Source of the DNA: a virus
Lineage: Duplodnaviria; Caudoviricetes
Strand: one strand, 5' to 3'
DNA: 64,000 nt
IMG/VR virus record: IMGVR_UViG_3300027708_000016
Part shown: one piece after another, positions 1 to 64,000 of the stretch
Numbering within the stretch: the first letter of the stretch is position 1
How the letters are laid out: each line of letters starts with the position of its first letter
The notes under the pieces: generated by a model
Told to the model about the DNA's origin: nothing
The model's input: the letters and a program-made list of their open reading frames with translations, nothing else
Databases searched by the model: none
Made by a program: the position numbers and the translations under genes

Positions 1-732
1 TGTATGTTTAAAAATCTTTGATTCTTTTAACTTGAACATCTATTAAATTTAACAGATATGTAACATAAAGCAACAATAAAATTTATAGTTGACTTTTTTA
101 AATAAAAAATTTATAATTTAAATATGAAACTATTAATTTTATTACTTTTTACTATAATTTATGTTGTTGGGTCTCCGTTTCTAGTAATATGGAGCCTTAA
201 TAACCTTTTTAAGCTCAGTATAGAATTTTCTTATATAAACTGGCTTTCGGGTTTTGCACTACTTAGTGTATTAGATATGCTTTTAAATGGTTCCAAAAGA
301 ATATCAAAAAATTGATAAATATATGGTATGGAAAAGCTAGGTAAAATCAAAACTAATAAACTTTATACAAGATGTCTTAATCTAGCCAGAAGAAAACCAC
401 CTGAATTTTTTAATTTCAGAAAAATGAGGGGAACTCATGGTATTTGTAATTGGACGGATTTGGAATTCAATCCTTCGGGGGAATTACTATCAACTGCATA
501 CCACGAATGTATTCATTATCTTGAACCAGATTGGAGTGAAACTCAAGTAATATATGCAGAATCCAGAGTTAGAAACATTGTCACATACTTGGAACATGCA
601 AGATTTTTAAAATACATATCTATGAAACTTTACAAATCCGAACTCCAAAAGCATATTCTAAGCAAACCAAAAAAGAAAAAGAAAAAGCTCGCAACAATTA
701 AAAAAAACTAATACACTTACTAAGTAAACTTT

Positions 733-1704
733 ATGATATTCGAAGAACAAATAAGCCGCAAACCTAACAACTATCCTTGGACAGAAGAATTTATCGAAGC
801 AATGCACAATGGCTTCTGGACAGATAAAGAATTTAATTTTAAATCAGATGTTCAGCAGTTCAAAGTAAATTTGAATGATCAAGAAAGAGAAATTATCATT
901 CGTACTCTTTCTGCAATTGGACAAATTGAAATCGCAGTTAAAACATTTTGGGCAAAGCTCGGTGAGAATCTTCCGCATCCATCACTTTCTGATCTTGGTT
1001 ATGTGATGGCAAACGTAGAAGTTATTCACAATAATGCATACGAAAGATTAATTTCTGCCCTTGGGTTGGAAGATATTTTTGAAAAGAACCTAAAGCTAGA
1101 TTGGATCGAAGGGAGAGTGAAATATCTTAGAAAATATACTCACAGATTTTATAAAGATTCCAAGAAGCAATATCTATATGCCCTCATTTTATTCACATTA
1201 TTTGTTGAGAATGTTAGTTTGTTTTCTCAATTCTATGTTATTAATTGGTTTGCTCGTTTTAAGAACGTTCTTAAAGACACAGATCAACAAGTAAAATATA
1301 CTCGTAACGAAGAACAGATTCATGGTCTTGTTGGCACTAGAATCATTAATACAATTAGAGAAGAGTATCCAGAACTTTTTGATGCAGAACTTGAAGAGAA
1401 GATTGCACATGAAGCAAAAATGGCTTTTGAATCTGAATCAGAAATTGTAGATTGGATGGTTAATGGAATTAAGGAAGAAAACTTAACTGCTCCAATTCTT
1501 AAAGAATTTATCAAGAATCGTATTAATGATTCTCTCATTCAAATTAAATTCAAGCCTGTATTTGATGTTGATAAGGAAATTCTTAAGAAGACAATGTGGT
1601 TTCAAGAAGAACTTCTTGGAAATACGATGACTGACTTTTTTTTCCAAAAGCCAACCGAATACGCAAAAAAAGATCAGTGTTTTGATGAATCTGAATTATT
1701 TTAA
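733..1704 (+). CDS. nrdB: Ribonucleotide reductase class Ia beta subunit
   Basis: Ferritin-like diiron motifs (EIAVKTFW, EVIHNNAY, LFVENVSLFSQF, RNEEQIH); C-terminal DFF..KPTEY; adjacent to nrdA. Confidence 0.95.
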   Translation: MIFEEQISRKPNNYPWTEEFIEAMHNGFWTDKEFNFKSDVQQFKVNLNDQEREIIIRTLSAIGQIEIAVKTFWAKLGENLPHPSLSDLGYVMANVEVIHNNAYERLISALGLEDIFEKNLKLDWIEGRVKYLRKYTHRFYKDSKKQYLYALILFTLFVENVSLFSQFYVINWFARFKNVLKDTDQQVKYTRNEEQIHGLVGTRIINTIREEYPELFDAELEEKIAHEAKMAFESESEIVDWMVNGIKEENLTAPILKEFIKNRINDSLIQIKFKPVFDVDKEILKKTMWFQEELLGNTMTDFFFQKPTEYAKKDQCFDESELF

Positions 1705-1749
1705 GATTGCTATTCATTAGCAATTTGATAAGATAGATATATCAAATTT

Positions 1750-3426
1750 ATGAGTACCGAAACGCAGCAAACAGAGATTTATTGGCTTAACAAAGATTCT
1801 AGAAAATTCCTTCAAAGAGGTTATTTATTAGAGGATGAAACACCAGAACAAAGAATTTCTGACATTGCAAAAACAGCACAAAAACTTTTAGTAGAATTTA
1901 CAGGCGATACAAAGTTTGCAAAAAAGTTTGAGAATTATATGCACAGAGGATTTTATTCTCTTGCTTCTCCCATTTGGTCAAATTTTGGTCGTAAGAGAGG
2001 TCTTCCGATTTCTTGTTTTGGTTCTCATATTCCTGACACAATGGCAGGTATTTTAGAAAAAGTTGCAGAGGTTGGAATCATGACAAAGAATGGCGGTGGA
2101 ACATCTGCTTACTTTGGCAATCTTAGGGCAAGAGGTGAGGCAATTTCTTCTGGTGGTGAATCAACAGGATCAGTACATTTTATGGAGCTTTTTAATAAGC
2201 TCATGAGCGTTGTATCGCAAGGTAATGTTCGTAGAGGATCTTTTGCTGCGTATCTTCCAATTGATCATGGTGACATTGAAGAGTTTTTAAAAATTCGTGG
2301 AGAAGGAAACGAGATTCAGGATCTTTCAATCGGTGTTACTATTACCGATGAATGGATGAAGTCAATGCTTGATGGTGACAAAGAAAAAAGAAGAATTTGG
2401 GGTCTTGTACTCAAGAAAAGATTTGAGTCTGGTTATCCTTATATTTTCTTTACTGATAATGTAAACAAGCAAGCACCACAAGTTTATAAAGATAAGAAGA
2501 TGAAGATTACTCAATCTAATCTTTGCACAGAAATCATGCTTCCTAATAGTGAAGATGAATCATTTGTTTGTGATCTTTCTTCAATGAATCTTGAAAGATG
2601 GGAAGAGTGGAAGGATACTGATGCGGTAGAAACCATGATTTATTTCTTGGATGCAGTAATGTCAGAATTTATTGGAAAAACATATGGTATGGAGTTTATG
2701 GAAGCACCTCGTAAGTTTGCAATCAATCATCGTGCATTAGGTCTTGGTGTTCTTGGCTGGCATTCTTTATTGCAATCCGAGATGATTGCATTTGAGTCTA
2801 TGCAAGCAAAAATTCTTAATACAATTATCTGGAGAACTATTCGTGAGAGAGCAGATAAAGCAACCAAAGAACTTTCTGAATTAATTGGTGAACCAGAACT
2901 ACTTAAAGGTTATGGTCGTAGGAATACCACAACGCTTGCTGTAGCTCCTACAACGTCATCCTCATTCATTTTAGGTCAGGTTAGTCCATCTATCGAACCA
3001 AACAATAGTAACTATTATGTTAAGGATCTGGCTAAAGGAAAATTTTCATATAAGAATCCTTACCTCAAAAAACTCTTGAAAGAAAAAGGAAAGCATAATG
3101 ATGAAGTTTGGATGGATATTCTTAAGCATAGTGGATCAGTTCAGCATTTAGATTTCTTATCTCAAGAAGAGAAAGATGTATTCAAAACTTTTGAAGAAAC
3201 TTCACAAAAAGAAATTATCATTCAAGCTGCTTCTCGCCAAAAGTATATTGATCAAGGTCAAAGTTTAAATATGCTTATCCCTGCTGGTACACCACCAAAA
3301 GCAGTTAATGAACTTATTATTTTTGCTTGGGAGCAAGGTATTAAATCTCTTTATTATCAGAGATCAACTAATCCAGCAAAGGAACTTGCTCGTTCAATTA
3401 TGACTTGCAAATCCTGCGAAGCATAA
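1750..3426 (+). CDS. nrdA: Ribonucleotide reductase class I alpha subunit (short form, apparently no ATP cone)
   Basis: LPISCF, SNLCTEI catalytic motif, APTTSSS, KSLYY, C-terminal CKSCEA. Confidence 0.95.
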   Translation: MSTETQQTEIYWLNKDSRKFLQRGYLLEDETPEQRISDIAKTAQKLLVEFTGDTKFAKKFENYMHRGFYSLASPIWSNFGRKRGLPISCFGSHIPDTMAGILEKVAEVGIMTKNGGGTSAYFGNLRARGEAISSGGESTGSVHFMELFNKLMSVVSQGNVRRGSFAAYLPIDHGDIEEFLKIRGEGNEIQDLSIGVTITDEWMKSMLDGDKEKRRIWGLVLKKRFESGYPYIFFTDNVNKQAPQVYKDKKMKITQSNLCTEIMLPNSEDESFVCDLSSMNLERWEEWKDTDAVETMIYFLDAVMSEFIGKTYGMEFMEAPRKFAINHRALGLGVLGWHSLLQSEMIAFESMQAKILNTIIWRTIRERADKATKELSELIGEPELLKGYGRRNTTTLAVAPTTSSSFILGQVSPSIEPNNSNYYVKDLAKGKFSYKNPYLKKLLKEKGKHNDEVWMDILKHSGSVQHLDFLSQEEKDVFKTFEETSQKEIIIQAASRQKYIDQGQSLNMLIPAGTPPKAVNELIIFAWEQGIKSLYYQRSTNPAKELARSIMTCKSCEA

Positions 3427-3442
3427 GTATATTACAGTTTGT

Positions 3443-4021
3443 ATGAGTCATCTTAATAGGACAACCGTGCTCGTGCTTAATCGTAACTGGCAAGCAATCC
3501 ATGTAAAATCTCCAGCAGAAGCATTATCAATGATGTATACTGATAATGCTACTGGATTGGATATTTTAGGCGAGGATAATATGGTTCCTTATCGTTGGAA
3601 AGATTGGATTAATTTAACAAAAGATGAAACATCAGAATATGTTTCTACTGTTCGTGGAGAAATTAAAATACCAAAGGTTATTGTTCTTTGTAAGTTCGAC
3701 AGAGTACCTCTTAAACGCCCCAAATTCTCTCTAGGAGCCGTTTGGAATAGAGATGAGGGTATTTGTCAATATACGGGTAAAAAGCTTTCTAAAAACGAAG
3801 GTAACGTCGATCATATTATGCCAAGAAGTAGGGGTGGTAAAACTACATGGGATAATTGTGTTCTTACACATAAGGAAGTCAATGCAAAGAAAGCTGATAG
3901 AACACCAGAGGAAGCAGGATTAAAGCTTATTAAAAAGCCCTTAGCTCCAAAGTATATGCCATCTTCTCATTATATTAAGAATAAGCACAATATAAAAGAA
4001 TGGGAATTATTCCTCTCTTGA
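3443..4021 (+). CDS. HNH endonuclease (McrA-like, PVC-type N-terminus)
   Basis: VLVLNRNWQAIHV N-terminus; RDEGICQYTG, VDHIMPRSRGGKTTWDNCV, N.KKADRTPEEAG. Confidence 0.9.
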   Translation: MSHLNRTTVLVLNRNWQAIHVKSPAEALSMMYTDNATGLDILGEDNMVPYRWKDWINLTKDETSEYVSTVRGEIKIPKVIVLCKFDRVPLKRPKFSLGAVWNRDEGICQYTGKKLSKNEGNVDHIMPRSRGGKTTWDNCVLTHKEVNAKKADRTPEEAGLKLIKKPLAPKYMPSSHYIKNKHNIKEWELFLS

Positions 4022-4036
4022 GTGTAAATATTAAAT

Positions 4037-4525
4037 ATGAGAAATAAAGATACAATTTTATTAGAAGAAGCTTATGAACAAGTCTTAATAGAAGAAAACT
4101 GGAAAGGCTTATTAGCTTCAGCAGCAATGGCTTTATCTAATCTATTAGCACCGCAAGCTAATGCAGCACAAGGACCTAATTTAGTTCAACAAGCAGCTTC
4201 AAATATAGAACAAGCTTACACTCAATCTGCTCAAGGTGTTAGCAAAGGTACTAATAATGTAACATTCTATGACGCTGCTAAGAAAGATATCAATCAGCAG
4301 ATATCTCAGAAACTCGGTATACCAGTTGATCAAGTAGAATCTCGTCTCCATAATATATATAATTCAGATCCTGAAAAGTATAAAGGTTTGGAATTCTATT
4401 TCGGTAATGCGCCTGAGCTTAGAGATAATACTACTGCGTCAGTAAGGAATACTGACGCAGTAAGGAATACTGACGCAGTAAGCAATACTGATTCTATAGT
4501 TAATACAATATCTCAAGGTGGATAA
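4037..4525 (+). CDS. Hypothetical late protein with N-terminal EAY motif and NTDAVR repeats
   Basis: MRNKDTILLEEAYEQVLIEE; TAAATA upstream; three 18-nt repeats at about 4447-4500. Confidence 0.7.
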   Translation: MRNKDTILLEEAYEQVLIEENWKGLLASAAMALSNLLAPQANAAQGPNLVQQAASNIEQAYTQSAQGVSKGTNNVTFYDAAKKDINQQISQKLGIPVDQVESRLHNIYNSDPEKYKGLEFYFGNAPELRDNTTASVRNTDAVRNTDAVSNTDSIVNTISQGG

Positions 4526-4530
4526 TTATA

Positions 4531-4902
4531 ATGAACTTTGATATAATTTTAGAAGCAATTAAAAAAGACATGGGTGTTGAGGATAAATTTGATGAATTTC
4601 TCAACAAACGTAAAGCTGGTGCTGAAAAATTAGAAGCACAGACAAGAAAAAAAGGTGGTTATTCTTTACTCACTGCCATCCATTATGCTGCTAAAGAAAA
4701 ACCATACGCTGATGCCTTAAAATGGCAAAACAAGGAAGGTAAAGAAAAACATTTTAAAGAAAAAGCAGAAGAAATTTATAAGAAATTAGCTGATCTAGAT
4801 TCGTTAACCCAACGAGAATTTCAAGATCTTATGGGTAGACTAGAAGTATATGGTGAGGTTTACATTCGTGCTACAAAGCCTAATAGTATTAAGCTTGATT
4901 AA
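4531..4902 (+). CDS. Hypothetical protein
   Basis: Clean ORF co-oriented with neighbours. Confidence 0.6.
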   Translation: MNFDIILEAIKKDMGVEDKFDEFLNKRKAGAEKLEAQTRKKGGYSLLTAIHYAAKEKPYADALKWQNKEGKEKHFKEKAEEIYKKLADLDSLTQREFQDLMGRLEVYGEVYIRATKPNSIKLD

Positions 4903-4928
4903 TTTTTAAAAACATCTATAATATATAG

Positions 4929-5330
4929 ATGACTTGGGAACAATACGCTCTTAAACTTGCAGAAGTTGCTGCACACAAATCTAAAGATCCTTGGCAAACC
5001 GTAGGATGTTGTCTTCTAAGGCATGATAATAGTGTTGCATCGTTAGGTTATAATGGTTTCCCTGCTGGAATGCAAGAAGATTGGAATGATAGAGATGAAC
5101 GCAGAAAGTATGTTGTTCATTCAGAGATTAATGCATTAAGATACGTAAAGCCCAATGAGTGCTATTTAGCGGCAACAACTTTATTACCTTGTAATGATTG
5201 TTTAAAATCTCTTGCTGCTTATGGTATCAAAAAAATTGTCTATAAAGACCTTTATAAATTTGACCCATCAACTCTTGAACTTGCTAAAAAATTCGGAATT
5301 GAATTAATCAATATCGTGACGGTAGACTAA
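4929..5330 (+). CDS. dCMP deaminase
   Basis: KSKDPWQTVGC, GYNGFPAG, HSEINAL, PCNDC zinc motifs. Confidence 0.92.
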   Translation: MTWEQYALKLAEVAAHKSKDPWQTVGCCLLRHDNSVASLGYNGFPAGMQEDWNDRDERRKYVVHSEINALRYVKPNECYLAATTLLPCNDCLKSLAAYGIKKIVYKDLYKFDPSTLELAKKFGIELINIVTVD

Positions 5331-5354
5331 TACGTTAGCTACCTTATCTGATTT

Positions 5355-5603
5355 TTAGGCTTTACCTATAAGACTTTTTGCTTTTCTGATAAGGTCAGAA
5401 ATAAAAGGAATTAAATCCACCACATCACCTTCATCAACTTTTTTTACAGCATCTGTGATATTATCAATTGATGTTTCAAGATTGGCAGAATTTGCTGACG
5501 GGGTTTCCTCTGGTGGTGTTGGTGTAACTTCGGATGAATTAACTTCGTTTGAAGTAACTTCATCATAGGCTTCCATTAAATTAAGGATATCCTTTTTATT
5601 CAT
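5355..5603 (-). CDS. Hypothetical late protein with EAY motif
   Basis: MNKKDILNLMEAYDEV; TAAATA upstream. Confidence 0.6.
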   Translation of the reverse strand: MNKKDILNLMEAYDEVTSNEVNSSEVTPTPPEETPSANSANLETSIDNITDAVKKVDEGDVVDLIPFISDLIRKAKSLIGKA

Positions 5604-5847
5604 ATGGAATATTTACCCACACGAATACCAAAATTAGAAATTTATTTTAAATGTTGTATATGTTCTTACTCTACTAATGCTATTAAAATTATTATAATCA
5701 ATAAAATTTTCCCCACTTAATAGTATCGATTTCGATACCTTTAACCCATAAAGATTTTCTAATTTTTCTCTTGCTATTTCTTTATCTTGTAATCCAATAT
5801 AGTTTATACTATTAGTATCTGCAAAACAAACACTTACAAATAATAAA

Positions 5848-6243
5848 CTACATACGAGAAATAATTTCATGAAATTCCCTAGGGATAATTACATTACTTG
5901 GGTAATTTTTAAACATAGGTGCAACATCTTCTGGTGTCCATCCTGCTAATCCGCAACCAACAGGCGTTAAAAGAAAAGTTTTATCGGGATTTTCTTTGGC
6001 AAAATCCAAAAAATCAATTATATGTCCTTGAATTTCAGTTAAAGGAAGAGTCCATATATTTTCATCTTTAGTAGGAAGAGCATAACATCTTCCTGTCATT
6101 CCAATACCGACTCCAAACTTTGCACCAAATACTTTATGTGCAAATCTTGCTGCTCCTGCTCCATGTATTCCAGCAAGATTGCTTCCAAATACAAATACTT
6201 CATTAGGTTTAAGTTCTATTATGTGATCAGGAGTATATTTCAT
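5848..6243 (-). CDS. A1S_2505-family phage protein (macro-domain-like)
   Basis: VFVFGSNLAGIHGAGAA, YALPTK, VGCGLAG signature. Confidence 0.85.
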   Translation of the reverse strand: MKYTPDHIIELKPNEVFVFGSNLAGIHGAGAARFAHKVFGAKFGVGIGMTGRCYALPTKDENIWTLPLTEIQGHIIDFLDFAKENPDKTFLLTPVGCGLAGWTPEDVAPMFKNYPSNVIIPREFHEIISRM

Positions 6244-7223
6244 ATTTTTTTAAAAACAAATGTTGGCTCGTATTTAAATCCGCCTTTTGTGATACTGGAT
6301 AGTTGGAGTTTAAGAGTTTCAATCAATGTAAAGCCTTCTTCTTGTGCAATTCTAACTGTATCATCTTCCAAGGTTTTATGACTGATTACATTTGCTACAT
6401 TGAGTATCATATGACCATTCCATTTAAGACAACTATAGCAGTTTTGTATCGTCTTACGCAAGAAGTTTTCATTCCAAGAATCAACATTATCATAGGCTAA
6501 ATAACTCTGTGTTGCTTCGTCTGAATACTTTTCAGTATTAAAATAAGGAGGAGAGGTAAAACATAAATCTACATCTTGAGAGAATATAAACTGGTCTTCG
6601 CTACCTCTTTTTTGAATCAATGAATACATTCCTGCGTATTGAAAATCTTTCTGCATTTGTTGTAACCCATTAAAGGTTTCTGTACTGGGATCAGAGCCAT
6701 AATAGAACCTAACAGCACCACTTACCAATGCCCCTAGATATCTACCACCAAAGCCACAAGACATATCCCAAACAACTCCACCACCTGCATAGGTTTGGTA
6801 AATTGCTGCTGCTGCTGACGGTCTGAAGTTTGATACAGCTTGAACACCAGAATAACTTCTGATTGCTTTTCTGATTTGAGAATCTGTCATCGAACCATCG
6901 GGTTTAAGCATGGGAAACCCTCCCCTTTTTAATCTTCTTTCAACGGCTTTTTTAAGTAGATCTTTGTTCTCAAAAACTTCCATAGGAGTTTTCATATTGC
7001 GAGTCTTCACACTCCATGCATGAGGAAAGTATGACCATGCCAATCCCAAACCGTGCATGGTTTGTCTTATCACACCCCCTTGAATAATTTTTGATATATC
7101 ATATTTTTTGATTTTCTCTAATTCTCTTTTCTTTTCATCTAAAGAGAATTCATAGTAAGGAAATCCCCTGCTTAATACATAAGCATAGGCTGTATCCAAA
7201 ACATTACTATCAAATGTGTACAT
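6240..7223 (-). CDS. DNA amino-methyltransferase (m6A/m4C)
   Basis: DMSCGFGGR (motif I) and FTSPPYF (motif IV). Confidence 0.85.
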   Translation of the reverse strand: MYTFDSNVLDTAYAYVLSRGFPYYEFSLDEKKRELEKIKKYDISKIIQGGVIRQTMHGLGLAWSYFPHAWSVKTRNMKTPMEVFENKDLLKKAVERRLKRGGFPMLKPDGSMTDSQIRKAIRSYSGVQAVSNFRPSAAAAIYQTYAGGGVVWDMSCGFGGRYLGALVSGAVRFYYGSDPSTETFNGLQQMQKDFQYAGMYSLIQKRGSEDQFIFSQDVDLCFTSPPYFNTEKYSDEATQSYLAYDNVDSWNENFLRKTIQNCYSCLKWNGHMILNVANVISHKTLEDDTVRIAQEEGFTLIETLKLQLSSITKGGFKYEPTFVFKKI

Positions 7224-7388
7224 TATCCTTTGATATCAAATTGGGATTAGATTCAATAAGTCTAGAAATTATACTGATAATATCTCTAGGTGTAAAGGAA
7301 GAAACCCAATCACATTCTTCACAGATATGATCAACCTCTTCCATATAAAGCTTATAAAGCCTTTCTCTCTCTATCAATTGCTATATTT

Positions 7389-7691
7389 TCAAACATTTTT
7401 ATCTTCCTCCTCAATGTATTTTTTTAAGAGATCTGTTATAATGTCATTTACAGAAATATCTTTATCGCAAGATTCCTTAATAAGCATTTTGAGGACTTCT
7501 ACTGGAAAATCATCCAATTCAATTTCTATTTTTTTATATGGTATAAGCTCAACAGATCCATCATCATGTGTTTTAAATGTAAACTTTTGACCTTTTTCCC
7601 ATCCAAACTCTTTTAGTTCCTCTTCCGTAAATTGAATATAAACATCATCAGAACGTAATACGGATTTTATAAATGTTTTATTTCTTTTCAT
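7389..7691 (-). CDS. AbrB/MazE-like small DNA-binding protein
   Basis: YIQFTEEELKEFGWEKGQKFTF..DDGSVELIP pattern typical of swapped-hairpin proteins. Confidence 0.5.
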   Translation of the reverse strand: MKRNKTFIKSVLRSDDVYIQFTEEELKEFGWEKGQKFTFKTHDDGSVELIPYKKIEIELDDFPVEVLKMLIKESCDKDISVNDIITDLLKKYIEEEDKNV

Positions 7692-8223
7692 TATATGATT
7701 CTATCAATTTTTCAAACGGATGCAAGTTTTTATTATCAACAAAATATGCAGGTTTTTGATTGAACGGGTTATTCGTTTTGGAAAATTTTGTATTACCAAA
7801 AGACAATTCTGTAACTTCTACAGCATCTTTACCGACAATCCAACCCATAATCTCAACCTCAACGGTGTTTGTCACATCAAGATTAACCCGTGTGTAAACA
7901 TATTTTCTTGAAAGATCATCATTATCCCTCAATATTAATTTTTTAAAAGATTTATCAATGCTTGATCTGACTTCAATATCTGGTTCGATGTCAGGAACCC
8001 GATGATAAACCCCAACCTTTGGTTTGAAGTTTTTTATACCAAGTGCACGGGCAACAGCAAATTCACCAGAACAACCCACAAGTTGATTTTCTATTTGATA
8101 TTCTATGGGTTTCCATCCACTATATCTATTAGCATTTAAACCTTTCTTTTCGGAATCTTTAAGGAATTCCAATGCTGATTCCTTTATCCTTTTGTATTCT
8201 TCTTCAGTAAAACGAATTTTCAT
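7678..8223 (-). CDS. Conserved phage protein, possible PD-(D/E)XK fold
   Basis: GCSGEFAVA...PDI..DIEVRS motif. Confidence 0.45.
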   Translation of the reverse strand: MKIRFTEEEYKRIKESALEFLKDSEKKGLNANRYSGWKPIEYQIENQLVGCSGEFAVARALGIKNFKPKVGVYHRVPDIEPDIEVRSSIDKSFKKLILRDNDDLSRKYVYTRVNLDVTNTVEVEIMGWIVGKDAVEVTELSFGNTKFSKTNNPFNQKPAYFVDNKNLHPFEKLIESYNEKK

Positions 8224-8520
8224 AAATCATTTTTATTCTTTTTTGCGTCCTTATAATCTTTCTTTATATCATTTATAGTTTCTTGTTTAAGAACATTGAA
8301 TTTTTTCTTAAATTCTTCATAATTCGTTAGATCATTGAATCTAAATTCAGGTCTATTTTTTGGTTTTTTTTCTGGATGGAAAAAATTGGTGTATATTGCT
8401 AGGACTGCAACAATCACAACTGCTGCAATAATTGTTTTAAAAGCACCAGTAATGATTTTTTCAACTATCCATATTGAACCAAGTATTAAAATTATAGTTA
8501 ATAGAATTTCTAAAGGATTA

Positions 8521-9084
8521 TTAAAGTTCATGAATCCTATTATATATTATATTAACAGCTTTGTCAACTGTCATTTCACCATGATAAGGACTTTTGGGTG
8601 TTATCCAGATTTCTGGATTTATTGGTGCTTCATAAGGAGAATCAATACCAGTAAAATCTTTAATCTCTCCTGCACGAGCTTTCTTATACAAACCTTTAGG
8701 ATCTCTTTCCTCGCAGACTTCTAATGGTGTGTCCATATGAACCTCAATAAATCTTGCATCACAATATTTCTGCAATATTTCTCTTGCATTATCTCTCATG
8801 CATTTAAGTGGAGAAATCATTGCAACAATAACAAGATTAGTATTTTGGAAAGTAAGCATGTTTTTTGTCATATAAATAGCTTCCGATACCATTCTTTGTC
8901 TACTTGTCATATCAAACCCAATAGGCTTATCACGATTTGCTCTTATTGCATCACCATCAACTAATCCTGTTCTGAATTGAAATATACACTTCTCATACAA
9001 AGCAGTAGCAACAGTAGTCTTTCCAGCACCTGATAAACCTGTCAGCCATACAACAGTTGGTTTCATTTTAGTATTTTTTTCCAT
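8521..9084 (-). CDS. cysC: Adenylyl-sulfate (APS) kinase
   Basis: VVWLTGLSGAGKTT, DGDAIR, ISP, CEERDPKGLYKKARAGEIKDFTGIDSPYEAP. Confidence 0.95.
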   Translation of the reverse strand: MEKNTKMKPTVVWLTGLSGAGKTTVATALYEKCIFQFRTGLVDGDAIRANRDKPIGFDMTSRQRMVSEAIYMTKNMLTFQNTNLVIVAMISPLKCMRDNAREILQKYCDARFIEVHMDTPLEVCEERDPKGLYKKARAGEIKDFTGIDSPYEAPINPEIWITPKSPYHGEMTVDKAVNIIYNRIHEL

Positions 9085-9552
9085 ATTAACCCATATCCCA
9101 TATATATGCCTCTTTATCTTTTCTCTCTACCTGTTCAAGCTCTCTAGGAATTTTTTCTTTCATTAAAAAATCTAATATAAAATATATACACCATTCTAGT
9201 ATTTTATCAAAAGTTTTCATATTAATATTCAATCCTAAACCAAAGCCATTCGACAAATTTTCTTAATTTACCACATCTTGTATCCATTACATAGTAAGAG
9301 TCAGGCTTGGATCTAAAATCTGTTATATAAAATTTCATTTGTTTAAATCTAAATTGTATTCTTTCATTAGTCTCCAAAGCTCATCTCTTACCTTTGCCAT
9401 TGTATCAGTAAGAATAGGATCTTCTCTATCGGATGGATACTTGACAAAGTTTCTAAGATATTGATCTAAATCCCAAATAACAGAATAATACTTTGAAGCA
9501 TTATTAGCTGTTTCAAACTCATCTTGTTCTTCAGGGAGGTTATACTCTATGT

Positions 9553-10482
9553 TTACTTTTGGCATAATATAAAATCATTATACGCTAGTTTTATACCTTC
9601 TTCAAGATTTATTTTTGGTTTCCATCCTGTTTTAAATATCTCTGAACTATCTAAAAGCTTACGAGGTGTACCATCAGGTTTTGTTTTATCCCAAATAATT
9701 GTTCCTTTATATTCCACAACGCTTGCAACAATTTCTGTTAGTTCTTTAATTGTAACATCAGAACCATAACCAACATTAATCCAATCTAACGGATCTTTAA
9801 TTAAAAGACTTGTTAAGATAGCTTCAGCTAAATCATCTGCACAAAGAAACTCTCTACTAGCACTACCAGTACCCCATGCTGTTACTGTTGGAGAGTTGTT
9901 TATTTTTGCTTCATGAAATCTTCTAATAAGAGCAGGTAATACATGAGAGTTTTCTGGATGATAGTTATCTCCTATACCATAAAGATTAGTTGGCATTAAT
10001 GAATGAAACATCACACCATATTGTTTACGATAGTATTGACAGAGTTTAAGACCTGCAATCTTTGCAATAGCATATGCTTCATTAGTTGGTTCCAAAGAAG
10101 ATGATAACAGACAATCCTCTTTCATTGGTTGTTCCGCATGTTTTGGGTAGATACAGGAACTACCTAAAAATAAAAATCTCTTCACATTATTTTTATATGC
10201 TGCATGAATTGTATTAGAAGTAATCGCCAAATTATCATAAATGAATTCCGCAGGATATGTATTGTTTGCATGAATACCTCCAACCTTTGCTGCTGCCATG
10301 ATAACAACATCAAGGAGATTTTCAGCAAAGAAATTATTAACAGCTGTCTGATTAGTAAGATCTAATTCATCACGAGATTTAGTTATGATATTACTATAAC
10401 CTTTTTCTTTAAGTAAACGAACCACAGCTGAACCAACCAAACCTTTGTGACCTGCTACATATATTTTAGAATTGAGATTCAT
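9553..10482 (-). CDS. fcl: GDP-L-fucose synthase
   Basis: [52 protein letters not shown]. Confidence 0.95.
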
Positions 10483-11440
10483 GTTTTGCTAATTTTAAAT
10501 CTGCTTCTGTCATAATTTTGACAAGCTCTTTAAATTTGACTTTTGGCTCCCACCCAATCTGTCTTTTGAGTTTTGATGGATCACCGATAAGAAGATCAAC
10601 TTCCGCTGGTCTCTCGTATCTTTGATCATACTTTACATATTCCTTCCAATCAAGATCAAGCAAGCCAAAACATTCTTCACAGAATTCTTTAATTGTATGT
10701 GTCTCATTGGTAGCGCAGACATAATCATCTGGATTATCTTGTTGAAGCATGAGCCACATCACCTCTGCATATTCTTTTGCATACCCCCAATCTCTTTTTG
10801 CATCTAAATTACCAAGATAAAGATCTTTCTGTAATCCCATTTTAATTCTGGTTGCAGCACGGGTAATTTTTCTAGTAACAAAAGTTTCACCACGACGAGG
10901 CGATTCGTGATTAAAAAGAATACCATTGGAAGCATGGATACCATATGACTCTCTATAATTAACGGTCAACCAATATGCAAACACCTTTGCGCAGCCATAT
11001 GGAGAACGAGGGTGAAATGGTGTGGTTTCAATCTGTGGCACTTCATGAACCTTACCAAACATTTCAGAAGATGATGCTTGGTAATAACGAATACCCTTTG
11101 AGTTTGTTTCTTTAATGGCTTCAAGTAATCTTATTGTACTAAGACCAGTTACATCACCAGTATATTCTGGAATATCAAAAGATACTCTCACATGACTCTG
11201 TGCTCCAAGATTATAAACCTCATCAGGTTGCAGATCATATAACAATCTTGTCAATTGAGATGAATCTGATAGATCACCATAATGTAAATGTAATTTATCA
11301 TATATATTTTCAATTCTCTGGGTATTAAAATTAGATGATCGACGGATTACACCATGAACCTCATAACCTTTATCAACCAAAAGTTCCGCCAGATATGATC
11401 CATCTTGACCCGTGATACCTGTAATTAATGCTTTAGGCAT
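10466..11440 (-). CDS. gmd: GDP-mannose 4,6-dehydratase
   Basis: [53 protein letters not shown]. Confidence 0.97.
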
Positions 11441-12549
11441 AGTATATAGTTGTTAAGTTGATCAATCAGTAGTTTGTGAATTTTTAATTGTTCTTCAAGC
11501 TTTGTAACTTTTAAAGCTAAATCAGATGCTGCTTCTTCCCAAGACTTTTCTTTAGGAATTTTATGACCTGTAATCTTACATTCTTCAAATTCTTGGAATT
11601 GATTATATTGTTTTGTTTTCTCATGACAATCACCACAAGCACATTTAAGAAAAGCAGTCTCATCTTCCTTATCACATTGTTCATCTAAAGATTTGTCTAA
11701 GTCTACTTCAACACCCTCTACTAAATCATTAGCCTTTTGAAGTAAATTTCCAATTATATCAGCACTACCAACAACAGGTATCTTATCATATTCTTCTTTT
11801 GTAATAGATTTTAATCTCTTTAACTCTTCTTCAAAAAAATTAACCTGATTATCCTTCTCAAAGACATAATCAACAATATCTTTTTTTAGCTTCTCTACTT
11901 CTTTCTCCAGTTCAAGTCTCTTTTCTAACTCTCTATCAGCACTTTTAGCTTCTTGTTCATAAGCTTTTTTCATACTCTCAAATGACTCTTTATACTCATT
12001 CCTTTCCTTATTAGCTGCATTCAGTTGATGTTTATACTCGTCTCTTTCTTTAGCACACTTTGTATAATTGTTCTGCACGATTTGTAATTTTGCTTCCATA
12101 TACTTTAGACCACCCATTGTAAGAAAACCATTATACTTCTCAAGAAGTTCGGTTTTTTCTTTTTCAAGCTTTTGATTAAGTTCACCAACTGGTTCACAAG
12201 CATAACATGAACCCTGATATCCATCTCTGTATTTTGCAAGTATTTCAATAAGATCAGCATTCTCCTTTTTGAGATCTATAAGAATCTTCTTAAGTTCTAC
12301 ATTTTCTTCTCTGAGTTTAAAAATCTTTTCATTACAAAGTTCTGGTTGGTGAACATCCCTTTTAAGCTCTTGGATTTCTTTTTTAAGATCATGGTTTTCT
12401 TTAAGAAACTGTTCAATTAATTCATTTTGTGCTTGTAACATACTAGGAGTTTGAGTTGGAGTCCAAACGTCTGGAAACCAAGCTGGAGTTAAATTAGAAT
12501 CTTCTATGATCTTATCAAGAGATTTCTTTTTTGGGAATAAATTAAACAT
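11425..12549 (-). CDS. Coiled-coil protein with two short Cys motifs
   Basis: Long heptad-rich E/K sequence; CYAC and CACGDC. Confidence 0.6.
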
Positions 12550-13186
12550 AAATGTAGTATAGATTAATCTGGTGCAATGTCAAGAACTTTCTTCTTAATG
12601 TCTTCAAGTTGTTCTTTATCATAACGAGTATGTTGATCCCATTCAGGATCTCCGTAATGATCAAGAAAGTTATTAATTTCCATTAATATACCAAATTTTA
12701 ATACATTGTGAATGAGCCAAACTTCTGCTTCGTGTTGAGTTTCAAACTCTTCTACATCTCTTAAATAAGGCTGAAGAATATAACCAAAATGTTCTACTTC
12801 CCATTCCACTCTATCACCATAAAGATAATGAGTGCTTATTCTAAAGTGACAATCACGATCTTTGTGGTAATCACCAGCAATTACATCATACCAGATTTTA
12901 TTTAGTTCAATTATCTTTTCGTGATTTGTCATTAAAAAATGATATCACAATAAAAATTAAAGTCAATTAAATTTGAAAGTCTTTTGATTTAGATGCTTGT
13001 TTAAGGTTTTTTCTTTTCTTTGCAAGTTTTTTATGTCTTTTTAGCATCTTTCTAAATTCTGGTGAGATCATAAAAAGGAAAGAAACAAACCCTGCTACTA
13101 ATAAAAAAACGGAGAAGCTTGCAATTAAATGTAAGGCTTCTCCGTTCATAATAATACTTATTCTTGAATGTTACGGAATTGTAACA

Positions 13187-13834
13187 TTAGTATCCCATAT
13201 TAAGCTCTTGAGCTTGCTTTGTCAATTCATTTAAAGTTTCTTCACGATGATAATTCTCTCCAAATCCAAATATTTCTAATTCAATAGCTCCAAGCTCCAT
13301 AGGAGTATAGTTGATATGCTCACAGGAGACACAGAAGTATCTTGGATCAATCTCATTCTTGTATACATATTCTTCCCATCTACTATCTAAATCGGGATAT
13401 CTTGCGGTTCGATATACTTTCTTGTCGTGTATATGACCATGAACATTGATCTTATGAGCATTACCAAAGGTACTAGGATGCACAGGGATGTGACTCATGA
13501 GAATACCATTATCCAAACGATGAGTTGCACGAATATCTTTGAAATACTTTGCATACTCTTTCATCTCATAGATGTCGTGGTTTCCCTTGATAAGAATCTT
13601 CTTACCATTGAGTTTACCGAAGTTCTCAATATCTTTTCTTTTCTGAGCCACATCACCAAGAATATATATTTTGTCACTTGGATGAGTAACAACCTTGTTC
13701 CAGTTCTCAATCAAGGTAGCATCATGCTCCTCTACGCTTTTAAATGGACGCATAGGATGTCCATCCTCTTTAACAAGACTGACCATGTCTGAGTCCCCAA
13801 AGTGGAGATCTGCAATCAGGAATATATTTTTCAT
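13187..13834 (-). CDS. Calcineurin-like metallophosphoesterase
   Basis: ADLHFG, LGDVA, KGNHD, SHIP, HGHIH. Confidence 0.9.
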   Translation of the reverse strand: MKNIFLIADLHFGDSDMVSLVKEDGHPMRPFKSVEEHDATLIENWNKVVTHPSDKIYILGDVAQKRKDIENFGKLNGKKILIKGNHDIYEMKEYAKYFKDIRATHRLDNGILMSHIPVHPSTFGNAHKINVHGHIHDKKVYRTARYPDLDSRWEEYVYKNEIDPRYFCVSCEHINYTPMELGAIELEIFGFGENYHREETLNELTKQAQELNMGY

Positions 13835-14067
13835 CCAAGCATCTTAACAGTATCTCTATATGCTGTCAATGCTTTAATAATAGAATCTAGTTCTGTATTC
13901 TCAAAAGTCATAAATGATTTAGGTCTACGATTAGCATCAAAGTGACCAACATTTATATCAGTATATGTCATTTCAGTCCAATCATAATTGTCTGGTGATT
14001 GTTTAAATGTAACAAGGAATTCATCCAATTTTACATTTACTTGTACGCTTGTATTTTTATTTTTCAT
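13831..14067 (-). CDS. Hypothetical protein, paralog of 18945..19181
   Basis: MKNKNTSVQVNVKLD...LDSIIKALTAYRDTV; start refined to ATG at 14067. Confidence 0.7.
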   Translation of the reverse strand: MKNKNTSVQVNVKLDEFLVTFKQSPDNYDWTEMTYTDINVGHFDANRRPKSFMTFENTELDSIIKALTAYRDTVKMLG

Positions 14068-14272
14068 AAAGTTTACCATGAGGGTTTTTAAAATGCTCCC
14101 AAAGTCTTTCATGTACATAATAGAGAACAATCTTAGCAAAGAAGTCAAAGACTGATACACCTAATGAGATAAAAGGCTTTCCTGTAAAGAATAAACAGGC
14201 TAGAAAAGTAACTAAAGAGCCAAAGATCCTATAAGAGATGGCTTTGAGTAATGATACAGTTCTAGTTTCCAT
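14057..14272 (-). CDS. DUF2061-like small membrane protein
   Basis: SLLKAISYRIFGS...KIVLYYVHERLW signature. Confidence 0.8.
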   Translation of the reverse strand: METRTVSLLKAISYRIFGSLVTFLACLFFTGKPFISLGVSVFDFFAKIVLYYVHERLWEHFKNPHGKLYEK

Positions 14273-14296
14273 TATGCTTTAAGAGGAGGTGTCAAG
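14271..14296 (-). promoter_or_regulatory. Truncated copy of repeated early-promoter unit
   Basis: Minus strand CTTGACACCTCCTCTTAAAGCATA then directly the ATG; canonical -10 missing. Confidence 0.6.
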
Positions 14297-14551
14297 TGAT
14301 TTAGCCAAGCCAAGTTTATCTTGTACCTTACATAAAATTTTATTTAAATTTGCATCTAACTCCCAAGAAGCAATGCTTCTTGGGTCCCAAGAAGCATTTG
14401 ACATACCATCTTTATCATATCTATTACCCAAACTTTCGATATATTGTTTGTTAAAATTCAAATGACATACCCAATTATCATTTTCATCAAGTATAGATAC
14501 ATACACTGAAGAAAACCCATTATGTATTTCTGTCTTATATTTCATAATCTT

Positions 14552-14581
14552 ATTCTATGTGCTTTAGGAGGAGGTGTCAAG
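14552..14581 (-). promoter_or_regulatory. Sigma70-type early promoter (repeated unit)
   Basis: TTGACA-cctcctcctaaagcaca(17)-TAGAAT. Confidence 0.85.
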
Positions 14582-14794
14582 TTTTTGTTGATTCTTTTTG
14601 AATCTTACTAAACAATCAAAGATATAATCCTCTTCTTTATTTTGCATATTCTCTGGTACATTCTGTAAAAACGAACCAATAATCATTAAACAATATTGAA
14701 CAATTTCTTCTCTAGAAATAGAAGAAGTATTGAACTTAACACCTACACCATATTCATCATTAGCTTTAAAAATTTCTAGTATATTCATCATAAT

Positions 14795-14824
14795 ATTCTA
14801 TATGCTTTAAGAGGAGGTGTCAAG
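14795..14824 (-). promoter_or_regulatory. Sigma70-type early promoter (repeated unit)
   Basis: TTGACA-cctcctcttaaagcata(17)-TAGAAT. Confidence 0.85.
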
Positions 14825-14833
14825 CTAAAATGC

Positions 14834-15424
14834 TTAAATCCAAACAAACAATACTCTACGAATAACTTCTATTGGGTATTTAAAGTTTGTTCTATGTTTA
14901 AAAACAAACCATCCTAGTAATACAAAACAAAGCAACAAGACAGCTATAATAGTGTTAGGTTCAGGTAAGGGACAAATCTGATTACCAAAAGCTTGTCCAG
15001 TTCCTAGGAAATTAGTACCACTATAGAATACTATATTTTTTAAGTTACTACTATTTGGGACAGTAGTAAATTTTAAAACCTCTGATGTATTATTAGGATT
15101 ATAGTTAATAATAGATAGAATATAATTATTAATGTTTATAAGACTATAAAAAGTAAGGAGAGTATTACCAGAGATTGTAGTAAAATCAATTGTACTATTA
15201 GCTGTTAGAGTAAGGGTTCCAAATGTTTGACTAATAGTTTTATCAGCAGTCCTATTACCTCCATTGGACAATAATAAGGTTCCCCCATTTAGGACAACAG
15301 CAGTTCCTACAGTCTGTGGATTATTACCCTTTCCAACATTAAAAGTATCTTCAGAATTAACAAGAATTACAGTACCAAAAGTATTACTAACAAAGAGTAG
15401 AAATATAGCAAGGAATCTAATCAT
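14834..15424 (-). CDS. Secreted protein with PEP-CTERM-like sorting signal
   Basis: Signal peptide; beta-strand repeat-like GGTLLL/GTLTLTANSTIDF; C-terminal LPEP + TM helix + KHR. Confidence 0.75.
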   Translation of the reverse strand: MIRFLAIFLLFVSNTFGTVILVNSEDTFNVGKGNNPQTVGTAVVLNGGTLLLSNGGNRTADKTISQTFGTLTLTANSTIDFTTISGNTLLTFYSLININNYILSIINYNPNNTSEVLKFTTVPNSSNLKNIVFYSGTNFLGTGQAFGNQICPLPEPNTIIAVLLLCFVLLGWFVFKHRTNFKYPIEVIRRVLFVWI

Positions 15425-15678
15425 ATAATACTGTATGCTGTACCTCTTACTGGAGGTGGTGTTGGGTAAGGACTCTTTTTTGGCTTAGGAATAGGGGTTA
15501 TTGCAGGTCGAGGGGTAGGTGTGGGTGTTGATGCAATAGGTTTAATTGGTTTGGCATTAGGGAGGGTTTGCTTAGTAACTGGCGTGGGTCGAGGAGTTGG
15601 AGTTGGTGTTGACTTTATACTATCTTCAGCAAATACTGAGGTAGATAAAATTAACATTATTAATATTTTTTTCATAAT
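15421..15678 (-). CDS. Secreted Pro/Thr-rich small protein
   Basis: MKKILIMLILSTSVFA signal followed by PTPTPRPTP repeats; start approximate. Confidence 0.55.
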   Translation of the reverse strand: MMKKILIMLILSTSVFAEDSIKSTPTPTPRPTPVTKQTLPNAKPIKPIASTPTPTPRPAITPIPKPKKSPYPTPPPVRGTAYSII

Positions 15679-15749
15679 ATTATTATAATGATATTTAACA
15701 GGAAGTGTCAATATAATTGTCACTTAATTTATTTTAAGTAAATTATTAC

Positions 15750-15778
15750 AGTCTATATGCTTTAGGAGGAGGTGTCAA
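15750..15778 (-). promoter_or_regulatory. Sigma70-type early promoter (repeated unit)
   Basis: TTGACA-cctcctcctaaagcata(17)-TAGACT. Confidence 0.8.
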
Positions 15779-16430
15779 AAGAATCTTATGAATTATCCAA
15801 AATTGTACTTTAGACATCCAATATAAAAACAACATTCCTAAGATAGTATAAACACATAATGCTTCAAAAGCATTTGGTTCTGGTAAACTATCTAACCAAT
15901 TAATAAATCTTTGTCTCATTTAGATTCCAACTCTTTAATCTTATTCAAAAGCTGTTCATTCTCTTCCTTAAGTGTCATATACTTTCGATTTAGATTCAAA
16001 TAAGCATCAAGTGCTCCACTTAGTTCTTCTTTATGTAAAGAAGTTCTTGAATCATACTCTTTAAGAGTATTGTCATTAATGTATTCTTGTAGGTTTTGTG
16101 TTTCTGTTGTCATATTTTTAATATTATATACTATTAGAAGGACTAGTCAAGAGAATCTTCAGCAACTTCTGGTATAAAGTTTTTAGGAATGTTATCATCC
16201 AACCACTCTTTTGGTCTTTCTGTAAACCTTCCCTCTTCACCCAACAAACTAAAATAAGCTGTCTCCAATCCAATAAGCATACCATACATATACTCATTGA
16301 TGTTATAGTTGCCATTCTGCTTTTGGATGTCAATAAGACCTTTAATCTTTGGCACAGCATAATCTCTAAAGATTTCTTTAACCAAATTATCATTCCATCT
16401 TACTTCTTTTTGTTCTTCATTCATAATCTT

Positions 16431-16460
16431 ATTCTATATGATTTAAGAGGAGGTGTCAAG
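16431..16460 (-). promoter_or_regulatory. Sigma70-type early promoter (repeated unit)
   Basis: TTGACA-cctcctcttaaatcata(17)-TAGAAT. Confidence 0.85.
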
Positions 16461-16464
16461 CAGA

Positions 16465-17181
16465 TTACCAACCCTCCTCTTTCTTTCTTGGTGCTGTTAC
16501 AAATACTCCCCAATCATCTCCACTGAATGAAATCTCATACTTGTCACCTTTAGGAAGAGTTTTAAACTTCTTATCAATGAGATCAAAAGCACCTTTGAAG
16601 TCTCCAACCGAGATCAAATTTTCTAGCTTCTTTTGAATACTCTTCGGAGCCTTGAAAAACTTCCTAGTACTAAATCCTTCTACAACTGGATTAGGAACAT
16701 CAGAATAACTTCCCCAACAAGTATCAAAGTCTCTTCCAGTACCAGCGTATCCATCGTTTCTTTCGTATGCCATATATTGCCTTAGTGTCTTCTGAATCAT
16801 ATATGCTTCCTCTCCACCATAGCCATACTGACCAATTCCCCATGCAGCATTAGGAGAACCAAGATCTTTGAAGTATACAGATCTAATAAGCTTCTCAATT
16901 TCTTTATTATCGCCATAATGATAATATTTTCTATCCTTTAACATCTTGGTTTGCTTATCTGCATAACACTCATCAAGAGCCATATCAATCTGACCACTTC
17001 TCATTCTTTGAAATACTTCCAATGCTCTTACGAGGACAGGAAGATGCCTCTCATCAAAGATAACTGTGACTTTCTTATGTTCTTTTTTCTTTTTAGCTTT
17101 CAAATTTTTAACATGATTTTTCATTTCTTGGACATCCTTTTGGATTTGTTTGTGATCTTCTTTAATGTAATTGTGAATCAT
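16465..17181 (-). CDS. Hypothetical phage protein
   Basis: 238-aa ORF directly downstream of an early promoter. Confidence 0.65.
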   Translation of the reverse strand: MIHNYIKEDHKQIQKDVQEMKNHVKNLKAKKKKEHKKVTVIFDERHLPVLVRALEVFQRMRSGQIDMALDECYADKQTKMLKDRKYYHYGDNKEIEKLIRSVYFKDLGSPNAAWGIGQYGYGGEEAYMIQKTLRQYMAYERNDGYAGTGRDFDTCWGSYSDVPNPVVEGFSTRKFFKAPKSIQKKLENLISVGDFKGAFDLIDKKFKTLPKGDKYEISFSGDDWGVFVTAPRKKEEGW

Positions 17182-17187
17182 TTTTAT

Positions 17188-17217
17188 AGTCTATAGGAAT
17201 CTTTAGGTGGTGTCAAG
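17188..17217 (-). promoter_or_regulatory. Sigma70-type early promoter (diverged unit)
   Basis: TTGACA-ccacctaaagattccta(17)-TAGACT. Confidence 0.75.
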
Positions 17218-17500
17218 CTTCTTCTTCTAATTTTGCAATACAATTTCTTGTTATTATTAAATATCATAAACCAGTGTGATAGAATGCTTCATCAGAAGAA
17301 CCAGTGGCATAACCATCACCATAGCCTTCACTATATTTTTCAAGTTTAATATCTTCTATTTCTTCTATAAATTTATTATATTTTGATTCTAAAGATTTTG
17401 CTAATTCAATAAGACCATCTACCCAAGCATCATATGATTCATATTCATCTCTATTTTTAATATAATTTTCTACAATGGATTCTTTATTCATGATTCTTAT

Positions 17501-17530
17501 ATTCTATATGATTTTTTAGGACTCTTCAAG
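17501..17530 (-). promoter_or_regulatory. Sigma70-type early promoter (diverged unit)
   Basis: TTGAAG-agtcctaaaaaatcata(17)-TAGAAT. Confidence 0.7.
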
Positions 17531-18823
17531 CTTTTTTGCATTTCCACATCAAATAGGCATATGCACTGCGATAATTTTCAAAAGTCTTAGCCTGTCCTTT
17601 CATTAAGATTTTCCTTGCTTCTAGAAATGTATACTCTTTGTTATCTAAGATAAATTTCATAATTTTAGTTTATATGATTCTTTATGATGAAATGTCAATA
17701 ATTAAAATTAATATCATTTGTTTGGCTGGGTAGATCAATATTTTTATTCTTACTCCAATTTTCCTTGACCATCTTGTGCCTAAGCATTTCAGTAACTATC
17801 TGGACGACATTAAACTCATTAAATTTCTTAAAACGGAACTTATCTGCGAACTCTTCTAGGAACTGTTCAATCTCTTCGTTCTTATTTTTCATACTTTTAT
17901 AATGAGGACACTAGTCCTGCTATACCCCATATACCTAATACTATCATTAATATAAACAAAAGAAATTCTCCTATTGTTTTTAATACCTCTACTAGTCCTT
18001 TCCCAACAAAGAATTCTCCAAGGAATTCCATATAAAACATACACCCTAATAGGAATAACAATGGTGCAGCAGCTATTGTATACAAGAAGATCATTTTTTT
18101 ACTGATTTATTTATATGGTTTTTGGTTTTTTATTTTTCATGCTATTAGCATATTCAATTTTTTAATAATTGTCAAGATCCTTATACATATTCCCGAAATA
18201 TGTAGTGGGAAGGTTACAAAATTAAAAATCGGTATCACCAGTAGATCCTAGTGCATCCATGTATTCGTCTTCCTCTTGATAGTCTCTGACTAACCAACGA
18301 CCAAGATCTTGCATGGCTTGGTTGTAACGATTCTGAAGCCAATCTGGAGTTTCATAATATTTTGGATTCTCGTGATGGAAATACAAAGATTCATTCTTTG
18401 CATTGTTCAGATCTTCCAAGAACTGTATACCATTACGAATAAGTTCGTAATTGAATTTTTCTTTATTTTTCTTTTTCATATTCTATTAGGGTCAATTTTT
18501 TTAGGATGTCCTGCATCATGAACTGTTTCCCATAAAGAATCAATAGTGTGGCAAATCTCTACTTTCTTTCTACCAACTTTCTTGTGTGCTTTAAGAATCT
18601 TGCCATTAGGACTTTCTCTCTCATAAAGATACCAATCAATCCACTCAAGTTGATCTGTATTAAATGCTGCTGTAAAAAGTTCAGTAATTACATGTTCATA
18701 GTTCTCTTCGTACTGCATGAGATCAACTCCAAGTTTATACATCTCACGAGATCTCAAACGAGCAGCTTGAAGGTTTAGGATTATTTTTTCAAATGATTGT
18801 TTATTCATATTTTTAAAAGTTGA

Positions 18824-18938
18824 TGACTAGGAACTACTTTTGTGGTAATTCGGACAGGCTACACGTTCATCGTATACTATGCTTCGCTATCACCTGTTGC
18901 GGAAGTTCTTTAGCTTATAAGAACTCGCACCCTAGTCA
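18824..18938. ncRNA. Candidate structured RNA / 5'UTR element (unassigned)
   Basis: 8-bp closing stem TGACTAGG/CCTAGTCA, internal AGTTCTT/AAGAACT and ACAGG/CCTGT helices; GC-richer than its surroundings. Confidence 0.45.
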
Positions 18939-18944
18939 AATTGT

Positions 18945-19181
18945 TTAGGTTAATACTGTAACAGTATCCCTATAAGCTGTCAAAGCATTAATGATTGAAT
19001 CTAGTTCATGACTCTCAAAAGACATAAAATGTATTGGTCTACGATTTGTATCCATGTGACTAGGACAAATATCAGTAGTGAACATTTCAGTCCAATCGTG
19101 ATTGTCTGGTGATTGTCTGAAAGTTACATAAAAATTATCTAACTTTACGTTTACCTGTACGGTTGTATTTGTGTTTTTCAT
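18945..19181 (-). CDS. Hypothetical protein, paralog of 13831..14067
   Basis: MKNTNTTVQVNVKLD...LDSIINALTAYRDTV. Confidence 0.7.
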   Translation of the reverse strand: MKNTNTTVQVNVKLDNFYVTFRQSPDNHDWTEMFTTDICPSHMDTNRRPIHFMSFESHELDSIINALTAYRDTVTVLT

Positions 19182-19215
19182 GATTTATATATAGTAAACG
19201 ATGTTTTAAATTTTG

Positions 19216-19638
19216 TCAAATCAAAATTTTATTAAATTGATCAGCAGTACAATTATTTTTATGTCTTCCATCATCAACTAATAGACAAGGAATTCCTTCT
19301 AATTCGGCAGCAACTACATGATGAAGAATATCATCAACATGTAGAACGCTTTTGATTTTTTTTAAAATTGGTAATTTTGAACCACCAGAGGTATAATGAA
19401 TTTCTTTGATAGGAAGCTGATAGTTATATACAAAACTCTTAACTTCTGGAATAGCCCATTCCTCACGAGCAGTAACAATATGAATTTCATATCCTTCATT
19501 ATGTTTTTCCATTAAAATATCAATAACGTCCTTGATGGGAACAAGTTCATCACTAACAATTCCCCAAAGAAGTCCTTGCTTTTCTTCCGTCATTGATGCC
19601 AAAGTGTCATCAAAGTCAAACGAGACTATACCTTTCAT
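19216..19638 (-). CDS. HAD-superfamily phosphatase-like protein
   Basis: SFDFDDTL, IVTAR, HVDD motifs. Confidence 0.75.
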   Translation of the reverse strand: MKGIVSFDFDDTLASMTEEKQGLLWGIVSDELVPIKDVIDILMEKHNEGYEIHIVTAREEWAIPEVKSFVYNYQLPIKEIHYTSGGSKLPILKKIKSVLHVDDILHHVVAAELEGIPCLLVDDGRHKNNCTADQFNKILI

Positions 19639-20792
19639 GAAGAACGAGGAAGATATACAGCATTAACCATATCTTGCAACCAAGCCATAGTTGGTGCTTT
19701 ATCATACTCTCCATCATAATAAGCTTTATCATCTGGTAACTTTTTAAGTCCAGCAATATATTGTACATGGTGGACTTCATCAAATCCAGTTTCATATCCA
19801 TCAACAACAACAATTTGTTCTGGATCAAATTTTTGAAGTTGTTCTATTAGTTCTTTTACTTTCATATATTCCAAGTTGTTCTTCCTCCATGATGACCACA
19901 AGTCTCACAATTACCTTTGCTTTCCTCATAATCATCCGATTGAAAACATTCCATAAAACTTTGAAAAGAACAAGTACCATCCTTAATTCCTTCTTTTAGT
20001 TTCAATAAAAGATAATCAAGAAGTTCATCATCTTCTTCAGGTTGCTTGACTCCCTCTTCTACTTCTCCACTTCTCCATACATCATTGATAGAAAATCCCC
20101 AATTATAACAGGACATCTCATCATAAACTATCTTGTATTTTGGTTCATCATTTATCTCGTTGAATTTCTGTTCAGTTATGATCATACCTTTAAGTCCATT
20201 GATCTCAGAAAGCCAAACGGTTCCCTGATCAATTTTTTTAACTTCCCAAAATATGTTATCTATTTTTACAGTTCTCATAATAATTTTTTTTGTCGAGTTT
20301 TTTTCTGATTTTCTCAACTTTTTTTTCTTCAATAATCTTTGGAATATCCTTTAATCCTTCTTGGATTCCTTCAATAAATCCAGTCAATAACCACCAACAA
20401 AAAGTAAAAATAAATATAACAAATCCTAATGCTATTATACTAAGAATAATTGCTGCTGATATTTTAATTATTTCTAGTATCATACACTCCAAGTTTTGCC
20501 ATTGTATCCAAGACCAACCTGACCCCAAAATCCAGAATTTTGAACATCGGGAATAATTGAATTTGATTTGTAATCAAATAGATCCTTTTCAATAAACTTA
20601 ACATTCTCTTGAATTGGAATTACAATGGCAGCAAGATCATCTTCAAAGTCAGCTTTGATAATGTTCACACCATTTTTATCATAACCTTCTCTCTTAATCT
20701 GATTCATAAAGTAATCAGAAGACTTCTTGCTAATAAAAATAGCATAGGTATTGTTATTGTTGAATGTTTCGGATTTTAGTTTTGTCATAATT

Positions 20793-21623
20793 TTAGAATA
20801 CACCAAACTTTATAAGTTTGTCAATATTTTCTTTTGCCTTCTTATTTCTTTTTTCTTGTGCCTCAAGATAGAAATTAGGAAGCCCAGTATCAATAGCTGC
20901 ACAGCTTCCATCTTCATCAATCTCAAGAACCTGATGTAGACCACAATCAATGTTGGCATTCAACCCTCCGTTTTCATACCAAGTATTAATTTTACCCATC
21001 GTGGGGGTGTGTCCATAAACTTGACGTAATCCTCTAGTAACGTGACCTTCTTGAAAGTCATCACACCAAAGTATTCCACCAACCTTTTGCACACCACCAC
21101 GACAACGACCTACAGCACCAATGGTTTCGTTCCATGTACGATTAAGGTAATCATCTGTAGCCTTTGCAATCTTATCAATGATAACTTCATTACTCATACC
21201 TTTAATGGGGTGTTCAAACCAAGTTGGATGAATACCAGCATGGGTAAACCATACGCCGTTACCAAGATGTGCAAACTTAATTTTATCCCATGCTTGTTGA
21301 TCCATAACACGATTGATGACATCATCTTTCTTCATATCATAACCAGAACAATTGTATATGTTCTGAATATGACCACTTTCATCCTTGCTATAATTTAAAT
21401 ACGAATAATTGATATCGTGATTCCCCATCAAATGAATACGATTGGGTTTATCAAGCGATTCTTTTAGCCAACGAGCAGTCTGAATTGCATCATTGGCGGT
21501 ATCACCGAAATCATCAAAGTAATCACCAGTAAAAACTACAGTATGAGTCTTATCATACAATGATGCAATTTCTTCAGCTTCTACCCAATGATTATGGATA
21601 TCACCAATAGCTATAATGTTCAT
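20793..21623 (-). CDS. Calcineurin-like metallophosphoesterase
   Basis: GDIHNH, GDYFD, MGNHD, THAG, YGHT. Confidence 0.9.
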   Translation of the reverse strand: MNIIAIGDIHNHWVEAEEIASLYDKTHTVVFTGDYFDDFGDTANDAIQTARWLKESLDKPNRIHLMGNHDINYSYLNYSKDESGHIQNIYNCSGYDMKKDDVINRVMDQQAWDKIKFAHLGNGVWFTHAGIHPTWFEHPIKGMSNEVIIDKIAKATDDYLNRTWNETIGAVGRCRGGVQKVGGILWCDDFQEGHVTRGLRQVYGHTPTMGKINTWYENGGLNANIDCGLHQVLEIDEDGSCAAIDTGLPNFYLEAQEKRNKKAKENIDKLIKFGVF

Positions 21624-21755
21624 CTTTTTATAATAGATGATTTAAAAAAATATGTCAACCTTTAATTAAAAATATTGCTAATTTTATTACCCAATACCAA
21701 AAAATAAAACAACCAATGACAATAAAAAGATTTGGTGGAATGTATTTCATAAAAA

Positions 21756-22052
21756 TTATCTCCGATAACACCCTCCACCATATCCATATCCACCACGATA
21801 ACCGCCATATCCATATCCGCATCCGTAACCCCTACCCCATCCACCATATCCATATCCATATCCACCCCACCCATAGTTTGCATAATATGGGTAAGAATAA
21901 CCATAGTAAGGATAACTATAACCATAACTGTATGGATAAGAATAACCATAATTTACAGATGGTGTAGAAACAACATAATCACCATTCACGGTACAACCAA
22001 CCGTGAAAATGCACATTAATAGAATTGTAAAGTATTTAATCATATTAAGCAA
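21756..22052 (-). CDS. Gly/Tyr-rich putative lipoprotein
   Basis: Lipobox-like FTVGC followed by YGYSYPY and GGYGYG repeats. Confidence 0.6.
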   Translation of the reverse strand: MLNMIKYFTILLMCIFTVGCTVNGDYVVSTPSVNYGYSYPYSYGYSYPYYGYSYPYYANYGWGGYGYGYGGWGRGYGCGYGYGGYRGGYGYGGGCYRR

Positions 22053-22680
22053 TATTTCTGTTAATCCAAATATCTACTTTGGTAAGTTTACTTCCAATTT
22101 TTGAAATAATTCTACCTAGTCTAAACCAGAATTTATTCCAATAACCCCAAGTATATTTTCTCAAAAATCTTCTAGCTTTATTGTTAAACTTTGCTTCTTC
22201 TTCGGCTAGTTTTTTCTTCCAGTATTCATCATTTTTCTTTATTTCTTCTGCGGTTTGCGACAGACGAATCTCAACTTTCCTAAGTTTTCCTTGAATGACA
22301 CCATTTACAAACTTTCCACAAAATTCTGCCCAGTACTCATTCCCTTGTTTATCAAAGAAAGAATCATAAAAATAAAGATCACCAGTAAACTTTTCAAATT
22401 TGTATTTTCTAGATTTCTCCTTGAATTCGTAGGGCCAACAGAAACGACCCTGTCTTTTGATTTTTTTCTCATCTTTTTCAGATATTACACGAACATTTTT
22501 ACCTTCAACAAATAGACCGTAAAGTTTACCGTTTTTTCTAATAACATAAGTTGACATAGTACAATCAGTATCTTTTGTTTGAAAGCTAATATCATTCCAA
22601 TTCATATTGGAAAACTTTTCTTGCTCTTTCTTGTTTAGAGGAAGAGGCAACTCACATTTAATATTATCGAACATTCCCAT
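22045..22680 (-). CDS. Conserved phage protein (MGMFD-type N-terminus)
   Basis: MGMFDNIKCELPLP...FQTKDTDC. Confidence 0.6.
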   Translation of the reverse strand: MGMFDNIKCELPLPLNKKEQEKFSNMNWNDISFQTKDTDCTMSTYVIRKNGKLYGLFVEGKNVRVISEKDEKKIKRQGRFCWPYEFKEKSRKYKFEKFTGDLYFYDSFFDKQGNEYWAEFCGKFVNGVIQGKLRKVEIRLSQTAEEIKKNDEYWKKKLAEEEAKFNNKARRFLRKYTWGYWNKFWFRLGRIISKIGSKLTKVDIWINRNIA

Positions 22681-22730
22681 TTTTTAATCTTATCAGTTTT
22701 TATTTTTTTGTCAAGTATAATTTACCATAC

Positions 22731-22803
<73 letters not shown>

Positions 22804-22807
22804 GAAA

Positions 22808-23258
22808 TGGTGGAGGCGAGGGAGAACTGCCCTCCCTGTCCTTAATATTGGTAACTATATATTCGATACAAGCTTTGACAAAATTCGTACTTTCGTTGTC
22901 TAAAGGTAACTAGGCTTTGCCAACCTATCTATGTTTAGAGACCTACCTGTATGCGTGATTAACGACCACATACCACCGCTTGCACTCTTTTACTAGTGTC
23001 ACAAGACCCACTAAAACCTATTGTTATTCCACTACCCCTAATAGGATCAGGATTGTGGTGTTTATGCTGCCATGAGGCAAAGCTCATCTTCGTTTCCGAA
23101 GAGAGACTCTGCTGCATTTGTCACGAATGACTTGACTGCTTCAACTGCATTGGTTATTGCCTTTGCGTTTATTTTTTAATCCGTTTTAAAGTAGCCACAG
23201 ATCAACTACTGCTTGCATATATAGTTTTCAACGATTAAGTCGAATCTATTACGCCCCC
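22808..23258 (-). ncRNA. ssrA: tmRNA (one-piece, about 451 nt)
   Basis: 5' GGGGGCG..GATTCGAC, 3' CGCCTCC-ACCA with G3.U70; tag ORF 23166->23062 ending LMAA*. Confidence 0.93.
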
Positions 23259-23288
23259 AAATTATACTTATCAAAGAACAAAGACTTT

Positions 23289-23365
23289 TGGTACACGAGG
23301 AGGGATTTGAACCCCCGCTAGGCAGAATGTAAATCTGCTGCTTTACCAGACTAAGCTACTCGTGC
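23289..23365 (-). tRNA. tRNA-Val(UAC)
   Basis: GCAGA-TTTACAT-TCTGC anticodon arm, CCA end. Confidence 0.9.
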
Positions 23366-23366
23366 A

Positions 23367-23906
23367 TTAAGTCCACAAATACTTACGAAGCTTCACAAGA
23401 TCTGCAAGGTATTCAGAATCTCTTTCGTGAATATCTTGTTCGACTTTAGAATACTCTTGCCAGTTATTATCAATAGATTCCAAATAATTTTGCATTTCTT
23501 TTTTACCCGTTTTAACCCATTTATAGATTTCCTGAAGTCTAAGATAATTTTTATAATGAGCATTGTAATATTCCCAAAATAAATCAACACTCCCCCATTC
23601 ATTTTTATTATACTCGTCATCCTTATGGAGAGATTTCATAATCATTTGAATTTGATCAAGACCTTTTTCCTCCTCAACAAATGATATGATAATAGCGGAA
23701 AGAACATTTTCTACGATCCCATCTAGATCTATCCAAGCTTTTGGGATAGCCTTGCGGATGGATTTATGTTGCGGATTAAAAGTATAATAAACATACCAAT
23801 ATGCTTTATCTTTAACTCTAAAAATAGACCAATAAACTTCTTCCCACCAATTAAGCTTGGTAAAAGGAAATTGTATTTTCTTAACCTTTACGTGTTCTAT
23901 ATTCAT
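23367..23906 (-). CDS. Hypothetical phage protein
   Basis: 179-aa ORF, W-rich. Confidence 0.6.
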   Translation of the reverse strand: MNIEHVKVKKIQFPFTKLNWWEEVYWSIFRVKDKAYWYVYYTFNPQHKSIRKAIPKAWIDLDGIVENVLSAIIISFVEEEKGLDQIQMIMKSLHKDDEYNKNEWGSVDLFWEYYNAHYKNYLRLQEIYKWVKTGKKEMQNYLESIDNNWQEYSKVEQDIHERDSEYLADLVKLRKYLWT

Positions 23907-24567
23907 TGTTTAGATTTTTTAGTTGTTCAGATAGTTTGTTGATGATCTTGTTTTCCCTTTCAGAAGTTCCGTTTATTTCAGTGAGATTTTCTGGATCGGC
24001 AGAAAGATAAGCTTGAATCTCATCTTCAATGACTTTAGCAGAGTATCCAATACCAAGCAAGTGTTTTTTGAATTTATTGTAAAGTTTTTCTGGAAGTTGA
24101 CTTGTAATCTTATTAGCAGCATTTTTATATGATGGATACAAATAATAAAAAGCATGGGCAACTTCATGATTTATAGTTGTTTTGTTTCCTGTTTGAGCAC
24201 CTATGAGATAATACTTCGGTGCATTTGTATCACTATTTGTAATCTTATGATCAATTTCTTGAATCACATCATCGTATTCATTTATATCTTTAAAACTATC
24301 ATGATAGCCATAACATTTATCAATGATGTGGCTAGGAACATTAAACCCTGCCCAATCAGAAGGATAGGTAAAGCAATCTTCACCCCTTCTCATAGTATAA
24401 AGTCTTTGAAATTCTGTCATTGAAAAATGCTTTCCTCTGATTTCTTTATATGGAGATTCATAGAATTCTTGAACTCTGCAAAATGTCATTGCAAGATCAT
24501 AAGAATTGTCCATAGTTACCAAGAATATATTGTGGTGAATTTCTTGTAGTTTGTATTTTACTTTCAT
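23881..24567 (-). CDS. Conserved phage protein with HExxH-like motif
   Basis: FCRVQEFYESP, WAGFNVP, NHEVAHA. Confidence 0.6.
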   Translation of the reverse strand: MKVKYKLQEIHHNIFLVTMDNSYDLAMTFCRVQEFYESPYKEIRGKHFSMTEFQRLYTMRRGEDCFTYPSDWAGFNVPSHIIDKCYGYHDSFKDINEYDDVIQEIDHKITNSDTNAPKYYLIGAQTGNKTTINHEVAHAFYYLYPSYKNAANKITSQLPEKLYNKFKKHLLGIGYSAKVIEDEIQAYLSADPENLTEINGTSERENKIINKLSEQLKNLNNEYRTRKG

Positions 24568-24593
24568 CTTTTATAAGTATAGAAGTAATTATT

Positions 24594-25034
24594 ATGCTTG
24601 TCAATCTTAAAGAACTCAGTATTAAATTAGCCGATAAAATTGCGGAGTTTATAGGATCTTGGAGATTTATTATAATTCAATCGACCATACTGACGATATG
24701 GTTAATCGTAAATATATTAGGATTGTGTCATTTTGATCCTTATCCCTTTATTCTTCTGAATCTTTTTCTTTCTTTTGAAGCTGCTTATGCCACGCCTTTA
24801 ATTCTAATGTCATCCACAAGGCAATCAGAAAAAGATAGAGCGCACCTGTTACATGATGTTGAGTTAGATCAAAATGCATACAATCTAATGCTTCAGTTAC
24901 ATGAAGTTTTAATTCAATTAAAAGATGATTTAAGGTTAGATGAGAAAGCACTAGAAGATCATAGTAAATTAAAAGATGATCATAGTCAACTCAAAAAAGA
25001 GTTAGAAGAGATTAAAAAATTACTTCAGAAATAA
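24594..25034 (+). CDS. DUF1003-like membrane protein
   Basis: GSWRFII, FDPYPFILLNLFLSFEAAYATPLILMS signature. Confidence 0.9.
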   Translation: MLVNLKELSIKLADKIAEFIGSWRFIIIQSTILTIWLIVNILGLCHFDPYPFILLNLFLSFEAAYATPLILMSSTRQSEKDRAHLLHDVELDQNAYNLMLQLHEVLIQLKDDLRLDEKALEDHSKLKDDHSQLKKELEEIKKLLQK

Positions 25035-25036
25035 AA

Positions 25037-25121
25037 TGGTGGGCAGAGAAGGACTCGAACCTTCGAACTCCAAGGAGAGGAGATTTACAGTCTCCAGCAA
25101 TTGCCGCTATGCGATCTACCC
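25037..25121 (-). tRNA. tRNA-Tyr(GUA)
   Basis: GGAGA-CTGTAAA-TCTCC, long variable arm, CCA. Confidence 0.92.
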
Positions 25122-25129
25122 ATTAAAAA

Positions 25130-25201
25130 GCTGCCTCGTAAGGACTTGAACCTTAACAAAGAGATTCAAAGTCTCTCGTGCTACCATTACACCACAAGGC
25201 A
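25130..25201 (-). tRNA. tRNA-Gln(UUG), no encoded CCA
   Basis: AGAGA-CTTTGAA-TCTCT; U1-A72. Confidence 0.88.
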
Positions 25202-25899
25202 ATATTTTTAAATTATTCTTTTATCATCATCCAAAGGAATTGGTTCATGCCAAATCCTATTATCTTCAACTTGATATCCTCTTTCCTTTAAATCTTTGAT
25301 TGTTTTATCTTTATTATCATCCCAATTAAGAAAAAACAAATCTTTTAGTTTATCTTCAAACCAATTAATTCTTGGTTTGTTTTTATTGAAATGAACAATA
25401 TGAGTTGGTGTATAATTCCATGACCATTTAATTTCATACCATTGAAACATTACAAATCTTTTAAATCTTTCCCAAGGAGTAGAACTTTTATTTTTAATAA
25501 AATAAAGACCATCTTCTGTATATTTTTTATATGTTTTAAAATCAAATGGACGATAACTACTATATTTTATATTGTTTAAAACAATCCAAACAGATTTAAC
25601 TCTATTTTTCCAAGTGTATTCCATACTTGGATTAAGGCGGCAATCTTGTTCAATCGTATTTCTAAATACTTTAGAAACATCAGCAACAGTTCTGGTCTCG
25701 TTATGCTTTGCAAGATATTCGTTTACATCCACATTATCTTCTTTACAGATTTCAGCGAGGTAATCTTTCACAGTTGGAATTACCATAGTTTCACCTTGTT
25801 TACCAGTTTCAACTGGCAAACTTTTAAATGCACTTGATGTAGAATTGCTCATATCTATACTTTAGCACAATTACTAAAGAAAGCAATACAAATTTAATT

Positions 25900-26268
25900 T
25901 TAAGCGTTATATGCGACTACACTACCACTAGCTAACTTTATTGCACCAAATGAACCATTAATGGTAAAAGATGCGGGAAAGGTTGGAACATTAATTGCAC
26001 TAACAGTAACACCGTTTGTACCAGTTAAACCTGAAATTGTTGTTGCTGCAATTGTTTGAATTGCAGCAAAATTACCAGTTACTGTATTTGTTGTTGCTAT
26101 TACTGTAATTCCATTACTACCTAAAGAGTTTACCTTGTATATTGCCTGTGCAAATAATGGTCTATTTAAATCATTGTTAACATCAACCCAAGAATAATTT
26201 TGAGCCGCATTTGGGTTTGGGATTTGCGTAACACCAGAAACAGTTGGATAGTATGTAGAATAATTCAT
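25900..26268 (-). CDS. Late, probably structural protein
   Basis: TAAATA upstream; T/G/S-rich; shares motif with 40435..41649. Confidence 0.55.
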   Translation of the reverse strand: MNYSTYYPTVSGVTQIPNPNAAQNYSWVDVNNDLNRPLFAQAIYKVNSLGSNGITVIATTNTVTGNFAAIQTIAATTISGLTGTNGVTVSAINVPTFPASFTINGSFGAIKLASGSVVAYNA

Positions 26269-26286
26269 ATATAATATTTACTATAT

Positions 26287-27009
26287 TTAGGCTTTTTTGT
26301 TTTTATTTAACCACTGAGTAGTTAAGAATTGACCAGTTGGGGTTGTTTTATTTGTTAAAGGTGTACTTAACTTTGGTTGTCTTGTTGCCTTATCTGTTCC
26401 CATAACCTGATGCCAGTTACGATCCTTAAACATATACTGTTTTACGGGTTTAGTGTTTGTTGAATATGTTGCATTGTTTGGTATACCACCATTCATTTTT
26501 TCTAATGTTGAAGCAGCAGCTTCATCTGAAGGTGCGTACTCTTCTTTTTCCTCTGTACTTGGTTCAGTATCCGTTGTTAATGGTGTAGTTTCCTTTGGTA
26601 CTTCGGATGTGGGAGGCTTTGTAATTGGTTCTGGTGCCTCTGTTTCTGTTGGTTCAATACCTACCTTTGTGGCAATAAAATCACCAAGCGACTTTGTTAA
26701 AGTAGCGGTATCTTCATCTGTTGCTTTATAATCTTTTCCAAGAACGCCCAATGATACAAGATCGTTTAATGCATTTTTAACTATTGATTTGATAATATTT
26801 TCCCTTTTACCTTGTTTATAAACATCTGATGCACTTATTTCATTACCCTTGCCACCACTAAGAGCACTATTTAATCCCTTTCCGTATTGTTTTGATGCAT
26901 CATATGCTGCTTTTACTCTTGCACCAGTTTGACGAAAAATCCCTTCTTCAAGTGGTTTATTGTAAACTTGTGAATATGCTTCTGATATAGATGTAAACTT
27001 TTCGCTCAT
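26287..27009 (-). CDS. Late protein with EAY motif
   Basis: MSEKFTSISEAYSQVYNKPLEE; TAAGTA upstream. Confidence 0.65.
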   Translation of the reverse strand: MSEKFTSISEAYSQVYNKPLEEGIFRQTGARVKAAYDASKQYGKGLNSALSGGKGNEISASDVYKQGKRENIIKSIVKNALNDLVSLGVLGKDYKATDEDTATLTKSLGDFIATKVGIEPTETEAPEPITKPPTSEVPKETTPLTTDTEPSTEEKEEYAPSDEAAASTLEKMNGGIPNNATYSTNTKPVKQYMFKDRNWHQVMGTDKATRQPKLSTPLTNKTTPTGQFLTTQWLNKNKKA

Positions 27010-27052
27010 ATAGAATATACTTATTCAGTATATTAACATTTTCAAAGTAAAA

Positions 27053-27082
27053 TGGCTGTCGAGGTAGGATTCGAACCTACAA
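27053..27082 (-). pseudogene. Orphan tRNA 3' fragment (T-arm + acceptor 3' strand + CCA)
   Basis: Minus strand GTAGG-TTCGAAT-CCTAC-CTCGACA-G-CCA; no 5' half seen. Confidence 0.75.
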
Positions 27083-27128
27083 CAAAAAAATATTTTATTT
27101 TATGTATTATTTTCGAGTAAATATTATT

Positions 27129-27644
27129 ATGAAAAAATGTTTAACTTGTCAAAAAACTCTCATAGGAAAATATAAAAAGAAATTCTGTAACGCTTCATGT
27201 GCTGCAAAGACAAATAATAAAATACCTAAAAGAAAAAAAGAAGGTGATTTAAAATTTTGTTTAAATTGTAATAAAGAATTTTATATAAGTCCTAGCAAAG
27301 GTAAAGGAAAATATTGTAGCATTAATTGTATGCATGAACATTATAATAAAGAATTTGATAATGAAATAGAAAATCTTTTTAATTTAGGTAAACTAAAATA
27401 TAGAGATAAAATAAAAAGAATTCTTTTAAAAAAAAACGGACATAAATGTTTATCGTGTGGATTAACTGAATGGAATAATCAACCAATACCTTTATGGGTT
27501 GATCATATTGATGGATGTGCAAATAATAATAATCCAGAAAATCTAAGACTTGTTTGTTTAAATTGTGATGCTCTATCTAAAACTTTTGGTGGTAAAAATA
27601 GAGGCAACGGAAGAAGATCTTTAGGACTTAGACCTTGGGATTAA
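27129..27644 (+). CDS. Free-standing HNH homing endonuclease with zinc-binding repeats
   Basis: CxxC/FCxxxC repeats; VDHIDG..NNNPENLRLVCLNC; antisense to tRNA operon; TAAATA upstream. Confidence 0.88.
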   Translation: MKKCLTCQKTLIGKYKKKFCNASCAAKTNNKIPKRKKEGDLKFCLNCNKEFYISPSKGKGKYCSINCMHEHYNKEFDNEIENLFNLGKLKYRDKIKRILLKKNGHKCLSCGLTEWNNQPIPLWVDHIDGCANNNNPENLRLVCLNCDALSKTFGGKNRGNGRRSLGLRPWD

Positions 27645-27649
27645 AAAAG

Positions 27650-27723
27650 CTCCACTGGCTAGAGTCGAACTAGCATGATGAACAAATTAACAGTTTGCTG
27701 GCTTACCATTAGCCCACAGTGGA
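27650..27723 (-). tRNA. tRNA-Asn(GUU), no encoded CCA
   Basis: GCAAA-CTGTTAA-TTTGT; TCCACTG/CAGTGGA. Confidence 0.88.
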
Positions 27724-27730
27724 ATAAAAT

Positions 27731-27805
27731 TGGTCGAGCACCCCAGTTACGCTCCGGGTATATCAAAGTCCCAAACTTTGCGGATTACTATCTTCCTCGT
27801 GCTCG
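27731..27805 (-). tRNA. tRNA-Pro(UGG), non-canonical T-loop
   Basis: CAAAG-TTTGGGA-CTTTG; CGAGCAC/GTGCTCG-ACCA; T-loop AGCGTAA. Confidence 0.8.
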
Positions 27806-27820
27806 TACATATTAATTATC

Positions 27821-28087
27821 TCAACCGCCAGCTATTGCTGGAACTATTGAAATTACATCCTCATCTTTAATCTCCTGTGTATCTAAAAATCTCATATCCT
27901 CATCGTTTACAAAAATATTAATGAATCTACGAACCTCATTATTTTCGTCGTAGATTCTTTCCTTTAGATCTGGATATGACAAGCAAAGAAGTACCAAACA
28001 TTCATCAAGAGTTTTTCCGAAACTTTTGATCTCTTCACTTCCACCTACTAATTTTCTCAAAGGTGTTGGGATTCGTATAATTGCCAT
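27821..28087 (-). CDS. MoaD/ThiS-family ubiquitin-like protein
   Basis: IRIPTPLRKL, FINIFVNDED, ends IVPAIAGG. Confidence 0.92.
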   Translation of the reverse strand: MAIIRIPTPLRKLVGGSEEIKSFGKTLDECLVLLCLSYPDLKERIYDENNEVRRFINIFVNDEDMRFLDTQEIKDEDVISIVPAIAGG

Positions 28088-28138
28088 TTATATATCTTAT
28101 GGAAAACTTAAAATTAATCAAGTAAAAAATAAAAAAAT

Positions 28139-28222
28139 CGGGTGACTGAGGTATCGATCCCCATGCCTTTCAGCACCGCTAGTTTTCAAGACTAGGTTTA
28201 ACGCCAGTTAAATTAATCACCC
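28139..28222 (-). tRNA. tRNA-Ser(UGA)
   Basis: CTAGT-CTTGAAA-ACTAG, long variable arm. Confidence 0.85.
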
Positions 28223-28229
28223 TAAAAAA

Positions 28230-28307
28230 TGGAGCGTCAGACAGGATTTGCACCTGTGGCTTTAGAGTTTTGCAGACTCTTCCTTTGGGCTTCTCAGGCA
28301 CTGACGC
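28230..28307 (-). tRNA. tRNA-Cys(GCA)
   Basis: AGAGT-CTGCAAA-ACTCT; GCGTCAG/CTGACGC-TCCA. Confidence 0.85.
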
Positions 28308-28316
28308 ATTAAAATT

Positions 28317-28405
28317 TGGAAGGAGCGGTGGGATTCAAACCCACGGAACCTTTTGGGTTCTTCCGATTAGTAATCGGATACTTTAAATCACTCAGTCACG
28401 CTCCC
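28317..28405 (-). tRNA. tRNA-Ser-like with ACU anticodon
   Basis: TCCGA-TTACTAA-TCGGA, long variable arm GAACCC-AAAA-GGTTC, CCA. Confidence 0.8.
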
Positions 28406-28698
28406 ACTTTTAATAACTTATCACATTTGGAATATTTGTAAAGAAAAGAAACGTGGTATTCAGAGATTTTATTGCGCAATTCGTTCTCTTATCAACTGAT
28501 CCCCAACGTGGAACGTTAAGTTTCGGTCTAGCTAGATATTTTTCAAATCAGATGTGTCAACACTCTCGTAGCTTCGTTCTACATCCTAGATAAAACTTCT
28601 AATCACCAATCTAGCAACTCGGTTTTACCTTATTCTGGTAATGTGCTACCTACCAGACGTATTAATATCTTATCGAAAATATTATCAATGTAAAGAAA

Positions 28699-29301
28699 TT
28701 AATTTACAATATTATCAGCAAATGCTAATTCACCTAAAAAAGTTACTGAAATATTATAAGAATTGTTTAGTATAAGACTTTGATCAGGATAAAGAATCGT
28801 ATTATCTGCTGGTGTAGCATAATCACCCTCTACAACTCCATTAGATATATAAATGTATGGAATTGATCCATCACCATATGGTATGGAAAGAGCATCTGAA
28901 TAATCAGAAAATCCAGTAGAATTTTTTACAATTTCTCCAAGAGTTACATGGGGTCTTATGCTTATAGAAATAGTCAGTCCTTGCTGACTAATTGGAATAT
29001 TTGAAACCGTTATAATTTTATTTGAATAAGATACTATATCGAATATAGAACCATCGGATAATTCCACATAATAAGGTTGGGATATATCCATTGTAATTTG
29101 ACTATTGATAGTAATGGTAGAACCATTAACTAATCCATTGCCAATGTATATCGGTTGGTTTATAAAGGGAGAATTAATAAAATTAACGCCACCTTCCATA
29201 TGAATAGTATTATAACCAAGTATTGGTGTATATGCAGTTGATGTTTGAGCATTAGCATTTAAAACTAACAATAACAATACTAAAAAATATTTCATTCTCA
29301 T
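28699..29301 (-). CDS. Secreted protein resembling the Verrucomicrobia TIGR02597 family
   Basis: Signal peptide then TAYTPILGYNTI...NFINSPF, YYVEL..G..FDI, HVTLGEI; recalled resemblance only. Confidence 0.5.
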   Translation of the reverse strand: MRMKYFLVLLLLVLNANAQTSTAYTPILGYNTIHMEGGVNFINSPFINQPIYIGNGLVNGSTITINSQITMDISQPYYVELSDGSIFDIVSYSNKIITVSNIPISQQGLTISISIRPHVTLGEIVKNSTGFSDYSDALSIPYGDGSIPYIYISNGVVEGDYATPADNTILYPDQSLILNNSYNISVTFLGELAFADNIVN

Positions 29302-29351
29302 TAGACAATATTAACACTATTAATGCTCATTAAATTACTAAATATTAAAGA

Positions 29352-30284
29352 GTGAAAGATAAAGATACAAATTTAATAGCCGAAGCATATTCAAAAATTG
29401 AGGTTATTTCTGAACAAAGAGATTCTCAATTTTGGTATAAGTGGCTTGAAAATTATAGAAATCCTAGTGGATATAATGATTATAAACATTACACTAAAAA
29501 TGCTGATAACAGCATTAAAATTAATGGTTCTGTTGATTTAAGTGAAATGGGAATCACTTCTTTATCGGAAATACCTTTTAAAATTAAAGAAGTTAACGGT
29601 AACTTTATAGTAAGAGGTAACAATTTAACTTCTTTGGAAGGTTGCCCAGAAATAGTTACTTTTAGATTTGATTGTTCTGAAAACAATTTGAGCAGTTTAG
29701 AGGGTTCACCGAAATTTGTAATTGAGCAACAATATACTTCTTTTAATGAATATAATTGTAGCAAAAATATAAATTTAACATCATTGAAAGGAATGCCTTC
29801 TTCTGTAGGGGGTGAAATAAATGCTGATAAGTGTAATCTATTATCTTTAGAAGGAATGCCCGATTATTGTGGGTGTTTAAAAATTAATAGTAATAGACAT
29901 TTACAATCATTAGTAGGCGCACCTCAAAAAGTAAAATTATATATTGATTGTTCAGAGTGTGATCTTATAAATTTAATAGGGTGTCCACAGGAAGTTAGAA
30001 TTATATTTTGTTCTCTTAATAAAAATTTAATATCATTAGAAGGTGCGCCCAAAAAACTAAAATCAATATCAAAAGACGAAACTCAATTTCATTGTTTTGG
30101 CTGTGATAAGTTAAAATCTTTAGAATTCTTACCAGAAGCAGACAAGTATAACTTAGGCTTTGAATTGGAAAAACAATTAGAAGAAATAAAAAAACAAAGA
30201 AAAATTGATAAAATGGCTGGTGAAATATCAGATGATCCAAATGATGTATTTGTTAAAACATTTAAAGATTTCAGTAAGTTTTAA
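29352..30284 (+). CDS. LRR-like repeat protein (LTSLEGxP repeats) with EAY N-terminus
   Basis: About 9 repeats of N.L.SL.G.P; MKDKDTNLIAEAYSKI; GTG start; TAAATA upstream. Confidence 0.8.
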   Translation: MKDKDTNLIAEAYSKIEVISEQRDSQFWYKWLENYRNPSGYNDYKHYTKNADNSIKINGSVDLSEMGITSLSEIPFKIKEVNGNFIVRGNNLTSLEGCPEIVTFRFDCSENNLSSLEGSPKFVIEQQYTSFNEYNCSKNINLTSLKGMPSSVGGEINADKCNLLSLEGMPDYCGCLKINSNRHLQSLVGAPQKVKLYIDCSECDLINLIGCPQEVRIIFCSLNKNLISLEGAPKKLKSISKDETQFHCFGCDKLKSLEFLPEADKYNLGFELEKQLEEIKKQRKIDKMAGEISDDPNDVFVKTFKDFSKF

Positions 30285-30300
30285 GGTATAAGTATAAAAT

Positions 30301-31077
30301 ATGGCAAGAGACCCAAAAGATATTTTAAAAAGTTACAAATATAAAGTCGATAAAGATGGTATTATTATCTATGGTGACTTTATGTTTAATGGAAACGGTT
30401 GGGGTGGAACTTTGCCTTTTAAAATTAAAGCTGTTCAAGAAACCGATAACGAATATGGTAATTTAAGATTGGTTTATGCGAGTAATTTCACAAATTGCCC
30501 CAAAGAAATTGATGGCGATTTGTTACTCGATCAATGTGTAATAAAAAGCTTTAAAGGTTGTCCTGTGCCTAAAATGGATTATGGTATTGGTACTAATTCA
30601 CATTTGGATAATTTTATTGGTATGCCAACCAAAATAAGTGGATCTATATTTGCGTATCACACAACAATAACGTCTCTTCAGGGTTCACCAAAAGAAGTTG
30701 GTGGATCGTTTTTAGTTGGAAATACTAAGATTACTAGCTTGGTTGGGGGACCAGAAATGGTAGGATTTTCGGGAATTGAAAACAACCCTAAAGGTGACGG
30801 AATTATCTATGACATATCAAATTGTCATGGTTTAACTTCATTTGAAGGAGCACCAAAACAAATTAATGGTACTTTCTGTTTTGACAATTGTAAAGGTATT
30901 AAGTCATTAGCTGGAATACCAGAAGCAAAAAATTATAGTTACAAGAATACAAACTTTACAGAAGAAGACTTCAAACAATTTACAGAAGTTGAAAAATCAG
31001 CAAAAGAACTTGCAAGTTCTGGTACAGAAAATGCAGAAGCGTTTGCTGACGTATTTAGAGACTTTAATAACTTCTAA
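30301..31077 (+). CDS. LRR-like repeat protein (paralog)
   Basis: ITSLQGSP, ITSLVGGP, LTSFEGAP repeats; TATAAGTA upstream. Confidence 0.75.
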   Translation: MARDPKDILKSYKYKVDKDGIIIYGDFMFNGNGWGGTLPFKIKAVQETDNEYGNLRLVYASNFTNCPKEIDGDLLLDQCVIKSFKGCPVPKMDYGIGTNSHLDNFIGMPTKISGSIFAYHTTITSLQGSPKEVGGSFLVGNTKITSLVGGPEMVGFSGIENNPKGDGIIYDISNCHGLTSFEGAPKQINGTFCFDNCKGIKSLAGIPEAKNYSYKNTNFTEEDFKQFTEVEKSAKELASSGTENAEAFADVFRDFNNF

Positions 31078-31547
31078 ATTATCTGCACCAAAAATAAAGG
31101 TGGTGCATTACGCTCATTGGGGTCTTTGCACCTCTGACGCAACCTAATAAGAAATCTTCTGTTTCCTGATTTATTGCTTCTTGATTAGCATAATTCTCAA
31201 TATAACTCTTGAGATTTGCTAAATTTACATCCAAATATTTTCTTGGGCTTGGGTTATCAATATCTAAATTGAATTTCTTTTCGATTTGATCAACGAGGTC
31301 TCTAACCACAGTTTTGTTTACCTTTGAATGATTTGTCATAGGTATACTTTTAGCTGGTTCAAATTCCTTCGGTGCTTCGCTGGTAGCGAGAGCATTTTCA
31401 AAAATCTGATCAAACATATTATCTTCTTTTATTAATCTTTTATACTTTGTCTTTCTTAAAAGATTTCTTTCCTTTAAGGTAAGATTCTTACCAAAGTAAT
31501 AATGTTCTGTTGCTAATTTTTTAATTTCTTTTTCTTTCATAAAATTA

Positions 31548-33254
31548 TTATTTTCTCTTTGCTGCTTCTGCACTTAACATTGATGATGTTTCCTGCATTT
31601 CTTTCATGAATTTTTGTGCAAAATTTGCCTTCTCGGTTGCATCATAATTTCCAGTTTGTAGATATTTAAATACCGTCATTAACGTATCTTTATCCAATCT
31701 GTTTTTCAATTGAATAAAAATATCTTGTGACCATTCAGGATGTAAATTGTTAAACACCTTTGCAATATTTTCAAGGATGTATTGCTCATTTGGTGTAAGA
31801 GGACTATTAGGATTTTTATGTAATAATTTTGAAACGTATGCAAACTTACCAGCCAAGAATTCCGCAATCTTAAACATATCAGCTTGATATTTATCTTCAA
31901 TTTTTCCACCCGTATCAAGATGACCAACTAATGATTTCATGTCATATGCTCGTAAAAGCTTTATGAAATTAACAAACTCATCTGCCCATGCTGAACCCAA
32001 TAACCCAGCAGCCTTATCCCAAATATATCTATAAGGAGGAACTGGTAAAGTTTTACCTTCCTTTTTAGCCTTTGCGTATATTCGATATGCGTGTTTTAAT
32101 TGATCTGAAAATTTCTCAATCTGTCTTGGTACTGGTAATGGATCGCCAGTTCGCGAAGATTTAATTTCACGATCTTCCGTAGGTATAAATATATTTGCCT
32201 TCCCTTCTCTACCTTCCTTACTTGGAGCAACCACTTCGTGTTTTATAAATGCTATAATTCTTGGATCTACACCTTCATGCACAGCAAAATCACACCATGC
32301 TTCGGGATCAGCAACTAAAACACCAGACTCAAATCTTGTTACCAAGGCTAATGGTATTGGCTCGTTTCCAAAAGCAGATGCCAAATTAGCAGCAGCCAAA
32401 ATTGCCCACCCTTCACTGAATTTACCTTTTCCACCTGAACGATCTAAAACTACTTTAAATAAAGCTTTTAATGTTTGTTTATCACCTTGATTTAATTCGT
32501 CCAAAAAGAGAATACCATCCGAGCCTGGTCTTGTCATTAACCAAATCCATAAATCTTGATTGTAACTAACAGGTGCTTCAACGTCTTCGTTTTCACCTAC
32601 TACTTGTTCAAGAGTTTTAAAGGGAATACCCTTGATATCAGAAGGTTCAAGTTCATTTGCTCTTACATCAACTAAAGCAAAATAATTTTGAGGATTTCTT
32701 AAACAATCCATGATTTCCTCTGGTTCTGCCTTTAAGAAATTAATATATTTTCTTTGCTTTCCCGTTCTTTGTTTTGTTTTTGGATCAATCGATTCACTTC
32801 CACCAACAAAAGAAGTCGATGCAAGATCTTTTGCAATACTTGCAACCATTGTACTTTTACCGATACCAGAACCACCGTAAATTAAAAGAGGTTGTTTTGT
32901 TACATAAGAATTTCTTATATACATGTCTATAGTTTTATAACTATATTGTGGTAATTCTGTATCTGCATAACTTTTTACCATCTCTTCGCCAGCCGTACCG
33001 TCACCTAAATCAAGATTATCTAAATCTGCTTCCAAGTCAGGTTCTTCAACTGGTAAAACTAAATTCTCATGATCTTCTGCTGAAGCTGTTGATTTGGTTG
33101 GTGGTTTTGATAATTTTGCAACAGATCCTTTGATTTTATCAAACCCACCAACTTCTGATGAATTATCCTTGAATTTTGCAGCGGACTCATCGGCTTCATT
33201 AAGATAAACAGCACCATAAGCTTCCATCAGTTTAAATAAATCTCTATTGTTCAT
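31548..33254 (-). CDS. MoxR-like AAA+ ATPase with N-terminal EAY extension
   Basis: Walker A GGSGIGKS, DIKGIP, Walker B LFLDELN, AAAN, ALVTRF. Confidence 0.88.
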   Translation of the reverse strand: MNNRDLFKLMEAYGAVYLNEADESAAKFKDNSSEVGGFDKIKGSVAKLSKPPTKSTASAEDHENLVLPVEEPDLEADLDNLDLGDGTAGEEMVKSYADTELPQYSYKTIDMYIRNSYVTKQPLLIYGGSGIGKSTMVASIAKDLASTSFVGGSESIDPKTKQRTGKQRKYINFLKAEPEEIMDCLRNPQNYFALVDVRANELEPSDIKGIPFKTLEQVVGENEDVEAPVSYNQDLWIWLMTRPGSDGILFLDELNQGDKQTLKALFKVVLDRSGGKGKFSEGWAILAAANLASAFGNEPIPLALVTRFESGVLVADPEAWCDFAVHEGVDPRIIAFIKHEVVAPSKEGREGKANIFIPTEDREIKSSRTGDPLPVPRQIEKFSDQLKHAYRIYAKAKKEGKTLPVPPYRYIWDKAAGLLGSAWADEFVNFIKLLRAYDMKSLVGHLDTGGKIEDKYQADMFKIAEFLAGKFAYVSKLLHKNPNSPLTPNEQYILENIAKVFNNLHPEWSQDIFIQLKNRLDKDTLMTVFKYLQTGNYDATEKANFAQKFMKEMQETSSMLSAEAAKRK

Positions 33255-33288
33255 GTTTTAATTATAAATTACTTATCTCTATACAAGG

Positions 33289-34233
33289 TTAATATGTGTA
33301 TTTTATATCAACTTTATAAATGAAATTTGTGTATCTTCCCTTTAAATATTCGTCTGTTGAGTTTCCATGTAGTAATACTACAGTTTGACCTTTAATTTTT
33401 GGTTTTATTAAAGTTCCCATTCCTTCTTCAATTCGTCCATCAGTAAAAATTAAAAGGTTGTCAACATTTACTTTTTCCAATTGTTTTATATCTTGATTTA
33501 CCCACATAGAAACAGGGTTAATTCTCGTACCACCTTCAGCAATTGTAACGTTTTCAAGCTCTTCTTTAATTTGCTCAAAAGATTTTTCTGGTATTTTTAA
33601 ATGAGTAAATTTATAAACTTTTTCAGTAAAATAAATTATGTATATATCAAGATGTTTAAATTTTTTAATTATTGTTAAAATCTGATTTCTTATTGTTCTT
33701 AAAACTGGTTCTCTCATACTACCAGAAGTATCGATTGCAATTACACCAGTAAATTTATTTTCTTCTTTAGATTTGCCAGGTAAAAAGACACCAACCGCAC
33801 CACTTTTTTTATGTCTTTTTGTAAAGTCATATCTTGTGTTAGCAGAATTTGTTAAAAATCTTTGTAAAATAGTTTCCCAATTCATACCAGCTTGCTGCCA
33901 ATTAAGATCTTTATCTAAAGCTTGTTCTTCGCCGTGTCCCGATCCACCTTCACCTTTTGCTTGTTCTGCGGTTTCTTTTCTATTTTTTCTAACTTTATTT
34001 TTTTGTTCTTCGGTTTTTGGGTTGGTTCTATATACAGGATTTTTTGTGTATTTTGAAACGTCAATTATATCATGTTGATGATTACTATTATCGTAAATAT
34101 GAGTATCACCTTGAACGTGTGATCTTTCAATTTTGGGTTTAGTTCCTTCAAATTTAGCAGTACCTTGACCAGTTCCTTCGCTAACTGGTTTTAGTTTTCT
34201 TACTTTATCTCTGTTTAAAATAATATCACTCAT
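33289..34233 (-). CDS. vWA-domain protein (DUF2201 C-terminal type)
   Basis: MIDAS DTSGSM, GGT, FTDG; [10 protein letters not shown]; start overlaps upstream stop (ATGAGTGA). Confidence 0.85.
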
Positions 34234-35428
34234 ATTTTTTTCTATCGTTTTTTGATAATGGTTTAATTTTATAATGACCATCTGGGGTAATTTCAGTTAC
34301 TTCTCCAAAATTACCTCTGTCATCTTCGATTACATCACCTACACTAATATCATTGCCTTGGTCTTTTGTACCCGTACCAGTTGATGAACTAGTACCCGTA
34401 CCAGTTGATGTTCCTCTTCCAGTTTGCGTAGATGTACCAGTACCTGTTTGGGTTCCTGTACCAGTTCCTGTTTGAGTTCCTGTACCTGTCTGAGTACCAG
34501 TTCCTGTTTGAGTTCCTGTACCTGTCTGAGTACCAGTTCCTGTCTGAGTACCAGTACCTGACTGAGTACCAGTTCCTGTTTGGGTTCCTGTACCAGTTCC
34601 TGTTTGAGTTCCTGTACTTGTTTGAGTTCCTGTACCTGTTTGAGTTCCTGTACCTGTCTGAGTACCAGTTCCTGTTTGGGTTCCTGTACCAGTTCCTGTT
34701 TGAGTTCCTGTACCTGTTTGAGTTCCTGTACCTGTCTGAGTACCAGTTCCTGTTTGAGTTCCTGTACCTGTCTGAGTACCAGTTCCTGTTTGGGTTCCTG
34801 TACCAGTTCCTGTACCCTTACTTTTATTTTTTTCTAAAATGTCATATATTTGTTCTGCTTTTAAATCAGTAATATCAACATTATTAAGTTCCCATCTCGG
34901 AGGTGTCATCCAATCTTTTCCGTTAGCTATCCATCTTCCGTTTTTAAGAACAGGAAGTAAAGCCATACGATTTAATTTCAACCCAAAAATTTCCAAATAT
35001 TTGTTAATAACATAATCAGTAGAAACATTCCAGAGAAGATTGTCTCTACCAAGTTGTCTATCAAAAGATGATAATAAATAATGATGAACCTCGTGAGCTA
35101 AAGTTGCGGTAAACTCATCTTCTGTTATTTCATAAGCAGCAAATTTTGGATTTATGTAAAGATTTTCATAACCATCAACTGCCATTGTATCAACAGACCA
35201 ATCAAGATTAATAGCTAATTTTTTAAGGTGAATTCCTATTGTTTTAAAAAATCTCGACAAAAACATTTTAGAATTTAAAAGTCTTTTATCAATTATTTCA
35301 AAAGCTTCTCTTTCGTTAAATTCATCTCCTCCTTTAGAGGTGGGTGTGGGTTCAGGTGCTGGCGAATTTTCGTTATATATTGAAATATAACGCTCCATAA
35401 TAGATTGAAGATCTTTACTATATGCCAT
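34226..35428 (-). CDS. Putative metallopeptidase (DUF2201_N-like) with Thr/Gly repeat linker
   Basis: [30 protein letters not shown]; (TGTQTG)n; C-terminal SH3/KOW-like VGDVIED. Confidence 0.85.
34370..34815 (-). repeat. Coding tandem repeat encoding (GTGTQT)n
   Basis: About 20+ imperfect 18-nt units such as gttcctgtacctgtttga. Confidence 0.95.
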
Positions 35429-35474
35429 ATGAATAAATACTTATACGATTTTAAATTATTTCTACAAAAAAAAA

Positions 35475-35547
35475 TGAGGGGGTAGAGGGAATCGAACCCT
35501 CTCATTAAGTTTGGAAGACTAACAGGCTACCGTTACATCATACCCCC
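35475..35547 (-). tRNA. tRNA-Gly(UCC)
   Basis: Loop CTTCCAA; GGGGGTA/TACCCCC; ends TCA, not CCA. Confidence 0.85.
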
Positions 35548-35551
35548 AAGT

Positions 35552-35626
35552 TGGCATCGATACGGGGATTTGAACCCCGACTACAGCTGTGAAAGAGCCG
35601 TATGCTAACCATTACATTATATCGAC
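35552..35626 (-). tRNA. tRNA-Glu(UUC)
   Basis: CGGCT-CTTTCAC-AGCTG; CCA. Confidence 0.88.
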
Positions 35627-35771
35627 TTATTCATATATCTTAGTGATGTTTTCTTATAAAGTCAACAATAAAAATAATAAGACTTAAAATAATATATCCT
35701 GCAAAAAATAAAATAACCATTACTCCTGTCATAGCTGCTTCTAGTGGATCAAGCACATATATACTTACAAA

Positions 35772-35791
35772 TGGCAGGAGAGGGAATTGAA
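35772..35791 (-). pseudogene. Orphan tRNA 3' fragment
   Basis: Minus strand TTCAATTCCCTCTCCTGCCA; aligns in register with the 3' end of the CAU tRNA at 36471. Confidence 0.6.
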
Positions 35792-35818
35792 AAACGAATT
35801 TCAATTGTAAGTATTAAT

Positions 35819-36544
35819 ATGAAAATGTTAATATCAATTGAAGAATTAGAAAATGTTTCTGTTGTTCCCTGTGAATGTCTTAATTGTAAACGAACATTTG
35901 AAGTTGGAAAGGGTGAAATAAAAAGAGCACTTAAAGGAACAAGGAAAGCTGAATATTGTTCTCATAAATGTAAAAATGAATATTATACTAGAAAACAAAA
36001 TATAAATTGTAAAAATTGTAATAAATCATTTTTAAAATTACCAAATCAAATAAAAAAAACAATAAATCATTTTTGTAATCATTCGTGTTCAGCAACATAT
36101 AATAATAAAAATAAAACACATGGAACAAGAAGGTCAAAATTAGAATCTTGGTTAGAAGAACAATTAACTATTCTATATCCAAAATTAGAAATACATTATA
36201 ACAGAAAAGATATCATTAATAGTGAGTTAGATATTTATATACCATCTTTAAAACTTGCTATTGAACTCAATGGTATATTTCACTATGAACCAATTTATGG
36301 AAAAGATAAACTAAAACAGATTACAAATAATGATAATAGAAAGTTTCAAGCTTGTTTAGAAAGGGAAATAGAACTTTGTATTATAGATGTTTCAAAATTA
36401 AGTTATTTTAAACCAGCTAATGCTAAAAAATATTTAGATATTATTTTAGAAATTTTAAATAAAAAAAAAATGACAGGGGTGGAAATCGAATCCACGACGA
36501 ATGGTTATGAGCCATTCTGGAGCACCAGCCCCGACCCCCTGTGA
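35819..36544 (+). CDS. Homing-type endonuclease (Zn-binding repeats + Vsr/DUF559-like PD-(D/E)XK domain)
   Basis: CxxC/YCSxxC repeats; ELDIYIPSLKLAIELNGIFHY; TAAGTA upstream; C-terminus runs into the antisense tRNA via an A10 tract. Confidence 0.82.
   Translation: MKMLISIEELENVSVVPCECLNCKRTFEVGKGEIKRALKGTRKAEYCSHKCKNEYYTRKQNINCKNCNKSFLKLPNQIKKTINHFCNHSCSATYNNKNKTHGTRRSKLESWLEEQLTILYPKLEIHYNRKDIINSELDIYIPSLKLAIELNGIFHYEPIYGKDKLKQITNNDNRKFQACLEREIELCIIDVSKLSYFKPANAKKYLDIILEILNKKKMTGVEIESTTNGYEPFWSTSPDPL
36471..36543 (-). tRNA. Atypical tRNA with CAU anticodon (Met/fMet/Ile2 unresolved)
   Basis: AATGG-CTCATAA-CCATT; D-arm GGGGC-TGGT-GCTCC; apparent 1:72 mismatch. Confidence 0.65.
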
Positions 36545-36549
36545 TAAAA

Positions 36550-36624
36550 TGGCACGTTGGGTGGGTAACGCTCCCACATAAGGCAGTTTTGGAGACTGCT
36601 GCATTTCTTGTCTGCCACCAACGT
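36550..36624 (-). tRNA. tRNA-Trp(CCA), non-canonical T-loop
   Basis: GCAGT-CTCCAAA-ACTGC; T-arm GTGGG-AGCGTTA-CCCAC. Confidence 0.82.
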
Positions 36625-36640
36625 ATGTTTAATATTTATC

Positions 36641-36711
36641 AGCCTAATAAAAGAATCGAACTTTTGTTTGATGATTACAAATCAACCGTTTTACCATTAA
36701 ACTAATCAGGC
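36641..36711 (-). tRNA. tRNA-Thr(UGU), no encoded CCA
   Basis: Loop TTTGTAA; GCCTGAT/ATTAGGC; one mismatch in anticodon stem. Confidence 0.8.
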
Positions 36712-36927
36712 GTTGTATTAATAACTTATCACAGATACCTCATGATGTCAATTAGTTTCTACGTCTTTTTTTGCAATTCTTAATGTTGGAGCATTGTCAA
36801 AGGGAGCCATAACCCAATAATCTTCACCTTCTTCTGAAATAATATCAATATATTGACCTTCGCTTAGTATAAAGTGTTCTTTTGTTTTTACAACACCTTG
36901 GCGGTAATTAGATCTTTTATTTCTCAT

Positions 36928-37074
36928 TTATGACTTTTTCTTTTTATTCTTAACGCAATTATTTACTCTCTTACCAGTTCTACCACTGGTTTTCATACCT
37001 TTTTTATGGTATCCATCCCAACACTTTATTTTCTTTTCTTCCAATATGGAAGCAACTAAAAGATCGTATTTCAT
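36928..37074 (-). CDS. 48-aa protein with CWxGY...NCV motif (not in ORF track)
   Basis: MKYDLLVASILEEKKIKCWDGYHKKGMKTSGRTGKRVNNCVKNKKKKS. Confidence 0.6.
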   Translation of the reverse strand: MKYDLLVASILEEKKIKCWDGYHKKGMKTSGRTGKRVNNCVKNKKKKS

Positions 37075-37075
37075 A

Positions 37076-37492
37076 TTATTGTGCGGTTAGTGTTGATATT
37101 GGAGCACTTGAACCAACTTTTCTTTCAATATAGATCAAACGCTGATCTAAGTTATCCATTCTTTTATCTAAACCAGCTTCAGTCTGGTTGATATGTTTTA
37201 AATCTTCTGAGAAGATACTTTGATTATTAATAATTGTTTCTAATTTTGCCTGTGTTACCTCAAATCTTTTTTGTGATTCTTGTGCTGAATGTTTATCATT
37301 TTCTATTTGTCTTTCAACGTATATTGCAAACCTATCTTGGGTTACAAAATGTTGACTCAACCATAATGTAATATAACTAAACACTACGAATGCAAATATC
37401 ATTATTGCTGGTTTGATTAAAATTCCATACCATTTATCAGTTTTAAAATCAGGAAGATGGTTAATTGGATCAAGAGGATTTAAACTACTCAT
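37076..37492 (-). CDS. Single-TM protein with coiled-coil tail
   Basis: Hydrophobic helix ILIKPAIMIFAFVVFSYITLWL followed by heptads. Confidence 0.55.
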   Translation of the reverse strand: MSSLNPLDPINHLPDFKTDKWYGILIKPAIMIFAFVVFSYITLWLSQHFVTQDRFAIYVERQIENDKHSAQESQKRFEVTQAKLETIINNQSIFSEDLKHINQTEAGLDKRMDNLDQRLIYIERKVGSSAPISTLTAQ

Positions 37493-37555
37493 ATTATTAC
37501 ATGTATATGATTATACTTACAGTATGTTGTTACACTTTTAGTCTAAATATTATAG

Positions 37556-38227
37556 ATGACACAACCCAAAACATTAGTAATTTCGGACGTTCACCTTGGA
37601 TCACCAGTTTGCCGAACCGATGCACTTTTGAAACTTTTATCAGAAGAAAAATATGACAAACTCATTATCAATGGAGATCTATTAGATAATGATTATTTTC
37701 AAAGATATAAAAAAAAGCACTGGAAAGTTTTAGAACTTATTAGAAAGATTTCCAAGAAAAAGGAAGTTATTTTAATTTTTGGAAACCATGATAGGAAATC
37801 CGAAACATTGTCTCGGATTTTGGGAATAGAATTTGTACCCCAATACGAAATGAAAATTAATGGTAAACACTTCTTATTCTTACATTTAGATATATTTGAT
37901 ACCTTTATTGCTCATTATGGTTTATTAACCACTATTGCTGAAAATATTTATTACTTTTTACAAAAGATTCATGAACCACTAGCAATATGGTTGAAGAAAA
38001 GTAGTAAAACATTCTTAGATGTTAAAGATAAAATAAAATATAAGGCACTAGAGTATATCCACAATACTGAATATGATGCAATATTTGGTGGTCATATTCA
38101 CTATGCTGAAGAGTATCATTGTAATAACACAAGCAAAAGTTATTATAATACTGGATCATTTTGTGATTCTCCTTGTCACTATATCATTATAAATGGTAAG
38201 GGTGAGGTTGTTTTGAAAAAGATTTAA
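37556..38227 (+). CDS. LpxH/YbbF-like metallophosphoesterase (UDP-2,3-diacylglucosamine hydrolase family)
   Basis: SDVHLGS, NGDLLD, GNHD, HLD.FD, GHIH, NTGS. Confidence 0.85.
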   Translation: MTQPKTLVISDVHLGSPVCRTDALLKLLSEEKYDKLIINGDLLDNDYFQRYKKKHWKVLELIRKISKKKEVILIFGNHDRKSETLSRILGIEFVPQYEMKINGKHFLFLHLDIFDTFIAHYGLLTTIAENIYYFLQKIHEPLAIWLKKSSKTFLDVKDKIKYKALEYIHNTEYDAIFGGHIHYAEEYHCNNTSKSYYNTGSFCDSPCHYIIINGKGEVVLKKI

Positions 38228-39354
38228 ACTCTTACAATCTTACCAAGAGAAGGAACATTCGCCACTCCGTTTTGGACTAGAATCTGCTCGACACCAACTA
38301 CGTCATCATCATATGAAATAATTGAGAATCCATTCTGCCAATTTGCATCCGTTACATAATCAGGATTGAGAAGACATGCACAACCATTTTCGTAGTTATG
38401 ATTCTGTATCTCTGGACGATCACCAGCAGATGGAACTCTCTGCATTGTTGATCCCAAACGATGAGTGTGATTGGTCATAGTGGAAGTATGTTTCTTATCA
38501 TACTCGCCTCTTGCTGACATACCACCCATCTTCCTCACAACCGTGCCATGATAAACAATAAAGTTTGTTGGAAGTACGACTTCATCAACTAGTTTGATTC
38601 TTCTCCAACTTTCCTTCGGGAAGAAGAAGTTTTCATAGCTTAAAAGATCCCTACCGAAATCAGATGCGGCAACTTCTCCGAAGTTCTCACTAACATACCT
38701 CCACCATCTTCCTTCAATACTGTTGCCAGAATGGTTTGCATTAGTCTCAAAAAGCTCCGCATCAAAGTCAACTGTGATGTCATGAAGAGTTTTAAGAAAC
38801 TTGTGATATCTTTGTCTCTCGTCCTCCAAAGACTGAACGTGTCTACAATCCTTTGGATACCTACTAATTGCAAACATATCCAAAGTATCTCCGTTGATGA
38901 TAATTTTTTCTGGTTTGGTTTGAGCAACAACCTCAAAGAACACATCAATTGTTTTCTGACACTCTGTACCAAAATGAAGATCACCGATTACCACAGCTTT
39001 TTTAGAAGGCGTTACGCTCATGTTACTTCTAACTGGTGCAGGATACTCAATAGGAGTAATCTGGTCAAGCAACCTACGGATCTCATCCTCGTTGTTGTAG
39101 GTAGGAATATAACTCCTTGGACTAAAAGTATTAGAACTTTCATCTTCGATGATTTGCTCAGTTGTCTCCTTGAAACCATTACTAGTATTCTCAATAATAA
39201 GTTTCGTGACGCTACCACCAATCCAGTTATAGATAGTCTTCCTAGGAACCCTAAGAATGTTAGATATCTCGGTATTACTCTTGCCGAGACTTTTTAGCTT
39301 TTTAGCTTCTACTATAAGTCTTGGTTTATCGTCTTTGTTGTATGTATTTGACAT
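38224..39354 (-). CDS. HTH-fused metallophosphoesterase
   Basis: N-terminal GKSNTEISNILRVPRKTIYNW helix-turn-helix; GDLHFG, NGDTLD, NHS, HTHR, WQNGF. Confidence 0.8.
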   Translation of the reverse strand: MSNTYNKDDKPRLIVEAKKLKSLGKSNTEISNILRVPRKTIYNWIGGSVTKLIIENTSNGFKETTEQIIEDESSNTFSPRSYIPTYNNEDEIRRLLDQITPIEYPAPVRSNMSVTPSKKAVVIGDLHFGTECQKTIDVFFEVVAQTKPEKIIINGDTLDMFAISRYPKDCRHVQSLEDERQRYHKFLKTLHDITVDFDAELFETNANHSGNSIEGRWWRYVSENFGEVAASDFGRDLLSYENFFFPKESWRRIKLVDEVVLPTNFIVYHGTVVRKMGGMSARGEYDKKHTSTMTNHTHRLGSTMQRVPSAGDRPEIQNHNYENGCACLLNPDYVTDANWQNGFSIISYDDDVVGVEQILVQNGVANVPSLGKIVRV

Positions 39355-39555
39355 ATCATCCTATAGTAAGGGATGATCATTAATATGTCAATTACTTTTT
39401 AAAAATATTTTTCAAAGTATCTTTAAAAGATTTCAATCTTGTTTTTTTTAATTCTTTTAGGTTATTAACAACCGTGGAATTACTCTCCAGTGTTTCAGGT
39501 ATATCTTCACAACCTAGATCTCTATAATTTCTGTTTGATGCGTATGGTATTTTTT

Positions 39556-40422
39556 TCATGTTCTATAATTTATAATATTATTTAAATGTTTACGTAATCC
39601 TTTTGGTTTTGGATTCATTAAAGGTGAATTTTTGGAATTTTCTTCTTTAGTTGATTCATTTTTAATTCCATCGAATTCGGGGGATTTAGATTTTCTTTCT
39701 AATAATGAATTATATGCAAGTATAAGTGCAACAGCCAGAGGATCAAAAACAAACACAATCCCCAAAGTAAACCACTTAACAACAGTGTCCATATCCACAC
39801 CAAAAGCTTTGGCAACATATTTGAGAGTTCCGATATCGACTTCCTTTGATCCTTCGATTTTTTGGGTGATCGAATCCTGACTAACTTGAAATAATTCTTC
39901 TGTAAGTTTATCAACTCTTGCTCTTGTTGTGGCGATCTCTTCTCCTGATTTTTTAATATCGTCATATATTGGTTTAGACGATTTTGATGACATACTTGGT
40001 AATCTTTTTTCTTGTGACTTTCTGGCTTCATTTAATGTATTTATTCTAGCATTCAGTTGAGATATTTCAAGATTTAAAAATTCTTTTTTGGAAGTCAATG
40101 CTTCTTGTTTAGTATCTGTTAATTCTACTTTGATATGACTTTGCTGATACGCACCTGTTAAAAATCCAAATATACCCAAGGATGTTATACCCATTAATAC
40201 AATAACAGCTATAGTCAAATATAACTTTAATAACCACCCGATTGTTTTCCAATATCTATGAAGAAAGGAAGCAGCTACGAGTTTTCCTATTTCAAGACCT
40301 CCTGCCATTACACAAACGGCAATATAACGAGCAGCATACAGGGTTGCTAAACCTTGAACCGAAAAGAACGCTGCGCAGCCAGCAACGATAAGCGCAACCA
40401 AACCAACTATTGTAGTGAACAT
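39556..40422 (-). CDS. Conserved T4-like-phage multi-TM/coiled-coil protein
   Basis: AAFFSVQGL, LEIGKLV, TSLGIFGFL, VFDPLAV. Confidence 0.7.
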   Translation of the reverse strand: MFTTIVGLVALIVAGCAAFFSVQGLATLYAARYIAVCVMAGGLEIGKLVAASFLHRYWKTIGWLLKLYLTIAVIVLMGITSLGIFGFLTGAYQQSHIKVELTDTKQEALTSKKEFLNLEISQLNARINTLNEARKSQEKRLPSMSSKSSKPIYDDIKKSGEEIATTRARVDKLTEELFQVSQDSITQKIEGSKEVDIGTLKYVAKAFGVDMDTVVKWFTLGIVFVFDPLAVALILAYNSLLERKSKSPEFDGIKNESTKEENSKNSPLMNPKPKGLRKHLNNIINYRT

Positions 40423-40434
40423 ATATAATACTTA

Positions 40435-41643
40435 TTACAAAGCGGAATTAGAAATCAAAATTCCTTCTACTTGTAAACCTACAATAAGAGTAAATCCTGT
40501 ATCTGCTTTACATTGCCATTGACAATCTGTTTTTTGACTATATGATCTTGGTGATATTCTTACTGATGAATAATTTGAGTAAAAAGGAGATTGTAAAATT
40601 GTGGTAGTTAAACCATTATTGGTTGTATAAGATCTATAACAAGCATTCACTGGACTATTATTATTATTACCTTGATTATTAATTACATAGTTACAAAACG
40701 CATTTACTCTTTCAAGATAAAATGTATAACCATTAGGAACAGTATATACTGTCATTGAACTTCTATCGGTTCCAACTTCAATACTTGCAAGTATATTTGT
40801 TTTATCAGATGTTCCTAAATCAATCTCACCAACTGCCATTGGTGTTCTTGTTAAACTAATTCCATTTATTCTATAATAACTAGAAAGAGTTAAAACCCCT
40901 GTTGTTCCATTTGTTAAAACTAATGTTTCATTTATAGGGTTATAATTTGCATCCAATCCATCGATATAAACAGAGACATTGGTATCAGAATTTGATTTAC
41001 TCCATAAACGAAGTTGTTGAGCAGACGTTAAAAAAGTATAGGTTGAATATTCCCAGATTGGTTGAAATGTTCCACCAACAGCTGAAGCATATCCAGTAAA
41101 ACTTTTTAATGTTGCTCCAGCAATTTTACCTCTCCCAACTTGAAACAACCAATTTGCATCACTTATATTAATACTGCTGATTTGTACAATTCCACTAGAG
41201 GTAACATTTGTTACTGGATTTAAAATAGTAACGGCTGTAACTGGGTTTGTGATAGACACTGCACTAACTGTATTTGTTTGAAATACATTTAATGCATGAT
41301 TGGTAACATATGCATAATTCCCAAATTGATCACCGATTGAAACAGAATCAGCAGTTGCAGTTAAATCTTGAGAAAGTACTCTTAATGCCCCTTGTCCCAC
41401 ACCAATTGGTGCAACGTCTGCATGTAATCCAGTAATCGGATCAGATATATGAACATCACCAATATTAACATTACTGGCACTTAAAGAAATACTTAACCCA
41501 TCAAAGTTTGTTATATAAGATGCTTGAGCATATAAAGGTCTGCCAGCATTATTATCGACTTGAATCCAAGAATTATTGGGAGGTATGTTGGCATTAGCAT
41601 ACCCAGCAGATACTTGGTTACTGAATACATAATTGCCCATCAT
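40435..41643 (-). CDS. Probable virion structural protein
   Basis: T/S/N/G-rich beta-structure; YTVPNGYTFYL; N-terminal motif shared with 25900..26268. Confidence 0.55.
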   Translation of the reverse strand: MMGNYVFSNQVSAGYANANIPPNNSWIQVDNNAGRPLYAQASYITNFDGLSISLSASNVNIGDVHISDPITGLHADVAPIGVGQGALRVLSQDLTATADSVSIGDQFGNYAYVTNHALNVFQTNTVSAVSITNPVTAVTILNPVTNVTSSGIVQISSINISDANWLFQVGRGKIAGATLKSFTGYASAVGGTFQPIWEYSTYTFLTSAQQLRLWSKSNSDTNVSVYIDGLDANYNPINETLVLTNGTTGVLTLSSYYRINGISLTRTPMAVGEIDLGTSDKTNILASIEVGTDRSSMTVYTVPNGYTFYLERVNAFCNYVINNQGNNNNSPVNACYRSYTTNNGLTTTILQSPFYSNYSSVRISPRSYSQKTDCQWQCKADTGFTLIVGLQVEGILISNSAL

Positions 41644-41895
41644 AGACAATTACTTAGCCAACTGTTCTTTATAACCAACAACAAGTTCTTTCCAACTTTC
41701 AAATTTCTCTATTGGTTCTGGTATCTCCCAACCAAAAAACCAAAACTTACCTTTTCTATATTGGGCAATCTCGTAAGTTGGATTACCATCTTTATCTTTA
41801 TCTTTGGAGACAACCAAGTAAAGAAATTCTTCTATTAATTCTGGATTAGTATCGCTCATATTTTAAACTTACCCTGAAAAAAAAAATTTCAAGTC

Positions 41896-42408
41896 TTATA
41901 TCTCACCACTCATCTCACCACTTATAACCTTTCCGTTTAATTTAATTCTTGTAAAAATACGAGAAATGGGGTGATCTTTATAATCAACTAATAGACCTTC
42001 AATTCGCATCTGTCTTGCAAGTAAAATGTTTTCAATTTTATCATCAACATGAAATTGAATTTTTAAATCTTCAAGCCATTGATCTTTGGGTTTGTATTCG
42101 GTGCAGAAAATATTTTCCACTGGAAAATCAACAACACCATTTTTTTTTAAAATTATTAAATTGTTTTCTATACCTACATCTCCGCTACCATTGACAGTCT
42201 CTGCTGAGATAATGTATGTTTTAATTCCCATCTTTAAACATCGTTTAAAGATTTCAAACAAAGGTTTAATAATACTAATATTCTTGGTAACATCATAAAA
42301 ATGATGGTGATCGTGTCTTTCCACTAATGTTCCATGAAAATCAAATGAAACAATTTTTTTGTCAAAAATACCTGTATCTTCTATGGTCACATTACAATTC
42401 CTTGACAA
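41896..42408 (-). CDS. HAD-superfamily phosphatase-like protein
   Basis: SFDFHGTL, IISAE, FHVDD. Confidence 0.65.
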   Translation of the reverse strand: MSRNCNVTIEDTGIFDKKIVSFDFHGTLVERHDHHHFYDVTKNISIIKPLFEIFKRCLKMGIKTYIISAETVNGSGDVGIENNLIILKKNGVVDFPVENIFCTEYKPKDQWLEDLKIQFHVDDKIENILLARQMRIEGLLVDYKDHPISRIFTRIKLNGKVISGEMSGEI

Positions 42409-42913
42409 TACTTAGCTCAAGTATATCAAAATTGCTATCGGTAGAATTGTTTATTTTTGCAATATATTTTTTATTTTCGTAAGAAAATTTTATAATGTCT
42501 CCTATATCAAGTAAAATGTCATTAACCTGTTTCCATTCTGAATTATCCAAATAAAATTTGGAACCATCCTTACTAATATATTTTTCAATGCCTAGCATTT
42601 TTATTTTGGAAAAATATTAAATGTGTAATAAGTCAACCCCACAAAAATTAATAATAATATTACAAGAGCAATATATTTTGGTTTGATCATTTAAATTACT
42701 TATACCTACAAAAGACCGAATCGTTATAGATTTTCTATTTCTTGTTTAATTTCCTCATCCGTTTTCATTCTATAGGTTTCATCAACTGGATTATACACAA
42801 CAAACCCTTCTTTTACGAGATACTGCAATTCAGAAATAAGATCAGTTTCGGTAATTTTTTGGGTATCTTTTTTATTTTTAGCCATAAGTATATAGTATAT
42901 CAACCACTATGAT

Positions 42914-43624
42914 ATGTCAACAATTATGCAAGGACTAAACGATAAAATATGGCAGAACAACGGACGCATTGTTCCAGAAGTCAGAGAAAAATTATTACAA
43001 ATCTCCAAAAGGTTTTTAGATGATTTCATCACACCCGTAACAGTAAAAAATATATACATCGTTGGGTCAATTGCATCTTATCAATGGACACCAACAAGTG
43101 ATATAGATGTCCATATTACAGTAGACATCAATGAACCACATGCTGATAAAAGCACAGATGATTACTTTGATTTGAAAAAAGACTTCTTCAATAGAAGTCA
43201 TAATATTTTTATTAAAGGATTTAAGGTTGAAATCAATATTAATGAAGAAAGTGCAGAGCAAAAACAATTTTGGAAAGATAAACCCGTTTACGACCTTTAC
43301 AATGATAAGTGGATAAAGAAACCAAACTTTAACACGAGAAAACTAAATGACCCTCTGGTTTTAGAAATTTCTTCTTATTTTGAAAAATTAATTAAGAAAA
43401 TGATACGTGATGGAAATCCCTATTATGATTTTAAAAAGTTGAAAGCAACAATAAAAGCATTAAGAAAAAGAGGTTTAGAATATGATGGAGAATATTCCAT
43501 TGGAAACTTAGTATTTAAAAATCTTAGAAACTCTGGAGCAAACGAAAAGCTTTTTACTTATCGAGCAGAATTAGAAGACAAAGAATTGTCTCTTGAAAAG
43601 TTTAAGAACTTTTTTAAGAAGTAA
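42914..43624 (+). CDS. Pol-beta-superfamily nucleotidyltransferase
   Basis: GSIASYQWTPTSDIDVHI, IKGFKVEINI, GEYSIGNLVFK.LRN.G. Confidence 0.85.
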   Translation: MSTIMQGLNDKIWQNNGRIVPEVREKLLQISKRFLDDFITPVTVKNIYIVGSIASYQWTPTSDIDVHITVDINEPHADKSTDDYFDLKKDFFNRSHNIFIKGFKVEININEESAEQKQFWKDKPVYDLYNDKWIKKPNFNTRKLNDPLVLEISSYFEKLIKKMIRDGNPYYDFKKLKATIKALRKRGLEYDGEYSIGNLVFKNLRNSGANEKLFTYRAELEDKELSLEKFKNFFKK

Positions 43625-43874
43625 ATCCGTGTGTTCAATGAAATCAGAAACATGTATTAAAGGACACAAAAACTGATTGTTAACGGGTTCTCCCCATTAC
43701 TCTAGTCACGAATTTAAATTATTCGGGTAAAGAAGAATGAAGGCGTTCCTCCTTTACCCTATCACTGTGTAGCTTTTATTTTAATTCTCATTGGTGATAG
43801 AGTCGAAAGAAAGTGGAAGATATCAGCTTCCACCCCAAGACCCAACAAGAAACCTTACGAACTACTTGGATTAC
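43621..43874. ncRNA. Candidate ~250-nt multi-helix ncRNA (unassigned)
   Basis: Closing GTAA(A)TCC/GGATTAC stem; hairpins GGGTAAAG/CTTTACCC, CTATCAC/GTGATAG, GTGGAAG/CTTCCAC, AATCAG/CTGATT; no ORF. Confidence 0.55.
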
Positions 43875-43877
43875 ATT

Positions 43878-43971
43878 TGGTAGGGTGTATCAGAATTGCA
43901 CTGATGCTCGGCCCTCATCTAGGGCGCACAGATTATAAGTCTGTCGGTACTTCTAATTATACGAACACCCC
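43878..43971 (-). tRNA. tRNA with UAU anticodon and long variable arm
   Basis: ACAGA-CTTATAA-TCTGT; V-arm GCCCT-AGATG-AGGGC; A73-CCA. Confidence 0.8.
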
Positions 43972-43977
43972 AAATTT

Positions 43978-44157
43978 TTAAAGGTCTTCTTCCTCCTTCT
44001 CAGGGTTAATCAAGTTATCGATCTCTTCTTGAATTCTCTTGATCTCATCATTGTATGCCTTTGATGAGGATTTCTTACGATCCTTGATCTCATCCAAATC
44101 CTTGCAGAGTTGGAATACTCTTTCTTCTCTTGTTGTTCTTGCTGTTGTTGTTTCCAT
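43978..44157 (-). CDS. 59-aa coiled-coil protein (not in ORF track)
   Basis: METTTARTTREERVFQLCKDLDEIKDRKK...EEEDL*. Confidence 0.6.
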   Translation of the reverse strand: METTTARTTREERVFQLCKDLDEIKDRKKSSSKAYNDEIKRIQEEIDNLINPEKEEEDL

Positions 44158-44173
44158 ATTGTTTGTTTAAAGT

Positions 44174-44249
44174 TGGTAGCTATGGTCGGATTCGAACCGA
44201 CACTTTACAGATTTTAAGTCTGTTGCCTCTGCCGTTGGGCTACATAGCC
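44174..44249 (-). tRNA. tRNA-Leu(UAA) with short variable loop
   Basis: ACAGA-CTTAAAA-TCTGT; 76 nt; CCA. Confidence 0.9.
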
Positions 44250-45233
44250 ATATTGTTATATGTTTATAATAGTTGTTTCAGAGGTTAATGTCAATACTTC
44301 TTTGTAATCTTTCCCTTAACCTTTACAAAGCCTTCAGTCTTGCCAGAAGTTTTAGGAAAGTTCTGAACAAACTTTTTCATATCAGATACACGAGATTTAG
44401 ATCCTTTTGACATATTATTTGAAGTGGATTTGATATGCTTGGTTTGCAGCGTGAGTAATATAGTGTTTTGCGTTTTTCTTTACCACATCTACAAGATCTT
44501 TTTTAATTGAAGATTTTGTGCTAAACAATGTCTGAGTGTTAATATTTGTTTCCACAAAATGTAGAAAACTATCAAGAGTATCTCTTATGATTTTATCAAT
44601 TTCTAGTTGATCTATTCTTTCTTTATTATTTTCGTTGTTGCTCATAAATTTTTACTTGTTCTTAATAAAGCGACCCTTGTTATCTCTCATGAGTCTTTTT
44701 ACTGGTTTCTTCTTCTTGATAGGGTTAAGGTTAACCGAAGACTTTACATTTTCCCTATAAAACTCAACTGCTTTCTTAAGATTCTTCTTTGTGGTTTTCT
44801 TGGTCTTCTTTGCATACTTCTTAATGATTTCATCCGCTTCATCTGGTGTTACCTTAAATGATGGATTTTTTGAATTAAAGATTTCTGAAACATGCAAACC
44901 TTCATTGGCAAGAAACTCAAGTCTCTTTAAGACATAATTGCCATTGAAACAATGATCACTTGTTGCAAGCTTTAGAATCTCAATAAAGATGTTTGTAATG
45001 TCATCCTCTGAACCATTGTAGTAATCAGAATGAACATACTCATTGAGGTTACTGTGACTATCTAACCATGTATATAGACAGTTAATGCTACTTAGGGTAT
45101 TAACAGGAATAACCTTGTTAATGTTATCAATTACCACACAAAGAGCCTTTGCAACTCTTGAATCTTTATTTGTATTAGTCTCATTCATATAAGACTATCT
45201 TAAGCTTATTTTTTAAAAATGCAAGATTTATTT

Positions 45234-45620
45234 TTACAAACCTGAATTTTCAATATGATCCTCAATCTGGGAAAGCTTTAAATTGTATCCGTGTTCATGA
45301 AGACCCTGTTCAATTTGTTGGGCAAGTTTGTGGTGCTTTACTCCCCATTGCGCCATACCATCGGAATTAGCTCTCTTTGCTTCATAGTCATACATTTTCT
45401 TTGCATGGATAGCATCTTCAATGTCCTTTTTGAATTCATTATCAAAAAGTTTTTGAAGTTGTTCTTGGGACATGTTCTTTAAATAATGATACAAACCACC
45501 TAACCCAGCTGTGAGTGTTCCTGCAACAAGTGCTCCAATTGTTGCCATGTCCTCACTTAAAAGTTGAACTTGGTTATAAGCTTCCTCTAGTTTGATCTGA
45601 TCTTTTTTACTCGTGGACAT
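45234..45620 (-). CDS. Late protein with EAY motif
   Basis: MSTSKKDQIKLEEAYNQVQLLSE. Confidence 0.65.
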   Translation of the reverse strand: MSTSKKDQIKLEEAYNQVQLLSEDMATIGALVAGTLTAGLGGLYHYLKNMSQEQLQKLFDNEFKKDIEDAIHAKKMYDYEAKRANSDGMAQWGVKHHKLAQQIEQGLHEHGYNLKLSQIEDHIENSGL

Positions 45621-45621
45621 A

Positions 45622-45984
45622 TTACTTGCTTTTTTTTATGGGTTTACTTGTAATTTTCTTCCCTGCTTTCTTTGCGCTTTTCTTAATTCCCTTTACAATC
45701 TTTTCTTTTTTCTTGGGGGAGAACTTCTTTCCTGTCTTTTTTTCAACTGACTTCTCCACTGCCCAAGGATTGACATTGGTTTTATTAGATACTGCCTTCT
45801 TCTTTGCCTCTGCAATGATTTCTAAAACCTTTCCCAAAAGGGAAGCTCCTTCTTTTACAAGAGTTGATTTAGCCTTTACCCTCTTACTCTCCTTGAGAAC
45901 TTCCTTTTTCTTCTTTGAAGAATTACTTAAAATATTGGAATATGCTTCGGCTATTAAATCTGAATCGTTGTTTTTCATTTTCAT
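45622..45984 (-). CDS. Lys-rich basic late protein with EAY motif (possible DNA-binding internal protein)
   Basis: DSDLIAEAYSNIL; VNPWAVEKS; about 30% Lys; TAAGTA upstream. Confidence 0.65.
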   Translation of the reverse strand: MKMKNNDSDLIAEAYSNILSNSSKKKKEVLKESKRVKAKSTLVKEGASLLGKVLEIIAEAKKKAVSNKTNVNPWAVEKSVEKKTGKKFSPKKKEKIVKGIKKSAKKAGKKITSKPIKKSK

Positions 45985-46254
45985 ATACTTACTCTCAACT
46001 TTCCAAAACCACCTGTAAATCTCTGAAAAGTTTAAATGCTGCCCCTACACTGAGGTGAAGCAAAATACCCTCAAAGGAAATCTTTATAATGGTGCTCTGG
46101 TTTACTTCTCCACTTTCGTCGAGAATTTCCTCCACCTTGACATTTTTGACAACAAAATTCTGACCTTTCTTTGCCTTGGCAGCAAATTCCTTGGTTTTCA
46201 TTCTCTTATTATAATCTTTTGACATAATATGTAAAGTTAACATTAAAAAAAATT

Positions 46255-46692
46255 TTAGAGTTTTTTCTCTAAAAAGTCCATTTGCCTGAAACCATTGGAA
46301 AGCAATAACTTCAATGAGGCAGAATTATCATGATAGACATCGGCTTTAAGGGTTTTAATTCCCAAGTCCTTAGAGGTATCAAATAAGAAATGAACAAGAA
46401 TATTACCCAATCCCTGACCTCTGAAATCTTTATGCATGACATAGCCAAAAGTTGCCTCCTTCTCCTTTCTCTCGTAAAGGGAAAATCCCCCAATGGGTGT
46501 TTCATTTATCTCTTCCCATTTAAATACGGTGAATCTTTCAACTCTGTTTAAATAATGCCAAAAATCATCATATCTTTCAACAATTGAAGAAATATTCATG
46601 TTTTCAGAAACAAGTTCATCTTCACAGATTTCTTTCCAAAAATCTATATCTTTTTTTTCTATTCTTCTGCATCCGTAGTCGTGGTAATCCAT
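46255..46692 (-). CDS. GNAT (RimJ/RimL-like) acetyltransferase
   Basis: FGYVMHKDFRGQGLG, N.ASLKLL..NGF. Confidence 0.88.
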   Translation of the reverse strand: MDYHDYGCRRIEKKDIDFWKEICEDELVSENMNISSIVERYDDFWHYLNRVERFTVFKWEEINETPIGGFSLYERKEKEATFGYVMHKDFRGQGLGNILVHFLFDTSKDLGIKTLKADVYHDNSASLKLLLSNGFRQMDFLEKKL

Positions 46693-47135
46693 AGGTACTA
46701 ATACTTATGGATAGAGAAATACTAATTTAGAGATGATTTAAAAACTGCTTGGTGTCCATCTCATGATGCACAAGATAATTTTGAAGCTTCTCGGAATTCA
46801 TCAACCCCAAAAGAAAATAATAACGAATTTCCATATCGTTTTTATGATGACGCAAAAAGTTACTAATATGGGTTAAAAGATTCCTCCAATCTTTATAATG
46901 GTCATCTTTTAGATCTATCTTCCAATTGTCATCATCATTACCATGAAGCTCAACGGTAATGACATGATCCTCATCTGGTTCTTCGTCCTCTGTCATCTTG
47001 ATATCCTTCTTCTCATAAAGCATACCATAGAGGTCACCAATCTTTCTGTAATCCAAGTCTTTCACCGTATATTACTTATCGATTAAAAAAATTTTTGTTG
47101 ACTTTTTCAAAAGATAATATAAAATAAAAAATAAT

Positions 47136-47741
47136 ATGAACGAAGAAATATGGAAAGACGTAGTAGGTTACGAGGGATATTATGAAGTTTCAAACATGGG
47201 TAACGTAAGATACTTAAAAAGATATAATAAAAAATGCGAACCCCAACTCATGAAAAAATGGACTAGAAATAAATATCCAGCAGTCACCTTCAATATCAAG
47301 AAAAACGGAGATAAAAGAGCAGTACACAGATTGGTAGCAGAATCATTCCTACCAAACCCAGAAAACAAAAAATGCGTCAATCATAAGAATGGAATCAAAT
47401 CAGATAACAGAGTGGAAAACCTAGAATGGTGTACACATTCAGAAAATAATCTCCATGCCTTTCAAACAGGATTACGAATAAATTCTTGGTTAGGTAAGTT
47501 CGGTCCTGAACACAATTGCTATAAGGGAGACATATTGGCATATAAAAATGGTTTACTAGTTTATACACTTAAAGGAAAGAAAAGCATGGATGAATTTGGA
47601 TTATCTTACAATAGCGTTTTAGAGGTTATTAACAAGATACACAAAAAATACAAAGGTTTAATCTTCATAAGACCTTCGGACTATAAGGGAAACATTTCAG
47701 AAATTTCAGAAAGCTTTTCCATCCAAGGTGAACTCTTCTGA
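47136..47741 (+). CDS. NUMOD4-HNH homing endonuclease
   Basis: EIWKDVVGYEGYYEVSNMG; VHRLVAESFLPNP; VNHKNGIKSDNRVENLEWCT.SEN. Confidence 0.93.
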   Translation: MNEEIWKDVVGYEGYYEVSNMGNVRYLKRYNKKCEPQLMKKWTRNKYPAVTFNIKKNGDKRAVHRLVAESFLPNPENKKCVNHKNGIKSDNRVENLEWCTHSENNLHAFQTGLRINSWLGKFGPEHNCYKGDILAYKNGLLVYTLKGKKSMDEFGLSYNSVLEVINKIHKKYKGLIFIRPSDYKGNISEISESFSIQGELF

Positions 47742-47792
47742 AAAACTTCTGAAGACTTGTAACGACTTGTAACGACTTGTAACGACTTGTAA
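47736..47792 (+). repeat. 10-bp tandem array, left border
   Basis: ttctgaaaaac ttctgaagac then (ttgtaacgac)x3; core AACGACTTGT. Confidence 0.9.
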
Positions 47793-47902
47793 AAGAGTCT
47801 TTATAAGAGGTAGCGCACAAACACACCCCCTATAGGGTACTATAAGGAGTACCCCCCTATATTTTGTATACCCCCTATTTCGGGCATTGCCCCCCATATC
47901 AT

Positions 47903-48059
47903 CGTCTTACGCAAAGGGGTCTATGGGGCATTTTTACGGAGGGGTTCTGCGTCTTACGCACTCCGAAAATCCGAGGGCGTTTTAATGAGACGCTGTTGAT
48001 CGTCTTACGCATCGTAGCAACAGGGGCAAAAAGAAACCCGACCCATTTCTGGATCGGGT
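47903..48059 (-). promoter_or_regulatory. Three direct CGTCTTACGC copies + final intrinsic terminator
   Basis: Copies at 47903, 47950, 48001; hairpin ACCCGA..TCGGGT with T-tract on minus strand. Confidence 0.85.
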
Positions 48060-48079
48060 GACTCTTGGAGTTGGATCGA

Positions 48080-48259
48080 CTACTTCTTCTTTGCCTTGGT
48101 GGGTTTGGCTTGGGCTTCGACCATGTCGAGGATGGTGGATAGTCCTCTGATGCACAGGTCACTCATGTTGAGTTCTGGGTGGGCATCGGTGATTGCCTTG
48201 AGACGGATCTTCACATCGACAGGGCAACGGAAGGTGATGGAGGTGTTACGAGCTTGCAT
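48080..48259 (-). CDS. Ribbon-helix-helix (CopG/Arc-like) DNA-binding protein
   Basis: Beta-strand SITFRC, helix PVDVKIRLKAIT, helix NMSDLCIRGL; basic tail; start refined. Confidence 0.7.
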   Translation of the reverse strand: MQARNTSITFRCPVDVKIRLKAITDAHPELNMSDLCIRGLSTILDMVEAQAKPTKAKKK

Positions 48260-48299
48260 TGTTTTGTTTGTGGTGAGGAGGTTGTGCCTCACGAAAGAC

Positions 48300-48469
48300 A
48301 TACTAGGGAACTGCCCTACTCCGTGCAACTACAATCGTGGGAATCTTTGCGTAAGACGCTCATACTATTCTTGGTCTGGGTATCAGCGTCTTACGCAGCA
48401 GTCTGGGGCAACGGGTTGGTGGAGTCATCGGTGCAGAAAAAAACCCCGACCCATTTCTGGATCGGGGTT
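48300..48469 (-). promoter_or_regulatory. Cassette head 1: terminator - GCGTAAGACG dyad - promoter
   Basis: Dyad 48349/48387 (28-nt gap); TTGCAC-17-TAGTAT with -35 20 nt from motif. Confidence 0.85.
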
Positions 48470-48490
48470 GTCTTGGAAGACGCAGTTATA

Positions 48491-48688
48491 TTATCCCATG
48501 ATGGAGCAATACTTCTTGAAGTCTATTACTCCCTTGAGATAGGAAGCGACAGCGACTTGCTGGGCGATGGGGAATCCCATGAGTTCCGCAGCAGTCAGAA
48601 GTTTCCAAGTGGAATACCTCTTTGCACTCTCTTTGGCATCGGTGAGGTTGCCATTGAGAAGGGAGACGATTGTGTTCCTTGGGTTCAT
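48491..48688 (-). CDS. Small hypothetical protein
   Basis: MNPRNTIVSLLNGNLTDAKE... Confidence 0.55.
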   Translation of the reverse strand: MNPRNTIVSLLNGNLTDAKESAKRYSTWKLLTAAELMGFPIAQQVAVASYLKGVIDFKKYCSIMG

Positions 48689-48689
48689 A

Positions 48690-48893
48690 TTACTTGGAGA
48701 CGAAGGGTGTTTGTGCGAAGGAGACATCGTTCCAATGGAAGGAGACGCATCCCCATGAGTTAGCTTCAAAGAAAGCGGCATGGTGGACAACGGATTGATG
48801 TTGCCAGTAGAGGCTAGTAGCGAGGCAGTCCATCACGCAGATGATGCTGATGGTGAGGATGAGGAGGAGTGTTTCGTAGGTGGATGCTTTCAT
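48690..48893 (-). CDS. Small membrane protein
   Basis: N-terminal TM helix. Confidence 0.55.
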   Translation of the reverse strand: MKASTYETLLLILTISIICVMDCLATSLYWQHQSVVHHAAFFEANSWGCVSFHWNDVSFAQTPFVSK

Positions 48894-48931
48894 TTTAGTG
48901 GGTGGTGAGGAGGTTGTGCCTCACGAGTTAG

Positions 48932-49096
48932 AAGGTAGTGAAAGACGATGGAGGATGCAACAAGAATCGTGGGAATCTTTGCGTAAGACGCTGATATTTG
49001 TCAGGGGTATTAGCGTCTTACGCAGCAGTCTGGGGATGACGGATTTGTTGTCGAGGCACAAAAAAACCCCTACCACTCCGAAGAGCAGTAGGGGTT
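48932..49096 (-). promoter_or_regulatory. Cassette head 2
   Basis: Dyad 48981/49014; TTGCAT-17-TACCTT, 20 nt from motif; terminator about 49060-49096. Confidence 0.8.
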
Positions 49097-49114
49097 CCCC
49101 CTCTACTAAAAGTT

Positions 49115-49456
49115 TTAGGCGACTCCGAGGAGGTATTCCAGTTGAGCCATATACTTGTATGGGACGATGAATGCCCATCCTCCCTCGTGATGAGCATACC
49201 CGACTACTCGCACACCCGAAGCCTTGAAGAGGTTCGTGACGCAGACAAAGGAGTTATTGTCCATAGGGCAGATAACTCGCTTGTTGTTTCCCTGTTGAAG
49301 GGTGATGTATGCAGTTCCCAGTTCGCTCACGCCTGTCTTGGCAGTGACGATGATTCGTGCGTTTGGATCTCCGAAGAGATTGTAGTTCCTTCGCTTGCCA
49401 CCCATGTTCCAGTTGAGGATGGAATCATTGATGGTGTTGTTGTTGTATTGGTTCAT
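49115..49456 (-). CDS. Hypothetical protein
   Basis: Start refined to MNQYNN downstream of promoter and leader. Confidence 0.6.
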   Translation of the reverse strand: MNQYNNNTINDSILNWNMGGKRRNYNLFGDPNARIIVTAKTGVSELGTAYITLQQGNNKRVICPMDNNSFVCVTNLFKASGVRVVGYAHHEGGWAFIVPYKYMAQLEYLLGVA

Positions 49457-49493
49457 TTTAGTGGAGGTGAGAGGGTTGTTTCTCACGAATTGG

Positions 49494-49728
49494 ACTATGC
49501 AGGAAAGTGTGAGGCAGGGCAAGAAAAAAGTTTGGGATCTTTTGCGTAAGACGCTGATAGCTCCAAGGATTTTCAATGCGTAAGACGCTGAATCATAACC
49601 AGAAATCTTTTGCGTAAGACGTTGATATCCAAAACATTACTGGGTATTAGCGTCTTACGCAGCAGTCTGGGGGGTCGCCTAACATCCGAAAAAGACACAA
49701 AAAAAACCCCCACCTTTCGGTGAGGGTT
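49494..49728 (-). promoter_or_regulatory. Cassette head 3
   Basis: Motifs 49544, 49578, 49612 (+) and 49651 (-); TTGCCC-17-CATAGT; terminator about 49699-49728. Confidence 0.85.
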
Positions 49729-49750
49729 TCTTGGAAGTTAGTTGGCGATG

Positions 49751-49999
49751 TTAGTTAAGTGACTCGACCAGATCCTTGACCAGATCGACCCATGTGACTT
49801 CCGACTCGGTCTCCCAAGGAAGGGGCGCACCATGTTGATCCCAATACATCTGGAGGTAATGCTCCTTGGTCAGGTTGGGGTTTTGTCCGTCTCCGTTGCA
49901 CCAATCTTCGATCTCATTGTAGACCTTGGTTTCCAGTTCTGGCGACATCTGGCAGATGTTGCGACAGGCGATGTGGAACAGGATGGTTTGCTTTGTCAT
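49751..49999 (-). CDS. Hypothetical protein
   Basis: Single-gene cassette. Confidence 0.6.
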   Translation of the reverse strand: MTKQTILFHIACRNICQMSPELETKVYNEIEDWCNGDGQNPNLTKEHYLQMYWDQHGAPLPWETESEVTWVDLVKDLVESLN

Positions 50000-50037
50000 G
50001 GTAGTGGGTGGTGAGGAGGTTGTGCCTCACAGACATC

Positions 50038-50229
50038 AATCTAGCAGGGTCTCTGGACAGGGCAAGAACTTTCTGAAGAATCTTTGCGTAAGACGCTAAA
50101 ACCTTTTTGGGCAAGAGGTTGCGTAAGACGCTGTAAGTGTTATCGTCTTACGCATCGTAATGCGACACCATGTGTTATTGTAACACGCTGTTGTGGGGAA
50201 ACCCTCACCCTATTTCTAGGATGAGGGTT
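50038..50229 (-). promoter_or_regulatory. Cassette head 4
   Basis: Motifs 50086, 50121, 50144; TTGCCC-16-TG.TAGATT; hairpin CCCTCA/TGAGGG. Confidence 0.8.
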
Positions 50230-50255
50230 CTTGCTATCACCCCACTACGAGTAAA

Positions 50256-50516
50256 TTAGTAAAGGTGTGCTGTGGTCTCTGTCACCTTGTTGTTATTGAT
50301 CTTGTGTTCAAACATGATCTCCTTTGCAAACCCCCTCATGATGCAACGAGGTTGGCGTTTCTGTGCGTGAGTTTCAATATCCACTCCATGAGTCTTGACA
50401 TGGTGGACGATATGACAGACCTTCTCCCAGTGCATGGTAAGGACATTGCGACCTTGCTTGACGGACTCTGCCTTGTAGTAGTGGAAGAAGAAGCGTTTTG
50501 GTTTGAGTGTTTTCAT
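50256..50516 (-). CDS. Hypothetical basic protein
   Basis: FFFHYYK...HVKTH...QPRCIMRG. Confidence 0.6.
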   Translation of the reverse strand: MKTLKPKRFFFHYYKAESVKQGRNVLTMHWEKVCHIVHHVKTHGVDIETHAQKRQPRCIMRGFAKEIMFEHKINNNKVTETTAHLY

Positions 50517-50539
50517 AGTGGTTGTTGATTACGATTAAG

Positions 50540-50758
50540 AGAATACAACAAGCCTGTTGAAGTGCAAGAGAAATCTTCAGAAATCTTTTCAATCTTTGCG
50601 TAAGACGTTGATAGTAAATAATTTGCTAATAACAGCGTCTTACGCACGTGGCAGCACCCCGCTGCGGGTGGACACTCGTGGTAATGCGACACCATGTTTT
50701 GTTTTTTCAAAGTGTGCTATAAAAACAAAAGCCTCCCACCCCGAAGGATGGAAGGCTC
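50540..50758 (-). promoter_or_regulatory. Cassette head 5
   Basis: Dyad 50598/50636; TTGCAC -35 is 30 nt from motif; terminator about 50726-50758. Confidence 0.8.
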
Positions 50759-50781
50759 TTGCTGAAGGGTTGGAGGTTAGT

Positions 50782-51771
50782 CTATGCCACTAGAAGAATC
50801 TGTTCACCCCTTGCTTTGACTCTGTTGGTTTCCTTGTCATCGGTGAGAATGGAGAACCAATCCCTCTTGCTCTCACTAGCAGAACCGAACTCACTGGAAA
50901 CATATTGCTTCCAAGGATTCTTGTCTCCCCCAGAGGATTCATGGGAGAAGTAATCGGTTGCTCCACTGAAGAGATCAGCCATAGTCTTTCCCCTGTTGCC
51001 TTTGCCTGTCTTATAGAGATCCACTACCCTGTCCACCATGTTGATAGTGCGAGTTGAAACCTTTGTATCTGCTTCAAAGGTTGGAGGAGTGAGGATACCG
51101 AAGGTGATTTTCCTTGCTGTCTCCTCTTCACAATCCATGCTTTCCATAGAGTCCATTGCCATTTGGAACTCTCTTGTCACTCCATAGTGCCTGTCGATTG
51201 CCTCACTCATGCCATCCAATCTGTTTGCGGCATTCTTTGTGTGCTTGATTCTCATGTTGAACTCTCCTTTACGAGAGAGTGCAAGGGTGAGGGTGTTCTG
51301 ACACACGATGCAGGTGAGACCAGAGTTGGCAATCAGAGCAGAGATACCACCATGACCCCAAGTAATGTTGAGCATATTCTCATGCTCTCTGTTCCCTGCA
51401 ACAATGTTGTCGGAGAGTTTGATGGAAACAAATACCTTTGAACGAGAGCAGACGCTTCCCAAGGAAACTACCTTGTTCTGGGTTCCAATGAGTGCATCCT
51501 TGATCATGGATAGAACCTGTTCGTTGGTGATGAGACAATACTTGTCACTCACTGGATTGCCAATGGGCAGACCATTATCTAGAGAGACAATCTGTTTGAA
51601 GGGAGTCTCCACTTCATTCTCTCCGACCTTATAGGTGAGAGGGAGGGTGATCATGGGATAGGAGATTTCGCAATCCTCGTCGAGTTTGATTTCGGGCTTG
51701 ACCTTGGTGAGTCCGTGCCATGCTTGTTCGATTCCTACCTGTATGTCTGTGTCTTCAATCATGTGTGCCAT
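50782..51771 (-). CDS. DUF932 (TIGR03299 phage/plasmid-like) protein
   Basis: AWHGL, VSDKYCLITN, LGSVCSRSKVFV, VCQNTL, IKHT.NA, ATDYFSHE; start refined to MAHM. Confidence 0.8.
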   Translation of the reverse strand: MAHMIEDTDIQVGIEQAWHGLTKVKPEIKLDEDCEISYPMITLPLTYKVGENEVETPFKQIVSLDNGLPIGNPVSDKYCLITNEQVLSMIKDALIGTQNKVVSLGSVCSRSKVFVSIKLSDNIVAGNREHENMLNITWGHGGISALIANSGLTCIVCQNTLTLALSRKGEFNMRIKHTKNAANRLDGMSEAIDRHYGVTREFQMAMDSMESMDCEEETARKITFGILTPPTFEADTKVSTRTINMVDRVVDLYKTGKGNRGKTMADLFSGATDYFSHESSGGDKNPWKQYVSSEFGSASESKRDWFSILTDDKETNRVKARGEQILLVA

Positions 51772-51815
51772 CGTTGTGGGTGTCGGTTTGGTCAGTTGAC
51801 TCTTCTGTATTGCTG

Positions 51816-52022
51816 ATAATAGGGAAAACAAATCCATCTGCAAGAAAAATCTTTCAGCTAGGAATAGATTCTTTGCGTAAGACGTTGAAAGTAAATAGAT
51901 GTCCAGATAACAGCGTCTTACGCAGCCATCGAGGGCGGACGGGTTTGGGTGTCGAGTCATCGAGTTTGATCGAGACACAAAAAAAAACCCCCACCTTTCG
52001 GTGAGGGTCTTTGCGTAAGACG
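51816..52022 (-). promoter_or_regulatory. Cassette head 6
   Basis: Dyad 51875/51914, extra motif 52013 abutting terminator; TTGCAG..TATTAT, 31 nt from motif. Confidence 0.85.
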
Positions 52023-52032
52023 CTAGTAGGGT

Positions 52033-52482
52033 CTAGCCTATGGAGATGATGTTATCCATCTGAACCACGAAACAAGGTTTCGGGTTGGGTTTCTTGTTGC
52101 TCTCGGTGAGCATCCCCTGATACTCCTCCTTGGCAACCTCCTTGCCATCCACAAGGTATGTCACCTTGGGTGCTTGGATCACGCCCCCTGTTGCTGGGTA
52201 GAGGCGAAGGTAATCCTTCTCCTTGTGCGTGATGTGGAAAGGGAACTTTGCCCATGTTCCCCAAGGAAGAGGCTCAACTTCCCCCCTCTCCCCACGAGCG
52301 ATTGCCTCCTTCACTTCAGAGAGATTGGCATAATCAATCCCTGCACGAAACGCCCCAGAGGTGATCTTCTCAAGGGTATGCCCCTTGAACTCTTTGGCTG
52401 GCTTGCTCTCCGACTTGAACTCAACATGAACATGCTGTCCAGTGAGTGAACCGACTACCGACATGACTGCTTCTGATTTCAT
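52033..52482 (-). CDS. Conserved phage hypothetical protein
   Basis: RAGIDYANL, LPWGTW, YLRLYP; start refined. Confidence 0.6.
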   Translation of the reverse strand: MKSEAVMSVVGSLTGQHVHVEFKSESKPAKEFKGHTLEKITSGAFRAGIDYANLSEVKEAIARGERGEVEPLPWGTWAKFPFHITHKEKDYLRLYPATGGVIQAPKVTYLVDGKEVAKEEYQGMLTESNKKPNPKPCFVVQMDNIISIG

Positions 52483-52557
52483 CGTAGGTGATGTCTCCAG
52501 TTGTTCGATTGCTCCTGCCCCTCGTAGGTGATGGGTTGAGTCGCTTTCGATATAGTG

Positions 52558-52754
52558 AATGTAGTGGATCAATTCCCAAGGTGCAAGAAAAACCTTCGGA
52601 ATCTTTGCGTAAGACGTTGAAAGTAAAAAGATGTCCGAATAACAGCGTCTTACGCAGTTTCAGGAGGCACGGACGGGTTCAGGGTTAGGTTTCAGGATTG
52701 GATGAAGGCACAAAAAAACCCCCACCGATTTCTCGGTGAGGGTTGCGTAAGACG
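52558..52754 (-). promoter_or_regulatory. Cassette head 7
   Basis: Dyad 52607/52646, extra motif 52745; TTGCAC-17-TACATT, 20 nt from motif. Confidence 0.85.
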
Positions 52755-52762
52755 CTGGGAGT

Positions 52763-53416
52763 CTAGTGTTGCTTGTAATTCACTAGGTAGACATTCTTAT
52801 CCCAACAGGCTCGACATGATCCGCAGACATTCCCTTGTGAGGGTGCAGGGCAGGTATAACCAACAGCAGAGGAAACGCCCGACACTTGAACGCCTAGTCT
52901 TTTTGCGATTGCATCGGGTGTCTTTCCGTCAATCATAAGAGCAGAGAGACGAATGCAGAGATTTTCTGGGATAGTGTTTCCCTCTTTCTCTATGTAGTCG
53001 CTGACGATGGAGTATTCCCTAGTAGGAAGCCAGAACTTGATAAAGGGAAGATTCTTTGCCACTTGGCAAATCTTTTCCAAGTGCCAAGTGCCTTGCAAGT
53101 CTCCGCTATCGTGCCAGCGAAAGAATCCGCTTTTCTCTTTCTTGGAAATCAGAAAGGTGATTGCCTCCGTCCACCTAGGATCTAAAAGGGAGGCAAAACG
53201 CTTTTCCATAGCTTCAATGACATTCTGGAATATGTAACGCCCCTTGCAAGCATAACACTTCTCGCAAACCGAACCGACGATTTTGCGTAGGATGCTTCCG
53301 ATCTTGCAACGAAAAGCAGGGGTGTTGTATGAGTAGCCTGGCATTTTTGAAGGTGCCGACAGGGTGTGAACGATTGCCTCCGCTTGCTTGGCAGTTTTTA
53401 AGGTAGTGGTTGTCAT
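52763..53416 (-). CDS. GP88-like putative Fe-S protein
   Basis: SKMPGYSY, C..G......VCEKCYA, FRWHDSGD, WLPTRE, CPA......CGSCRACW. Confidence 0.8.
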   Translation of the reverse strand: MTTTTLKTAKQAEAIVHTLSAPSKMPGYSYNTPAFRCKIGSILRKIVGSVCEKCYACKGRYIFQNVIEAMEKRFASLLDPRWTEAITFLISKKEKSGFFRWHDSGDLQGTWHLEKICQVAKNLPFIKFWLPTREYSIVSDYIEKEGNTIPENLCIRLSALMIDGKTPDAIAKRLGVQVSGVSSAVGYTCPAPSQGNVCGSCRACWDKNVYLVNYKQH

Positions 53417-53424
53417 AGGGCATC

Positions 53425-53675
53425 AACATAGCAAAGTCGTTGGAGGGTGCAAGAAAAATCTTCGGAATCTTTGCGTAAGACGCTAATACTCCAATCCTAG
53501 AATCCCCCAGAAGGATTCCCCCTACGGGGGAATCCTTTATGCGTAAGACGTTGATAGTAGGATATTTATAAATAACAACGTCTTACGCACAGGTCTGGGG
53601 TTGCCCGTAGTAAGACGAATTCTTACTCATAAGGCAAAGAAAAACCCCTTGAATAGGGAATATGTATTCAAGGGG
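53425..53675 (-). promoter_or_regulatory. Cassette head 8
   Basis: Motifs 53473, 53541, 53579; 12-bp hairpin aaggattccccc/gggggaatcctt between them; TTGCAC..TG.TATGTT, 20 nt from motif. Confidence 0.85.
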
Positions 53676-54539
53676 TAAGGCAAACTCCTACCGACTAGGA
53701 GTTTATGTTGTTTTTCTTCTATGCATTTTCGTCTTCTGGATGTTTTTCCCTGCAATAAGTTGCTACTCCTGCATCATAACCCCACTTGTATTGAATGTGG
53801 GAGATGGCATTCTTTTCTCCATCGTAAGGATTATTCTCTACTCCTTGGATATACCCATCGTTGAAACCACGGACATATGATTTGGTATTTGGGTTTGGGT
53901 GTGTCATAATCCGTGGATCTTGATGTGGTGTTGGATTGCCTCTACCAATTCCTTTAGTTTATTATTTGGAACTGATAGTGCGTGTTCAAACCTTTCATCA
54001 TCATGCCTAATGTTGAAGTTTGTATATTCATCAAATTCTTCGGAGATTTCGATGACAAGATCTTTTTTTTCTTGGTATCCTATATCCATAATGATACTGG
54101 TTTTGATTTTCATTTAGTGTATTATTGGTTGGGTTTGTTTTTTTGTGGTAATGCCGCACCATGTTCTATTAAAACACACTTTGCATTTGAACTTTAGTTT
54201 GTATTGAGAGCTTTGATATCTTTACCCACAGAGAAGGAGATGAGTAAAGAACCCAATACTACAAGCATTGGATACTTTGACCAGTTCTCTTCTTCATGGA
54301 GGGCATCCAATAGATTCTTGATCTTCTGGGTTTGTTGTTTTGTCATATCTTTGTATTGTCCACAACATTGTCAAACTTGTCAAGCAACTCCTGTAGATCA
54401 GGATCGTTGACGTAAACTCTCTCAATGTATTCATAGAGTTCATTTGCTGTATCGATTATATTTATTGTTTTTGTTTGTAGATGAAAGTATTCACGAATCA
54501 TTGCTTTCCTCGTGAGATCTTTGTATTGGAGTTCTGTCA

Positions 54540-55151
54540 TTATTCATCATCCTCGTTTTCCTCTTGGCAGTCAAGGAAATACTGGACATCCAACTCCTCC
54601 TTCAAATGTTCTGGGCAATCATCAATATCATCATAGCAGTTGTCACTCTCTGATCCATCTGCATTGACAAAGTATTCTCCTCCGAACATCCAACCCTCAT
54701 CGTAGTAACTCATACGAAGGGACTCACCCGTAAGCTTTGCAAGTTCTCTGATGACATTAATCGGAGGACTCCATGCCGTTTGAAATCCAACGTCTGAAAG
54801 ATCATCAATCTCGTTGAAACCATCTTCCAAGGTATAACAAGAGTATGCATTCCATTTGGTGTCCCAGTTGGCAACACTCCAATCATACCAAGATTTGAAT
54901 CCATAATCCTTTTCATTCTGCTCTTGTAAAAGATCATGTGCTTTCTGTCTTGCTTCTACTTCTTCTGGTGTCCTTTCCTTGGTGATCTCTTCAACGGAAG
55001 ATGAGTAACAAGTCTTTAGGATTCCTTCTGGCATGGGGAGGATCTTGTTGAAGTCAATACTCTTGCCATCATCTGTAAGATAAGGTTTGATGATTGATCC
55101 GATGGTCTTTCCACTAGTGCAGGAAAGGAGGTTGGTGCAATGGTTAGGCAT
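54540..55151 (-). CDS. DUF1281/YubB ferredoxin-like domain protein
   Basis: MPNHCTN, WYDW..NWDTKWNA, FQTAWSPP, YYDEG..F.G. Confidence 0.82.
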   Translation of the reverse strand: MPNHCTNLLSCTSGKTIGSIIKPYLTDDGKSIDFNKILPMPEGILKTCYSSSVEEITKERTPEEVEARQKAHDLLQEQNEKDYGFKSWYDWSVANWDTKWNAYSCYTLEDGFNEIDDLSDVGFQTAWSPPINVIRELAKLTGESLRMSYYDEGWMFGGEYFVNADGSESDNCYDDIDDCPEHLKEELDVQYFLDCQEENEDDE

Positions 55152-56652
55152 AGTGTTATTGGGTTGGTTGTTTTGGAGTATTGAATGGTATGATTAAAGG
55201 TTGGTCATTGGCAAGAAGAAAATCTGTAATCATCTGGATTATTTTATTCTTGACTTTATCTTTGCAATGCTCTGGACGAAACTGGATAGTTCTTCTACCT
55301 TGGAAATAATGATTGATTCCGAACTTACCAATATGTTGGTGAACTTCGGTTCTTTTAAATCTTTCCAATTCCTTGGAAGGAAGTTCACCATCTTCAAAGA
55401 TGATTGTCCAATGAACAGATCTTTGTTCATGCAAAGGATCATCAATAAATTCGTGGGAGATTCTTCTGCTATGTATTCTCATTCTGTTGGTATTGGGTAG
55501 GTTTGATTGATAAAGATCTCCACTTCACGATCAAAGGGAGTCATTTGGTTTTTCTTTGCGAAATTGATTCTCACCATATCTCTCTTGATAATGCGAGTCC
55601 ACTTGTTATTGTTCTTCCAACTCTTTCTAGAGTCAATAATCTGATACCATTCCTCGTTAAGATTAGATGTAACAGACGGAGAGATGTTCACATTAAACCA
55701 TCTGTTCTCCTCGCTAAAATGTTTAGCAAGGTTTCCTTGTGCTGGTTTGCTGGTGAAGGTTATCATGATAGTCTCGTATTGTCTTTCATTTGTTGTTGGG
55801 TAGGGTGTCGATTGATTTGAAGGATTGCTCTACTAGTTCATAGAAGTAATACCTGCTGTGCATCAGATCAGTTGTATAGAGATCCTTCATCAAGTCAAGT
55901 GCTTTCTTTTTGTCCTTGGGAATATCTCCTGTCGAGTATAAGTGCTGAAGCATTTCCTTATCACTATACACATGGATAAGGTAATGCGTTGAGTCTCTAG
56001 AAACTTTCTTGGGTTTCTTTGGTTTGGTGGGTTTGGGTTCTTTCATAGTGATCCGTATTTGTTGTAATAGCAACCTACTACAAACAACAGCAATAGGACA
56101 AGCATTATCTGTTCTCGATTTCGGGTAAGACGAGGAAAGTCTTCAAGTGTTTGAAGGCACTTCCAAGGCAGGAATCCAAAGAAAGGAAACCATACTCGGT
56201 TTGCGTAAGACCTTGAACATCATCGTATTCGTATCCATAAAGATTGTGTTCTGTGAAGAAAAGGATGGTAAGAGTTGGAATATGTTTTTGCATTTGTTTT
56301 TTTGTTGAGATGGTTTCTAGGTTGCCCCCCTCTCTTGAACCACTAAGAGAGGGAGGACTTCCCTATGAACTCTATTGAGCCACTACTCTCAATAGATACC
56401 ACCAAATTTATATTATAGGTTTTTAATGATTTGTCAAGAATCTTTGACTATTAGTAAAGATTGTATTTGTAATTTCCGATCTGGTTATTGTTAAACAAAC
56501 GAGTGTGCCAGTTGCTGTGAGTCGTCTCCATGATATGCATGAAGATGAGAGAATTCTTTGGGTTGACTTCCTTTCCGAAGAAACGAAGTAGTAGTGTGAT
56601 TGGATCTTTCATTGGACTTATAGTATGATTGTTTTTGGGTTTGGTGTCAATA

Positions 56653-57234
56653 TCAATCTTTGGATTTCTTTGTAGCGTAAGACTTCCAGATCGTCAAATC
56701 CAAATCGGCAGGAGTCATCTGGTGAATAATTGCTTCTTGCAAGAACAACTTCTCAATCTCTGCGTATTTCTTTTTCGGAGGAGTTGCTTTAGGAATACTC
56801 TTATATCCCTTCTCACTCATCCACTTCAAGATGTGTGTATCAAGCACAGCAACATTGGCATCTGGTCGAGAGTGAAGGATAAAGAAACGAGCAGTCTTTG
56901 ATCCGATACCTTTGATGCTCTCCAGTTGTTCGATGGTGACCTTGGACAAACGACCTTTGAACTTGAGGATCTCCTTGAATGCATGACCGATCCTTTTGTA
57001 TTGACCTAGCTTAAACTCCTTCATCTGGATCTCAAGCCACCCCATGCTAGACAGACGAGAAATAAGAGCAAAGGGTTTGCCTTTCTCCTTATGCATACAA
57101 TGTTTGAGGAAAGCATCTAGCTTCCTTGCCTGTTGCTCTGCTCCTTTGCCAGCAACGAGGATTGCGAACATAAGGAACTCTTCCAGTTCAGCTTCGGTGC
57201 GATTATAGTTGGTGATGGTGGTTGGTGTGATCAT
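56653..57234 (-). CDS. HhH-GPD base-excision DNA glycosylase-like protein
   Basis: LESIKGIGSKTARFF (HhH), VAVLDTHILKW, DLTIW. Confidence 0.85.
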   Translation of the reverse strand: MITPTTITNYNRTEAELEEFLMFAILVAGKGAEQQARKLDAFLKHCMHKEKGKPFALISRLSSMGWLEIQMKEFKLGQYKRIGHAFKEILKFKGRLSKVTIEQLESIKGIGSKTARFFILHSRPDANVAVLDTHILKWMSEKGYKSIPKATPPKKKYAEIEKLFLQEAIIHQMTPADLDLTIWKSYATKKSKD

Positions 57235-57239
57235 AGGTA

Positions 57240-57653
57240 TTAGAAACTAGCGATTGCTTTGATTGTGTCAAGTCTTTTTGATTCGACTTTCCAACTATCT
57301 GTAATTCTCTGGAGAGGAGTATTTGTCAGATGGTCGTATATGATGCCATCAATGATAGCAAAGGCATGACCACGACGACGAACCAAGTAGCGACCAGTTG
57401 GGTATCTTTCAAGGAATTTTTGGATGGTTATAGGTTTGTGTTTCATCTTGCGAAGACTGATACCATGCTTCTTTGCTGTCAAGGCTAATTTTTCGGTATG
57501 AAATCCACGACCAGTTTTTCTTCCTGCGGCTTTTCCTATTTCAAAAGCTTCATTATAGGGAATGCCAGCAGATGTGGACAATGCACAGATGGTGCAGTTG
57601 TTGTTGTCTTTGATACCAGAATCTTTCTCTGGTGTAACTCTGATGTGTTTCAT
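57240..57653 (-). CDS. Conserved phage protein with Cys...His pattern (possible papain-like fold)
   Basis: DNNNCTICALS..., GHAFAIIDG; start refined. Confidence 0.5.
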   Translation of the reverse strand: MKHIRVTPEKDSGIKDNNNCTICALSTSAGIPYNEAFEIGKAAGRKTGRGFHTEKLALTAKKHGISLRKMKHKPITIQKFLERYPTGRYLVRRRGHAFAIIDGIIYDHLTNTPLQRITDSWKVESKRLDTIKAIASF

Positions 57654-57682
57654 TGGTAGTAGTTTGGTTTGGTTTGGAAATA

Positions 57683-57822
57683 TGCCAAGAACTTTCTGCA
57701 CCAACCTTTGCGTAAGACGTTGAAAGTAAAATATATTTAAATAACAACGTCTTACGCAGTTTACGGGCTGCGGCTGCGGGAACCTTTCGAGGCACAAAAA
57801 AACCCGTCGAAATCGACGGGTT
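57683..57822 (-). promoter_or_regulatory. Cassette head 9
   Basis: 13-bp perfect dyad 57710/57748; terminator ACCCGTCG-AAAT-CGACGGGT; promoter weak. Confidence 0.75.
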
Positions 57823-57829
57823 AAAATTG

Positions 57830-57901
57830 TGGGATCGTCGAGACTCGAACTCGAAACCAATTCGTTAAAAGCGAACTGCTCTACCATTGAGCTACGATCC
57901 C
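57830..57901 (-). tRNA. tRNA-Lys(UUU), no encoded CCA
   Basis: GTTCG-CTTTTAA-CGAAT. Confidence 0.92.
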
Positions 57902-58144
57902 ATCGGTATCCTTATATCTTTGGATAAATTGTATTTTTAAGCAATGCCAAAATATCCTCGTTCAATACCTGAAGGAGTATAGGCGCATCAAAAAAAGCAA
58001 AAAGGTGTTCACCAACCAGAAAAACCCTATACTTACCTTTGTATTCATTTTTAAGTTCGACAACGAACTCCTGAGACATTTGACTAGAGATATGTCTTGC
58101 AGTATTCATTTGTCTATTGTAAAGATTTTTTAATTTATTGTCAA

Positions 58145-58219
58145 TGGTGCTTTCAGTAGGAATCGAACCTACATTTGATCTTTAGAAGAGATCAGTCCTA
58201 TCCGTTGAACGATGAAAGC
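58145..58219 (-). tRNA. tRNA-Arg(UCU)
   Basis: GATCT-CTTCTAA-AGATC; CCA. Confidence 0.92.
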
Positions 58220-58227
58220 ATATTGAC

Positions 58228-58300
58228 TGCCCTCGGAGGGATTCGAACCCCCAACCAATCAGTTATGAGCCGACTGCTCTGACCATTGAGCTACAAGGGC
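58228..58300 (-). tRNA. tRNA-CAU (Ile2 or elongator Met)
   Basis: GTCGG-CTCATAA-CTGAT; canonical D- and T-loops. Confidence 0.88.
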
Positions 58301-58823
58301 GAAGGTTCTAAAGTTCTATTGGAATGTCATGGAGTTCTGAACCAATAGGAATGTTTTTATTGTCTGTTCCATTGTTTCCGAACAAGTCATCTGTTGGTTC
58401 AAAGATCCCCCTTTTTGGAGAATAGTAATCATCCTTTGAAGTGATTAGAGATTCAACCCAACTCTCATCTTCCGCCCAAGGGTTGCTCTTTGGAAGATGA
58501 ACCCTGTATGCGTAAGACATAGTTAGGAGAGTAGGAACTCATAAAGGTTTCCAACAATCAGGCGATTGTCATTGGTGATTAGTGCATTCTCCAACTCATC
58601 GTAGAAAATGACTGCTTTGTTTCCACCGATAACAATGTCTGGTAGACCTTCATCGTAGGTTGCATCTCCGTTCCAGTAATCGACTTCAATATCGAAAACT
58701 TTGTTTCCTGCTTCATCGAGAGTATAACCTTGGATGTTTTTTGCTTCCTTGATCTTCTTGACAATCATCTGGGTGTTTGTCAGAAGTTGCTCTCCATCTT
58801 CATCAATTATTGTTGACATTGTA

Positions 58824-59915
58824 TTAGTTCTTCTTTGTGAATTTACCAAGGGCATCCCTCAAGTTGTGGAAGAGAGATCCATCTGGCTTCTTGCCATACT
58901 GGTTGTCATCAGAGTGACAAGATCCACCACAACAAGTTGTCTCCTCGGTTTGAGTGTATCCACACTTCTTGTCAAGGTAATCATTGAAGGTTGGCTCATC
59001 ACAAAGACCAGCATCTTCAACATCCCTGCATGACCCACAACGAGATTTCTCGTAGTCATCATAAGTGTTAGTGAGATCAGTTCCACAGATAGTGCAGAGT
59101 GCTGGCTCATCGTTGTCCTTGTCCTCGTAGTCTCCACCATCGGAGGAGTAGAGATCGGAGTCGAATCCGTTCTCTCCACGACCCAACTTCTCCCTCCAAT
59201 TCTCGGTGTATTCAGCGATCACCTCATACTTGCAAGTGCGACCCTTGGTGTTGTTGTAGTCAGCAGGGATAGCAACTACATCCTTGGGATTGATCTTGAC
59301 GATCATGGTCTTGCCTCCGTTGCTGTCAGAGAAGTGAGGGAGATACTTGATGGAGCAGAAGTGCAAACCATAAGAGCAAGTGCGATCCTTGTCCTCATCC
59401 ACCTTGTAGCGAGGCATCTCACACACCTTGCCAACAGAGTTGTCAAATGATCCAGAGTGAATGTCCTTGTAGTCAGCACGAACATTCTTGAAGGCGAGGA
59501 AGAATCCATCCTCGGTGATAGGCAACTCTCCAACATCAAGGAAGTCATACAACTCATTGACTGCACGATAGGAGGAGTTCTCCATCAAGTTGTAGAGGAA
59601 ATTGAGCAAAGGCTTGAATGGCAAGTCCTGTTGCATGAAGGAGATCACCCTCTTGGTGAGAGTATTGTGAACTGGTTCTCCCTTATAGACGATGATGCCA
59701 TCAAGGATCTGGACATCGGTGTTGAGAACGAAGTCCCTCACCTTACGAGACAGATCGACTGCATCAAGGAAAGCATCCCAATTCTGTGCTTTGACAGCAT
59801 CAAGAGCTTTGGTGTAGTTTGGGTGAGTTTGGTCAATCGTGTAGATTGCCCCGTTGATACAAGCAGAGATTTTTCCCTGTCCTGTAATGGTGACTGCATT
59901 GTTGGTGTTATTCAT
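58824..59915 (-). CDS. rIIB: RIIB-like protein
   Basis: HPNY, FL.NLMEN.S..AV.ELYDFL, PITEDG.FLA.K.V, DNSVG, CS.GLH.CS..Y, K.RTC.YEV. Confidence 0.92.
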   Translation of the reverse strand: MNNTNNAVTITGQGKISACINGAIYTIDQTHPNYTKALDAVKAQNWDAFLDAVDLSRKVRDFVLNTDVQILDGIIVYKGEPVHNTLTKRVISFMQQDLPFKPLLNFLYNLMENSSYRAVNELYDFLDVGELPITEDGFFLAFKNVRADYKDIHSGSFDNSVGKVCEMPRYKVDEDKDRTCSYGLHFCSIKYLPHFSDSNGGKTMIVKINPKDVVAIPADYNNTKGRTCKYEVIAEYTENWREKLGRGENGFDSDLYSSDGGDYEDKDNDEPALCTICGTDLTNTYDDYEKSRCGSCRDVEDAGLCDEPTFNDYLDKKCGYTQTEETTCCGGSCHSDDNQYGKKPDGSLFHNLRDALGKFTKKN

Positions 59916-59953
59916 ATAGTGATACTACTTTGTTTTGTTTGGGTTGTCAATAC

Positions 59954-61936
59954 TTATTTTTCTAGTTTCTTTGCGAGGAGAAGATACATCTGTTGATCGT
60001 CTCCATAAGAACCTAACAGATTAGAGAGAAGGAAGTCAAGTGCTTTATCTGCCATCTTGAAAGTATCTCCCATAACCTTTTGATCCAAGAAGGGAAGAAC
60101 ATTCTGGACTTTCTCATACTTATTACCAAGTGACTTGAGCTTGACAAGCATCTGCTTAATGAGGTTGGAGTCATCAAGGTCTTTATACTCTTTATGAGCA
60201 ACAATGTCATTGATCCTGTGCCTTGCGTAAGACGATATAACCCCTACCTCCTCCATGTCAACCCAAGTAAGGTCATGCTCCCTGTTGAACCATTCAATGA
60301 AGTCTTGACTTCCCCTTGCCTTGAGCTTCTTTGCCTCCTTCTCGGTGACAAGAACAACCTCATTGATATTGATAGTAAATGCTTGACAATAGGTGCGAAG
60401 GCGATCCTTGTCTTGGATCAGGCGAAGATTATTGAGCTTGACATTCAACTCCCATGTCTTTCCCTTGAGAATATAATACTTGGGGATATTTGTGCATGAT
60501 GGTTCGATTGTCCTTGACTCCCAAGAGACATTGTAGGTAGCCCCAATCTCGTAGCAAGTGATGTCCTCTTTAGCCTTGATAACGATTGTTCCGTTCTTGA
60601 GCTTCCTCTTGGCAGTAGGAGAAGGCAAAGAGGAAGCAGATTTGAATACATCGGGGAAACCAACCTCCAACATGGACTGCTTCTGTTCTTGGGTGAACAA
60701 GATAGCACAGGTATCACTTGTATCACGAATGAGCATCTTGATACGAGCAAATGGATTCTTACATCCTCCATCATCGTAATACCATTCAAACTTCTTATCG
60801 AAGCTGAAGGATGTGCTGGTGTTCACCTGCTTCCTGTATGAGTAGCGAGAGAAGGACTGAATAGAAGTCTTGAGAATATCCTTGACAAACTTGTGGGGTT
60901 CACTGATGTCGTAACCTTTATACACGACATCCTTCATCTCAAATGCTTGGTTGCCATAGAAGGAGAACCTCTCTTGGAAAGCTCCTAATGCCCTGATGCT
61001 GTCAAGGATATTATCCTTGGATACGATCTGATCCTTTGCCTTGTGTTTGATCTCTGTCAAGACTTTTTCCATCTTGTCATTGATAGCCTTGATAGTGGCA
61101 TCGTCATAGGAGAGATGCTCACGACTTGGAGCAAAGTCCAACTCACCCATAGCAAACTTGAGAACCACACCCTTGCGAACAATCTGGTTATACTTGTCAG
61201 CAACCTTGTAGTGGTCGATAGGATAGGTGACTCCACCCATGATTGCAAATGCCTCCCATTGTGTAGAGGAATCCAAGAACATCCAATCCTCACCAGAGAA
61301 CATAGGTTTCTCCTCTGACCAATAGCACACTCCACCAGAGGTAGTTGGCTTGACATCGAAGAAACGAAATGCTTTCTGGACTGATTTGATAAACTCATTG
61401 AAGTCTTTCTCCTTGACAGGGATCTGGACAGCAACTCCGTTTGACTCGCTAGTGTTCTCCTGACTCATCAGAGCAATCGTAGGGTTGCCATCTTGAGCAA
61501 AGTAGGCATTGTAGATTCTCTTGACTCCATCATGGATAGAGGTGACAGAGAAGTTGTCCGTATAACAGAAGGGAGACTTTGACCCAAGACCCAAGCATCC
61601 AATCTGATCGTTGGTGTTGGTCTTTGTGGACTCAAAGTAGGTGGAGTAAATGTCGTAGATGTTCTGGTGAGAGATCCCTGTTCCAAAGTCTTGAATGGTG
61701 ATCCAAGGCTCAAGAGAGTTGGGAAGGTGAATATGGAAAGGTTGATCCTTCTTACCAGAGGCAACCATTGAGTCATTAGCGTTGCATCCCAACTCCCTAA
61801 CGATTGCCAGAGGCTTATCGGAGTAGAGGTCAGAGAGGATCTGGAAGGCTTTACGAGAGGACTTCATCTTGAAGGAGGAAGTCTCGGTGATGTTTCCGAT
61901 CTGTTCGATTTGATTAGGTGTGTCGAGTAGTTTCAT
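59954..61936 (-). CDS. rIIA: RIIA-like protein (N-terminal GHKL/HATPase fold)
   Basis: KAFQILSDLYSDKPLAIVRELGCNA.D, QDFGTG, STK..TNDQIG.LGLGSKSPF.YTD; upstream of rIIB. Confidence 0.93.
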   Translation of the reverse strand: MKLLDTPNQIEQIGNITETSSFKMKSSRKAFQILSDLYSDKPLAIVRELGCNANDSMVASGKKDQPFHIHLPNSLEPWITIQDFGTGISHQNIYDIYSTYFESTKTNTNDQIGCLGLGSKSPFCYTDNFSVTSIHDGVKRIYNAYFAQDGNPTIALMSQENTSESNGVAVQIPVKEKDFNEFIKSVQKAFRFFDVKPTTSGGVCYWSEEKPMFSGEDWMFLDSSTQWEAFAIMGGVTYPIDHYKVADKYNQIVRKGVVLKFAMGELDFAPSREHLSYDDATIKAINDKMEKVLTEIKHKAKDQIVSKDNILDSIRALGAFQERFSFYGNQAFEMKDVVYKGYDISEPHKFVKDILKTSIQSFSRYSYRKQVNTSTSFSFDKKFEWYYDDGGCKNPFARIKMLIRDTSDTCAILFTQEQKQSMLEVGFPDVFKSASSLPSPTAKRKLKNGTIVIKAKEDITCYEIGATYNVSWESRTIEPSCTNIPKYYILKGKTWELNVKLNNLRLIQDKDRLRTYCQAFTININEVVLVTEKEAKKLKARGSQDFIEWFNREHDLTWVDMEEVGVISSYARHRINDIVAHKEYKDLDDSNLIKQMLVKLKSLGNKYEKVQNVLPFLDQKVMGDTFKMADKALDFLLSNLLGSYGDDQQMYLLLAKKLEK

Positions 61937-61962
61937 GGGTTGTTTGGTTGGTGTTGAAGATG

Positions 61963-62210
61963 ACAATATACAAAACCATTCCCCATGCAACAAAAATTTT
62001 CACCAACTTTTGCGTAAGACGCTGTTATTAGATGTCCAGTTACCTTGCGTAAGACCTTGAAAGTAGTCATATAATACTAACAACGTCTTACGCAGCGGCG
62101 GATAGAACGCAAATGTTTAGAATTTTTGTTGGTTTGGTTTCTTACATTGTTTTTGAAAGTAATGTAAAAAACAAAAAAAACCCCAACCACCGAGCGAGGT
62201 GATTGGGGTT
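61963..62210 (-). promoter_or_regulatory. Cassette head 10
   Basis: Motifs 62012, 62047 (variant), 62084; TTGCAT..TATTGT, 21 nt from motif; terminator about 62175-62210. Confidence 0.8.
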
Positions 62211-62971
62211 TGCTCTTGCAACCGAATTGTTGCTTATTTCTTCTTCCTATTACAAGTCCACTTACCGAGGCTGTCACGACGATTGTGATAGCGGCACATG
62301 AGCTTCATCTTGCCAAACTGATTGACTGCTCCAAGAAGGCTATACCGAGAAGTATTGATCTCCTCCATGACTACTGCCTTCTTCACATCAGTTGGAAGAG
62401 TATTGAATCCCCCGATATACGAGAAATCTTTAACTACGATTGTGTTATTGGTCATTATTATTTCACCTCCTTTTGTTTGTATTGAAAAATTATCCTACAA
62501 AAGAACCATCCTTGTTCATGGATATGCCCCTTGCCTTTGCTCTCTTGTCAAGTCTCTTGGCACGACAGGTTGCAATCTCTTCCCTCTCCTTTTGTGAAAG
62601 GTTAAGAAGATCATACTTGGTTTCCTTGTCTAGCTTGTGCCAGACGGATTCCGTTTTCATTACATTTTTAGCTCTCCAGATCATTTATATATTATGCACT
62701 AGGTGCGTTAGAATGTCAATAGTATTGTTTTTATTGTTTTAGGGATGGAAGTCCTCTGGAAGTCCATTAGGTAACTGCTCATGCCTCGTCCTCCTCTACT
62801 TCTTCCAAGGTTTCAACCTCGTATTCAGCATTGCCAGATCCCCATAGTGCCTCCATAGCGATTTCAATGGCATTATCGTATGCCTCCTCTTCGTTGTTTG
62901 CCTCCACATCAAAAGACATGGAATCATAGGTTGTGCGAGTGACTTCGACTTTGTATGTTTTCTTCATAGGT

Positions 62972-63313
62972 TTAGGGTTCTAGGTTGATGTAGATTTGCT
63001 CTTTGTTGAGATCCCACAGCATATCGACAAATGCTTTCCATTCCTCCTTGGTGCAAGTATCTATTTCCTCCCCATCCTCATCGTTAATACCAGAAGAGAA
63101 CCACTCATAAGCATCGTCAATGAAACGAGCGAATCTCTCCCCTGCTATCAGAGTCAGATTGTTATCCCCATAGGAGAAATCTGGATTTGCACTCCCTAGC
63201 ATATCCCAGAACCAATCCCATTCCGCAGGGACTAGATCGGTTAGGTCTACTACTTTTACTTCTCTTGGTGTTGGTGTTGTCATGTGTCTAGCTTTTAGTT
63301 GTTCTTCAGCCAT
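62972..63313 (-). CDS. Acidic hypothetical protein
   Basis: D/E/W-rich; FSYGDNNLTL. Confidence 0.6.
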   Translation of the reverse strand: MAEEQLKARHMTTPTPREVKVVDLTDLVPAEWDWFWDMLGSANPDFSYGDNNLTLIAGERFARFIDDAYEWFSSGINDEDGEEIDTCTKEEWKAFVDMLWDLNKEQIYINLEP

Positions 63314-63483
63314 TGGCGAAGAGGTTTGACTCCCAAATCCCCCCTGTGGAAGAGATGGAATGGTTTGGTTGGATCGGAAGGGAACAAGGAGAACTTGTTA
63401 CCCTTACGGACTATTCTGATCCCCCTACTGATAGCAAGATCAATAAGGGAATCAAACTCTTTGGAGTGGTGTTTGCGGCTCAT
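63295..63483 (-). CDS. Small protein with HicA-like (dsRBD-type) pattern
   Basis: LIDLAISRGIRIVRKGNKFSLFP...HRGDLG..PLRQWLK; start refined to ATG at 63483. Confidence 0.4.
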   Translation of the reverse strand: MSRKHHSKEFDSLIDLAISRGIRIVRKGNKFSLFPSDPTKPFHLFHRGDLGVKPLRQWLKNN

Positions 63484-63493
63484 AGCGACTCTC

Positions 63494-63723
63494 ACAATAT
63501 AGAAAACATTCCACAGGTCAAACATTTTTCTGACCTATTTTTGCGTAAGACGTTATTACTAGTGCCGCCAGAAGTTTGCGTAAGACGTTGTTACCCAGAC
63601 AAAGGATTTTACAAAGTCTTTTAACATCTTACAATTACTTGCAATGTCTTCAGATGTCTTCAGAAGTCTTTCGCCTCGGAGCGAATCATTTCTGAAATAT
63701 CCACTATATTTATCGTCTTACGC
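63494..63723 (-). promoter_or_regulatory. Cassette head 11 (first promoter of the module)
   Basis: TTGACC-16-TATTGT, 21 nt from motif 63543; further motifs 63578, 63714. Confidence 0.8.
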
Positions 63724-63807
63724 AAATCTTCAGAAAGCCTTACAACAATTTACAAAATTTTGCCATGCAAGTTTTTGTAAGAATTTGTAGGTTAAACTAA
63801 TTCTAAT

Positions 63808-63889
63808 AAGTCGTTAGAAGTCGTTAGAAGTCGTTAGAAGTCGTTAGAAGTCGTTAGAAGTCGTTAAAAGTCGTTAGAAGTCGTTAGAA
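63808..63889 (+). repeat. 10-bp tandem array, right border
   Basis: (AAGTCGTTAG)x8; reverse complement core AACGACTTCT. Confidence 0.95.
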
Positions 63890-64000
63890 ATTTAGATGTT
63901 AGTTCTTGTTAGATAATTCTTTGGAACAACTCGTCTGAAGTTTTTGGGGTTGCCAAAGATGCCAGAACACAACCAAAAAATCTTTTTTTTATTTTTTTAA

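Follow-up and report, generated by a model that had tools for sequence, protein, structure and literature searches.

Accessory-gene shuffling in T4-like phages is generally attributed to promoter-early stem-loop (PeSL) junctions, which have been described as plain terminator–promoter repeats. Temporal control in T4 itself involves MotA boxes at −30 that replace the −35 element (the rIIA and rIIB genes have such promoters), and PmSL variants occur in phage nt-1, although we know of no MotA counterpart for many environmental T4-like phages. PeSL elements were characterized in T4-type phages by Arbiol et al. 2010 (PMC2839356) and Comeau et al. 2014 (PMC4122927). The locus described here resembles them in that a terminator stem-loop, an A+T-rich stretch and a sigma70-like early promoter are repeated between small accessory ORFs, in its position in the hyperplastic region of a T4-like genome, and in the insertions, deletions and ORF replacements that separate close relatives, with a consensus that varies by phage group. 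It differs in four respects: in the published elements, no invariant motif or dyad separates the stem-loop from the promoter, whereas here an 11-base, usually paired site is the best-conserved part and is swapped per sub-lineage; the heads lack a Shine–Dalgarno part; crossovers fall at the motif rather than at the promoter or A+T-rich part; and the invariant 11-mer within the junction, TGCGTAAGACG, is previously undescribed.

The window (the whole 64,000-nt stretch of DNA that was analysed) derives from an uncultured freshwater T4-like phage and contains ribonucleotide reductase genes and 17 tRNA genes; gp43, gp46, uvsX and TATAAATA-type late promoters are presumably present in the same genome. 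The sites occupy its GC-richer early module, in which rIIA and rIIB were identified among approximately 30 small ORFs of mostly unassigned function. The module cargo comprises, among others, DUF932, a GP88-family protein, an Api92-like domain, rIIA/rIIB and a first gene that is HicA-like, a set suggestive of anti-defence or takeover roles. We found 34 exact copies of GCGTAAGACG in the window, 33 of them in the 16-kb module (47903–63723), and five further copies with one mismatch; approximately 0.5 would be expected with one mismatch allowed, and the observed count was reached in none of 100 shuffles. Elsewhere in the window, early promoters come close to consensus (TTGACA-N17-TAGAAT) and carry no site.

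Eleven minus-strand heads share one order of parts—terminator, forward (distal) site, spacer, reversed (proximal) site, −35 and −10:

48300–48469, minus strand: head 1, before the ribbon–helix–helix (RHH) gene; terminator 48442–48469, distal 48387–48396, proximal 48349–48358, −35 TTGCAC 48323–48328, −10 TAGTAT 48300–48305
48932–49095, minus strand: head 2, before genes 48690–48893 and 48491–48691; terminator about 49058–49095, distal 49014–49023, proximal 48981–48990, −35 TTGCAT 48955–48960, −10 TACCTT 48932–48937
49494–49732, minus strand: head 3, before gene 49115–49456; terminator 49701–49732, distal 49651–49660, three reversed sites in direct repeat at 34-nt spacing (49612, 49578, 49544), −35 TTGCCC 49517–49522, −10 CATAGT 49494–49499
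50038–50225, minus strand: head 4, before gene 49751–49999; terminator-like hairpin about 50190–50225, distal 50144–50153, reversed 50121–50130 and 50086–50095, −35 TTGCCC 50060–50065, −10 TAGATT 50038–50043
50540–50747, minus strand: head 5, before gene 50256–50516; terminator 50732–50747, distal 50636–50645, proximal 50598–50607, −35 TTGCAC 50562–50567, −10 TATTCT 50540–50545
51816–52022, minus strand: head 6, before the DUF932 gene 50782–51771; terminator 51983–52012 directly abutted by an extra reversed site (52013–52022), distal 51914–51923, proximal 51875–51884, then 31 nt to −35 TTGCAG 51838–51843, −10 TATTAT 51816–51821
52558–52754, minus strand: head 7, before gene 52033–52482; terminator 52717–52744 directly abutted by an extra reversed site (52745–52754), distal 52646–52655, proximal 52607–52616, −35 TTGCAC 52581–52586, −10 TACATT 52558–52563
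53425–53659, minus strand: head 8, before the GP88-family gene 52763–53416; terminator 53645–53659, perfect 14-bp dyad 53541–53550/53579–53588, reversed 53473–53482, −35 TTGCAC 53447–53452, −10 TATGTT 53425–53430
57661–57822, minus strand: head 9, before gene 57240–57653 and downstream of tRNA-Lys; terminator 57801–57822, perfect 14-bp dyad 57710–57719/57748–57757, −35 TTGGCA 57683–57688, poor −10 57661–57666
61963–62211, minus strand: head 10, before rIIA 59954–61936 and rIIB 58824–59915; terminator 62178–62211, distal 62084–62093, reversed 62047–62056 (one mismatch) and 62012–62021, −35 TTGCAT 61985–61990, −10 TATTGT 61963–61968
63494–63723, minus strand: head 11, module start, first gene ATG at 63483; lone forward site 63714–63723, a conserved 130-nt stretch, reversed 63578–63587 and 63543–63552, −35 TTGACC 63516–63521, −10 TATTGT 63494–63499

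This agrees with the repeated cassette head that a sequence-only reading had described, except that the terminator precedes most heads and not the first one, at the module start. Each head holds one to four copies of the site between terminator and promoter. Pairs are mostly inverted and 38–39 bp apart (arm-to-arm distances of 23, 33 or 37–39 bp in this phage), and their spacers span the 13–29 nt given earlier (27–29 nt in 8 of 10 pairs; 57–89% A+T); the perfect 14-bp dyads were likewise recovered at 53541–53588 and 57710–57757. In nine heads (57710 and the eight already listed) the proximal site ends 20–21 nt before the −35, and in exactly the two heads previously singled out (50598 and 51875) it ends 30–31 nt before it, giving site centres at −59.5 to −61.5 or at −69.5/−70.5, respectively, with the transcription start assumed 7 nt after the predicted −10. 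The stretch between site and −35 consists of two or three 10-nt AAGATTnnnn-like units (three in the 30 nt of head 5), which accounts for the additional helical turn of the two longer heads. The promoters are sigma70-type and sub-consensus (approximately 3/6 matches to TTGACA and 4/6 in the −10); of the two −35 forms proposed, TTGCAN stands and, together with TTGCCC, covers most heads, whereas TTGACC occurs once. No GGAGG-type site precedes the starts, and leaders are approximately 30–70 nt with a hairpin, or absent; the missing Shine–Dalgarno sequence reflects the translation style of the host rather than another kind of element. At head 7, two RNA libraries have contigs with ends at 52538 and 52541, 10–13 nt inside the predicted start (approximately 52551). 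RNA-library contigs span genes and end before heads, and 0 of 13 pieces in 47.9–53.75 kb overlap a dyad, with contigs being sparse.

The invariant 11-mer is preceded by T in 33 of 33 sites, and conservation reaches approximately 17 bp (TGCGTAAGACGyTGwTA). At the position where a C would make GCGT-AAG-ACGC a full palindrome, only 17 of 33 sites have C, the others having T (11) or A (5), so that the site is asymmetric apart from its CGT..ACG core, and the pseudo-palindrome proposed earlier had to be abandoned. A dimer on GCGT-N3-ACGC is not indicated, as a single site is a poor palindrome; what survives of the suggested dimeric co-regulator is a putative sequence-specific one. Direct-repeat sites, 34–35 bp apart, are not on one helix face. 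Further sites lie outside the heads:

47903–48010, minus strand: distal module border with three forward sites (48001–48010, 47950–47959 and 47903–47912) after the terminator of the last gene, without inverted partners; the same trio follows the RHH gene in the relative L104
56203–60234, minus strand: sites inside coding sequence at 56203 (one mismatch in the 10-mer), 56675, 58510 and 60225, all in the reversed (proximal-type) orientation

The site at 56203 encodes GLTQ, with the same codons in the relative L070 and four other synonymous codons in the relative G001; that at 56675 lies 24 nt ahead of the TTGACA-N17-CATACT promoter of the next gene.

Across seven heads orthologous between the window phage and L070, the arms are identical at 180 of 180 positions, compared with 1,274 of 1,629 (78%) in the rest of the heads and 83% identity in rIIA. 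Arm-to-promoter spacing is free of indels between the two phages, whereas indels are common between terminator and distal arm. Sequence comparison thus supports strong selection on the sites. Arm conservation would also be expected from selection for recombination or mobility, a point against an operator role. Eleven related contigs (rIIA 50–83% identical) share the architecture and carry, at the same place, six dyad motifs:

Motif class A: GCGTAAGACG
Motif class B: GGGTAAAAT
Motif class C: TTGTAATACCTTT
Motif class D: TTTGCATAAT
Motif class E: CTTGTTGGAAAG
Motif class F: TTTAGAAGAT

Both arms change together between classes, and complementarity is always kept. Classes E and F have a 15-nt spacer with a conserved ATGAATCTT between variable arms; arm-to-arm distance is 24 bp in these two classes and 34 bp in class C, and distal arms are degenerate with mismatches in classes B and D. 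The distance from arm to predicted −35 is 25 nt in L003, 27–50 nt in L006 and 31–60 nt in L009, and differs by 5 and 13 nt between orthologous heads. The class I phasing at −61/−71 advanced in the sequence-only reading, judged from predicted starts, fits the window phage and L070 but not classes B, C, E and F. Neither a rigid dimer nor a strictly phased activator finds support, given that arm-to-arm distances vary in this phage and between classes and arm-to-promoter distances vary in relatives.

These comparisons bear on whether a host factor—a CRP-like class I activator or an IHF-like bender—switches on the earliest promoters ahead of all phage protein synthesis. Immediate-early activation logically requires a factor already in the cell, site centres near −60/−70 and a weak −35 suit class I activation, and three arms, taken together with their inner flank, fit the IHF consensus WATCAANNNNTTR (TATCAACGTCTTA). 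That consensus, however, fits only 3 of 33 sites, phasing is lost in relatives, and phages with 72–83% identical rIIA from similar freshwater metagenome sources have unrelated motifs. A search of 185,579 bacterial and archaeal genomes, one per species, gave 29 single chance-level matches, at most one dyad per genome and no genome with a set. Scans of metagenomes likewise gave single chance-level matches, several dyads occurring only in strains of this phage. With six motifs in close relatives and no bacterial genome carrying the dyad set, we judge a host factor very unlikely.

The kept complementarity could also point to structure, with the dyads acting as cruciforms or as hairpins in single-stranded DNA or in RNA; they might, for instance, be hot spots of recombination at which a junction-resolving enzyme cuts, or serve the processing or stability of read-through RNA. 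Single-strand stems of 11–14 bp have folding energies of −10.6 to −16.9 kcal/mol (z-scores of −3.2 to −9.3), the A+T-rich spacers favour melting, and arms that covary between classes, around the conserved ATGAATCTT in classes E and F, look like a constant loop on a stem that covaries. Yet co-variation of arms is predicted by a homodimer-type operator too, loops of 22–29 nt make extrusion from duplex costly, and the dyads follow strong terminators and precede promoters, none being covered by the RNA contigs listed. Many functional-looking sites stand alone or in direct repeat (49544/49578/49612, 63543/63578 and the three border sites); these, together with the degenerate distal arms of classes B and D, are easier to reconcile with protein sites than with hairpins. 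A structural role, including the cruciforms raised as an alternative earlier, is in our view quite improbable.

Between strains, entire cassettes are present or missing, and the junctions lie at the arms or next to them. L034 carries an extra 356-bp cassette with atcagcGTCTTACGC on both borders, inserted exactly at the last site of head 3 as verified base by base, and the locus downstream of gene 50256–50516 holds three different cassette sets in the window phage, L034 and L104, all class A strains. An allelic ORF swap in L034 leaves heads and terminators identical, and gene identities to relatives are mosaic. The module heads are PeSL-type cassette junctions of a T4-like phage; the earlier reading overlooked both such junctions and the insertions and deletions of strain cassettes at arms. 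The arms might then serve cassette exchange without any role in transcription, as the core of a PeSL junction or as a REPIN/MITE-like palindromic element, through homologous recombination on short identities or a putative site-specific enzyme. Besides the exact L034 borders, the three cassette sets, the ORF swap and the mosaicism, this is consistent with the reversed arms at 52013 and 52745, which adjoin terminators as if joined there, with the lineage-specific inverted doublets and singletons, which recall REP/REPIN elements, and with the PeSL-mediated mini-circles documented in T4-type phages (PMC2839356, PMC4122927). Exchange by homology, however, needs no invariant 11-mer between genomes that differ by 22% around the site, and would leave unexplained the fixed distance to the −35 that survives substitutions. 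Moreover, the sites keep to a single module and are not dispersed, G001 (121 kb, approximately 54% complete) gave no match to a Y1 transposase or a tyrosine recombinase (PF01797, PF00589), and published PeSL crossovers use promoter and A+T-rich parts with no dedicated motif. A role in recombination only is, on balance, unlikely.

A sequence-specific protein is the best reading, given the strong selection, the kept promoter spacing and an RHH gene in the module:

48083–about 48262, minus strand: last module gene, 59–60 aa, RHH fold from AlphaFold2 and structural matches

The model (mean pLDDT 81) has an extended N terminus and two helices. Its top structural matches (6iya, Z 5.5; omega 2bnw and 1irq, Z 5.4; then ParD, PutA and Arc) are nearly all RHH proteins, almost exclusively repressors and antitoxins, compared with no RHH match for a helical control protein; no Pfam match was obtained for the gene product. 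The RHH gene co-occurs with motif A in the window phage, L034 and L104/L105 and was found only in motif-A phages. It is absent from the class B module (G001), no RHH-like counterpart was found in classes B to F, and none of the module proteins compared across motif classes tracks motif class. The reader either differs from class to class or is encoded outside the DNA examined. For this lineage, the foremost candidate for a reader of the site is the RHH protein.

We lean, with slightly better than even confidence, towards operator-like sites for a lineage-specific phage-encoded protein that are also recombination junctions. Under this model, the heads would be PeSL-type composite terminator–promoter junctions separating small gene cassettes; a phage-encoded DNA-binding protein, for which the module's own RHH is the leading candidate, would co-regulate the sub-consensus sigma70-type promoters of the module via the sites; and cassettes would also recombine in and out at the sites, as these are the longest identical stretches common to all heads. 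An RHH reader would close a feedback loop, in which shut-off or autoregulation would be likelier than initial activation. The analysis establishes the sites with their geometry and conservation, the replacement of the motif in relatives, the cassette polymorphism at the sites and, from a structure prediction, an RHH fold in the module; that a protein binds, which one it is and whether it activates or represses are what we infer here. That a dedicated site changes as a set between sub-lineages implies a matching, co-evolving reader.

Should that reader be a regulator, the heads would represent a new circuit for early-gene control in T4-like phages; were the site chiefly a label for recombination, the free movement of cassettes inside a lineage, despite borders specific to it, would be accounted for. 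A broader and rather doubtful proposal is that freshwater T4-like phages label each promoter-bearing early cassette with a private, fast-diversifying dyad code, each read by a cognate phage factor, the label setting how cassettes are expressed and which of them are compatible in recombination. Relatives with 50–83% rIIA identity show at least six such codes. A lytic phage would thereby have an integron-like economy of cassettes that bring their own promoters, and possibly a functional stand-in for the MotA/AsiA middle-mode switch; as the cargo resembles anti-defence or takeover functions, the code may decide which counter-defence genes a phage acquires and expresses. The six motif–architecture pairs form a natural specificity-swap set.

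Beyond PeSL elements, the heads share features with several known systems. N4-type hairpin promoters, read by the virion RNA polymerase, have a 5–7-bp stem and a 3-nt loop and extrude under supercoiling, in contrast to the stems of 11–14 bp and loops of 22–29 nt found here. Integron attC arrays and REP–REPIN elements with their RAYT are similar in their one-directional array of small cassettes, imperfect inverted repeats, crossovers at a conserved core, and lineage-specific repeats in doublets and singletons; here, however, the cassettes carry their own promoter and terminator within one module of a lytic phage, and no integrase or Y1 transposase was found in the 121 kb of G001 (approximately 54% complete). 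As with MotA, a phage-specific motif upstream of the −10 marks a temporal promoter class in a T4-like phage, but the −35 is present and the site lies 20–30 nt further upstream; a search of the 121-kb G001 for a MotA/AsiA homologue gave no match, but neither did the search controls, which makes this negative uninformative. CRP class I sites, at −61.5, −71.5 and so on, contact the alpha C-terminal domain of RNA polymerase. The heads, whose weak −35 and −10 elements would suit dependence on an activator, resemble them in site centres at approximately −60/−70 from the predicted start in two classes one helical turn apart, a weak −35 and an A/T-tract between site and −35, and differ in that the site is not symmetric, the extra turn is an extra 10-nt repeat unit, phasing is lost in relatives and no activator is known for these sites. 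RHH repressor arrays (omega of pSM19035, structures 1irq and 2bnw; CopG; Arc) differ in that omega heptads are contiguous 7-bp units, whereas the sites here are 11–17 bp and 23–39 bp apart, and in that the RHH is missing from relatives with the same architecture and other motifs; they are alike in having a small RHH protein encoded in the regulated block and short direct and inverted sites upstream of several promoters, which fits co-ordinate control and autoregulation.

The module (the 16-kb rIIA/rIIB early gene block, approximately 47.9–63.7 kb) has a G+C content of 43.7%, above that of the A+T-rich window (32.5% G+C), in which there are 17 tRNA genes and genes for ribonucleotide reductase. 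All module genes lie on the minus strand; besides rIIA and rIIB, they include genes for DUF932, GP88-family, Api92-like domain and Ogg-like HhH proteins, three tRNA genes and about twenty small open reading frames (ORFs) without family. A nucleotide search with the module against 50,697 phage records gave no match. Of sampled words of this DNA, 97–98% are present in six freshwater metagenome runs, and parts of it are present in lake metatranscriptomes.

59954–61936, minus strand, rIIA
58824–59915, minus strand, rIIB

Eleven heads (the junctions preceding a gene or small operon, named by their promoter-proximal site) share one order of parts on the minus strand: an intrinsic terminator, 35–45 variable bases, a forward site, a spacer of 13–29 nt (27–29 nt in 8 of 10 pairs; 57–89% A+T), a reversed site and a core promoter (−35 of TTGCAN type, 16–17-nt spacer and −10 TAnnnT). 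The reversed site lies 20–21 nt from the −35 in nine heads and 30–31 nt in two, so that the centre of the proximal 10-mer is at −59.5 to −61.5 or at −69.5/−70.5 (start assumed 7 nt past the −10). The coordinates and counts that the sequence-only reading gave for the heads stand, and 57710 is one more head of the 21-nt kind. Two or three AAGATTnnnn-like units of 10 nt make up the DNA from the proximal arm (one site copy) to the −35; the extra helical turn claimed for the two longer heads is present and equals one additional unit.

The site itself is concentrated in the module: exact copies of the 10-mer GCGTAAGACG number 34 in the 64-kb window, 33 of them in 47903–63723, where there are five additional copies with one mismatch (about 0.5 expected with one mismatch allowed). 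The sole exact copy outside the module (6450–6459; about 0.1 expected) lies within a methyltransferase-like ORF (6240–7223) and may be due to chance. The 10-mer is preceded by T in 33 of 33 copies and followed by C (17 copies), T (11) or A (5); conservation extends beyond it as yTGwTA, giving a full unit TGCGTAAGACG(yTGwTA). The site unit is therefore asymmetric (TGCGTAAGACGyTGwTA), and the palindrome GCGT-AAG-ACGC of the earlier description is complete in only half of the copies. When the eleven paralogous heads are compared column by column, conservation is highest at the arm and the next AAA and exceeds that at the TTG of the −35. The arms of inverted pairs (dyads) are 38–39 bp apart from centre to centre in 7 of 10 cases (23, 33 and 37 bp in the remainder), reversed sites are also arranged as direct repeats 34–35 bp apart, and further sites stand outside pairs as follows.

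52013 and 52745, single sites, each immediately before a terminator
63714, single site at the module start
47903–48010, trio of single sites after the last module gene
Four single sites inside coding regions, all in reversed orientation

The consensus of integration host factor (IHF) is matched by only 3 of the 33 sites. Inspection for a promoter pointing either way (sigma70, extended −10, ECF-type, sigma54, or MotA box plus −10) showed inconsistent spacings and inconsistent key −10 bases, and these readings were set aside. Within the perfect dyad 53541–53588, the A+T-rich spacer holds, at 53555–53572, TATAAATA, the T4 late-promoter box, on both strands. Core promoters of the module are weak (about 3/6 matches in the −35 and 4/6 in the −10). 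Seven early promoters outside the module (14243–17529) are near consensus (TTGACA-N17-TAGAAT); they have a conserved spacer containing CCTCCTC, adjoin start codons (leaderless) and carry no GCGTAAGACG site, and the genome therefore contains two kinds of early cassette junction.

Contigs of four lake metatranscriptome libraries map to module genes. The 13 RNA pieces in 47.9–53.75 kb all remain inside predicted transcription units, clear of every dyad. In two independent libraries contigs end at 52538 and 52541, 10–13 nt inside the predicted start of head 52607, although contig ends are no proof of starts and the libraries may contain carried-over DNA. Several module leaders contain a hairpin with loop CACAACCU (48273–48292 and 48905–48924, with similar ones before 49456 and 49999), as does a leader in the related contig L003 (approximately 21290–21315), with a compensatory change in the stem (GUGAGG/CCUCAC in the window versus AGAAGG/CCUUCU in L003). 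Its loop and 3′ arm include CCUCC, which is anti-Shine–Dalgarno-like, and the start codons have no Shine–Dalgarno site.

The rIIA gene has many metagenomic relatives, and we compared ten contigs around rIIA and two around the last module gene. In L070 (rIIA 83% identical), the motif of the window occurs in 20 copies, all within the module and in orthologous heads. Across seven aligned window and L070 heads, the arms are identical at 180 of 180 positions and the other 1,629 columns at 78%; indels are frequent between terminator and distal arm and almost absent from proximal arm to −35 (save 1-nt shifts in two heads). In the alignment, this arm identity and the rarity of indels between arm and promoter show that purifying selection acts on the arms and, within this lineage, on how far they lie from the promoter. 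Relatives outside class A have the same architecture with other motif sequences.

Motif classes among relatives of the module (rIIA identities are to the window)
Class A, GCGTAAGACG: window, L070 (rIIA 83%), L104/L105
Class B, GGGTAAAAT / ATTTTACCCAA: L003/G001 (rIIA 80%), L006 (78%)
Class C, TTGTAATACCTTT: L071 (rIIA 77%), L103 (63%)
Class D, TTTGCATAAT: L072 (rIIA 74%), L007 (72%)
Class E, CTTGTTGGAAAG: L009 (rIIA 57%)
Class F, TTTAGAAGAT: L102 (rIIA 50%)

In every relative, the motif again lies in this module, with a terminator on one side and a sigma70-like promoter on the other, often as an inverted pair of which the promoter-proximal arm is the better conserved. Arms of classes E and F are 24 bp apart, with a 15-nt spacer having ATGAATCTT in common; its reverse, AAGATTC, forms the unit after the proximal arm in class A. 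The fixed promoter distance first described is kept in class A but not in classes B, C, E and F, in which the distance from arm to predicted −35 is inconstant (25 nt in L003, 27–50 in L006, 31–60 in L009, 11–43 in L103 and 25–52 in L102); between orthologous heads of L003 and L006 it differs by 5 and 13 nt. For a footprint comparison at the rIIA head, the class B and C regions are not orthologous and the class D pair is too similar. That arms co-vary between classes, and that single strands of the dyads would fold well, is what a hairpin or cruciform function would predict; against it count the size of the loops (22–29 nt), the number of sites that are single or in direct repeat, the degeneracy of distal arms and the placement of the dyads outside transcripts.

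Binding by a host factor is disfavoured, given the motif turnover among close relatives and the lack of a matching site set in any bacterial genome scanned. With one genome per species, 185,579 prokaryotic species gave 29 matches to the class A dyad and metagenomes gave 57, all of them single and, by our own estimate, at about chance level; across the viral, metagenome and genome collections scanned, several dyads per sequence occurred only in contigs of the same phage.

Cassettes are gained, lost and replaced at or beside the arms. Contig L034 is 99.7% identical to the window across 4.7 kb and has an extra 356-bp unit (571–926; promoter, 65-aa zinc-ribbon ORF, terminator and dyad) inserted exactly after arm 49544, with atcagcGTCTTACGC at both borders. 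L034 also has a diverged allele of the ORF at 49751–49999 between a near-identical head and terminator (81% identity overall for this stretch). L104 (class A; last-gene protein 88% identical) has the zinc-ribbon cassette and lacks that of 49751–49999; the window, L034 and L104 therefore represent three cassette sets at one locus, with junctions at or beside arms. In this zinc-ribbon cassette (L034 571–926; L104 approximately 470–830) the ORF is Cys-rich, with a TTG start and a strong Shine–Dalgarno site (AAAGGAGG) unlike the genes around it, which have none, as if the cassette had been acquired from elsewhere. Identities of module proteins to relatives are mosaic: the 62-aa ORF at 62779–62967 encodes a protein 100% identical to that of G001 between neighbours at 58–87% and is absent from L070, which suggests, from sequence identity, a recent exchange between phages with different dyad motifs. 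Were the sites to serve cassette exchange alone, this turnover would be explained, but the fixed promoter distance in class A and the sharp conservation of the 11-mer between diverged genomes would not, and Y1 transposase and integrase profiles had no match in G001 (half a genome).

Both ends of the module have further features. The first gene (63295–63483; 62 aa from the ATG at 63483) is kept in all motif classes and by eye resembles a HicA toxin (KGNKF..F..HRG..G.KPLR), with no Pfam or PHROG match. The DNA that separates the lone first site from the first promoter (63590–63723; L070 7823–7970) is conserved between window and L070 far above typical heads; it contains a hairpin TTCGCTCCGAGGCGAA, repeated TGAAGAC(A/T)TC units, TTGTAAGAT/TTGCAAGTAA units and promoter-like matches on both strands, and may encode a small RNA or serve as a control region where the module starts. 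Tandem arrays of 10-base period flank the module in inverted orientation (47736–47792 and 63808–63889); one flank has (AACGACTTGT)x3 and the opposite flank (AAGTCGTTAG)x8. In the window, G001 and L104, a similar palindromic region of GTACCCCCTATAGGG type occupies the distal border. Immediately beyond this border, on the opposite strand, the window and G001 have an HNH homing-endonuclease gene (47136–47741; G001 28982–29608) that is 35% identical between them, flanked by genes at 65–84%.

A candidate reader of the site is encoded by the last module gene (48083–48259). Its AlphaFold2 model (mean pLDDT 81) has an extended N terminus and two helices, and a structural comparison with 48,161 chains put ribbon-helix-helix (RHH) DNA binders almost exclusively at the top, led by CopA_SO (6iya, Z 5.5) and omega (2bnw and 1irq, Z 5.4), with ParD, TacA, PutA, TraM, Arc and ParG further down. 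These Z values are modest, as expected at about 50 residues. RHH proteins were absent from the matches of a helical control protein; Foldseek returned no match for the model, the RHH matches coming from a wider structural aligner. In 5.8 billion sequences, the protein has a single relative, in class A contigs, where it is also the last module gene and is followed by three forward sites.

The class B module end has no RHH gene, and no RHH-like or other DNA-binding family was found in the modules of classes B to F; as a reader, the protein is therefore reasonable in class A alone, and we regard its assignment as the reader in this lineage as tentative and rather doubtful. The best candidate by eye elsewhere (L009 16447–16596) folds as a generic helical hairpin without RHH matches. 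Pfam and PHROG scans of all module ORFs returned no DNA-binding family, no module protein family tracks the motif classes, and identity patterns led us to reject the GP88-family protein, the 149-aa protein and the HicA-like first-gene family as readers. Small genes immediately upstream of the module in relatives are coiled-coil-like. MotA and AsiA profiles had no match in G001 (half a genome), but the controls of both profiles were also silent. A general reader, if any, would either vary, as a small protein, from class to class or be encoded beyond the DNA examined.

We lean towards the sites binding a protein. In the mechanism that we consider most likely, the heads would insulate each cassette, with a terminator in front and its own promoter behind, and would carry operator-like sites for a lineage-specific phage protein. 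Once bound, this protein could help to recruit RNA polymerase, as the sequence-only reading proposed, given the sub-consensus promoters and a proximal site placed about 20–30 nt upstream of the −35 behind an A/T-tract; repression by feedback, or a timed shut-off, would be more natural if the reader were the RHH protein made from the last cassette. The identical sites would also be the crossover points for cassette gain and loss.

Cassette turnover of this sort is known for the promoter-early stem-loop (PeSL) elements of T4-type phages (PMC2839356, PMC4122927), at whose junctions cassettes are gained, lost and replaced as at the heads of this module, and the heads are very probably PeSL-type junctions. 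A dedicated site, its dyad form and its exchange among at least six motifs are undescribed in those PeSL papers or in the searchable literature, where the motif strings matched unrelated primers only. The kind of element is thus known from PeSL, and what the module adds to it is a dedicated site, arranged as a dyad, with at least six alternative motifs among relatives.
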